Positions 1 through 64,000 of a DNA stretch of 64,000 bases are shown here, piece after piece. The first letter of the stretch is position 1; each line of letters begins with the position of its first letter. The notes below the pieces were generated by a model. The model saw nothing but the letters and a program-made list of their open reading frames with translations, did not search any database and had not been told where the DNA came from. The position numbers and the translations under genes are program-made. Origin of the DNA: Kudoa neothunni (lineage: Eukaryota > Animalia > Cnidaria); NCBI GenBank assembly GCA_964304625.1, contig OZ199838.1, forward strand, positions 62,001-126,000, read 5' to 3'.

Positions 1-329
1 ACGATTCTTAATACCCCTTGATATGAAAGAATATTTAATTTTTAACCAAAAATCACACTTAAAAACATAATGAAACTTGTTTAATTTAAAAGATATGTTG
101 AACTTCTTAATCTTACAATCAGCCCTTCATCGTCATGTGGCAACTGAGTGCTACCAATAAAATGTCCAAGTGTTGTGTGATAGTGTGTCTCGTTTAATTT
201 CTAATTATTGATTCCATAATGTCTTTAGTTTTAATAGAAAAATAAATTTTTCATGCATTAACAATAAATACGCACATCCAAGTATATAATGTGCTCATTC
301 CAATGTAACTTTTGTGAACTACCGAATCA

Positions 330-528
330 CAAAAATTTAGATATTTATTGGACAATCAAGAAATTACATAATAATTGTAACATCAGTTAATTCATTATTA
401 TGTTTACTTTTAAACATATGAGTTTAATGTAATTTAATTAAGTTTAAATTCTATTTTTACTGGGTTCTCACGAGACCCGGCTTGGGCATACAAGGTTTTT
501 CAAAGCGGTCCAATCCCGGTATGGTTAA
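330..528. mobile_element. Probable piggyBac terminus
   Basis: GC-rich subterminal palindrome ctgggttctcacgagacccgg followed by ...cccggtatgg|TTAA (525-528), same layout as other piggyBac ends here; partner end not identified, left limit approximate. Confidence 0.4.
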
Positions 529-2155
529 CCTTCTAAGTAAAAAGTGGTAGATTTCTACTCCAAGTGAATTTTTCCAGCAATATTAGAGCGTATTAATGGA
601 ACATAACTCCTCTCCAGTTTTTGTAATCTTTTTTTCTTTATAAAAGCTTTCAGAAAAATGGAATGAAAATTTTTCTTCGAAATACCAAAAAAAGATAATG
701 TAAAAAACACCATCCAAATAGAATTCTTTAAAATATTGATGAATGTCATTTTTAAAAGTTTACGGAAATTGTATTGAGTAAATAGTGAATAAATATCGAA
801 ACGCCATACATGCGATGACATCCCGCACGCACAAAATCTATATATGCATGTCATCCTCTCCTGAATACAATGACAGCTCCGTATTGTCTCATTATTCTTA
901 TACTAGCTCATCAAAATATGATGGCTCTTCGCTTGTTTGTAGAGTTCTGCGTCGTAGAAAGCATCCAAAAACATATGATATAATTTTTCAACAGTCAGGC
1001 AATTTTTGTGTCATTGAAAGAGTTTAAAAACATATGTGATAATTTTTTTGTGAAATAAGCACTGTTCGCCATCATTTTGTGTTTTTCTGCGTAGCATTAC
1101 ACTGCGTTATTTAAAATAAGATAAATTAATTGACAGTTGTTATGAAACTTGAATTAAATAGTAAAACTAAAAAAGTACAAATACACCTATAATTAAAATC
1201 ATACTCGAAAGAAATGTAACATCTCTATACGCCCATGCGCATGTAGAATATAATTTCAATAATTGATCATTTATTCAACATTTACTCGATGAATTTTCCT
1301 CATATTTTGGAAGTCGATGCTGACTCTTATTGGGAGGATGTAAATTTTTTAGCTACTTAGAAGGTTGAGAATGTTCCAAAAAAAGATATTAATTTTGGCA
1401 TGAAAAATATATCTTTGCAAGTTATCACGAGTTATATTAATTTTTCTATTATTATATCCCTAAGATAATCTTAATTTAACTGAATTTATAACAATCGTTT
1501 AAAAGCTATTTATGAAAAAGATTTATTTAACTTCTCCTCTGGATTAATTGAAAGGAATCAAAATTTTTATTATTTTCAAAATACATTCTCCGATGTTAAA
1601 ATATTTCCAATTCCATCTGAAGCTGAGGAGATCGCGCTAGTAACCAATAAACCAACCTTTATCCTCGGAGTTTGTGAGACAATATTATTTGATGAATATG
1701 ACAAATATATTATAATATTAAATTATTTCCTTTAATAATAATTTTAATTAAAAGTTGAAAAAAATTTATTATAAACGCCAATTAATCATTATATCGATAC
1801 GTAGGTAACACTATTAAATAAAGGTCGTCGCTGGCCGTACCCGGAGAGTCGCATTGGTACGAATTCATTGTACTATTTTGAAAAAATATAAGAGTAAATG
1901 ACGAAAAACGAGGAAACAAAAAGACAATCTTGAATACTGACATTTAATGAATAATGGTGCTAAAATTATAATATTACAAAATTAGACAACATAGCAATGC
2001 ATGTTGCATGCAACGTTAATTTAGTGGAAATCGAGGGGTTCCATATTCAAGACAGAATGAAACCAACCATTCATCTGAACATTCAATGCGTTCAAGATAG
2101 ACTATAAGGAAAAATATAAAAAAGTAAAAGAAAATTTTGTTGTCGAGACAATTAA

Positions 2156-4832
2156 CCCTCGAATACCTGGGTTGGACCACGCTGGTCCACGAGTAATAAA
2201 AATTTTAATATCTTTTTGCATACATTTTTTAAAACTTTTTTATGTATTCCTATTTTATGATGTGATTATGCTTTATTACATTTTAAAATAATAGAATTGT
2301 AAGTTTTGTGAATTTTTGTAAAAAATAAGTAAACAAAAAAAGTTACGTAAATACCTGAGATGGACCATTCCGGTCCAAGTGTAATTGTTAACGAAATTAA
2401 TATTTTTTACTATAATTACATCATTCTAAATTTTCATATTGTATTTCATAAGCAATTTTAAATATTCTAAACCTATTTATGGCTAATTATATATTTAACC
2501 GAAAATATAAATTGAATTTATTTATGACAAGCTTGCGCGCTCAACAAGACATATGCTTATAAAATGAATTCTGACGAAGAACATATTTTTTTTGAGGACG
2601 ATTATAAAAGTGCTGACAATTACACTATACATTGAAAATGGTTTAGAGGACTTGGATGAAATAATTAATGAGCCAGTCAACAATGATGATGATGCTAACG
2701 ATAGCGATGCGAGCATTGAAGATATGACACATGTCCTTTTGTTGTCTGCAAAGATGGAGAAAAATGGTATAAAACTCCAACTAGGGTTGAAAGAAGACCC
2801 ACAATGGGAAATATTTATAATGTAAAAGCGGCATTCACAAATAAAGCATTCCCGGAATGGTCAAACTCCCATGAGGGCTCTAATAATTTGTTGACCAATA
2901 AAATGTTGGAAGAGATCCAATGTTGTACCAACAAATTTATTGAACAAGAAAAAACAAATGTCAAAGAGATAAATATGGCCGAGTTGAAAGTTTTTTTGGG
3001 AGCTATCTTAATTAATTGGCGTAATGAAAGGCAAAAATGAAAACATCCGAGAATTTTAGACTGAAAAATATGGCCTCTCGATCACTAATTGCAAAAATTA
3101 CAAGGAATCGCTTTTAAGATTTTTCAACTTGTCTCATATTCGACAAGAGAAGGACCAGGGATAGAGAGGATAAACTTTCCCCCATCAGATATATATTTGA
3201 TGAGTTTATAAAAACGTGTAAGAAAGTTACAACCCATCTTCCCAATTGACTGTGGAATGAACAGCATGTCACATTCAGAGGTCGTCGCCCCTTCAAAATG
3301 TTCATTCCTTCTAACTTCTAATCCTGGAAAGCATGGGATAAAAATATGGACGTTGGTGTGATGCAACAAACGCATATCCATGCCTATACAAAAATATATA
3401 TTGGCAAAGAGAACGGTGGTTGTTGAAGACCAGGGTGAAAGGTGAAAATGTGGTAAGGGATTTACTTACGCCTTATTTAAAAAAAGGTCGTAATGTTACC
3501 ACGGACAATTTTTTTACCACATTGTCAGTTGCCGGATACTTAATGTCTCATTAAAACAACAACTGTAGGGACTTTCGTAAAAATAAAAAATTTCTCATCC
3601 TGAATTTCAATCATCAAAGGGAATACCAAACGATGTGGGATTTTTATTTCAGGATAAATTTACGTTGGTAAAATACAATCCCAAGAAAAATAGATGTGTG
3701 GTACTTTTAAGCTCCACACATCGAGATTGTGATATTGATCCTGAATCGAAAAAACCAGAGATCATAAATTATTACAACCAAACCAAAGGAGGGGTTGATA
3801 CGCTTGACCAAATTGTCCGCTACTATTCCACCAAAAGAGCCACTCGTCGTTGGCGCTTTTCTTTAACATCATCGATATATCCGCCTATAATGCATATCTC
3901 CTGTATGTTTATCGAAACTCGCAATTCAAAAATGCTCATAACAAACAATCCCGAAGAGAGTTTTTAAAAATGTTAGCTGAAGAATTGCTGGGAGACGATG
4001 ATATCAATTTTGAAGCCATCACAATAAAAAGGAAGGAACCTCTTTCTGGAAGAGGTACATGTCATATTTGCCCAATTAAAAAGAAGAAAAGCAGGAGAAT
4101 TCGCTCAAATTGCAACAAATTTGTCTGCAAAAATCATCGAATCGAAAATATAGAATGCGATTTGTGTAACAAAAAATAAAATATATTGTATTATTTATCA
4201 ACTTTATTTCGCCATATTTTTATACGCACTTAAATTTTTTTTATTAAATTTGATTAAATCTACAAAATATATCATATTTGTGTAATTTACCTATTTAGAT
4301 TTTAGACAAAACGATTAGAATTAATGTCATTATAATGATATGGTATAGATAGATTGGGCATGTAATTCGGTTTAATGTTGTAAAATATTAAATTAATTTG
4401 TGTTTTTTATATCAAATTATCATTTGTAGTTATAGACAAAATAATTTATTGATTATATCTTTATTATAATGGGTTTTTGGCAATTAATCAAAACACCATC
4501 TAAATTATACCGCTAATTACAATCATAAAATAACAACTTTGAAAGTTATAAATTTATCTTAAATTCAAAATTTACATGATCTAATGTTATTTCGTTTCTT
4601 TTATACGATATCGATTTTATGTAAGTTTATATTTACAAATTATTCATTTTTTTAATGCACGCGTTTAAAAAAATTTGTTTTTAATGTTTTAAATTAAATT
4701 TTTCTCTCATTTTAACTTAAAACCAAGCTGTTTAAATGTTTTATTTATCTTTATAGCCATATAGTTTCAAATATAATTATGCTACGATTAAATTGCATAG
4801 GACCACGACGGTTCTCTTCAGACATTCGAGGG
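2156..4832 (+). mobile_element. Full-length decayed piggyBac transposon
   Basis: TTAA on both sides; TIRs ccctcgaatacctg / cagacattcgaggg; fragmented transposase (FRGRRPF, TDNFFT, YNQTKGGVDTLDQ, C-terminal Cys-rich tail) in ORFs 2592-4179. Confidence 0.95.
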
Positions 4833-5060
4833 TTAATCTTAACAAAATTGTGTAAAGAAACGAAAGAACGACGATTGTCAACTTTTATGTATCTTGTTGA
4901 ATAACAACGACATCAGATGTGGTCCCGTATCAAAAAGAACGAAGGCTCTTATTCTACACGATAGTTAGCTCACGAATTGACTGATAGATAATCCTATTTT
5001 TAAATTGTAATATTAGATGAATGAATACATTCATATAAAAGACAAAATTTTCCAACGATT

Positions 5061-6409
5061 ATGAGGATTTTATTTATCATTAAAAATGTTACTTTAAACT
5101 TTTATTGTTTCGTAACAGATTGTATATTTTAGGTTAAATCCTATTTTGCGAAACATGCATTCACATCTTTGTGTATTTTTCTTGTAATATGCATGATCAA
5201 GTACAATATTTTCAATATAAGTAGTGAAATTATCTAGAGTAATTGTTTCTTATCTATTCCTAGAATTATCGTATTATTGGGAGCCTAAAGTGGTACAAGT
5301 TATTTGTTTCGAACAACCTCTATGTATACAGAATATCGATAAAAAAATCATGTGATTATTTAGTTACATCAATACCTATAAACCTGAACGATATTTCTGT
5401 TGAAGAAGTCGAAAATTTATTTAAAGAAAAATATAAACATAGACTTAACAAAAACGGAATTTTAGAGAATACGGAATGTGGAAAAGAAAATGTAAAAATA
5501 TATTGTCACATTATAAAACATTTATTTTATTAGGTTGCTATTATTGTCCCGTTCAAAAATAGACACAAACAAATGGGTGTGTTTTTGAGGCACATGCACC
5601 CATTCCTCCAAAAGCAAGATATTAATTATAGGATTTTTCTAGTGAATCAAGTAAAAATTATAAAGATTGAGACTACATTTTGAGTATATAATTAGACCAA
5701 CGACTATCCATTCAACAGAGCTTTATTGTTAAATGTGGGATATCTGGAAAGTTTAAAATTAGGAAAATATGAATGTTTCATTTTTTCAGACATTGATTTG
5801 TTGCCCGAAAATGAGTTCAACCGATATGATTGTTCCAATTCCCCAGAACATTTTTCCCAAAATATTAAATCGAACAATTACCGGTATTTTTTATATTGAT
5901 TACAGATAAAACTATAAATTCTTATAAGAAACTATTATGATACTTGTTTTGGTGGAGTAGCAGCATTATCACGAGAACACTTTGAAAAAGTGAATGGATT
6001 CTCTAATATTTTTTGGGGCTGGGGTGGTGAAGATGATGATCTATATAATCGGTGAGATAATGCCTCAGTTAATAAATGGATAATACAAATTTAGCGTAAT
6101 ATATAATGGATTTCGTTTGTACAGGAAAAATCAATCATTAACACGTTACACTGATAATGTGAGGCATCATACCCGACATAGTGAAAAAAATCCCAAGAGG
6201 TAATAAAATGTTATAATTGTTATTATTGAATAATTATATGAAGGTTTAATATTTTAAATGAGATGAAAAATCTTGGGAATAAATCTGGATTAAATAATAT
6301 TATATATGATATAACATCAATTAAAGAATATATGCTATTCACTGAAATAAATGTTGATATAGAAGCCACATATAAGGATTATCTTACCAACTGGGCACCT
6401 TTATTTTGA
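5061..6409 (+). CDS. GT7 beta-1,4-galactosyl/GalNAc-transferase, copy 1 (9 exons, intact)
   Basis: Spliced translation gives N-terminal TM, VAIIVPFKNR, PFNRALLLNVG, FSDID, FGGV and WGWGGEDDDLYNR; GT-AG introns ~37-45 nt; open frame to TGA 6407-6409. Confidence 0.93.
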
Positions 6410-6977
6410 TGGTGTTTATCATAACTTGTTCGGTTGTTCATCTTTCATAAATTTATTAAAAATAATTTCTGACAGAAAAAGTAATAAGAAGAAGTTTTCA
6501 ATAGAACTTTGTATATTCGCAGTATTAATTGCCTAACACTGACACGTACGACCAGGATGCAAAGGACCAGTTTTATTAATTGTAGTACTTTCAATATAAT
6601 CAGAAAGACCAAAATCTGTCTTTTTCATATATAATTTTTTTTGTTTTTTTTTATTTATGCCATCTAATAACTTAAAAAAATTTTATTTCTACATAAACAA
6701 ACCCGAACCTTTCGTGCACAACAAGGTCCACTGGATTCTGTCGAATAATTAGACAATTAAAAGTCAAAACGTACATATACTCTAAAATAAAAATTATATG
6801 TTCTAAAACTCAACCTGAAACTTACTGTATCTATTAAAACAAATAAAAGGTATTAAAAACTTTAAATTTTTACTTATTTCCTTCATTGCACATTACAAAA
6901 CAATTATTTCTTATTTATTCTTCATTTTATAATTTTGTTAAATACTATATATAAATATATCTACTATCTACTATATA

Positions 6978-8913
6978 TAGAGTTTCTCAATTGAACTCGG
7001 CACCATTTTGGTTCTAACAATAATTCATATTTAAACATTAATGATATTTTTGGATAACGTTTATTAGTTATTCTCGTAAAAAAAAATAAATAAATACCAA
7101 AGGAAGACAATATATTACACGTTAAAAACAAACTCAATTTGATTTCCCCAACAAATTTTTGTGTAACCTTTAATGCGTACCATACAATAATTCCTCTTCA
7201 AAATTTATTTTTAAGACAATTGTATCATAGAAAGAACCAATATAATATCAACCTTAGACTCAGGAAAAAAGACCTCGTATAAAAAATACGGTCAAAAGAT
7301 CGAGGCAGCACATTACAAATATGGTGAACTGAATATGTTTCTTTCGTATCTCAGATAATGGTCTTATCATCAGAATTATCTAATTTTGTCGACCACGTGT
7401 GACGATTTCTGACCGAATTCATCGGTTACTATATTTGTGTTGTCGCAAAGAAATTTCATAATACAATGAATCCGGAAGAGAGAAATAATTTTATTGAATC
7501 GGATTGTTCTATTTACGATGATAATGAAGTTCTAATTACTTCGAAACCTAAGAAACGAGTTCAACGGGAAACAATATCATCTGAACTGAGAGAGCAAATT
7601 TTCAACTTTTTTGTAAAGGGGAGGAGTGATACCTATATTGCATCCGGGATGCGTCTACCTCGGTCTACAGTATGTCTATTTTATCCAACTTCAGGATGAG
7701 TAGAACTCTTGAACCGAAACCTAGAGGCGGAAATAGACGACCTACTCTATCTCTTGAACAGAAAGAAAAAATTATTAGATGGGTAGAAGAAAATTCCTTG
7801 ATCTCCCTAAAAGAAATAAAAAATAGAGTCCATGAGGATTTTGGAATTGTTGTGTCGCTTAGTACAATCTACAGGGTGGTTGGACAATTTCACTATACTC
7901 TAAAAAAATTAGTGAGAGTGCTAGAGAGAGGAAACTGCGAAACCAGAATTCAAAAAAGAAGGGAATACGCAGAAATGTTCAGGGAGCTGGAAACGACGGT
8001 GACTCATGAGAGTATTGTTTTCCTCGATGAAGTAGGGTTCTCTGTTGTGACGCGACCTAAAAGAAGTAGATCGTTAAAAGGAACGTCAGTCTATTGCTTC
8101 GTTTCGGCCGCTAAAAGTAGGAATATTTCTGTTGTCGCAGCTGTAAATAAACATGGAGCAATTTACAGCAAAATACACGACAAGGCGGTTACATGGGAAG
8201 ACTTTAAGATTTGTTTAGAAGAGCTTAAGAATTCCTGTATAGCAAAAGGTATACATCAACCATTTTTTGTAATGGATAATGCAAGAATCCATCATTACAC
8301 GGGATTAAAATATTTGGTTGTTAGAGAAAATATCCTAATAAGGTATTTACCACCTTATAGCCCTTTTCTTAATCCCATAGAAAATGTCTTCTCTGGTTGG
8401 AAGAACATGGTCGTCCGTAGGTAATCCAAAAATGAAAATGAATTAAGAGTGACCATTAAAGATTGCTTTAAAGAAATGACTCCACAACAATGCGATGGAT
8501 TCTACCGCAAAATGTTGGGATACATTACCAGGTCCTCTCGTGGAGAAATTATCTTAGAATAAAAAATATATAAATATCGGATTTAAAGTTTTGTTGTTTC
8601 TATTTATGTAAGAAATTTAGTAACACTATTTAACACCAAACTTAATAAGGATATACGCTCTAATCTTATAATAATATTTAAAAATATGTTTGAAAGAAAA
8701 ATAATTATTTTAAATTGTAAAACATTAATTTTACAGCAAAATGTTTCGAGTATGTAAAGTAATGTCCTAATAATTTTAAGTTACGAGATATATATATATT
8801 TTAATTATTCGTTGTTAAAAATTAAATTTTCAGTTACATTTAAGTGATTTAAACGTTTAAATATGAATTATTGTTGGAACCAAAGTGGGGCCAAGTTCAA
8901 ATGAGAAACCCTA
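6978..8913 (+). mobile_element. IS630/Tc1/mariner-superfamily DD34E transposon
   Basis: ~60-bp imperfect TIRs (tagagtttctcaattgaactcggcacc / ggggccaagttcaaatgagaaacccta) with TA on both sides. Confidence 0.92.
7466..8562 (+). pseudogene. DD34E transposase with one frameshift (~7680) and one in-frame stop (8422-8424)
   Basis: HTH region, FLDE, MDN-34-E in YLPPYSPFLNPIE; frame continues after the stop to TAA 8560-8562. Confidence 0.9.
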
Positions 8914-8947
8914 TACATAAAGCTGAAATGTCCTTGTGTGAAATCTC

Positions 8948-9220
8948 TGTCACATAGGTAGATGCCGATAGTTGCTTGCGCCAGCGAGTAACGAATGGCG
9001 GTTGACATTATATTGGATATCAGCTATCTAATCTATTAAGTACTGTTAGAGGCATCGAGCTTTTTGCTCGCGTCGTTATCACCAACGTAGCGTAGTAGCG
9101 TAGCGTATGAGGATCGAACCCATGACCCTCTAGTTAAAAGTGACGGCGCCTTAACACTCAGGATATGAGCCACAACGCTTTCGAAGTTAGGTGCTACTCT
9201 ATTTAAGTGGATGTGCCACA
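8948..9220 (-). mobile_element. 273-bp TG...CA insert (solo-LTR- or SINE-like) carrying a tRNA-derived unit
   Basis: Absent from Helitron copy B at the homologous site; minus strand starts TGTGGCACAT and ends ATGTGACA; ctgtca direct repeat at 8947-8952 and 9221-9226. Confidence 0.6.
9102..9179 (-). tRNA. Degenerate tRNA-Lys(UUU)-like sequence (pseudo-tRNA)
   Basis: A-box-like TGGCTCA, anticodon loop CTTTTAA, GAGGGTC variable region, intact T arm ATGGG-TTCGATC-CTCAT; acceptor and anticodon stems damaged. Confidence 0.55.
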
Positions 9221-10691
9221 CTGTCAGCAAGTACGTATGTGCGTCAAAAATTTTCCCTTATAGAGAGACATCTATGGAATCGTTTAAAAATTTTTTGATA
9301 TTAAAAAAATCGATGAATTATTTTAAAATGACTAAAGTTTCCAAGAATTATTTAAGTAATCGTGACTTTGCCGATTTAAAATTTATTTATCGGATTACAT
9401 GAGTTCAAATATAGGATTAGCACGTGTCTATGTGATGGTGATGGTCGGTTATGGTTATCTTTCTCCCATATATGCTCTATATAATATTAGTTGAGCGATG
9501 TCATCTATCTTTACGTATATGACTAACACGTTTATTTTATTGTTTGGAAAAATAAACTCCTTATTTCGGAAGTTTTAACGTATATGAATTGATTAGAGTA
9601 TTTTGAAATTTCGATTAATGGTTTTAGATATGACAAAAAATCAATATTTGCATTATTGTTATCGAGTTTGTAGTGCATGTTATAATCAGATAGATTGAAA
9701 CATTTTAATGCATGTACTATGCCCGTAGATTTCATTGAAATCGCCAGTTATGTTGAACTTTAAGCGATTAAAATCAGTGCAGATGTTCGTATGTTTACTT
9801 CAACAAATAGTTTAAATTATTTTTGTTGATATAGGCGGGATTTGAGGTTGTTTGTTTGAAAAGGCGCATTAAAGTTTATGCGGACCAATGCATGTTAATT
9901 TAAGTAATATCAAATAATTTTCGTACGTTTTCTTTTTCCTCAGTTATTTTTTCTATTTTTATCCTTTAAAAAGTTTTTAATGCACAAATTTTCTAAGTCG
10001 AGCCAGAATTCGACTTTTAAAAATCCCAGGGACCGAAATAACGTATTAGATTGCACATTGAGAGAGTTTAAATAATTCGGGGGAATAAATAAATGTGATG
10101 CTGACCTTTAATTATTTAGCGTTGGTGTGGTGACAGGAAACTGTTCATTAAAAAACGGGATTAATACACTGCTGCAGATAAGTGATCATGATTTAAATTT
10201 TGAAATCCAAATCGACGTAGTATGATGCTTAAAAATGTAGTTTGACTGCTTTTATGAATCTATTTGAAACATAATATTTTTCGAATGTTATTAAAAAACG
10301 TCTCGATGTGAATTCTTCTCCAAGCAACGCTGGGCAGTTCGCGCTAGTTGTATCATAAAATTCATTGATTTTGTTATTTTGCGTAATAATTTTCTAAGTT
10401 AAACATTTTGATGCGTTGAATCTACATTGTGAATTTAAAATGTGAATATCGGCGAATACCACCTTATTTGAGAACTGTACTATTTAACTCATGTTTCACT
10501 TAAATTAAAATATGCTGGATTTATTTATATTTATTTCTAGCACATCTTTTTTCATAACGTCTACACAGGATTCGCTTACCATGACTTTCAACAAGTGCAT
10601 GTATCGTATGATGGATCCAAAGATTCTAACAAATGGTTATTAAATTAATTAGTTGATGTTTCTCTTCGGCTGAAGACAAAAATATGAACAA

Positions 10692-11822
10692 CTAACGCGA
10701 AGTGCCCTGCGTTGCCTGGGAAAGATTTCGCATAGGGACGTTTTTTAATAACATTCAAAAAATAAATTGAATTCTAGAACTAATCCATAAAAGTAGAATA
10801 ACTAAAAAATTTTAATCATTATACTATGACGATTCAGATTATGAAATTTAAATTATGATAATTTGCTTGAAGAAGTGTTCCAATACAGGCATTCATTAAA
10901 AAATATCGTGGTTCGACACCAACGCTAAACAATTTAAGGTCAACGACAACATCGTATTTTTTCATTCTTGAATTATTTAAATCCTGCTAGAGTGCTATCT
11001 AATACATTATTTTTTGGCCTGGCTCGGAAAGTTTGGTCACAACTATTTATGGGAGCCAAAAATAGATATAGAGATAGAAGAAAACATAAGAAAATTAATT
11101 TTCATCGCTAAATAAATATCCTTTGGCCCAACATAAACATTAATGCCCTTTTTCTCATAAACGGCCACAAATCGCTTCAATGTCAACACAAATAATTTAA
11201 ATAATTGGTTGAAACAAAATTACGACCTTCTGCACTGAATTTAATCACGGGAAGTTAAACCTAGCGGATGGTCTCAATGAAATCTACAGACGCAGTATTT
11301 CCATTATAAAGCTTCATTTAATATGATTTTAACGTTCTCCGCCAAATCCTTATTCATGAAACTTATACAGATTTTTTATCACGTCGAAAAACATTAATGG
11401 GACCTTAAAAATGTGTTTATCAAATCAAATATGTTTAAACCCCACAAATAAGGGGTGTATCTGCGCGAACGCCTAAGTTTACACACTAAATTTATATACA
11501 GTCAGATAGCAGCAATTAATTAACATTTGATAAAACACATAAAGGGGAAAAATAACTTCGACCAACCATCAACAGGTCATAGGCAAGTTTAATCCTATCG
11601 TTAAACTCAAGTAATCCCTTGAACAAACTTTGAATCGACGAAATCACCATTTTCTTAACAATGCTGGGAACATTTGGTAGTGTAAAAACGATTAAAAGTT
11701 TTTTTGAAACCTTGGAATTTAAAAAAAATTCAGAAATGTCTCTCTGTAAAGAAAACATTGGGGTGCAAATGTGTACTTGTTGTCACATACGCAAGGACAC
11801 TTCAGCTTAAATATATAGTAGA
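10692..11822 (-). mobile_element. Non-autonomous Helitron (copy B)
   Basis: Minus strand starts TCTACTATATATTTAAGCTGAAGTGTCC and ends with hairpin cccaggcaacgcaggg plus cgcgTTAG; collinear with copy A. Confidence 0.8.
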
Positions 11823-12019
11823 AATTAGATATCTTGTTACATTTCTTTCCGACCAAAATAACTAATAGAAAATTCTTATGCTGGTATATATAAATGTTTA
11901 TTGATGATACTAGATTATCACCAATAATTTTCTAATAATTGCAATTATTGATTTTGAAAATCTGCACTTAAAACTAATCGCTTGTACATTAAATAATTGA
12001 TTTTTAGAGTTAAAATAAA

Positions 12020-12530
12020 TTTACGACCATCCCCAATGCTAAAACTGTAATCCTATTCTTTTTAAGTTTTTTTAAAGAACATCATTTTTATTTTTTAAAC
12101 AAAAGAATGATGGTTTTATGATTACCAAAAAGGGCCGTTCTGTTGAATTAAAAATATTTCCATCCTTATAATTGTTTATGTTGAAACGGATTTTATTCGA
12201 TAAAATCATCAGTATTTGAAGAGTCGACGACCTTAGTTTATCCGTAGAAACTTTTGTGTTGGAGTCCCGAACTTTCTTCTCAATCAAAAATCAAATCTTA
12301 TTTTATGGGAAAATTGTTAAGTACTCATTCTTCTCTGACATGGGCAACGTTTTCTACAATGACATAATCAGGAACTGAATTACCCAAATATACAACTTTC
12401 GAAGTCTAATCGTACAGTTAAACATTGAATAATTTATATTTTCCAGATAAAACCATTTCTACGTTGTTACAAACTGTAAATCTTCAATTTCGGTCCGTTT
12501 GCATACATAAGATCCAAAATCAAATAAACG
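12020..12530 (-). pseudogene. Multi-exon gene fragment, possibly Ig-domain (DFGSYVC)
   Basis: Short exon-like blocks separated by 45-65 nt intron-like spacers; DxGxYxC motif; one in-frame stop and one non-GT donor. Confidence 0.3.
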
Positions 12531-12629
12531 CTACATTATTATAAACACGCACACGATAAACTATAGAGCGAGCGTAAAATTTTTTATTGTTTGTGATTAT
12601 TCTCATATTACGTTATTTATAAATACCTA

Positions 12630-13028
12630 GAACAGATAGCTCATCGGTGTGACATTCGGGCTCAGACTACTGCTTCCGTGTGATGGTGGGTCTCTATCCT
12701 AAATTTGGGAGCTGTGGTCAAAGTGTACCTTCGTTGTGAAGTTTGGTGCACTAGCAGCCAAATTCGCGTGAATAGGAGTTTGAATCGCTGGAACCCATCG
12801 AAAAGAAAATAATTTTCAGGCTTCATGGAATCAACGTCCTTAAAGGGATAGGGTTTGGTGTGGTGGTCGCACTGAGAAGAGGATGTTTAGTGAATTAAAG
12901 TCCCGCAATAATGCATAAAGATAAGGTACTGGGTTTCAAGTTACGTCCTGCGGTGCTTATAGCGTTAATGGTAAAGGTCTGACCAACCAGAATTCCACAA
13001 CCTAATAAGTAGTTTCACCAGAGGTTTT
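12630..13028 (+). ncRNA. Candidate structured Pol III RNA or tRNA-headed SINE
   Basis: GC-rich island without ORF; upstream TATTTATAAATA, A-box-like TAGCTCATCGG, weak B-box-like GGTCTCTATCC, nested complementary segments. Confidence 0.4.
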
Positions 13029-14129
13029 ACATTGTCAACGAAAAAGAAAGTTATTATAAATTTCCAAAAAATCTATGATCACATATTTCTTGCCATATAC
13101 TGAACTTTTTGTGGCCATTCTGAAGTCTCGCTGTATCCGGTCATCTATCTCAAAAAGTCCCCCTATATGAAATAACTTCGTTTTAGGGAAGAATTGTTAG
13201 GATTAAAATATTTTTAAATATTTTTTCACATTTATTCTTATAAACAACTTGTTGAGTATTAACATTATTGATTCGTGTGCGATTGGGCGCACAACCTATT
13301 TTTGAATTAAAACACGTGTTTCTTTTGTAATAAAAATATATAACACAACTAAAATTTGAGAATGATTAAAATAATTATGAAATTAATAGTAAACGTGTTC
13401 ACATTCAAACAACGCTATATTAAGCCATGATACATCCAGGTCCTTTTGTCTATGTATGTACACATTTGTATTTATTCATATTTCATACGATAAGAATTGT
13501 TGATTGAAATCTGTGATGAATTAGCGGATTGTATGATGAGGTGAAGATTATTTTTATTGAATGGATCTATCTGAATATAAATCCAGTTAACGTAATTATG
13601 GATTATTTCATTTAACGTTAATTGATTACTTCCTCCTATACAGTTAGAACGGATATAATGACGAATTTTCTATTATAATGGATTTATTATTAAGCGTGTG
13701 AAATTAATTATCCAAAAACCATAATTTTCATGGATTGAAAACACTAGTTAATTCATTCATAATTTCGTATCTAATCACGAAATATTTATTCTCCACTGAT
13801 TTCAAAGAAAAATTGTGTTTAAAGTAAATTAGAATTTCACATAAAAAATAATAATTAAATATCGTAAGCAAAATACACATACATATACATAATAGAATAC
13901 ATATTCTTAATCACAATTGAAAATCATGAATTATATCTATTATTTAACATATTTAGTTTTTGTATGAAAGAATAAATTGGAATTATTTAAATAGATTCCA
14001 ATTTTAAATAAAACTTGAATAGGTTGAATGATGTTTTTCGTGTATATAATTCCGATATCATAATAACTTAATAAACGAATATAACAAACTAGTAAGTAAG
14101 GCCAAAGGACATAGCAAAAATTTTCAACT

Positions 14130-17100
14130 ATGTTCAATCAATTAATATGTAAACAACATTATTTGTTAGAGTGACTAATTAGTTGCGTAGACTCCGTGTT
14201 ATTGGTAACAGTGTTATCTTATTCCATTGATGATAAAACCCGTGAAGAAATAATGACGAAGTGCAAACGATATGAAAAACTAAGGAAAGACTATTTGAGT
14301 GCATTCAATAAACTGGAAACTCTAGCTAATGAGACAGCTCCAAAAGTGGCTATAATTCAATCAATGAAGAAGAGTTATGAATCCAATAAACACCTTTGTA
14401 CAACAGAAAATCTATCCAAAATAAATTATATCGACCAAAAAAATAAGTATAAAACACCATAAATACGATGCAATAAAAGAATTTCAAGCAATTGGCCGCC
14501 ATCTCCCGAATTCTACTCATTATCCTGGGGCTAACACATGTTGCGCTGTGGATAACATATGCTACTTAAATTGGATTAATTCATTCCAATTGATAAATGA
14601 TGTTGAAGCCGAAATTAAGAAGAGTCATAAATATTTAAATGACTCCAGTTCAATGAAACATTATATAAATAGCAATAATGTTTCCAAATGTCGTTTTTCT
14701 GAAGAAAGACGGAAGCTGCTACCTTTACTTGATGAATTACAAAAAACCATAGATAAATTTAACAACCATAAATCAATAATAGAAAGATTTCCAGAACGAA
14801 AACGATGCAAATTTGACAATATTCAGGGGATAGCGGAATCAGTTAATAACAAAATTAAAGAATATACTCAATACTATAATCAAATGATGAGTGAATTGGT
14901 TCCACATTTCAAAAACATTAAACCTCAGCTACAAGCTTTTATCACATCGAATTATCCAGAATTGTTCAATATGTACTTGTTGAATTCTCAAAATTTCACT
15001 ACTACTCTAAATAATATGGATAATGAGAGAGAGTTGGTCGACAAAGAAGCTGAAATTCAAAAAATTGCTAACAAATGCAGAAGAAATTTGGTCATCAACG
15101 AAATCTTATCTCTCACAAGATTTGTCGACTCAATTGACACAAAAAATTAATGAACTAAAAAAAGTGCTCGATTCGTATAAAAATCAAAAATCCCAAATTC
15201 AACAAGTTAAAAGCAACCGTTCGACAATTAGGCAAAATATACAAGAATTATTCCAAGTTACCAACAAGGCCATTCACGATATAACATCTATAAAAACCAA
15301 AGTTGATGATTTTATAGCACGAATCGAACAATTCAATTCAAGAAACGACTCGAGTAAGCGTTTGCAAGATGGTATAACATTAAAGGAAAATATCCAAGAT
15401 TTTTTGGATAACACAAAAGTTTCATTTGATAAAACATTAAAATTAAAGTTGGAACAAGTGAAAACATTGAATGATGGAATTAACGAAAATATTGGAAAAT
15501 TTGCAAACAACACTCAACCAATTGAAAAATGATAGTCAACAAACTTTAGAAACCTTTCAGACATTAAAATCCGACATCGAAACTCTAACAACAAAGAAAA
15601 TTCCCGAATATCTAAAACAATATAATAAAGAAAAATTGGACGCAAAATTCGCCGTGGAAAATCCAACCAACATATTGAATGATATTAATATTCGAACCGA
15701 GAAATTGATTAAAACTTTGGCATCCCATGAATCCCAAATTGAAAATAAACAATTAATAGCAATAGAAAATAGTTTGACAAAAGCAAATGAAAACTCTAAA
15801 ACAAATGAAGGATAACAATGATGGTTTCAAATGGTCACTCACAAGAATTATGTCCTCATTTCTCAAAACTAAAGCTGATAAATTATGCACCATGTTTTCT
15901 GATTTTTTCGGCGTTGCCGAAAGTGAAATAAGCCAAACGTTATCAAAAATTCAGGATTTAAAATCTAAACTTGTTAATGTTCAATCCGAAATAAACAAGA
16001 ATAGAGCACTCTTGAATGAAATCAGTACACTTTCCCAAAAATTAGCCAATGATTATACCAGTATTGTGGAAGCGAAAACTAGCCTATTAACTAAGACAAA
16101 TGAAAGGCCTGATACATTTGAATCATTCATGGAAACTGAAAAATCAAGTTTAAATTTTAATCTCGAAAGAGACTCTAAAAAACTTTCTGAAGATATCAAC
16201 AAATATGAAAAATCATTTGATACTCTTGGGAAAACTGTTGGGCATGCTGTTACTGAGATTTTTAAGGAAATTAATAATATTAAATCATTTGAAGGTAGTT
16301 ACGAAACAGCCTTTAAGAATATTGAAAATGTACATGAGAGTATGATGGATTCTCTTGGCTATGGATTGCGATTAGTCGAAATCAAGGATCAAAGTCGTTA
16401 CGATCCCATAAAAGAAGAACTCAAAAATTTATTTAAAAATTACCGAGAAACACTCGAAAAACAGAAAGATGTCCATAAAATAGAGGAAGAGTATTATAAA
16501 AAATCCATCGAAGAAGCTGGCAAAAAGGTAGATGTAATTAAAAAATTTAGTGCTAATCAAAAAATTATGAAACTACTGCAAGGAAAATACTCGACAGATA
16601 ATAATTTTTCGAAATTCCTCACCTTGCTACATGGACGTGCTACCTCATTGCCTCAAAAAGAGGATATACTGAAAAACCTTGAAAGCAAATATTTTTCAAT
16701 TTCAAACAGTTATCTCAAGAATAACATAACCTTGAAAGCCACCGAAAGTGCCATTACTAGTCTTCTTCGAGTCTATGATTTAGTTAATAATGATGAATCT
16801 GCGTTACCCGATATTGACAATGTGAATGTGATCGCTGATTTGAAGAAAAATTTTGATTTATTCAAAACTACAACTGATACTATGGAAGAGGAATTGGCAC
16901 AATTATTGGCTATCAAAAATACCCTAAGTAGTGAGAATGATGAAGAAATACGAAATATTGAGGGACACTCCCGAAGTGTTTCGATTGAAAAAAATAAACT
17001 TCAATCATTCCTTGTGGATCTGGGTGCATTCATGGAAAAAGCACCTATGATAAAAGAAGTTAACGAACAACTCACTGGAAAAAAGGAAGTACTTGATAGT

Positions 17101-18021
17101 TTCATGAAAACTTCCGATTCTGAATACGAAAAAACCGTTGATTTGTTGGCGGGGAAAAAAAAAGAGATATCAACTTCTGGTCAGTCACAGATTGAGTTTT
17201 TAAATAGAGAAGAGTCTGCATATTTAAAAAAGTACCAAGAATACAAAGCCGAACATGAGAAAATTGCAGCTAAAGGCGACGATAGAGATACTGAGATAAC
17301 TAACGAGATGAAAGTGAAAACTTCTAAACTGGAAACTCAAAAAGAAAGTTTGAAGAAAATTTTGGATGAGAATAAAAATTTAATTACCGCGTCTATTTTG
17401 GCAGCATCTTCGCATTATGATAATGAAAAAAGTAGGCTTGAAGAGGAATACACTAAACAAAAATCTAAAGCCACCGACATTAAACAACAAATCGAAGCAT
17501 TTTTAATGAAATTTGATTTGGAAACTGATGATAAAAAGTTTGATCGATTGGTAATGGAATTCAATGAACTTACCTTAGGAATCGATAGTTTCCTCAATAC
17601 AAATAAAAGTTTTGTTCAAATTAGCGAATACAATGTCCAAATCGAAGCCACTATTCCAACCGAAGTAGGAGACTTTATGAGAGATCTTGAGGATGCTATA
17701 AATATGGATAAAAATAATGAAAAGGATTTAAACAATTCACCATCAACTGAAACAACTGAGACTTCCACCGAAACGAAACATACAGTCAATACTTTTGAGG
17801 AACCCGTTGACACAGATGATTATTTGGCGGGACCATCTAATGACGCCGCAGCCCTAGGAGTGTTTAACGATGTATCATCAAAAGATTATTTCAAGATTAT
17901 TATGGCCATTGGTGCTGTGGTCTTGGTTGCTATGGCAATCACTGGTGCTGTAACGCGATACAAAAGCATCAAAAAGAATGATATTTACAATAAATGCGAA
18001 AATATTTTTGTCAAAGCATGA
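14130..18021 (+). CDS. ~1290-aa secreted alpha-helical/coiled-coil type-I membrane protein (needs four +1 frame corrections)
   Basis: ATG 14130, 42-nt intron 14149-14190, signal peptide MFNQLIYSVLLVTVLS; five ORFs in successive +1 frames; S/T/E stalk, TM IIMAIGAVVLVAMAITGAV, short tail. Confidence 0.8.
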
Positions 18022-18293
18022 TATTAGTATGATTATGTTATACCCGGAACAAAATTATTTAAATTATTATTCATATTTATTTCCATAGTATTATTAGTGT
18101 GTTCCGTTAAAACATGTGTTTATATGGCTTATTACGATATTTTCATTGTACAAAATTCCGGTTACACAATTGTAAATAATATTTCAAAAACCAATTATTG
18201 TTTATTTAAAATTATTATATACGAATTATTGGGATAATAATTGGTGCAGCTAATATTAAAGTGTTAATTAATGTCCATTTCAACGACACGTAT

Positions 18294-19701
18294 TTAATCT
18301 TTTTATTCCTGTTGTGCGGTATATTGAACATTAACTTCTCCTTCGTTTAAAATGAGCATTGGACTATTGTTTCGCATTCGTTACAAACACATAATTTTAA
18401 CCCAATTAAATGTATAAAAACCGTTATTACATTTTTTAAGAAATTTTATGTATAAAAAATTTCATTAACAATATTCAATTCTCCATATCACATTCGTCCT
18501 AAAAGTAATATGTTAATTTTTATACCGAATTATATTATTTTTTGGAACCAAAATTTTTACAGTTACAATATGTTGTTAATTAAATTGGACTCTTTAAATT
18601 TTAAGGAACTTATTATTATCTGAAATGATACGATTTTAAGTCTTGTCAGTAAACTGAACGACAGGAACACATAAACCTATTTTTGGACAATCGCAATGGA
18701 TTACGACATTTGTAACGATGAGGATAAAACTAGAAAAAGAACTTCGGAAATTATAGTGCTACCTGATGTCGACATATCCGAACCGGATACATATTCTGAA
18801 GACGATACAACATTTACATCATCAATATTGAAAAAAGTTTCAGATGCGGAAGAATGTTCATCATCCGACGATTCTGACGCTGAAATTGACATTGGCCTTC
18901 AATGGAAGAAACAAGGTATCAGTTCAAATTTACCAGAGGAATTGTACAACTTAAACGACGAATTTGAAAAGTCAGATCATTTAATTCACCCCATCGATTA
19001 TTTCAACCAATTTGTTGACGATGATTTTATTGAATTAATTGTAAACGAATCAAATTGATATGCCACACAAAATAATTCGAATTTCAAGACAAACAGTTTA
19101 GAAATTAAAATTTATTTGGGAGTCATAATTTTAATGGGGATTGTACGGATGCCCCGTTACCGATGCTATTGGTCCAACCATTTCAATTATTTACCTATTT
19201 CGGATGTACTTTCTAGAGACAGTTTTGAGCAACTCTCAAAATTTTTACATTTTAATAATAATGACAATGAAACAAACGATCAGTCTTCCCATACGTTTGA
19301 TCGGTTTGTCAAAATTAGACCTTTGTTAGAGCACTTGAGGCTTGAATTTTTAAAAATCACTCCGGAGAGCATAAATTCAGTCGACGAAAAATTAATTCCC
19401 TTTAAGGGTAAGTGCCGGACAAAACAGTATATATCAAATAAACCGACCAAATGGGACTTCAAAGTTTTTGCTAGATGTGGAATAAGTGGGATAGTGCATG
19501 ATTTTCATTTGTATAATGGAAAATCGCCTGTTGTGCAAGAAAGCTGTGGTTTGGTTTCCAGGGATTTTGTAATAAAATTATGTGAAAAACTTCCAAAGAA
19601 TACGATGTTTCAATTGTATTTCGACAACTGGTTCACATCATTCTGGATGCAACTTATATTGAAAAAAAGGGGAATATATTCGATGGGGACTATTAGAAAT
19701 A
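18294..19701 (+). mobile_element. 3'-truncated piggyBac
   Basis: Transposase ORFs 18696-19058 and 19116-19700 (SVDEKLIPFKG, YFDNWFTS, GTIR); cut by pogo element; left limit approximate. Confidence 0.88.
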
Positions 19702-20630
19702 CAGTAAGTAACCAATTTCACGCACTTTTTAAAAACCTATTTAGTTAGAATGTCGATCTGTCATTGTTTATATAATATTTTACTTATAATATTTCAATCA
19801 AAATTTTTATAAAAATTATTTTAAAAAGTTGCTAAATAACGTTAATAAAAATCGCGTGATTGACCAATCCACGCACTTTTTTCTGGTATTTCTTGTTTAT
19901 TATTTAGTTAAGTCAATATTTAATGCCATAAAACTGCCAATGTATCGCATTTTTAAATATTTATTATCTCGACTCCTAACGGTATCCTGAAGATAAAAAT
20001 TAAAATAATCAAAATCTATAAATGTTTGTAGAATCTAAAGATAGAAATTATTTACGCACAGGACAATTTAATTCTGTTGATGAAGATGTATATGAATGGA
20101 TTAGGTGGATACGAAGAAAAAAGATTGTAGTAGGCGTCGTCATGATAATCATCAAGAGAAATCAATTAGCCAAAGAAAAATGTTTACGTTCGTGTGCAAT
20201 TCGTTGGGGGTTTCGCTCTTTTAAAAAAAGGTCCAACATTAAAAAATCAAATTTTATTAGTTCGTCTACTGTTACTACATCTGAAACTACTTCGTAATAG
20301 ACCAATTAAATCAGAACATTTTTTAAAAGATACTCCGAAAATTTTATTTACAATGTAGACGAAACTACCCAATTCTACCGATAGCAACAAGAAGTGTATT
20401 TCATAGATCGATGAAAAATATTTTTGTGCTGTTAACACGTTACTCGAGTTTTAACTATCGTTTAAAAATTAATATATGGTTAATTAGTCTTTATAAACGC
20501 AATTTAATCATTATTAAATGCCAATTTTTCCTGAAATAATTGAGCGCGAATGTGTGAAATTGGGCTTGACCGGTTCTACGCACTTTTTTCCTTGCCCCCG
20601 AGGGGATTACGTGAAATTGTTTTCTTACTG
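19702..20630 (+). mobile_element. Internally deleted pogo/Tigger element, copy 1
   Basis: TIRs cagtaagtaaccaatttcacg / cgtgaaattgttttcttactg; TA on left; CENP-B-like HTH remnant VDEDVYEWI; homologous to 62534-63543. Confidence 0.85.
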
Positions 20631-23600
20631 TGGTCCAGTTCCTTTAGATATTTCACATGTAACTGTGGAATCATCATTCAAATTTAATGGCAACTTGAAT
20701 GCGCTGTGGGCTGTTCTACCATCTGGAAGTAAAGTAGCGACAATGTCTGAAGAAGCAACAACCAAAACAATTTTTGACTAACTTCTCAGCTCTGCTAATA
20801 ACAAGTTAATAATAAATGTTCTCCCTATTCCACCAGGAGTAGTATCTATAAAGAAGATATGATCATGTGCATTACCATTGTTAACATTATCCATCATGGA
20901 GTTAAATGAATAAAATTAATCTTTCATTAGTTTTGGTTTGTTAACTAACGCAAACTCTCTTTGAATTTCGTTGGAATATGGTTATCAAACGTTCTACCGA
21001 TTGATGGAAACCCCTATTTATCCAATGTTTCACCTCTCATCTCGATAACTATATTTTCGATATCGGTAAGTGCCATGTTGGAAACTATTGAGTTATATTC
21101 CACATGATCGCCAGGATTTTGTAACTGTATTTGATGTTGATAGTCTTCACACATATCAATTCCAAGTTTCATCCACAAATTGTGTGGACAACTCAATTCG
21201 CATGTTCTTAGAAATAGATCGAAAAGTCGTTATAATTGACGTGGTGTATTAGTAACAATAGCTTCGTTTAAGTGTTCTCTCAATGATTACCATCTTGAAG
21301 CGTACCACGTTTCATACATACCTCTCTATATGCTGAGTGCAGTTGACCATCAAATAATCGAAGATCTTGAAAACACTCTGGTCCTGTAATTTCATGTAAA
21401 AACATTCACTATACTTCGGATGTACAGTGTAAGCTCTTCCCAGCGTATTATCAAATTTTACATCGGCATGACCCTCCGCAGAAGTGTTTCTCTACAGAGG
21501 TTCCCATACCCCCTAGGGATGTGAAGAGTCATCATTGGAGGTGCGGGAGTCATTCAAAAATAAATTTAAAATTTAATCTTAGTTTATTCATTTCGTAATT
21601 TTCGTTAGTCCCCGTTTAAATCATGTAAGGGCGTAATGCGTACAATAATATTTCTGGTTGTTTTAATATCAATCAGTTTTGATTCAAAAATGGGATTTGA
21701 TAACTTATTTAATTTATAATTTATTCCGTTTGATTCTACGAAATAGCGCAGTGAGGAAATAGTTTATATTAGGCCTGCTCAACCTACAAAATCTAACTAT
21801 CGCTATTTTCATGTAAAATCGTAACTTTGTTATCTTTCAAAATAATATATTTATATGCTTAAGTTGTAATTAGGTTGTCAGCATTTTTGTCTACTTAGAA
21901 ATAATCTCTATCCATAAAAATACAACCACAATGTGGTTTAAACTTTGTCTTCTGTCCAAATTTTAGATCCATCATTTTATTGTATATGATTTATCATGTT
22001 ACATTTTAAGTTTTGTGCTTGAATTTATACCTGGCGTTTAATAAGAATTTTAACTAAATTTTCTTGAAAAATATTGGTACAACAAAAATCCAAGCATTTA
22101 TTTGTACATTTAAGTAGATGAATGTCAATTTTAACAGAATAATTAGTTTTTTTATTCAGGTACATTAAGGTAGCATCTGTTTTGAATTTTCGGAATCCTT
22201 CTTAACCCATTTTCTCTATGTTTAAATTAAAATATGACTTAATATAGAGTGAGGAATTCGATTGGTTTTTCCGCACTAGATGATATATGATACGAGCTTA
22301 TCGACTTCATTATGTACAAATAATAAGTATCGGAAGTCATTAAACCCCGAAAATTATTTTCATGTTTCATATTCCAACAAAATCTCTTGCTTTGAATTAC
22401 TTATGAAAACCCAGCGAGAGAAAGAGAGACGCCAGATCAAATAAATACTAAATAACAGTTGATTTTGAAATAATGTTTCTTATGAACTATGCAAATTGAT
22501 TATTTTTAATTGGCTCATTTAATTTTTACCTTTAAGCACAGCGTTTATTTAAGCGACCATAATTTTTATAGTCTAATATTAAGTTAATATTTATTTTTTA
22601 CGTATAATATTTTGGAATAATTATAATAACATAATTTATTAGAATTATTTATTACTTTACATAAAAATGGTATATATAAACAGGAATGAATAATAGCTCC
22701 AATCATTGAGTGTTAATTCATGAGGAGTGAAAAGATAATGTTCATCCTTTTTCAATTATACATTGCAAATTGAGTTAAAAAACATTTTGGTTTTAATTTA
22801 TTTTAGAAGTAAATGGGGGAATTTGAAGTTAAAATCTAAACTAAAATAATACAAATACGATTTTAAGACATTTTTCGTTGGTATTATTTTCGCATTTAAA
22901 TATAAAGAATAATTGAGTCTTGTCGTTCATATAGTTCATATAGAGGAGGTAGTGCGAAATGAGCGCGGAAATTAGAATGGGAATGCGGATGTAAAATTTG
23001 TAGGGAAACACTGCTCTACAGGAATTCCTCTCTTTCGTCTAATTCATTTGCTATCTTTCCAAATGAGATAAGAGGGAAGTTGGTTATATAATACAGTTTG
23101 TGTCAACGAATCATTCTGGCAAAATTTGAAAAACGCTGTCTAAATTATATTTTTTGGATTTTGAATCTGATCCACTAATGTTTCTTCGTTGAAATATATC
23201 CCCTGTCCATTCTCCATATGGACACTTAAATGTTGGATTGCCGGATATCGATTATGTATATCAAAACCAAAAGTCCTCCAAAATGCCCCCAGCTACTTAT
23301 ATATCGTTATGTTTGGTAATTGGTGACTTCGTCAGCATTATTTGGCTGATTAACACAATATTTTGCATCATCGAACCCTTTGTTACATATTTACGAACGT
23401 ATTTAATGGAATTGACAGAGTTACAATACTCAACGTTTATATGTGCATTAAATATCTTCGATAATAACGGACAATGTGGTATAATCCATGTATTATTGAC
23501 GACTACATCATGACCATTCCTCATCTTGAGAGTTGTAGAGAATCCGCAATGACCAGATTGTCGTCTTCTGTAAAGCGGATAGCCATTTTCATCAGTTCTG

Positions 23601-25500
23601 GTTTCTACAATAAAACGTTTCGGATACTTCTTTGTACATTTACCTCCCTTCATTTATGGACTTTGTAGATTTTCTATACCACATGGATCATGAACCATTT
23701 GTTTACTTATAATCTGAGATAACTATGGATCTTTAGTTTGATCCGGTAGTTCAGCCGATATAAATTTATCCGCGTCATTTGGATGTAATTTTCTTTGAGC
23801 AATAATAATATGTGAACATGTGGCAGACCTCTTTCCTGCCATTCAATAGTATACATGTAGCACTGCACCTGGCCAAAAATCTTGATTTTCGTGAACAATT
23901 TTATGAGTGCCGATAACTTCAAATTAAACACTCTAGCCATTAGATCATGTCTTTCTTTAGCAGCCTGACCAGTGAATAATTCGCCCGTAACATCACTTCA
24001 CAACGGATTACACATGAACGTAATAAAAAGATCTGGACGACCGAAACATCGAACATAGTTCATCTCATCTTGCTTTTTTTCGTGCAAATCGCGGGGCGAC
24101 CCTGTGTAACTGGATGGAAGAATACACGATTTCCCCCGCTCCATATGAGTACCACCATTGCATATACTACACTACTTTCTTAAATGTATATAAGAGTCAA
24201 CACGAAACTCCTTCTGATGAGCTCTAATGTAACATAATCTCTCAGACTCCAACTTAGCAAACATATCCACAGCATATTGTTGATACAATGCCTGGAAATG
24301 GTGTAATGCGTTGAAATTATTCTCTCTCATCATAAAATGAAAAACATAAAAATCTTTACATGAGACAGCTTTGTTTGTCCCAACCCAAAGAATACCAAAG
24401 TGATAACCATCTTCATCATTAATATGAATTAATGGGTATTGCAATAGATCATATGATCGATGTGTATTATGGATTCGTTAGAGTACATTCTGTTTAGTTC
24501 TCAAAACAATGTCTCTTTTCCCATGTTGTTGATCTGACATAACAACGGCAACATCATTGCATAGTGGAACATTAAATCGTCTTTTGTGTTCTCCTTCGGG
24601 ACGATTATCAGCGTCAATAACTATTTTAAAATCATGCATAGATTGCATTTACAACGCATATTTGAAGCTACCAATATATCTGTGATGCATATATAACTTG
24701 TGTTGCAGTTCCAGAACAATATCATATCTCAATTCGGGATATATGCTCGTTCTGCTCTGAGACTGTAAATTATGATCCTCCACAGAGCACAACTGTAAGA
24801 ACTTTGGTTCCTCAATGTCCGGAGATAATAGGGATCCTATTCTATGACAAATTTGGCCCCCAACTTTGAATGTGGGCATAAAACCAGGTTCACAAACGAT
24901 TTCTGCCCCAAATGATGACATTTGAAATGCATTATTATATTTCCTGATGTTTTTCAAAAAGTGTTTAGGATCATCGGTATCTCCATTTAACAAAATTCTC
25001 AATAACGACGGAGGTTCAGGTGAAACAACTAACAACACTTTCCCCCCAGAACGACATTAACCAATCGATTCGCTTTGCCATTTTTTAACAAAGCATATTA
25101 GACAGACATCGTTCATTTTTCCAATATTTATATTTTTATCGCTTGAATAACTGGCCTGGGGACATAACTCAAAGCAGCCATATTCCATGATACACCGATT
25201 AAAATATTGTCTCTTTGATAACGTTGAACCTATATATTCTGTGATGGTTCCGTTATATTTTCATGCTGACAATTTATTTGATTTTTCTGACTCATTTGTT
25301 TTTGTTCTTCCAGGAATCTCACTACATTTTGTGGAATTGTGAGAATGCGTCGATTCTTGTTTGCTATAAGGGTTCTTTGTCCCGTTGCTCTCTACTTTGT
25401 TCTCTATCTTGAGATCTTCTAACTTGCTGACGTAATCTATTCGATTCTCACCGCGAGCTTCTTTCTTCAATGGTCTCTTTCTGTCTTCTATTGGAATTTC
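20631..25500 (-). mobile_element. Decayed autonomous Helitron (Rep-Pif1 helicase)
   Basis: Rep motifs GRPDLFITFMCNP, IEWQERGLPHVH, SIKYVRKYVTKG; helicase motifs PGGIGRTF, ASSDIVATLL, GRTAHSAFKLP; many stops and frameshifts; 3' part lost. Confidence 0.93.
21482..23013. mobile_element. Non-autonomous hAT-type element inserted in the Helitron ORF
   Basis: TIRs aagtgtttctctaca / tgtagggaaacactg; 8-bp TSD ctccgcag / ctctacag; removing it restores RGIPVEGHADVKFDNTLGR. Confidence 0.85.
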
Positions 25501-26499
25501 TTATTCTGTTTTACTCTCTTCAAACTCCCTTACCTCAAACTTATCTTAAAAAATTGTTTATTCGATTATTTTTACTTTTTGGCGTTATTTTGTTGCGCAT
25601 ATAAATTGAAACAACTAATATTTCATCGATATTAATTTCATGTTTTGGTTAATTTTTTGATTCATAATTAGTTATGCTTCATTTATCTATCCTTTAATAA
25701 TTTTCAAGTTAATTTTTAATATCTTATGACATAAAACATTATAATTTTAGACTTTGCAATTTGAAATGCTCAAAAAATAATATTTTAAGTGGCAATTAAT
25801 CGGTATGACTTATGGTTCGTGTCTATACAAACACACTATAAATTTTTAGTTTAACCTTGGTCTAAACTGGGAATGCAAAACTATTGCGTTACACTCATTT
25901 AGATTCATTTAACATGCTGAAAATATTGTTCAAACAACAAATTTTATATCCTGTATTATAGTATCTTTGTATTTTAGTCAAATTTCACACGTTAAATAAC
26001 AAATTATCTTCCTAAATTAAACAAATCCGGGAAGGAATCCTCCCCCCTCGTAAACCTGAGATTTCGCTATCTATACACACTTAATTATTTTTTAAATATA
26101 AAAAACTCAACCTACGTCAGACTTTAATCTACTCTGGGAAAAAGCAAAATGCCTGAGCGTGAGCTAGGGTCTTTTTACAATGCTTTTACGTAACCATTTT
26201 TTTATATTGTAACATTTTACCAAAATATAAAGAAAATAAAAAATCGGAGGAAAGGTTCCGTTTTATCCAATGAAATGTCATAAATTACAAGAAAAATTTG
26301 GTTACGTAATAAACGTTGGGCAAGGACTCTGAGCGTAAGCCAGGGTTTGCGTTAGTGTTAAAAAAGCGAACTATATTTCGAAGTTCAAAATTATTTTCGA
26401 GATATTTTTACCATAAATCCAATTATTTATAGCCATCATTTGTATGTTAAGATGCTTATTTTTATTTTATCATTTAATTAATTTTAACGCTGTAACCGC

Positions 26500-27443
26500 G
26501 TTTAATAAAATTTAAAAAACTACAACTATATGGAGAAAAAATTTTTCAATATTTTCCGGTTGTCTTTGACCTTTATATCACCAATTTCAATGCTTAAATT
26601 CTTCTGTGTGTCTAATAGCGGATCAATTCTGGTAGATCCAAACGTTTTCAATAATATTTGATTATGATAATGTTTTGCAGATCGCTCATGTTTATTCAAA
26701 GCGTTAGACAAGTTATTCAAATGAGAATATCCTTATTTCATACAGATATAGTCATTAGGCGCCTAAAATAACAGGAATGAGAAACAAACAAGTTTTTTTG
26801 TTGTAATACATCCACACAGCCATTCCTTCCCCTAGTATCGTACGCTATGAAACCTACGAGTAATTTTCATTCCTTTCTGTTGTTTAAATTCATTAAGTTT
26901 TGGTAATGGTCTAACATTTGTTATGATTCTCAACTTTTCTCCATAGGAAGTTTCGAAAACTGTTTGAGATAAAGATTATCCATGTTTGAAAGTAATATGA
27001 TAAAACGAAAAAACAATTCAACAGAACCAAAATAGGGATTCGGAATAATTTATGTGTAACTCACATTTTCTCTGAATTATTACCTAATTCGATCACTTTG
27101 GAGACATTTCTTAAGATTTTAATATTTAATAATTCAAAAAATAACTAGAATTTCATGTATGAGAGGTGCAAATCGGTTCCCGTTACGGCGTGTTGTCACG
27201 TGTCTCTAGTAGGTATGCAGAATTTAGTCTGTATACCATGGCTAGTACAAAAAATAGAGACACGCGAAATCGCACCTCACTAGCCAGTTACGCGCATCTA
27301 GGTGTGTTTTATACAGGGGTCCGGAGGCAGCCGTGACCTCTGCCTACCTTGACCTGAATATTTAAAAAATTTTTATTCGTCTCTATTGGAAGTTGGCAAA
27401 TCAGGCTTCGCGGGCCTTAATTTGCCAATGCATCACACACCTG
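26500..27443 (-). mobile_element. hAT (ZMYM1-like) transposon 5' fragment
   Basis: Remnant YSHLNNLSNALNKHERSAKH (TTF-type zinc-finger region); GC-rich CAGG terminus near 27443. Confidence 0.6.
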
Positions 27444-27614
27444 GACCCATGAAAATTTCTCCATGTCGAGTCACTTTGGACAATTATTGATTCCGATTTT
27501 ATTAATTTTGACTAATATTCTACTTATATTGATTCTGATTTATATATTCAAACTGATACTGAGGTAGATGCAAATAATTTTCCTATTTACGTGCTTCATT
27601 AATACACACATTAT

Positions 27615-28580
27615 TTATTTTCGAATTGGTGTTATCCTATTAATTCTCATGTTACACCCTGTAATGCAATTACAAAAATTTTCCCACCCAACATATTCCA
27701 GGGTATGCAATGCGTACCTTGTATACCCGGACGACAAATGCCTGAGCTCAGCCATTCCGCAGCATAAAGACGAAATGTAATGTAACAGTTCATTGATTGA
27801 TTGAGAGAATTTTAGTTGTTTAACAGTAACGTTGTTGATTAAGGTGTGGCAGTTAGGGCATATTGATTTCTTTACTATGTTTCCAACTCTCGTTATCGAC
27901 CACACTCATGAGTTCTGGGCAGATACGCATGCGATAACATGTATCATGTAAACCATATCTCTTCATAAGATAGCGCTGATAATGGCATAAAGATATAAAT
28001 GAGAAGCGGCACTTAACGGGTTTCAATTAATTTTCGAAGAATATATAAATATTTTACATATTCTTTTTCTATTTTTCCTTTCACATCTTGACAAACATAA
28101 TCAGCTACAACTCCGCCTATTTCCGTATTCCCAGTAGCTGTATTCCAAAACGTAGATAACTATAAAATCAGCCGTTTACCAAGCTAAACTACCAGTATTA
28201 TAAGTGTACCAGGCACATTATGCATTGAGGATAATCACCTTTCATATCAATCACTATGATTTTAATGAGTTCAAATAATTAATATTCAGAGATGACTTTT
28301 TACCCTCGTTTTCTTTACAGTGAACTTCGAGCATGCAAACGTATTGTGGAATCATTATTTCAGCTAATTGTTTGTCGGCATGCTTCATTGTTTCGTCAAC
28401 ACTTACAAGGCACTACAGATACGTGTTAGCTAGTTTTACTCCAAAAAAATAATTATTTACTCCTATTTTTCTTGTAATGCAAATATAGGTTACTATCTTG
28501 AAAAAGGCTGATCGATAATTATTCCTTAGTTCAGTTGAATAAGCCTCTGGTGACATCTTTGTTGGACTTACACTTCATTA
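27615..28580 (-). CDS. Multi-saposin-B (SAPLIP/prosaposin-like) protein, at least 3 domains, needs frame corrections
   Basis: Saposin-type Cys spacing: C..CLVSVDE..IPQYVCMLEVHC; CIMC..YVC..C..DTCYRMRIC; CPNC..LC..FCNCITGC; introns of 46-48 nt just before Cys4 in two domains; 5' end not found. Confidence 0.65.
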
Positions 28581-30092
28581 AATTTATATAGAAAATCGTT
28601 AAAAAGTTAAATTATTAGGAGTTATCTGTTTTGCTGATTGCGCGTCCTCCACTCAAAAAAATAAATATTCGATCTTTATCATTTCTTTAAAAATATCTGT
28701 TTAAATGCAGAATATAAATTTATTTTCATCAAACCATGAGCTTTTTTATATAGGGCAAATTTTTCCACATAAAATCCAAATAAAAACGCAATAGAGTATA
28801 ACTATTTAGTCAATGAATATTTTAAAATGTTTATAATAAAATACATATTCCTACAAAATGATTTATGCATCACTGAAATATAATCAAATATTGAATATTC
28901 AACTTTTTAAAATATTAATAATTGGTATTTTGTAATTTCACATAAAATTATAATTTAATCCAATATATTTACATTGTTGTTATATCATTATCATCATAAT
29001 AAAAAATTCCTTTTTTCTCAAACATATAGCTCTTTGTAATACACCTATTAATTAACCCTTCAACTTCACTTCTGCTGACATTTTTATTCCTATAATTTTG
29101 TGAATATCTACATCTTTGGTCATTTGAATTAATGATAGGTAATATTCCTAGTTCTATCTCCTATTACAAATTTATCTGTCATATAAATCCATATTCATTT
29201 TCTTTCTAATCGAGATAATATGCCTACATGATAACTTCATGCCTATGTATTAGCAACATATGCAACTATTGGAATAAGATTCTATTTAATTATTAATTTC
29301 GATATACGTAACATATTTTACTATAACGTTAATGATGTGTTGTATCTTTTGTTAGTGTATAAGTTTACCCTTTCAATAGTTTGAATTGTCAGCTCTCTAA
29401 CTGCTTTACTCTCCCGCTCAGTTCTCATACTTGGTAAATAAATAAGAAAATAACCGATAAAACTCACCGTGTTAAGAATTTTATTATGATTTCCTTAATC
29501 TTGAAAGCTATGCTATGCATTTTAACCGTCATTAATCATATTTTAAAAGATCCCCTTTAGTTTCATGTATGCTGGACATCGTTCATGTTTGGTTGGATTC
29601 CATGACTTATTATAGTAATTAATGAATTTTGTTACATCTCATATTTAATATTTCATGTTTTTGTTTATAAATTGTTAGATCATCATTAAAAGTTAAATTT
29701 TGAATCAGTTCCAAAGTAGTTTTTCCATCAATTTTTTTATTACCATCATTAGTTTAGAAATTTTTCCCACGAAAATTCTTACGACATGATGCGGACATAT
29801 GATTGTGTAACAATGGGGAACGAGATTCAACAGATTTTCTTTCAATCACGTCTTTGTATATTATAAAAAACTGTTTTGGTCGATATTTCTTCATTACGTT
29901 TAAGTAGAGATTGATATAACCAATTCACAATTACGGTATTCTCAGATAAAAGAGCAATACCCCCTATTTGATTATGTCCAAGGGGATCGAAAAACAACCA
30001 TATGCAGTACCATACGTTTGTTGATTAATTTATATGTGGTATCCATAAATATTATTTCGGGGAATTTTTTAGTCACATCTATATTTCCTCCT

Positions 30093-31079
30093 TCCTAATA
30101 TATAAAGTCGTAGTGTCATGTGTCTGTCTGTCTGTCAGTGTGTGTTCGCGAATTCATATTCTTATAGGAAAACGTTTTCCGATATTTAATAATATATTTA
30201 TACTTTAAAAAATATAACCGAACTTTCTGATTGCTTATAAAGTGATGAATTGGTAGTGTAAACTTTTTGCATACCGATTAGTGCTAATGATAATAGGATT
30301 ATCACTACACGTGATTTATCAACGAATTCAGTCATAAGTGTGGTTACATTGAATTGTCCACTACTAAATTCAACCGTAACGTAATAATTTTACTTTTCTA
30401 CACTTAGAACATAGTTAACACATTCTATAGTGCTTTTGCTTACGTAGACCGGGTAAATAATCACGTGTCCTTCATGTCGGAGATTAATTCATGTGGAACA
30501 ATTATTCACATTTCATTTTTAGTTCTTGCAAAAAAGTGTTCATTATTTTTTATATATTTTTAAATTGAAGTTAACATGCATTTATTATGTGCAACGTTGT
30601 TAAAAAAAATCAGATTAATTGGTTTATCACGGGATGGTTGATGTGAATAATACGCCACACAAATAGAAATAACTTTAGATTTCTAATGAAGGTTTAATCA
30701 AGAAGAAATTGAAGACGATCGGATTATTACTGTATATTTTGATTAATATTCAAGTCAAAAGAAATGTATTGTGATTAAAATTTATGTTTAATACCTCAAT
30801 TCAAGGGTAAATTAATAGATAAACGTATTATTTTTCTTTTTAAATTTTCAAACTTAGATATGTTCACTTTAGAGAGAAACCGGGTATTTCGATGCGAATA
30901 ATATTTTATTTTACTTTACACGATCGCCCAAGGGTGATATAAAGAAATTATGAGTTCATATTATTAAGCCAGGGATTATATATAATTATATATATGGATC
31001 AATTTTTTTCATTTCTCAAGATATTTCTTCTTAATTTAAATATGCCTACTCCTGGACAAATTCGGGTTTTTCGCGCTAA
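30093..31079 (+). mobile_element. Non-autonomous Helitron (copy C)
   Basis: 5' TCCTAATATATAAAG plus (TGTC)n; 3' hairpin then cgcgCTAA. Confidence 0.7.
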
Positions 31080-32195
31080 TATATACATGAAGTTCTTATG
31101 TTTGTCAGTGTATGTGTTTGCGGCGGTTCGTATGTGACATGGGGAAACATTCTTTAAATACAGCTTTCAGTTTGCATTTGAATACATGATACTGTTAATA
31201 AAACCCGTTCATTTACTTAGAAATATAAATATAATCAATACTGCAGTCAGAAGTAAGGGATTTCTGGTTGTCTACATCAATTAACAGATTAAAAAGTACC
31301 TGCATAATATTGGTGTTTGTTTATTCGAGTTAGCCGATTTAGTCGATATTTTTACAAAGTTCCCGTTAACCTGAGAGTAATTAAATAAAATAATTATTCC
31401 GATAATATCAAATAGTACGTTTATTTTTAAAAAAGAGCAATCCTAAGAGAAAAAAAATGATATTCAAACATTACTGTAATTTTTCAAACCAAAAGCACCT
31501 TACCATTTTAGATTTAATCATATTTTATTGATTCAATTGTATTATTTTTAATTGAACAATAATTATTTGAAGAAAGGTTACGTTTATATAAAAACCGAAA
31601 AATAATGTTACAAGAATGAATGTATAATTTTGCGCCCACAAATTATTAAAACCTGATTAACAGCCTTTATAATATTATGAGATAGGGGTAACAATATTTT
31701 TATTTCACAAGCATTTTAGGTTGATTTTATTTTTGTTTCTTAACATTTGTAGACTAATAATAAGTTTAACCATTAGAAGAATTAATATTTATCGCCAAAT
31801 TTTGAAAGAGTTAAGAGTCCTATCTTGAATTATTTAATAGCTTTAATAATAAGTAAATAAATATTAATCGTTAATTACATTTCTCATAAAATTATAATCA
31901 TCGTATTTTTGGTTAATAATTTGTATAATAGAATTAAAAATATTCATAAACTTTCTCTCAATACCTCCATTTACATTTTGCTGAAAAGTGCATGCATATT
32001 TTGGTGTATGTAAATCACCACGGTGCAAAAATAATGCTAAACTATATAATGCGTAAATAATGATCGAGACAAACATTATAGGGTTTAACGTACCATTTAA
32101 ATTAATTTTACTGTAGAATTTCTCCATTAAAAAAAAAATTAAAAGTTAAAATTTTCCAATACACAGTACCAGGAAAAGCTGAGTATTAACGCTAG
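31080..32195 (+). mobile_element. Non-autonomous Helitron (copy D), in tandem with C
   Basis: 3' ccaggaaaagctgag hairpin plus CTAG|T; collinear with 40245-42022. Confidence 0.7.
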
Positions 32196-32388
32196 TTTAT
32201 TATATAACGTCTTGGAATTAATTATCAATTTTTCCATATTTTTACATGGTTAAGAATTTTTTGTTGAATTATACAATTCCGTAATATCAGTCCTAATAAT
32301 TTTTTAAATTGTCATCATAAAATTAATATTTTTTATAAGATTTTCATATTTTTATTAAACTTTCTATTAATGTTAAAAAATTCGTTAA

Positions 32389-34212
32389 CACTCGTACGTA
32401 AGCCCCAAAAAATCACACTACTGCACAAACTGGGTCCAATGGACACAGTCGGTAAAATTGGATTTAACGCTCGCCATCTGATTATAAATATGCCATAAAT
32501 ATAAAAGAAAATTTCTTATTGGTTTATTTTTAATATCATGTTAATAATTTATCGCAAAGCTGTAAAAAACAAGATATAACACGACGCCAGCCTTAGTTTG
32601 GTAATAGTAATGTACTATTGGGGGCTTCCCATCTTCCACAATGTTATTGTCATTGTGTAGAGAACTGAGAAGCAAAACAGACTTATTTGGATTTTTACAG
32701 AACTTAACAAGAGTGATTTTATCATGAAAAAGAAACTGAGATTCAACTTCTTTTTTATTCCGTTTAAAGCATGTAGGTTAAAATTTGCGTGACTTTCTCA
32801 CAGTTCCAACTAGGGCTGTTTTACGGCCTCGTTAATATTTGCCAGGTTTAAACTCGTGAAAAAATTGTCAGTAGTTATAGTTCTACCTTTATATAGATTC
32901 TAGATATAGGTTTGCGAATTCTCTGACAACTCGTTCCTCTTGATATACCTCGGGACCATTTGATGCTCTTCCTGTATAAATTTGAGCATTACGTAAGTAA
33001 GCATTTTCGGCATCTGCCAAGACCCAAGTTTTGATGCCATATTTTCTGGGTTTACTCGGTATATAAGTTTTAAAATTCACACGACCCCTTGTTGTGCAAA
33101 GCTGTTCATTCACTGTTAATTGCTCTGATAGTATGTAGTTATTTCGGCAATTATTGATAAATGAATCCCATAAGAAACTAATTAATTGGTGAGTCTTTTC
33201 TCTGAAGGTCACGCTCTACGCGGTCATCAAAACGAATATTTTCAGAGATAATTCTACGAAAATATTCGTTATGATATTCCTATAAAATATATAAACGTTA
33301 TTCCCACATATTTATATTTAAATTTTATTGAAGATGATTATTTTTATCTAAAAACGGTAAACTTTTTTCATTATTCCATAACTCTTGTAATGAAGAGTTT
33401 TTGTTTTTCATTATTCCAAGATATAAATTAGCACCTATCCATTTTCAAACATCAGAATCGTTAATTTTTATTTTATTGTTTCTCTTTTCCATAAATGTGT
33501 TTGTCGAAATTGTTAATTTTGAAATAATATCATCTCCAATAAAACTTTTGAATGAAGTCAATGGAGAAAATATTCTTCCCTAATTTTATTTGGGATTCTA
33601 GCTTTATAATTTGGTAAAATATTGTGGTTACGTGTTCTTACCACCTTAGTTGATATTTTTGACTCCCATTTAATTAATTTGTCTCTTGAGAACTGAGTTT
33701 CCTCTTGAGATTGTTCAATATCAGAAATATTCTCCAAATAATTTGAAACTGGTTCCTCTATTATGTTACCTATTTCTTCGTCAGAAGACAGATTCTCATC
33801 TATGTTAGAATATTCTGAGTTTTATATAATCATTATTATCGCATCATCAAGGGTTAATATTCTACATGGATTAGCAGCTATACGAGGGCGATAAAAGATT
33901 AATTTGTTACTATCCTTGGTAATAACTATTCCTAGATATTTCAGCGTAGGAAACTCTAATTTTATTTATAAAAAATTATACTATATTTAAAATTATTAGA
34001 AGTTACGGTAAAGTATGCAACAACTTATAATTTTTAAACATGGCTCAAAATAAACAAACAAACAAACAAACGAAGATGCAATTATTTAGAGATATTTTAT
34101 TTCGTTAAAGTTAAATCTGGATTATTAGATTTTTTTATTAAATATATTTAGTTGTTTAATTTGTTTTTAATTATTTAACGGTGTTATTAAACCCAGAATG
34201 TATGTACAAGTG
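32389..34212 (-). mobile_element. Decayed piggyBac
   Basis: TTAA on both sides; TIRs cactcgtacgta / tatgtacaagtg; remnant TRGRVNFKTYIPSKPRKYGIK. Confidence 0.9.
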
Positions 34213-36669
34213 TTAAACGCTCATTTCAGTTTCAGCTGAAAGTCCCAATTATCTAAGAATTTGATTGCCTATGTTTTTGGAAACTCGCAGTGTAATGAAA
34301 ATATTGCATCCTCATGTACATATATTGAGTTTTCTCTTTCTTATATTTTTAGATTGTATCCAAATTCAAATTAATTACTATCACATGTTTATAGACATTT
34401 ATATTTTTATCACTATGGGAACAGAAAAAGTTTACTAGCAATAAATAAGATAAGAATTCGTGTCTCAATAAAATTTTTAGGGCAGTTTTAATTTTTATAG
34501 AATCTCGGTTTCGGCAACAAAACTTTTTATTTTTTACACATATCAATGAATTATTTAACTTTTTATAAGTGTGGAAATGAATCTCTGAACTTTGGTTCCG
34601 ATATAGTTTCCTAAAAAATTAGTGTTTCAACAGACTCTCCCTCCAGAATGATTCAACTCGATGCTATCGACGTTACAACTGTACTCAACGGATTATTATA
34701 CTCATTTGCAATGCTATGCAACATCAATTAGCTTTATTAGGGAAATATTTTCTGATTTCTCGAAAACTTAAAGTATTTTTAATCCTAATTATTAATTAAA
34801 AGATAAGCGAAACTAAATTTGTATTTTGCATATATAGAAGATATTTATCTAAGAAATGATAAGATTGAATTATTATTTTAGTAGAGAAAGCGCGTCTGCA
34901 AAATAGGCACAGTCAAATTTTTAGCCTACTTGTATGCGACTTCTTCCACAGTCTTCGTCATTATGGCGACTGCAAAGAGCACACATCCCAGTATCCATAC
35001 TAAACGATGTTAATACAACTATATATGTCTATTAACTTTACCATTGTGAAGTTTTGTTAGCATTACCTTCTAGCTCAAGTTAACTCAATCAGATTACTTA
35101 TATTATCAATAATTCTAGGTTTTTAAACCAGATTAATTTAATCTTTTCAATCATTTCTTAACGATTAAGAGGTTGATCAGTATTTGTTATTATTGGTGAA
35201 ACTTTTATTTCGACGATAAAAATTGCGTTAGTTAATAATAAGTAGCAATATGATTATGTATTATATTTTATATACACGAGGTTATTGTATTCGTGTATTA
35301 AAAGTGAACCTATATTTTTATATTTTAGGTTCATTATTCTTTGGCATAAGGTGTTCATTTATTGATGACATCGGAAAATTAGAGTGATTGCGAGTATTAC
35401 TTAAAATCAATTATTTTTGTATTTATTCTGACTTTAATTGTATTAAAATTAAAATTTACAGTCGTTATTACATGATAACTTCATTAATAATTTTGTTTTA
35501 GTTATAATTAGCGATAGTAACTGCTATAATTTCAAAGCAGTGACCTAATTACAAATAACAACTTGTAATTTTCGCGATATTAGTAATCCTTATATCCCAA
35601 GTAATTTTTAAAAGGTAATAAATATTTTTTAATCATTATAAACCATCAATATTAAAAAGAATATATTAAATTATTTATTCAAATGTTCTTTACGATATCA
35701 GTTGACAGTTTGGAAACATCCATTGTTTGGAGACTTCCCCGTTTATGAACCCCTCCAAAGTTAGCGCTACACTACTCAAATCAATTCTGCACAACCTCGC
35801 AAATACGATAACGATGTGTAACACCCTCTAGTAAATCCTAAATAAAGCTTTGCACTCAATCCAAATAAAAAATACATGGTATGAGAAGGAACAGACAGTT
35901 GTGAGGCTAAACCAGTTATTATCCCTATTTTTAAATTTAAGGTATTGTTATAGAAAACTTTAATTTATAATAATTCAAAAGATTTTATTTATGAGCCGTC
36001 TAATCCTTTCTAATCAATTATTGATTTCGAACTCTGTGTATTCTAGGTATATGTGTTGCTTTCGATACACTGAATTTGGCTGTAGAAATGAACCGCTCAT
36101 TCGTAATCCTCTTGAGACCGCACAAAGATACGAAATAATTAGTTAAATTGATTAGTTCGTAATTTTCTTATCATACAAAAACGAATAATACGTTCATTAT
36201 TTAAACTTAAAGGTTTAAGATTTATTAAGTTTCGTCTTCAAGTAATCCCTTGTATTGAACTGTCCTTTAAATAAATATAATAAAGTATTTTTAATAACTA
36301 ACAAATTTTGATGCTAAAAATGCTCAAATAATATGAAATTATTTTTATCAACATTATTACGGAATTAAGTTTTCATTAATAAACATCCACCGAAATAAAT
36401 TTTATTAATAGACTTTTTGGTACAATGATACATGTTGTGTTTTCATTTTTTTGTTAATTATCACTGTTAAGCCCAGTTTAGGAATCAGTTTATCAAATGA
36501 TGATCAATAATTGCATTTAATAAAAGAAGTATTTAAACCGAAAAAATTAATAATACTAAAAATAGTTATATTGCTTAATGTAAGAAAAAATGTAAATGAA
36601 AATATTTTATGTGTATGGAGAAATCTAGTGTATATAGAGCTCTTGTCTGTCGGTGTATGTTTATTTCCG

Positions 36670-39600
36670 CAGGGCGTCCACTGCTTGGTTTTTTTTGTAA
36701 TTACTTAATTTAAATAAATTAACGTAATTTTTCATGATGTAAAGTATGCCCTTAATACTTTTTTATCATGTAGCACGCTACAATGGTAATGATAAAGTAT
36801 GCGGCACCTAAAAAACGGCGTCTTACACACGTTTTTCCACATTCCTTTTTTCACAATTGTTTATAATAAAATTAAAGAATATGGAGAGCGAAAACTCAGC
36901 TAAAAATAAAAACTTTGAAATTTTAAGAACTTTTTATGCGAACTTTGTCGGATGCAAGTGTAATCTGCATCTTTTTTCAACAAACATTGAATTTTTTTGT
37001 TTCTTCCTTAGTTATTAACTTAAAAGTTAATTATTATTACTATTTAGATTTTTTACTATTGACATAAAACAGTTATATCTAAACTAACTTTAAAAATAAA
37101 TTTAGTGCAAGTTTCACAATAAAATCTCATTTTTTTAATATAAAAAAATGCTTTGTGAACTTTCAAATGTAAATATTAATGTAGAAAGGTTTGTTTTAGT
37201 TTCTAATTTTTTTAAATTAATTTTGATTTTAAAAATTAAGAAATTATTCAGTTTTAATTATTAAAATTCGAAAACCTAATTTTTAAAAACGATACTATTA
37301 AATTTTTTACCCTGGCGTATGTCTAAAACACCGAGAAAAATTTGTTAACTATATTTTTATTGTTTAATAAGTTTTTTTATACATCAAAAATTCCTAACAA
37401 CATTTTCGGCAAAATATGCTAATTAAGAATATTTTGAAATGTTAATACAATATGTTAACCAAGGTTATTTTTATTAGTATGTATATAATTTACTAAAACT
37501 AATAATTTCATATAAAAAACAGTTTTTGGGTTTTTATATTTTTTATAACAATATTTTTATGTTTTTGAATGCTATATTAAACACATGTAAGAATTCCACC
37601 TAAAAAGTAATGACTGTATAATTAACCCAAAGTTATTTCCTTGTAGGAACTAAAGGTTGATCTAAACTATAGTGTTGATTAATTGTTAAAAAAACTCATC
37701 AGTTCGAAGAAAACTAAGAAAATGCATTTTAATAGCATGTGGTTGTCTTTTCGTTTTTAAACTATTCACACGTAAACCTGTATAATTGAATTTGATATTA
37801 TAACGTTTATGTTTGTATGATAACGAATATGAAACGTAACCAATTTATGAATGATTATCGGAACAAATTAGAGATTAATTCAATGTTTGTTGAAAAATTC
37901 TTGTATTTTATTATGAACAATTATGAAAAAAGAAATGTGGAAAAACGTGTCTTAGACGGCGTTATTCAGATGCCGCATACTTTACCATTACCCGCTAGTC
38001 ATTTCTGAACGTTATTTCGAATAGTGGCGTCAAATATTAAATAATTAATTGTAAATATATTTGTCTATATTATATATTAAGCATGGGCGATAATACAAAT
38101 CAATGCAAAAAAAGAACATGATATGCCATGAGCTGTAATAATGATTGGTTGAAAGAGGAAGAGTTTAAAGATTGGCTTGCTCATGATACCAAAGACAGTA
38201 ACCCTAGCTACTGTAAATGCTGTAAGATAGTGTCTAAAAATGCGAACAAATCAATGCTTTTCAAGCATATAAATACAGCTAAACATTAAAAAAATTATGA
38301 GATAGCTAAACGGACTGTTGATATAACCAATTTCGTAAAATCTAATAAGATGCCAGCAATAGCAGATCAAGCTACCAAAAGTGAACTAGAAATTGTTGCT
38401 TATTTCACGGAACACAATATCCCAACCGATTGTATTGATCATTTCCTTCCCATGTGCAAAATTGCATTCCCCGACAGTAAAATTGTGGAAACGTTGTCAA
38501 TGAAAAAAACCAAACTTTCATAGATTGTTCAGGATGTTTTAGCTTTTGAAGAAGATACTTTTATTTCAAATATCTGTAGATCTCAGAAATTTTCATTAAT
38601 AATTGATGAGAGTACTGACATTTCAATTACACAGGTTTTGGCAGTTGTAGTTCGATTCTTCGACTATAATAAAGAGAATGTTGTTGACGCTCTGCTAGAC
38701 ACTGTAATTGAAGAAGACGGCAAAACACTCGGTCTCTACAACTCTATCAAGAAGCTGTTCGCAGACAAGAATATTCCCATTGAAAACGTCATAGGATTTG
38801 GAAGCGATAACTGTACTTCAATGATAGGATATAAAAACAGATTTCGGAAATTATTAAAAGATGATATACCCTCAGTTTTCATTATGGGATGTGTCTGCTA
38901 TTCAATCGTCTTGTGTACGAGTAATGCAGTGAAGTATCTTCCGCCATATTTAGAAGCATTTCTGAAGAAAATAATTTCTTATTTCTCACGGAGCAGTAAG
39001 AGACAAAGAGACTTCTCTCTAATTCAGAAGACTATCAATACTTCATGTCACAAAATTTCAAAATTATCGCAAAGAAAGTAGCTGTCGCGAGAGAATGACA
39101 TTTCATTTGTGCTAGACCAGTATAGCGTAATATTGTTATATTTTCAAGGCAAAGAAAAAATCAACAAAATCGATGGTGCTGGTGAAATATACAAAATTTT
39201 CAGGAATAATTTTACGAAGCCAATCTTACTCTTCCTTCAATACGTTCTGAGAAAGATCAATAAATTAAATTGTAAATTTCAGGTTGCATGTTTCGTATAC
39301 CATGATATATATCGTCGGAATATAAGAATCTTTTGAGTTTTTCTATCAATGATGTGGTTCTATATTCAATGAAATTATCCGAAATTGACCCCTTAAATAT
39401 TCATTATTACAAACCAGCCACAGAAATATACTTTGGTGGAAATGTGACAGCATACTTAATCAATAACCCTTTAGATTCTGTAATGGAGATAGGATTTAAG
39501 CGTAATTATTTGAGATTTCTTGGTGAATTATGTGACCATATAAAAAGCCGATTTTTCATGAACGAAAACAATCCAATTGCAAACTTTAATACACATGAAT

Positions 39601-40244
39601 CTATTATATCTCGAGATGTAACCTTGTCACCTTTACCTGTTATACCACTAACTGCTCATTTTCCTCAACTTGTACCTGAAGAAAATTAAAACGAGCTTGA
39701 TGATCAATGGTGAAGTTATCGTCTGGTTGTTAACAAACTGTCAATTCCTTTTGACATTATCCCCCGATATTGGTGTATGGTAAAAGAAATAAAGGATGAC
39801 TTTAACATTTCAAAATTCGGAATTTTAACTGATTTTATGGTGAACTTAACCATTATGCCACATTCCGCTGCTAACGTCGAAAGAATTTTTTATTGGATGA
39901 ACTCAATTAAAACCAAGCAAACCAACTCTCTAAAGGCTGATGCCGTCAAGTACAAATTAGTTGCAAAACAACTCATCAGAAGAAACGGTAATACGTGTGT
40001 AACATGAAAACCAAGCAATAACTTGATAAATAATATCACCAGTGGCGCTGTTTACCGACATCATCATGAACGACAGAGAAAACACGATAAAAAGGCCCAA
40101 AATTTAATTGTGATGATGATAACACAGCTGTATATACGGGTGACGATTAAACATTATATTAGAGGAAATTTTATTTTTTTATTTTATGTTCAACTAGCGT
40201 TTTTCTTTATCTTGGGTTTTTTCAAAACCTCACTGGACGCCCTG
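36670..40244 (+). mobile_element. Full-length decayed hAT transposon
   Basis: TIRs CAGGGCGTCCACTG / CACTGGACGCCCTG; transposase remnant ~38083-40090 (IIDESTDIS, FGSDN, PHSAANVERIF); TSD not clearly preserved. Confidence 0.93.
36785..37992. mobile_element. Long-TIR non-autonomous element (MULE- or Merlin-like) nested in the hAT
   Basis: ~95-bp imperfect TIRs starting GGTAATG; flanks cgctacaat / cgctagtca (partial TSD). Confidence 0.75.
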
Positions 40245-42899
40245 TGTGTTTGCAGCAGTACGCATGTTCCATGGAGAATCTTTTTGTAAATACAGCTTTT
40301 AGTTTGCAATTGAATAGATGATAACATTAAGAAAAATCGTTCATTTGCTTAGAAGTACTAATAAAATAAATGCCACAGTCCGAAGTAGGGAATTTCCTGG
40401 TTATCTTCATCAATTATCAGGTTAAAATGTACTTGCATAATATTGAAGGTTGTTTACTTCAGAGTAATAATCAATAAGAACGAACTTTTAATCACTATAC
40501 ACAAAGAGAATCTGCTAATTATGATATAGAATTTGTTAGAAATGTTACATATGCCTGCTTGGAGTAATTTTAAGACAGATAGTGTCACTACAGCCATATT
40601 TATAAGAGATGTAGCATTCCCCTTGAAATTTTAAGCGTAACCAAATTATTTAGAATGTATTTTCACTTTTCAAGCGTTATGGATATAGTTAAGCGAAAAT
40701 GATTTTGATCATTTTAAATAAAACACATAATTTGAGATTATAAGTTGTTACTACGTTGGAATTATTTGGGTTTCTACAAAAGTTCTAAAAACGATGTAAG
40801 ATGTGTGTAGAGTTTTCAAATAATTAAAATTTTATGGTAACTTCTTAAATGAAAATTTCTTTGTATCAAACATATCTATTAAGAATGAAATTATATTCGT
40901 CTTTTCAATACGTTTTTACTCATTTTATTGTTTTCCTAAACTTTCTTGCGAAACATCTAGCATAACTAATTCGATAAGGTTTTATATTTAATGAGATAAT
41001 TTTTTAAATGATGTTTAAGTTCTTAATAACCTAATTATTCCTTACACCCATACCTTAAGTTTAATATTCAAATCAATATACAATTTTCTTTCGTTAAAAA
41101 TAATTCATTGATATACTAGCTGCAAGAAAATATGCGACACCGCATTCTATACGTAGTTTAAGAATTTATATTCACGATTACTTTTGCACAAAATACAGTC
41201 CCTTCTCAATCCCAACACGTGTCATATAATTAATAAGAAATTATTGATCTATTCGATCTAACCGATATTTTCATAAATTTTTCGTTAATCTAAGGATAGT
41301 TCAATATAAAGAAAATTTTTGGGGCAATCAAACAAGACGTTTATTGTCAAAAGGGTGCTTTCCTTCGGGAAAACCGGTTGATATTAAGCAGTATGGTAAT
41401 TTCCCAAACCAAAAACACCTTTACAATTTAGATTTAATTGTATTTTGTTAATTAAATTTGTATATTTATGAACCAGTGAGTATTTTTGTTAAAAAATGTG
41501 CTAATAACGAATGTATAATTTTCCGCTCACAGATTATTAAAACATCATTGACATCCTTTACAAAATCAAAAAAGAATGATTAACAATTAATATTTATATT
41601 TCTGACGCATTTTAGGTCGATTTTATTTTTTTATCGATTGTAGACTAATAATAAATTCTATAATTAGACGGATTAATTTTTATCGTAAAATTTTGAAAAT
41701 AACTGTAAGTCCTATTTAAGTTATTTAATGATTTTGTTTCACAAAAAACTGAACTTTAATCGCTAATTACATTTCTCTTAAAATTAAGGTCATCATAGTT
41801 TTGGTCAATAATTTGTAAAATAAACTTTAAAATATTCATTAATTTCTCTCCATACCTCTATATATTTGAATGGAAAGTGTTCGCATAATTTCTTTTATCT
41901 AAATTATCACATTGCAAAAATAATGGCAAGCTTTAAAATGCATAAATTAAAATAGAAAAATAAAATTAAAAGTTAACAATTTCCATCACACTGTACCAGG
42001 CAAAACTAGGCATTAGCGCTATTCACTTGAAAATCAAATAGGCTTTAGTCTGCGCCAGGTGTTAGCTTATTTGGCTGGAAAAGGACACCCTCGCGAAGCG
42101 GGGCTTTTGCGCTAGTCTTTGATAAGTCAGTTAATGCAATAAAGTTATTAGAGAACATAATTAGAAGTCATAAAGTTGAGCTTATTGATTCTTTCCTTGA
42201 AACATGTATCTTACATTAAATATTTATATTATATTTGATTTTAGATAGAAAAATAATCAAAAACTGTGAAAATACCGTTTATATGTTATGAAAAATAGGA
42301 CCTCAAAAAAGATAGTGAATTCGACTCGATACATCCCGTGAATTTTCAAAAGTTGCAACCGAGAATACTGAAGAATTGATCCATTCTGAGAACATCGGAA
42401 GCATTATGAATGAAATCGATTTCCCCTCCACCCCAAACACTTCTCCGTTCAATGGTTATAAATAATAATTATCATTTTAATTTAGTTTAGTTTTAGACTT
42501 GGAATTGCTATCCAAAGTAAAATCGGTAGGAAGGAACCTAACTGTGATTGGTGTCAGAAAGAGAAAAAAACAAAAATATACTAAATAAAAATTTGTCTTA
42601 CATATTTATGCTCGTTTAAAACATATTTATTCTTTCGAATAGACAAATTGGTCTTATCAATTAAGATAAACTGCTAATATTGCGCCGTTATTCGGAAGCA
42701 CTTTAGTTTCGCCAGTATAATTCGAATGCTAATTTTTAATATACTTTATTAGGAATATAAAAGCATCTATTATTAGCATCGTTATTCTTTATCTATTAGG
42801 TAAACTAAATAATAATTGCTTATGTATTAAGATTTAGGGGCGTTTATAAGGCAATCTATATAACAAGTGTGTATATGTCTATAAATTTTTCAAATCAAC

Positions 42900-44410
42900 T
42901 GCTTTTTATGGATTATGTTAATATATAAAATTCAATTAAATTCTATCAGTTAATTTTAGAGATATTAACTGCCCCTGAAATAGCCACTGCCATTTATCTT
43001 TAGGATCAGCTAAAACGAAAATTTTTAACCCGTACTTTTCTGATTTAAAGAGTATATATTGCATTAATGAAATTCTTCCTTTAAATGCAACTAATTGTTC
43101 ATCCACCATGATATCCTCATTAGGAACAAAACAAAGTGACAAAATTCTAGACCAGGTTGTTCAAATTACACGAATTTAAACCAAACTTATCGTTAAACCT
43201 TGATTCTCTGATATTACGATCACCGACATGGGGGAGGCCTTGATATATGTTTGAATCGCCGATGAGAGAAAAGTTTCCGGTAGATTTCACTGCCTTTTCT
43301 CAAGTTGAAAAGCTCGGATAGGGGCTTCCCTCTGTCTTTACGAATAGCCATTAAGATGAGCATTCCCAAATACCATAGAAATTCAACATAATCCACGTCC
43401 TCCCAGTTTTCTTTGAAGAATTATTTTCCAGCAATATTTGTATTTTTTATAATTTCATCGCACATATCCCCTGTAAAAAATATATTAAAACAGTCAGAAA
43501 TATTTTTCACATATTTCAAACAATAATTTGTAGGTCCAGGGTGAGAGTTCATAATATTTTCGACGGTGGTTTTTGACGGAGAAGGCTTGGTTAGACTCCA
43601 AATTAACCCACTCTTACTTGTTGTATTATCATCAAGATTGTCTACTTCAAATACAGAACTGTAACTTTCTGAATATCCTGATTGGCTGCAATCAAATTCA
43701 AAATCAAACGTTTGGTATTCATCGCAGTACCCCATTCCTCCACTCGTTGCATTTGCTTCATACGCGCAATCACGTGACGATAAATATTATTTAAAGGGAA
43801 CGATTTTTTAACCAACTCAAAACCTAACAAAGGTTAAAACCCTTGAGTTTAATTAAAAATAAATTAAATATACCTCTCAAGAACTTAAAAAATTTTCCTT
43901 AAAAATATTATTTATTTTTATTACTTTCTGACATTTTTTAAACTAATTATTAAATATATTAAACGTTATTTTAAACTATGAGAATCGCTGAAATTCTAAA
44001 AGAATTGAAAATTCGTAAAAAAAGTTATGTAAGGATTAACTTTCATCTGGAGTCTAAAAGACCCCCAAGATCGATAGAGGGGAAAAGGTATTAATGTAGA
44101 TTAAATAATATATATTAATTACTATTTTATAAAAATTGAGTCCATATAATTCGAACAACAATACTAATTCACTTTAAAACAACTTTTTTAGTAATCTCGT
44201 TAAATAAAAATTTGAGCCCAAATGATCCCAAAAGATCCCAAAGACTTCCGAAGATAAAAACATTTTTCATACTATTATTGTACGATTTTTTCCCTTAATT
44301 TTATTATTATATATCGTGAAAAAAAATTAGGAAAAAATGTCAAAAACAGAGAAATATTGGTGTTTATTATGCTTTGGGGTCAAATTGACTCCAAACTAAT
44401 CGGAAGGTTA
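42900..44410 (-). mobile_element. Truncated piggyBac
   Basis: MVDEQLVAFKGR..KYGLKIF remnant and acidic N-terminus; terminus ggggtcaaattgactcc...ggaagg|TTAA near 44410. Confidence 0.8.
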
Positions 44411-44551
44411 ATAGCTATTGTGCTTATTTAATAATATTAATTAAGCTTGTTTTAATCTTATTTAGCCAATGAACTATTGAGTTAATATTTTTATGTGCAT
44501 TTGATAATCCATCTTCGTATCAATTTTTGTTATTAGAATTGTCTGCCATAA

Positions 44552-46043
44552 ATGAGTTTATTTTTATTAAAGATATGTTTTGTGCTTTATTTTCCAAATT
44601 TTTTGTCAGGTAAAAAATTTTTTCTTCCATATTGATAATTTTTTAGATCCAATATTACCCTCTTATGAAAGAGATGAAGGAGATTGGCCTGTGGATGTGC
44701 AAAGGAATATGAACAATGTTATCGATCGATGGTTCATTGACATACAAGATGCTAAATGCAAACCTCTCGAATATCGTGGAATCAACGGAAACTATAACAA
44801 TTTTGCCTCAAAAGGACTATGTGAACTTTATGGTATTTTTTCTAAATTAATGCAAATTTATTACCACTTCTTGTAGGACAGTTGACAAAAAAAGAAAAAC
44901 TTGAAGGGTGCAAAAAACCTTATCATCCAGGACACTGTGTAAAAAACACCTCAACAAAGGATCAGTTCTATTTTGATCAAACAAAAGCCGATTGTGTTTC
45001 TTTCCAATATAATGGATGTGGAGGAAGCTTCAATCGTTACAATGATAAAGAAGAATGCATGTTATACTGCTTAAGTAAAAAAATATAAAAATTTCTTTAG
45101 AATTAGATCATATTTTGTAGATAAAAGGAATGGCGGGCTTACAAATGCTGATGATGAAAAAATAAAAAAAAGTTGATGCAGACTCAATTTACCAAGTACC
45201 GAATACATTGGACTGCGAGCTTAGACCTGATGTTAAAGACAAAGACCCAAGCACTTCAATTATTGCTGATATTAAGAAAAATAAGTGTGCTCTTGCAGCA
45301 GTCTCATTAGACACAAATACAAGAGGGATCTTCAAATCGTTTGGTGAATGTGTTAAAAAATGTTTTCGTATATTTATTATTTATATCATTATCTAATATA
45401 TTTTAGCAAAGGCGAGTACAGATAAGGGGTGATGGTGTAACTGAATTTAATAAGATAGCAGCTGCATGCGAAGGTGGTCCATTTCAAGTTGCATTATCTA
45501 ACCCAATAAACCCAAAAAATGGTGAGGTTGTGTTCCGATACTACTATCACACCGTAGAAAAAGTTTGTAAACGCATGGAAACAAAAGAATCCACATTTGA
45601 TTCTACTAAAAATAATTTTTCCAACTATGGAAATGTGTCATAGCTATTGCGGAGCAGGTACGCATGTTAATTCCTGTTAAAAAATTGAAATTATATAAAA
45701 GTTTCTATTATATTGTGTTTATAAACTATTTATAAGTTTGAAATAAATTTAGAGAATTACCAAAAGAAAATTGTGATCGAAGAAACTTGCGTTCAAATCA
45801 AACAGGGTGTTGCGGCTGACGAACAAAACTCATTTAAAGTCAAAAGATATTATTATGACCGATTCTCATAATAAATGCAAAGCTTTTTATTATAAGGGAT
45901 ATGATGGGAACTCTAATAATTTTAAAACGGGAGATGAATGCAAAACGATCTGTGGTGGCCATTACAACCAAGGAGTACCTGTTGATGTAGACAATAATGT
46001 AAAACAGTTCATGACTAAAATCGTATCGCATTTTCATATTTAA
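44552..46043 (+). CDS. Secreted five-domain Kunitz/BPTI protein (needs four +1 frame corrections)
   Basis: Signal peptide MSLFLLKICFVLYFPNFLS; Kunitz motifs YRGINGNYNNF, FQYNGCGGSFNRY, RYYY..C, YKGYDGNSNNF; 6 exons. Confidence 0.85.
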
Positions 46044-46989
46044 ATCATTATAAATCTTATAAATCAAGTTTATACGTCTCGAATTTTCATATAAATTATC
46101 GCATACGATCATTTGAAATTGAATATACTTCATACCAATTATTTAGTAGACTTTTAATGTTATATGTGTATGTTTTTTACATGTTATATTCCATTTGAAC
46201 TCGCCCACTTTTGAGATTCTCTTTGAGCGCCATTATATTATCTATCGCTTGATTTTTTAAGCCTTAATTTTTTTGAAAATATCAAGAAAATTATAAAATA
46301 TAGCATGTTCTTTTATAATGTTACTTAGTTACATTATTTTCTGCTGCCTAATAATTGTAACGCTATGTTAATTCTCACCATGAAAAAAATAATTCAAAAT
46401 AAATAAAGTAAAATATAAAAACTTCAATATAATTTATTTATTATATAAATACAGAGGTAAATATATGTAAGAAAATTTCTAAAATTTAAGGAAATATGAA
46501 CAGAAATCAACTATCTTAAAGACGATAAACCACGAGATAATTGTGTATTTAAAATAAAATTAGTTCGAATTGTCATTCAAAGTATACAATATAAATCTGA
46601 ATGAATGAAGAATCAGCCTCTAACTCAACGATGATAAGACTTTACTTATTTAGTATTCCCATTCTCATGAATAAAAAATAAGTTAAGGTTAGAAATAGCG
46701 TTTCGGTTCAGGCTAACTTTGATTTTTAAATCCCACAAAATTAATTCTGCTAGAAATATGTTTTTTTATGATTATCGAAGCTTCAATAAACTTTAAGGAA
46801 ATGAATTAATCAATAACTATAAAAATTAAATTACTTTGAGTTTAATTTCGATATCTTTGGAGTTTTATATATTTTGATTTTAGGGGCTGCGAAACTGTTT
46901 TGAGGACAAATTTATAAAAATGATCTGAATAAAAGAATATTAATTTAAATAGTAAAAATTAATTTTCGTAATTTATTATCGAGTTATAC

Positions 46990-49640
46990 AGTTATTGCTA
47001 ATTTTTAATGATAACCGTAAATTGATCTTAACTTATGCTGCGCTTATCTCAGTGGTTAAAATTGCATTATAAAAAGGTTTATTAAATCTATCCCCTAGAA
47101 TACATGAAAGTATACATCTATTTTTTCATTTTTGAAACATTTTCGGCTATGATAAATTATTCCTAATACCATCCAAAGCCGAGCAATTCGCGCTAGAAAC
47201 CTATAATACTACTTGTATTCTCGGAACTTGTGAGACAAAATTATCTTTTGAATATGACAAATATATCATAATATTAATTTATTTACCCTAATAATAATTT
47301 TAATTTTGTCTTTAAAATTAAGAAAATTTTTTAAAGTCAATTAATTATTACATCTATACGTAACACTTTTCTAAACAAACGTCGACATTGTTCGTATGCA
47401 GATAGTTGTATTGGTATGTTTTTGTTATATTATTTTGAACCAATTAAGAACGAATGACGGAAAACGGAAGGAAAATAAAAGCCAATCTTCAATAAGCCAT
47501 TTTAATAAATCATGAGGCTGAGATTATTCTTTCACAAATTTAGACAACATAATAATGCATGTTGTATATAACGCTAATCTAGTAAAGTTCAAATTCAACA
47601 TTGCGAGATATGGTAAAACAACCCATTCATCTGAATATTTAAAGCACTCAAGCTAGTTCATAAGAAGAAATATAAAAAAAATGAAAATTTGTTTGTCAAA
47701 GTGACTAATGTTAAAAAAATTGTATATGGAAAAGAAGAAACGACGAGTGTCAACTTATATGTATCTTGTTGAATAACAACGACATCAGATGTGGTCCCCA
47801 TATCAAAAAGAACGAAGATCCTTATACTTTACGATAGTTAGCTCATGAATTGGCTGATAGATAATCCTATTTTTAAATTGTTATATTAGATGAAAGAGTA
47901 TATTCATATAAAAGACAATATTTTCCAACGATTTTGATGATTTTATTTATCATTAAAAATGTGACTTTAAACTTTTATTGTTTGGTGACAAATTGTATAT
48001 TTTAGGTTAAATCCTATTTTGTGAAATATGCATTCACGTTTTTGTGTATTTTTCTTGTAATATGCATGATCAAGTACAATATTTTCAATATAAGTAGTGA
48101 AATTATCTAGAGTAATTGTTTCTTATCTATTCCTAGAATTATCGTATTATTGGGAGCCTAAAGTGGTACAAGTTAGTTGTTTCGAACAACCTCTATGTAT
48201 ACAGAATATCGATAAAAAAATCATGTGATTATTTAGTTACATCAATATCTATAAATCTGAACGATATTTCTATTGAAGAAGTCGAAAATTTATTTAAAGA
48301 AAAATATAAACATAGACTTAACAAAAACGGAATTTTAGGGAATACGGAATGTGGAAAAGAAAAAGTAAAAATATATTGTCACATTATAATACATTTATTT
48401 TATTAGGTTGCTATTATTGTCCCGTTCAAAAATAGACACAAACAAATGGGTGTGTTTTTGAGGCACATGCACCCATTCCTCCAAAAGCAAGATATTAATT
48501 ATAGGATTTTTCTAGTGAATCAAGTAAAAAATATAAAGGTTGAAACTATATTTTGAGAATATAATTAGACCAACGACCACCCATTTAACAAAGCTCTATT
48601 GTTAAATGTGGGATATCTGGAAAGTTTAAAATTAGGAAAATATGAATGTTTCATTTTTGCAGACATTGATTTGTTGCCCGAAAATGAGTTCAACCGATAT
48701 GATTGTTCCAATTCACCTGAACATTTTACCCAAAATATTAAATCGAATAATTACCAGTATTTTTATATCTATTACAATTAATACTTATAATATTTATAAG
48801 AATTTATTATGAAACATATTTCGGTGGAGTGGTAGGATTGTCACGAGAACACTTTGAAAAAGTGAATGGATTCTCTAATATTTTTTGGGGTTGGGGTGGT
48901 GAAGATGATGATCTATATAATCGGTAAGATAATGCCTCAGTTAATAGAAAAATAATTTAAATTTAGCATAATATCTAATGGATTTCGTTTATACAGGAAA
49001 AATCCATTATTAACACGTTACATTGATAATGTGAGGTATCACACCAGACATAGTGGTAAAAATCCCAAGAGGTAATAAAATGTTATAATTGTCATTATTT
49101 AATAATTATATGAAGGCTTAATATTTTAAATGAGATGAAAAATCTTGGGAATAAATCTGGATTGAATAATATTATATATAATATAACATCAATTAAAGAA
49201 TATATGCTATTCACCGAAATAAATGTTGATATAGAAGCCACATATAAGGATTATCTAACCAACTGGGCTCCTTTATTCTGATGGCTGGTTATCATATTAT
49301 GTTCAGTTGTTCATTTTTTTTTGTATTCTTTAAAAAATAACATACATAACAAAAGTATAACAAGAAATAATTTTGAGGATAATTTCTAATGTTCGTGGAA
49401 TTTATTGCTTAACATGTTTACGTACGCCTAGGATGTAACTGACCCCTTTTTATTCATTGTTTCGTAAATTGTAGTACTCTCGATATATTAAGAAATAACA
49501 AAATCTCTCTTGTTGTCTACATACTTTTTTTAAGTTTTTCTTATTATTTCTGACATCTAATAACTTATACAAAAATTTATATTTCAACATAGATAAAAAC
49601 CAAATTTTCGTGCATAACAAGGTCCAATGTACCCTATTGT
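46990..49640 (+). repeat. Segmental duplication copy 2
   Basis: Collinear with ~1450-6740 minus the piggyBac. Confidence 0.9.
47937..49281 (+). CDS. GT7 beta-1,4-glycosyltransferase, copy 2 (9 exons, intact)
   Basis: Same exon structure as copy 1; PFNKALLLNVG, FADID, YETYFGGV, WGWGGEDDDLYNR; TGA 49279-49281. Confidence 0.93.
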
Positions 49641-49676
49641 GCAGCAATGTAATATTTTTGTACGTACGTACTAATG
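49413..49676. mobile_element. piggyBac-type MITE
   Basis: TTAA|catgtttacgtacg ... cgtacgtactaatg|TTAA; partial paralog at ~6535-6740. Confidence 0.65.
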
Positions 49677-49823
49677 TTAAAATATCTGTGTGTATGGAAT
49701 CATTATGTCACATCTGAATGACTTGGTATACTCAGTAGAACGCAACTCATATAAAATACATAAATTAACTTAAAAGATATGAATTTTTATATGTTTTAAA
49801 ACATTTTTTGATATAATCGCGGA

Positions 49824-52800
49824 TTATTCTTTTGGAACACAACATCCGTTAACGCAAACCTAAATCAAATAATTCTTCCGTATGGAAGAGTTGCAAAAAT
49901 AAAATTATTACCATTGATTCGCCACAAACGTATCCATCGGGTACAACACTCAAAGACTCGGGAGCACTACTAAAAATATTGTTAATACGCATGAAAAAGT
50001 CGCTGTACTGGCATGTAATAATGGAGCCGTCACTCTCAACCATGTACTCTTTTATACTCTGGAGTTCAAATGCTGATGAAGCTTCACACCAGATTCTTGG
50101 GCATCGAGGATCTCTATGATTAAATTAGATTATTTAATATATCAATAAAAACTAATTTAAACAAAAATTTGTTTATATATTTAATGATAATCAAAAAGAT
50201 TGAAACAATTTATTTATCGATTAACTTTTTTATTAACCAAATATATAATTGTTAATCCGTTAAACTAACAATTCGTTTTTATGTATTCTCCAATATAGTG
50301 AATTAAAAATTTTCCGTTTGAATCCCGTTATATCATATATTTAATTATACTACTTTAAACATTTAAATTCTAGGAGTTATTTGTAACTCAAATAATCACC
50401 ACAACGCTCAAGGATCGGTTGTAGATTAAAAACTCCATATCCCTCTCTATATTTTTATTTCATAATTTTGAAAAAAAATATTAAAGAATAATTTTACTTT
50501 AAAAAGTTTAATTTATATCAAGTGTTATTTTAAATAACATCTAAATATACAATGTTACGAATTCAATTTTTTTTAACCTTTCAAATAAAATGGGGCCCAT
50601 TTACACCCCAAACGATTATTGATTACAATTTTTTTCATTACACACGCATCAAATGCAATTCATGTTTCTACTAAGCTTCTAAACTAACGTAATACACATA
50701 AAGCGAAAATTAAATTTTAATTATTTTTATTTTAACTTAAAGTAAAGATAAAAAAACCTCCGAGTAAAATTTGGGTGTAAATACACCCCAACGTTTTTTT
50801 TTTGATACAATTGTTAAATTTGTTTTATGAAATATATTTGGAACTTTTTAGATAATTCTAACTGTTAAATAACCCTTAAATTCGCAATAACTTATTCAAT
50901 TTATTTGGTGCACATGTGCGAAAATAATGAGTTCTTGCGACCACGGGGATAGTGATAGTCGTTTTGACATTGGTTCTTCTTATTATGATTTCTTATCTGA
51001 TAATAAAGATTATACCACTAATGTATTATTAGACTTAATAGTTGATAAAAATGGAATGCTATGGACAGTTGAAAACCCCATAGCTTCTACATCAACTGAA
51101 AATATTATAAATAATCGCCCCGGTGTTTACCCTACATATCTCAAAATTTTAACGAAATTGTTGCTACTTTTTAGGTGCTATGTAATCTGAATATGTATAA
51201 GTTGATTTTAAAGTTTACAAATCAAGATGGGGAAAACTTTTTTGAATATGCTTCGACAAAATCATATGACATCGAACCTAATGACTTCATTGGATGCTAA
51301 ATTTTAATTGGCACACATAATGAAGAAAAAGAAACTGTTAAAGAATTATTTAGATCTGAAGAAGACCGAAAAATATATCGCGATCCCTTTTCATGAACAA
51401 GATTTCGATCAATTATACAGACACTTCACTTGGGTGCACTCAGAAATTAGCATACCTGAGAAAAGTTAATGACAAATTCTGTCATATCCGGGATCTTTGG
51501 AACATTTTTGTTGATTTACTTAATCGTATCTTTCATCTTTATGAAGATCTGTGGATCTATGAACAACTTGTTACATTCAAAGATCGCGTGAAGATTCAAG
51601 CAGTACATACTAATGTACTCTGTCAAATTTGAGATTAAGTTTTTTTATTGGTTGATACTAGTTCAACATAGGTTTGCAATTTATCCATCTACTTCGGTAA
51701 ATGATCTCAGAATGACACAAGGACTGTTATTTGTTATTGTGGGGGAAAAATTGTTTTGCAGCGTACGGAACAATTCATAAACTCTGGACCGAATGTCGTT
51801 TGTGACAACTTTTGTACGTCAATTGAGTTAGCTGATGAATTGTTAAATAGAAAACTTACAATTATTGGAACCATGCGTACAAACCAACGTGATATTCCAT
51901 TCTATCTACGACCTCAAAGAGCCACCCCCTTTTTATATTCATCTCTTTTTGTATTTAATAACAAAAGATGATATTCAGGTATTTACCGAGGAAGAACAAG
52001 CTTGTCTATATGCTTTGTTCATCTTCAAGTAACACTCACACTGCAGCTGAAGAGCCATTTCAACCCGACATCGTATTGCAGTATAATGCGATAAAAGAGG
52101 GAGTTGACATCATTGCAAGGTTATTGACGTCAATTAGTGTCAGAAGAATCAATCATCGTTTGTCACTAATTGTGTTTTTCAATACGATTGGCATTACCTT
52201 GAGAAATACCTTTCGTATATTCAAAAAACTCTTTTTTCTGTAAATCTTAGAAGAAGAGATTTCTTGGAAATGATGCCTGAGCAATTGACACGTCCACTGC
52301 TATCAAGAAATCAAAATATTCAACCCTATATTAGATCGATTGTAGACAGGGAAACGAATGTTCAAGGTAGATGTCAATTGTGTGAGAGAAAAAATGACAG
52401 GAAAACTACCTTAAATTGTGGAATTTTTATTAATTTTTGTTTCATCAAACATTCGAAATATATTTGTCTTAACTGAAGTAATAAATAATACACATATTAG
52501 TTTTTTTTATTTGTTTTTATGAATATTGAAATTTTTAAAGAATTGGCCATTTCTGTTTATACATATAAATTCAAGCATTAATTGATTCATGTAAATTTAT
52601 CTGGCCGCTAAAATATCCAATCATACCCACGCATGCGCCGTTAAGGTTTAACAATGTTTTCTCGTTAATTACTTTGAAAATTACTCTACAAAAATTATTT
52701 AAAATGCACGGAGATAATTATCTAATATTTTTCAACAATTTAGTTGAAATAAAAGTCTGGGTTGTATTTACACCCCAGACTTTATTTCTAAAGGTGTAAA

Positions 52801-55800
52801 TTTTTTACGAGACTTAGAGAGTTAAAGAATTATAGTATCAACGATGATAGAAAAATTGACGCTATTTCAGAGGAAAAATGAATTACTGTCGAACTTGGAT
52901 ATTGCGTAATTTTCACAAGTTAATTGAAATATAAAGGATAATTTAAATTTTTTACTTAAATTTTGCTCGTATGCTGTTTAACTCTTACAGGTCGGTTTTC
53001 GGAAGATGTACGTATGTTCCGGTGTGGGGTCCGCGCGGATCCCAACGGTTATGTCATTATGCAATCGCAATTTTTATAATAACTACCATTTTATATGATT
53101 AATATATTATAAAGATAAGGAAACAATTATTAGTTGGTTAAAATTATCTATATATATTTGTAAAAAATGGATAGATTAGCAGAATTTTCTGCTGAAGGCA
53201 AAGCTTCACAAAACTACTGTGACACTCTCGCACGGAACCGATAGGCAGTATAAAATAGCTTTTCTATGACCATGATTAAGACATTCAGTAACATTGTTTG
53301 TATTCAAGAATATTTAAAGGACCAGCTAGCCACGCCAAGCCGCGTTTTCCAAGTAACTCGCATTAATATTCTTATAGTGCAGAGGATCATAATTATAACA
53401 AAATTGTTCATTGTTAATAAACACAGAAATCACATAATATAATATTTTTATTAATAAAGTATTAGATTGATTTTATTTACATACCAATAACAGAATTGTT
53501 TAATCGCTATAAAAAAAACTTATTTTTAAACTTGTAAGCTTAAATTAATCACGATGCATGTAAAGTCCTCAAAAATTGATATCCATATCTACATAGTACG
53601 TTTATTTTATCTGAGTATTTTTTCATTTAGAAGACATTTTTATTTCTACGTGATTTTAAAATTAAAAAGTAATACGAACAATTAGCCCGATGTTTTTTAG
53701 ATAGTTTTATTAAAGTTAATTCAACGAAATATAATAAATAAAATCATAAACGACGGTAAATATTTCGGAATTGAAATTACCATATGAAGTAAATATTGGT
53801 CAGCGATACATTTATTAATTAAAAAAAACAATAACTAATAATTTTATAATATTGTACACAAACAACGTAGATTTTAATTCAAGCCTCTAATTCCTCAATA
53901 ATCTATGGGTGTACATAAAGGTATTTGTCGGGCGATGATATAAAATGATAGAAATACAAGCATACTGATTTAAAAGATAGCTATAACATATATTTAATGA
54001 AGTTTCATTAATAATTTTATTTTATATACCAATCACAATTAAAAAGCTAACAAAATAACCCCCTTTATCAAAAACATACACGAAAGACGTAAGTTCATTT
54101 CGAATAATCTAAAATATACAAAAACCTTTAAAAGCAACATAAAAAAATGATATCTTCTTTTGGGATTCATGGGATTAAAAAATTTTTTCATTTATAAAGT
54201 GAAGAGGAAATACAAAAATTGGAGCCCGCGAGGGTTAAAAAACGTTTTATTATATTGTATAATAAGAAGCTTTAATTATATATAGATTATTTGGTAATTT
54301 TAATTTAATAAAAAGTTTATTATTTTAAAAGATAAAAATTTGTTTTAATTTTTCCAAATATCGTTTCTAGAAATAAAAGAATTTGTGTCTTTTCTAAAAT
54401 GAATTAAAGCTAATTGTAGAGATTCTTTTTAAGAGGGTTTAAATTGATCACGATTGAGAGAAAAGTATACTTCACTTTTTTTTCACTTGGTGCAGCATGA
54501 AGATCTAACATGATTGTCACATCTCTCCGAATGAGACACCACATGTGCTGTATAGGAAATCAAGTGTTTACTAATACTAAATGGTTACCAGCTGGAAACA
54601 ATAGCTCACAAAATTCGTCCAAATCATTGCAGGTACCATTATAACATTCTCCCTATAATTTTAGTAATTGAATATAACTAATGTGGATCAAAGATTATTA
54701 TATTACTACATCCTTTCCACAGGGAAATCCATTATAAACTACGCTAGTTTTTGGACACTTTCTATATAAAAAGAGCAATAATCTTCAAGAAAGAAAATAC
54801 ATATAAATAGTCATGTTGACATTTCTCTACCCAAATGCAACTGCTATACGAAGTCACACAGCTTTTACCATTTTCTATCTTTTATATGTTATAAAATTTC
54901 TAGACATTACACATACTTGACAATTAGTGCAACAATCCTCATTGGCACATTCGGCTCCAGTTTTAAATTTGCACCTTTCGTGATCACAACAGTCATCCAC
55001 ACCCAACGCTTCACAAGTCTAAAAATAGTTAGAAATTTAAATGAAAAGTATTTTGGATCAATAGTGGTAGGAAAAAATCGATAATTTATTAATTATTGAT
55101 TGATATAAATTTTAATCACTTCTCTGTCTCCACAATCACATTCCTCACCTTGCTCCCTATCTACTACTCCATCCCCACAGGTTGGAAATATATTTTTCTT
55201 AGATAGAATTATCGCAATCATACAAATAATGACATACTTTGGGGCAATTTTTAATACAATTTAGTTCAAGTCTATCTAAATGTCTAATCGAACAATTATG
55301 AAGTGGTATAACAAAGGCGCCCGGATATCTATTATATCTATTATAAGTAAGGTTTTAAACAGATAAATCAATAACTTGTCGAAATCGGGAGCGTTCATAA
55401 CACAATGTCCATTTTCTGAGCCACAACTGCAATATGGATGCTCGGGTAGGACTTTATTTAAGCCCAACATATTGCCAATTTCGCGAGCCAAGACTCTTCC
55501 TGAAAATTCTTTTGATTCATAAGAGTTTAGCTTTAGTAATATTTTTAAAATATTTTGTGGATAATGATAAACAACTTTGACTATTCCAAAATTTTTCCTA
55601 GTACACACAGAGGCCTTATTTGACATTCCAAAAGTGAACTCCTTATTACCCCTGTATTTCTGAGAACTAAAATATTTTTTAAATCATGGATCATATTTTG
55701 TTATACATTAATATATATATATATATATATGTGATATGGAATTTATGTTTTAAGATAAATAATTTATATAATATATTCAAATATATAGATATTATTAAAT

Positions 55801-57145
55801 ACGCAGATATGTAACTCACTGAATAATACGACAAAAACCACGGGTTACGCGTTTTTAAAATAAAATAATTTTTCATTTTATTTTTAAGAATGAGTTCATC
55901 TTTTTGTAGGTATGTTAATGCAAGTATACGATATAATTATTTGAATTGCTGCGTTTGATTTTCTTTCTTCTGATATAGGTTGATAATTTGCCATGGATTT
56001 TGTCCAACTTGCGACCACATCATACGCTGGGTGTGAATGCTTTAGGTATACTACGTTAGATACCGATAGTTGAATATTATGCATTGAGAAGATCTAAAAT
56101 TTATTTTATTTTTCATAATCTCTACGTGTACTCTCTGAGCAGTGTGGACCATGCCTTTAATGTTATACATTAATGCCTGTTCAGTCCTGAAATAAGTCTC
56201 CTAATTCATCATATTTTTTTTCAGTAAAAATTAATATATCATAAATACCACTCTCTTGGTAACAATAATTTCAACATCGATGCATTTCGCAGGACTAATC
56301 GTATCAATCGAATTACGTCTCCCGCTTATTACCTATAAGTTTTTATAACGCAACAAATTTAAAAATTTTTATCATCAGAATTAATAATTTTCTCAAATAT
56401 TTTCATAGCGGAAGGTAACTTCATACCTTTAATTTGGACAACTATAATACATGTTTATATATAACTAATTAATGTGGCTACCTATAACTTTTGCGTGAAT
56501 CAACAAAGCTATTAAAAGTATGTTGAGATTTATCATTTCTCAAATTATTAGGTCCTAAAATAATATTGAAAATTACCATGGTTCAGGTGTTTTATCAAAT
56601 ATGAATCATTAATAATTAGATTTACGAGAATTAAGGGAAATTTTAAACAACATTAAAATAATGATAATCGTTTAAAAATATCTATTATGTTTTCATTAAA
56701 CATGAAAAACCAAAGATTACTTGCTTTACAGTAATGAACTAATGCTTCAATTGTGTCTTTATGTTTGTTATGCTATCGATATAATAAGTATTTTATGATA
56801 ATTTATTTGGGGATTATTACAATAATCTGATTTTAATAAAATAATAAGAAGGAAATAGCTATTGACATGGATCATAATGAAAAGCTAGGTATAGTTTTGA
56901 TTGTATTTAATTATTTTTAGTTCATCGCTACCGCTTCGAAGGTCCAAAAATAATTAAATACAACTGATTCTAAAAAATAAAGTTTAGACATAAACTGTAA
57001 ATAGGAGTTCCCGGGATTAAAAACTTCGGTGTCAATTGCCAGTGCTAAAACAAATATCCAAATTAATGCATTCTTATTGTTGTTTTAACTATCCTAGGTA
57101 AAAGTGCTCCGTGGGTTTTTAATTAATCATCAAAGATTCTACCAT
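49824..57145 (-). CDS. ADAM/reprolysin (M12B) protein with disintegrin and Cys-rich domains, catalytically inactive, no TM
   Basis: Exons encode CGDGVVDREQGEECDCG, CANEDCCTNCQ, GECYNGTC, VPDGYVCGESMVCVNGCC then stop; zinc motif reads AREIGNMLGLNK; 5' (signal/prodomain) exons less certain. Confidence 0.82.
50577..52821 (+). mobile_element. Full-length decayed piggyBac inside ADAM intron
   Basis: TTAA flanks; tttacacccc subterminal repeats; VCDNFCTS, GTMR, YNAIKEGVD, GRCQLC tail. Confidence 0.9.
52982..54234. mobile_element. Non-autonomous piggyBac inside ADAM intron
   Basis: TTAA|ctcttacagg ... cccgcgaggg|TTAA; subterminal palindrome ggggtccgcgcggatccc. Confidence 0.75.
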
Positions 57146-59589
57146 ATATATTATGAAAATTATATTATTTCTTGTAGTTGTTTTATTTAAATAAATAATT
57201 ACTTTGATTTGATTTGATGATAAACAAAAAAAATTTGATTCAATATAACGATAACATCCATTTCATTCTGATCATTAAAATTATTATTGTCATTGGTTTT
57301 CTAGTAATATAATCCAAAATAAACATTTTGACATCGAAATTATTTGAGACTTTTATCACAAAATATATGCTAACTCAATAAATTATTAAATTATAACTTT
57401 TTATAAAACTGACTAAAAATTGTAGGTAAATAAAATAAATTAGTCGTAGTTTTAAAAGTTTAAAGTACATAAGTTAAAAGCTTCATAGGTGTTGTTTGCA
57501 TACTTTACGAATCAGTCTAATTACGTTAAATAATCTCATTAAGAGACTACAACCTTATATGTTAATTTCGGAGTCGATGTCAAGTTAAAAGTTTCAAAAT
57601 TTTCCTATAAACACTTAATAATATTTCGTTTATAATATTTTAATTTTATAATAGACGGTTGAGAATATATTCATCTATTTACACACGTTATTTTAGTAGT
57701 TTAAGCTTTTAACACTGTTATTATCATATTTGTTATGATTGAAAATATTTTTCATTATATTAAAAATATATGTATTTTCCTTAAATTCATAATTTTTTAT
57801 TCGAAGTAATATATGCATGTTTTAATTAGGAAAACTATTTTTTATTCTTGTATTATATCGGAATAAAGATGTCTACAAAATCAGAATAATGAAATTTAGT
57901 ATAAACATTGAATGTATAAACGATAACCGGACAATTCTTAGGTAATTGTTATTTAGAATCATAATTAAATGATTTCAGAAAATGCATTTTCGTTCGTGAC
58001 AACATTTTTGCTAAATTTTGAATTATTTCGTGATTCGTATTTTCAAGCACTTTTGTAATTGTTTGGTGTTCGTTCCACCCTGACAGTTTAAAGTTAATCG
58101 TTTAAAAAATTGAGTATCGGGATACTTTTTCCTTAAAGGTGGAACTTTTTTGTTTGCTTTGTTGAGTGTACGTGCATGAAATTACAGAGTCGAACTAACA
58201 CTTGGAACGGTAATGGTAAAGGAGACGGCTACTAAATTCCAACCGATCAACTTCATTTATTTTCACCGATTCTTTCACGATAATTTTTCTTACAATTTTA
58301 AATGTTTGACAAGATCGTTCAATTCCCAACAAACTTAATTATAAATTTTAAGAAATCTTTGGATTAATCCTCCAGTTGTGTTATTTAAGAGTGTATTTTA
58401 TTAGGATTTAAGTTGTTACTTCCTATTTGTACCATGTATACCTCATAATTACACACTTTTCATTGTCCATAATGAATCAGATATTTTTCCCCGTAATCGG
58501 GTGGAATAATTCGCGTTAGTAGTAGAAAATATCAGAGGTAATAAGGTGGGATGTGGCATCTCAAAAACATTCTTCTGCGCATATTTTTTAACGATTGTTT
58601 ATAACAAAATAAATGAATACCGAGAAAAAGAATTCACGTAATTATGATATCATCTAATTTTGTAACAAAATTAGATGATACAACACCATCGGTACACGTG
58701 AAATCTCCGTTAAATTTCCAATGAATACGAATTTTATTTTGTATACATTAATTTTAAATTGATTATGCGCCTTAAAATCACCCTTAATAATGATTCGTTT
58801 TCAAAATTATATGATTTAGCCATTGAGTAAACTTCACGCATTTAATAATAATAACAACCTATCTTCTATATCTTTAATTATATATTTACCATAAACTTTT
58901 TTACTAACCTATCTTAATTAGTTAATACATATTTTAGTTTCTCTATTTTTTTAGGGGTAAATTTATTTTCAATAAAAGTATTTAGAATCATTTTATCATT
59001 TGATTTTTTATAGCAACCAAATAATTAGCTTTTTATTTTCATTACAACATTATTGAGTAAAAAAAAATTTATATCAATTAATTTTCCAATGCATATTTTA
59101 AAAAAAGCTAAGTACACGAAATAAAAAAATGTCATCCAAATTGCATTTATGTAATATAATGTACGTTATAAAACCAACCGGAATCCGTGTGTGTACACAT
59201 TTTTTATTCTTTATAGAAAGACATATCGTTCCATTTGGGCACACATATGGAAAGATAATTTTATTTTAACATTGAACTATACGTATACAATTATTGAAAA
59301 GTAATTTAATAATTGGACTAATTCAAATAAGGTAAGTTAAATTAGATTATGTAGCCCAGCATTAATATGAAATTAATTTGTTGATGTTTAACAAGATTAA
59401 TCATATTCATACAGTATGATTTAGAGATTACTGCAAACAACAAGGAGAAAATCGATATTTTATGAGCTCTAAATAGGAAATTTAAATGCCCAGTAGTGTT
59501 TATTCGTTTTTAAAAATATTATAAATAAGGATCTAATAAAATTTTGGACGCTTACGCTGGCTTTCCTTAATTTCAAATACAATTAAACC

Positions 59590-60138
59590 CAGGGCGTCCA
59601 CTGCTTGGTTTTTTGTGGTCACCTTGGGTTCTTAGGTTTTTTTTCATTCTTCTTTAAAATCTTGGGTTTTTACATAAAATCTGTAAACATTGAATAATAA
59701 TAATAATAAAACACAAATTTTATTATGTGCGACATTAATATTTATATTTTTAATAACGTATCCTACTCAGATTATATCGTGCAGGGTTTAAACATTTACG
59801 ATATTGACTGACGGTACAATTGTTCAATTAACATTGTCGCACATTTTTAGGAAATTTAACGTTATTTCAAAATATATCTTGAACTATGAATGGATTAATT
59901 CATTCATTCATTGTGAGCATATTGATCTATACTAGACATTAAGTTTGGATGAATGTTCGCGCCGAAAAACTATAATAATAATAATACGACGATAAATTTA
60001 AATTTAATATCTGTAGAGGTATTTGAAGACTCGGAAGATGATTAAAAACTTCAATAGATATGATTCTATTTTTTGTTGAACTTTAAACGAGCGTTTTTCT
60101 CGACCTTGGGTTTTTCTAAAGTCCCGCTGGCAGCCCTG
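59590..60138 (+). mobile_element. hAT MITE of the same family as 36670-40244
   Basis: Starts CAGGGCGTCCACTGCTTGG, ends GGCAGCCCTG; perfect 8-bp TSD ATTAAACC. Confidence 0.92.
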
Positions 60139-60448
60139 ATTAAACCACCCAAAACAACGATTCTTAGACCTGATGCGCACGCAAGATACCAAATTTAATA
60201 GACAAATTTCCTTTTTTACAAAACTTTGTCATTCGTCACTGCCTTAATTTTATGAAAACCTTCTAACTTATTTTATTATGAAAATATTGAAAAGGCATGA
60301 GATCGATATACAACCGCATTTTATAATTTCAACTAGGAGATATAACTTTGCAATCCAGTCAAAAAATGACCATCAATTTCATTGGGAATCTCAACAAAAT
60401 ACTCAATGACACATTCGTAATTTTTTCGTGCGGGATTAATGCGAAAGA

Positions 60449-62368
60449 ATGAAAAAAGGCGCCACACCACTTTGTCGAGATGTTCACGCACGCGTGTTTT
60501 ACACAAGTCATTATGTCGAACGTTGACTTGGAGATGCGCCTTAAGGCATTGGATTGCATTTTACCATTACAAATAACACATATAGTGGAGAATAATTTTC
60601 CAAATTACAAGAGTAGTTCCATAGGAATTTTAATATGATTTTTAATGGATTATAAATCAAGTTGAAATCGACGATAACGATTGCGTGTGGCTAATATATT
60701 CTGAACATATTTATCTGTGGAATTATGCCCTAAACGACAAATTTAGGGTTATCCTATGACCAAATGATTTTCTATATAATCGCGTTATAGACATATGAAT
60801 ATTTTGAGCTGCCAATACCATCTCCATCATCTTCGGCTGCCAACAACGAACAATGGTTTTTTTCTGTTCACCAACAACACTTCGAATAAAAGATCCCACT
60901 CATTCTACAAAAATACACCCACACTTCGTAGTGAATCAGCTCCTACATATCAAAAAATCTGCCTTATACATCCATTCGGATGGGCAGATAAGGTATTGGT
61001 CTAATATTAGGAGTAGAAATTCCTTTGTTGATCAAAAAATTGAGTTGTATGATCAACTGGATTGCGTCACAAATTAGCATTATTTGATGTATTTATTATA
61101 ATCAAAGATTTCATGAATTTGAATTTTATTTACTATCCAGATTGGCGACATTTTGATAAAAACAACCGACGACAACTTCTACTGTGTCCAGATTAAAAAT
61201 GTTAGAAATTTAATTTCTCTTTTATCCAATCGATAAATCCACTCTAGAACGGCTTTGTGATTGACACCATTGAAAACACCACGAATAATGGTATCACTGG
61301 AAAACTATCACATTTTATTTCTCGCGGAATCAAATCATTTCTAACCAAAGCAAAATCAAAAGACAAAAATAATAATTTAGTTTGCAGTGATAATCCGTCC
61401 GATTATTACCACAGTGGAAGAGTATATTTTCTCTTTTATTATTATTACTAAATTAAATTATTATTAAATTAAATTATTATTATTATTAATTATTACTAAA
61501 TTAAATTATTATTAAATTAAATTATTATTATTATTAATTATTATTATTATTACTAAATTAAATTATTATTATTATTAAATTAAATTATTATTATTATTAT
61601 TATTATAATAATTAAATTATTATTATTATGATTAAATTATTATTATTGTAATAATAATTATGTCGGATTACACCACTGTACTATTAATACTCATATTGTT
61701 AATTTTTAGAGGTGTCAAATTACCATGACAGAACTTAGTTATACTGATATAACAAGTGGACAGTCAAAGTTAGTATAATTAAAAATATTATATTTTTTAA
61801 TTGGGCAATCAAAAAAATTGAATATTTTAATTTTAGTAATAATTGTCTTCTTGTTTCTACACCAGTCCGAATTGTCTATCTACCGATTTGAACAAAAGAA
61901 TCATTGTGAAGTAATTAATTACATATTGTTTAGATATATAATTATCAATTAGAAAAATATTCACTATGACTGTTGCGAATATTATCCAAACTAATGTATG
62001 ACTGATTGTATTTATTTGTAATATTATTCAATTATTTTAGTTTTCACATTTGCAACTTGTTTATGATGAAATCAATCTTTTGAGTATAGCTACAGATAAG
62101 TATGTGGAATATGATAGTTAATTCATTCAATTAATATAATCCATTCCTGATAGTTGTTATCAATCGTATGCATTGGTGGAATGTAGAAAAACCTACCACT
62201 CTAAGCAATATTACACTTTTCAGATGTCACTTAGAAATGAACTCGATATCAGATTTTCTAATCTGATAGAGATATGTCCGAATTTTAGTCGAGTTCCATA
62301 TCTCAAAGTGATATCGTCTTCCAATCTGTTTGCTGTTACTGACGGTTATGGGATCTACTTCTATCACT
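60449..62368 (+). CDS. NUP133: Nucleoporin Nup133, N-terminal beta-propeller (partial; needs frame corrections)
   Basis: LPLQITHIV / IEIDDNDCVWLI..IYLW / FELPIP / DGQIRYW / amphipathic NNGITGKLSHFISRGIKSFL align in order with human Nup133 as recalled from memory (LPVKVMEAL, INIDEGGWACLV, EGSIRYW, ALPS helix); start codon uncertain. Confidence 0.75.
61437..61660. repeat. Compound (TTA)n / TTAAA microsatellite in a Nup133 intron
   Basis: Directly visible. Confidence 0.95.
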
Positions 62369-62533
62369 GTAAGTTTCGATTTGAAATAACTCTGCGCATG
62401 ACAAACAAATTATATTCATAATTAATCTTTAATAATTAATCATTAATTCGGCGGTGTAATATCGACTGTATTTAACACCCGAATAATCTCGAGATTTATT
62501 ATTGTCCTTGTTTGTCTATTCTCGATTTGAATA

Positions 62534-63543
62534 CAGTAAGTAACCGATTTTCACGCACTTTTTATTAACCTATTCAGTTAGAATATTGATTGGTCATTGT
62601 TTATATAATATGTTTCTTTTAATATTTCTATCAAACTTTTTGTAGAAATTATTAAAAAAAGTTGCGAAATAATATAACTAAGTCACGTGATCGACAAATT
62701 TCGCGTACTTCTTGTTTATTAGTTAGTTAAGTCAATATTTAATGCCAATAAACTATATCTACTGCAGAATATTACTAATTGTCGTGAATGCCTCCAATGT
62801 AATGACCCAAAAACTGCCATTGTATCACGTTTTAAAATATCTATTGTCTCGACTCTTAATGGAATATTTGAGATGAAAAATAAAATAATCCAAACCTATA
62901 AATGTTATTAGAATCCAAAAATAGAAATTATTTGCATGCAGGACAATTTCATTCTGTTGATGAAGATGTATATGGGTGGATTTAGTGGACATGAAGCAAA
63001 AATATTGTAGTAGACTTGGTCACAAAAAATTAATTCGCCTAATAAAAAGGTTTACATTCATATGCAATTGTGAAATTGTGAAATTGTGAAATTGTGAAAT
63101 TATTAAATTGTGCAATTGTGCAATTCGTGGTGGGTTTCGCTGTACTAAAAAATGGTCCAACATTTAAAAATCAAATTTTATTTATTAGTCTGCTGAAACC
63201 ACTTCAGAGTGGATCGATCAAATAAGAAATTTTTTTAAATATACTCTAAAAATTCTATTCACAATTAAGACGAACCTGTCTGATTCTACCAATAGCGACT
63301 ATGGGAGTATTTTCATGGATTGCTGAAAAATAGTTTTTTTGTTGTTAATACTTTTATCGAGTTTTAATTTTTTTTAATTAATATATAATTAACTTGCATT
63401 TTTAAACGCAATTTAATCATTATTAAATGTTGATTTTATCCGAAATAATTGTGCGCGCGATTACGTGAAATTAGACATGACCGTTTTGACGCACTTTTTT
63501 TCTTGGTCCCGAGAAAAAAAAACGTGAAATTGGTTTCTCACTG
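62534..63543 (+). mobile_element. Internally deleted pogo/Tigger element, copy 2
   Basis: TA|cagtaagtaaccg ... ggtttctcactg|TA; homologous to 19702-20630. Confidence 0.88.
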
Positions 63544-63784
63544 TAATAGCGTGAAAAATAATCTCTACAAAAAAAACGTTAATTTAATTCAGTTACTTAG
63601 TAGGAGGAATTTTTTACGAGAATTTCGATTAACCAATAATTATTTTCAAATAATCTGATATATTGTTAAGCTCAATCAATAATTAGTTTAATCCCGCCAA
63701 AAATAATGCTTTTTTCTCAATTATTGATAAATTTATTATTATTATTATTATTCTGATAGGTTTATTTTAATTATAATTAATTAA

Positions 63785-64000
63785 CACTCATATTGAGTGA
63801 GTTCGGAGTCATTTTTGACCCCAAACAATATAGAATTATATTAAACCCTTAATAGAATAAGAATAGGTGGTGACTTTGGGCTCCATGAATTCATCTGAGT
63901 AGGAAATTGAGCATAATTCATTCAAAAAAGTTTTTTTAAGTTTCTTTTGTCATGTAAATTTTTAAAATTTTATTTTACGTCTAATTGTAAATTTTCAATG
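63785..64000. mobile_element. Start of a probable piggyBac running off the window
   Basis: TTAA at 63781-63784 followed by subterminal ggagtcatttttgacccc. Confidence 0.5.

What the first reader, a model, noticed from the sequence alone, without database searches (positions are those of the whole stretch)
14130..62368. Five unrelated, otherwise intact genes need single-nucleotide frame corrections, mostly net +1: possible recoding/editing system or assembly artefact
Seen: the membrane-protein gene (4 sites), Kunitz gene (4), Nup133 (2 clear +1 plus 2 net +2/-1), saposin gene (3 +1 plus 1 net +2/-1) and ADAM 5' exons (at least 1) translate end-to-end only if single bases are skipped or, less often, added. 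Most sites lie at runs of A, T, G or C. These genes keep signal peptides, splice sites and Cys spacing and show no nonsense substitutions, unlike the transposases here, which are full of stops. Both GT7 genes and the last 2.2 kb of the membrane-protein gene need no correction. Inference: this is not ordinary pseudogenisation. Options are (a) homopolymer indel errors of an under-polished long-read assembly, the most parsimonious, or (b) biology: widespread +1 ribosomal frameshifting, transcriptional slippage or single-base indel RNA editing of nuclear mRNAs. No deterministic motif was found: CAA-AAA-A occurs at shift windows (14436, 15058, 60951) but also unshifted (16558).
Basis: partly seen in the sequence, partly recalled or inferred. 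Interest (0 to 1): 0.85.

Follow-up and report, generated by a model that had tools for sequence, protein, structure and literature searches.

The report
Assembly indel errors, not recoding
The apparent frameshifts in these parasite genes are one-letter sequencing errors in a genome assembled from very few long reads, so they are an ordinary artefact and not a new editing or recoding system.

Summary
The breaks are in the assembled sequence, but they are assembly errors. Contigs of three DNA runs from one sample carry the frame-keeping letter count at all three 'Nup133' breaks tested (60857, 60952, 61070) and differ from the window in the same way at non-coding sites. A second assembled copy of 57290 onward lies across a 200-N scaffold gap. 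It differs by 8 substitutions but 56 one-base indels (45 extra in the window copy, 54 in homopolymers) and lacks all five breaks in that gene. No membrane-gene or Kunitz break is shared by paralogs; two membrane paralogs are fully open and one has 36 mixed-sign breaks. These two genes were not read-tested, so their status is inferred. The saposin-like gene needs no correction once four micro-introns are spliced. The genome fits Kudoa neothunni, assembled from about 7x HiFi reads (PMC12239612); this identity is inferred. The 'Nup133' name was not confirmed. The scan noted the same +1 pattern elsewhere in this genome (unchecked notes). Verdict: not a real feature.

The parts
14130..18021 (+). 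Large membrane/surface-protein gene of a multicopy family (about 1280 aa in open paralogs); four net +1 breaks in the 5' 40%
   Evidence: open paralogs L002 (1276 aa, 59% identical) and L007 (1284 aa)
14433..14455 (+). Membrane gene break 1 (net +1)
   Evidence: not shared with the same sign by any paralog
15058..15063 (+). Membrane gene break 2 (net +1, A run)
15494..15500 (+). Membrane gene break 3 (net +1)
15789..15792 (+). Membrane gene break 4 (net +1)
44553..46043 (+). Multi-domain Kunitz gene, one of about 20 close paralogs; net +1 in exons near 45164, 45424, 45616, 45859 (possibly also near 46000) against all five paralogs compared
   Evidence: (PF00014, E 1.9e-09)
55900..56540 (-). 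ADAM-like gene 5' exons; run contigs are one letter shorter than the window within about 56436-56513
   Evidence: table 8 (X3 record 19, X4 record 28; bracketed by X2 record 10 and X1 record 2); disintegrin hit for a downstream exon
60790..62368 (+).
57290..64000 (+). Start of a 30.7-kb segment assembled twice, either side of a 200-N gap (C1:149948-150147); the window copy carries most of the extra letters
57047..60768 (.). Non-coding one-letter errors of the same kind (57047, 57083, 58139, 60452, 60768), absent from the run contigs
   Evidence: table 4
27853..28574 (-). Saposin-like gene, 3' exons; open after four micro-introns, no frame correction needed
34933..35000 (-). Upstream exon of the saposin-like gene, separated by an insert of about 6.3 kb that paralog L025 lacks
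5200..6420 (+). GT7 copy 1 (control: true paralog pair, differences are substitutions)
48120..49290 (+). GT7 copy 2 (control)

Best explanation
The breaks are consensus errors. The genome was assembled from long reads at very low depth, so stretches of about 10-15 kb rest on one or two uncorrected reads and keep those reads' homopolymer length errors. Error density and direction therefore change from block to block, without regard to genes: mostly extra letters here, mixed elsewhere. Shown: the DNA runs and the second copy lack the errors at the sites tested. Inferred: the single-read mechanism, the species (Kudoa neothunni), and that the membrane and Kunitz breaks are of the same kind.
For:: at 60857, 60952 and 61070, runs X1, X2 and X3 show only the other letter count (depth_with equals depth). 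The same holds at non-coding 57047, 57083, 58139, 60452 and 60768 in two or three runs each, and the substitutions at 58664 and 60289 read as in the second copy. X3 and X4 hold 151-nt pieces, which points to short reads; 8 substitutions against 56 one-base indels; 54 are run-length changes; the rate rises from 0.2% per single base to 12-14% per run of 6-7; 54 fall in the first 13.2 kb and 2 in the last 17.4 kb; another near-identical pair (L025/L026) has 0 substitutions and 16 one-base indels in 3 kb; membrane paralogs carry 0, 0, 1, 2, 6, 12 and 36 breaks of mixed sign, none matching the window's. K. neothunni, 40.2 Mb, three chromosomes plus mitochondrion, k-mer coverage about seven, hifiasm-meta then YaHS; G000 is 40.26 Mb in 4 contigs. 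[quoted passage not shown]
Against: Only 55440-61430 could be laid on runs (one call), so the membrane and Kunitz breaks and 61862/61953 were not read-tested. The runs are contigs at depth 2-9, which drop rare variants, and all come from one sample. Eleven indel rows were not shown. The paper reports QV 48.5 for this assembly, far better than the local rate of about one error per 250 nt. One one-letter difference near 56046-56162 is seen in X1 and X3 but not in a depth-2 piece of X2, so some indels may be true alleles.
Confidence: 0.95

Rival explanations
1. Some breaks, in the multicopy membrane and Kunitz genes, are real recent loss-of-function indels (young pseudogenes or broken alleles) in fast-turnover families.
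For: Both belong to large families. dN/dS among membrane paralogs is about 0.7-1.0, so selection cannot be shown. These sites were not read-tested. With four indels and an assumed 8-10 neutral substitutions per indel (general knowledge), about 2 stops are expected at 5.5% per substitution, so seeing none is not decisive for one gene.
Against: All breaks in both genes are one letter and the same sign, as in the proven error block. There are no nonsense changes. Paralog L004 has 36 indels and 1 stop where about 16 would be expected by the same reckoning.
Confidence: 0.04
2. Genome-wide +1 ribosomal frameshifting, transcriptional slippage or single-base indel RNA editing repairs the frames.
For: Most breaks in this window are net +1. 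Two of seven tested lie within one to three codons of a stop. No RNA run holds the stretch, so transcripts were not examined.
Against: All three mechanisms need the odd letter in the DNA, and the DNA runs lack it. The same indels lie in intergenic DNA and introns. The sites are private to each copy and of both signs. Five of seven breaks are 21-87 nt before the next stop, and no AAA-TAR motif is present.
Confidence: 0.01

Closest known systems
Homopolymer indel errors of low-coverage long-read (PacBio HiFi) consensus, with false duplication at contig ends
   Same: One-base indels far outnumber substitutions, scale with run length, cluster in read-sized blocks, hit coding and non-coding DNA alike, and are absent from other DNA runs of the sample; the duplicate flanks a 200-N gap.
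   Different: Nothing essential. The local rate (about 1 per 250 nt) is far above the published whole-assembly QV of 48.5.
Kudoa neothunni assembly jmKudNeot1 (Weber, Paulini, Blaxter 2025, PMC12239612)
   Same: 40.2 Mb, three chromosomes plus mitochondrion, N50 12.0 Mb, GC 30%, intron length 49 nt, from host-dominated reads at about 7x. G000: 40.26 Mb, 4 contigs, C1 17.15 Mb, C2 at least 11.96 Mb, introns of 46-50 nt, four holder runs of one sample, each with 830-920 million letters of contigs.
   Different: The identity is inferred from these matches, not from a named sequence hit. The telomere motif was not found in the loci held. The paper does not report frameshifts in this assembly.
Euplotes stop-triggered +1/+2 ribosomal frameshifting (PMC10235951)
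   Same: Many genes, several net +1 changes per gene.
   Different: There the shift sits at an in-frame UAA/UAG, mostly after AAA, and is encoded in the DNA. Here the letters are not in the DNA runs and most breaks lie tens of bases before a stop.
Insertion/deletion RNA editing (kinetoplastid, Physarum mitochondria) and transcriptional slippage (own knowledge; reviewed in PMC5009743, not read here)
   Same: Single-letter corrections, often at runs.
   Different: These change RNA against an unchanged DNA template. Here the DNA runs already hold the frame-keeping sequence, all four letters and both signs are involved, and intergenic DNA is affected.

Membership tests
Low-coverage long-read assembly artefact | Other DNA reads of the same sample lack the assembled letter | tested here: met
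   3 coding and 5 non-coding sites shown, in 2-3 runs each
Low-coverage long-read assembly artefact | Indels outnumber substitutions and rise with homopolymer length | tested here: met
Low-coverage long-read assembly artefact | Errors ignore gene boundaries and cluster in read-sized blocks | tested here: met
   54 in 13.2 kb, 2 in the next 17.4 kb; non-coding rows
Low-coverage long-read assembly artefact | The source long reads show one or two reads under the error block | not testable with these tools
   only Logan contigs are served for these runs
Low-coverage long-read assembly artefact | Read test at the membrane-gene and Kunitz breaks | not tested
Euplotes-type ribosomal frameshifting | Shift at an in-frame TAA/TAG, usually after AAA | tested here: not met
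   stops 9, 87, 30, 21, 30, 50 and 4 nt downstream, after CCA, AAT, AAA (stop TGA), GGA, GAA, GTC, AAT
Euplotes-type ribosomal frameshifting | Shift site present in genomic DNA | tested here: not met
Programmed frameshifting or editing in general | Sites conserved between homologues | tested here: not met
Indel RNA editing or transcriptional slippage | DNA has the broken frame and RNA the open one | tested here: not met
   DNA side fails at the three sites tested; no RNA holder was available
Pseudogene decay | Nonsense and other substitutions accumulate with the indels | tested here: inconclusive
   not met for L004 (36 indels, 1 stop) or the duplicated block; too few events to decide for the window's membrane and Kunitz genes alone
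Nup133/Nup155 family (name of the 60.8-62.4 kb gene) | Match to Nucleoporin_N (PF08801) or a known Nup133 | tested here: inconclusive
   no hit; the two hits are a repeat protein and a low-complexity protein. Single short exons of a fast-evolving lineage, so absence is weak.

The most novel reading that the evidence does not exclude
A minority of sites not covered by reads (for example the membrane-gene break near 14450, three codons before a stop) is real in the DNA and is read through by +1 frameshifting or slippage in a myxozoan nuclear gene.
Probability: 0.01. Interest if true: 0.8.

Novelty: not a real feature. Interest (0 to 1): 0.05.

Why it matters
There is no new biology here. The practical point is for this genome: blocks with about one indel per 250 nt and at least one probable false duplication exist despite a published QV of 48.5. 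Frameshift, pseudogene, gene-loss and copy-number claims from this assembly, including other notes of this scan, need a short-read check first. Had recoding been real, it would have been a rare case of widespread nuclear recoding in an animal.

Tried and rejected
Sphaerospora molnari as source: 40.17 Mb but 40 contigs, rejected in favour of K. neothunni. First alignment of membrane paralogs had L002 in the wrong orientation; redone. dN/dS as a test of function: about 1 throughout the family, uninformative. A search for run-derived proteins spanning the membrane breaks found nothing. Naming the 'Nup133' gene failed in six searches. The 36100-34900 stretch, first taken for the saposin gene, showed no clear coding frame apart from its last exon. 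SapB_2 did not hit the window.

Full report
Setting. The window is AT-rich and lies at C1:62001-126000 of a 40,260,978-base genome in 4 contigs. Size, contig number, contig lengths, GC and intron lengths fit Kudoa neothunni. That myxozoan genome was assembled from tuna HiFi reads at k-mer coverage about seven, with hifiasm-meta and YaHS, giving 40.2 Mb, three chromosomes and a mitochondrion (PMC12239612). The four runs that hold this DNA come from one 2021 sample and each has 830-920 million letters of contigs, as host-dominated data would. The identity is an inference; no named sequence hit was obtained. S. molnari (40 contigs) fits less well.

Check of the observation. The membrane-protein gene has four net +1 breaks against two fully open paralogs. 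The Kunitz gene has four exonic net +1 differences against all five paralogs compared, and perhaps a fifth in the tail. The gene labelled Nup133 has five one-letter differences in exons; its name could not be confirmed. The ADAM-like 5' part has one surplus letter, bracketed to about 56436-56513. The saposin-like gene I found needs none: introns of 48, 50, 50 and 46 nt give an open frame, three of them at the same positions as in paralog L025. Introns whose lengths are not multiples of three would look like +1 and +2 shifts to a reader without tools.

Test 1, a second copy in the assembly. Window 57290 onward (30.7 kb) is assembled twice, on either side of exactly 200 N. The copies differ by 8 substitutions and 56 one-base indels, 45 of them extra letters in the window's copy. 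Of the 56, 54 change a homopolymer length, against 48% for random insertions. The rate climbs from 0.2% per single base to 12-14% per run of six or seven. Fifty-four fall in the first 13.2 kb and two in the remaining 17.4 kb. The second copy lacks all five differences in the 'Nup133' gene and reads openly through the first three for 134 codons. Another near-identical pair elsewhere on C1 shows 0 substitutions and 16 one-base indels in 3 kb. True paralog pairs look the opposite: the GT7 twins have 72 substitutions and 2 indels.

Test 2, DNA runs. Laid on 55440-61430, runs X1, X2 and X3 show only the frame-keeping letter count at 60857, 60952 and 61070. Two or three runs each do the same at non-coding 57047, 57083, 58139, 60452 and 60768, and the two substitutions read as in the second copy. 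Positions 57047 and 57083 lie outside the duplicated segment, so the errors are not just differences between two real copies. X3 and X4 contain 151-nt pieces, which suggests short reads, a different technology from the assembly's (inference). The runs probably come from the assembly's own sample. That is the right control for an assembly error, but it is not biological replication. Contigs drop rare variants, depth is 2-9, and eleven rows were hidden. Contig depth in X1 over 60440-61430 (5.5-8.9) is similar to that over unique DNA (5.6-7.6), which is weakly in line with a false duplication; the tool warns that this depth is not a copy number.

Test 3, paralogs. Seven membrane-gene paralogs carry 0, 0, 1, 2, 6, 12 and 36 breaks of mixed sign, none at the window's positions with the window's sign. 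L004 has 36 indels and one stop. With 5.5% of random substitutions making a stop and 8-10 neutral substitutions per indel (general knowledge, an assumption), about 16 stops would be expected, so decay does not explain L004. Programmed sites would be expected to be shared among copies, and they are not.

Mechanism. Shown: the assembled letters at the tested sites are not the ones in the sample's DNA runs, and the error pattern depends on run length and comes in blocks. Inferred: those blocks rest on one or two uncorrected long reads. HiFi and ONT reads have indel rates two orders of magnitude above short reads (PMC13456413), and a single read's bias would explain the local excess of +1. Also inferred: a Merqury QV computed on the assembly's own reads would count such copied errors as supported, which would reconcile QV 48.5 with the local rate. 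The paper passages I read do not say which reads were used.

Rivals. Real broken alleles remain possible for the membrane and Kunitz genes, which were not read-tested (about 0.04 overall). Recoding, slippage or editing need the odd letter in DNA and fail at all three coding sites tested. The Euplotes rule, a shift at an in-frame TAA/TAG mostly after AAA (PMC10235951), is not met: five of seven breaks lie 21-87 nt before the next stop. No RNA run holds the stretch, so transcripts were not seen.

Limits and handling. Spliced models were searched exon by exon and the joined step was left out. Earlier notes of this scan describe the same +1 pattern in other windows of this genome; they are unchecked, and I did not count them as support.

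Verdict. It is an assembly artefact: not a real feature, interest 0.05.

Noticed in passing
window 57290-64000 and C1:119290-180786: 30.7-kb segment assembled twice around a 200-N gap; probably a false duplication left after purging, which would double-count every gene in it.
   Followed up: partly
L025/L026 (C1:10.64-10.66 Mb): Inverted near-identical pair with a saposin-like gene: 0 substitutions and 16 one-base indels in 3 kb; possibly another false duplication or a very recent one.
   Followed up: partly
L004 (C1:17134053-17140998): Membrane-gene paralog near the end of C1 with 36 mixed-sign one-base breaks, about 1% indel error; a very poor consensus block.
   Followed up: partly
window 32386-37580 and C1:51318-56492: 5.2-kb duplicate, 97.9% identical with differences mostly substitutions at the flanks and an identical 1.6-kb core; looks like a real segmental duplicate.
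   Followed up: partly
window 28620-34900 (minus): Insert of about 6.3 kb with piggyBac-like transposase remnants, apparently inside an intron of the saposin-like gene; a similar-sized gap separates the same parts in paralog L024, and L025/L026 lack it.
   Followed up: partly
window 14130-18021 and L002-L008: Family of at least eight giant (about 1280 aa) proteins with a C-terminal hydrophobic segment, no significant Pfam family, no homologue found for the piece searched, and dN/dS of 0.7-1.0 between paralogs; candidate fast-evolving surface proteins.
   Followed up: partly
window 44553-46043: Kunitz family with about 20 paralogs at 77-81% and about 20 more at 67-73% DNA identity, a large expansion for a reduced genome.
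   Followed up: no
Exact row not shown.
   Followed up: no
window 60790-62368: The gene called Nup133 has an open exon in the second copy but no family match in any library tried; its identity is open.
   Followed up: partly
window 61440-61660: AT-rich minisatellite inside an intron, with related arrays on C1 and C3; left out of the reads call because of the long-repeat rule.
   Followed up: no
window 7630-8421, 18675-19745, 20700-25500, 38084-40004, 50891-52473: Tc1/IS630-like, piggyBac-like, Helitron-like and hAT-like transposon remnants, recognised by eye from translations; most carry stops.
   Followed up: no
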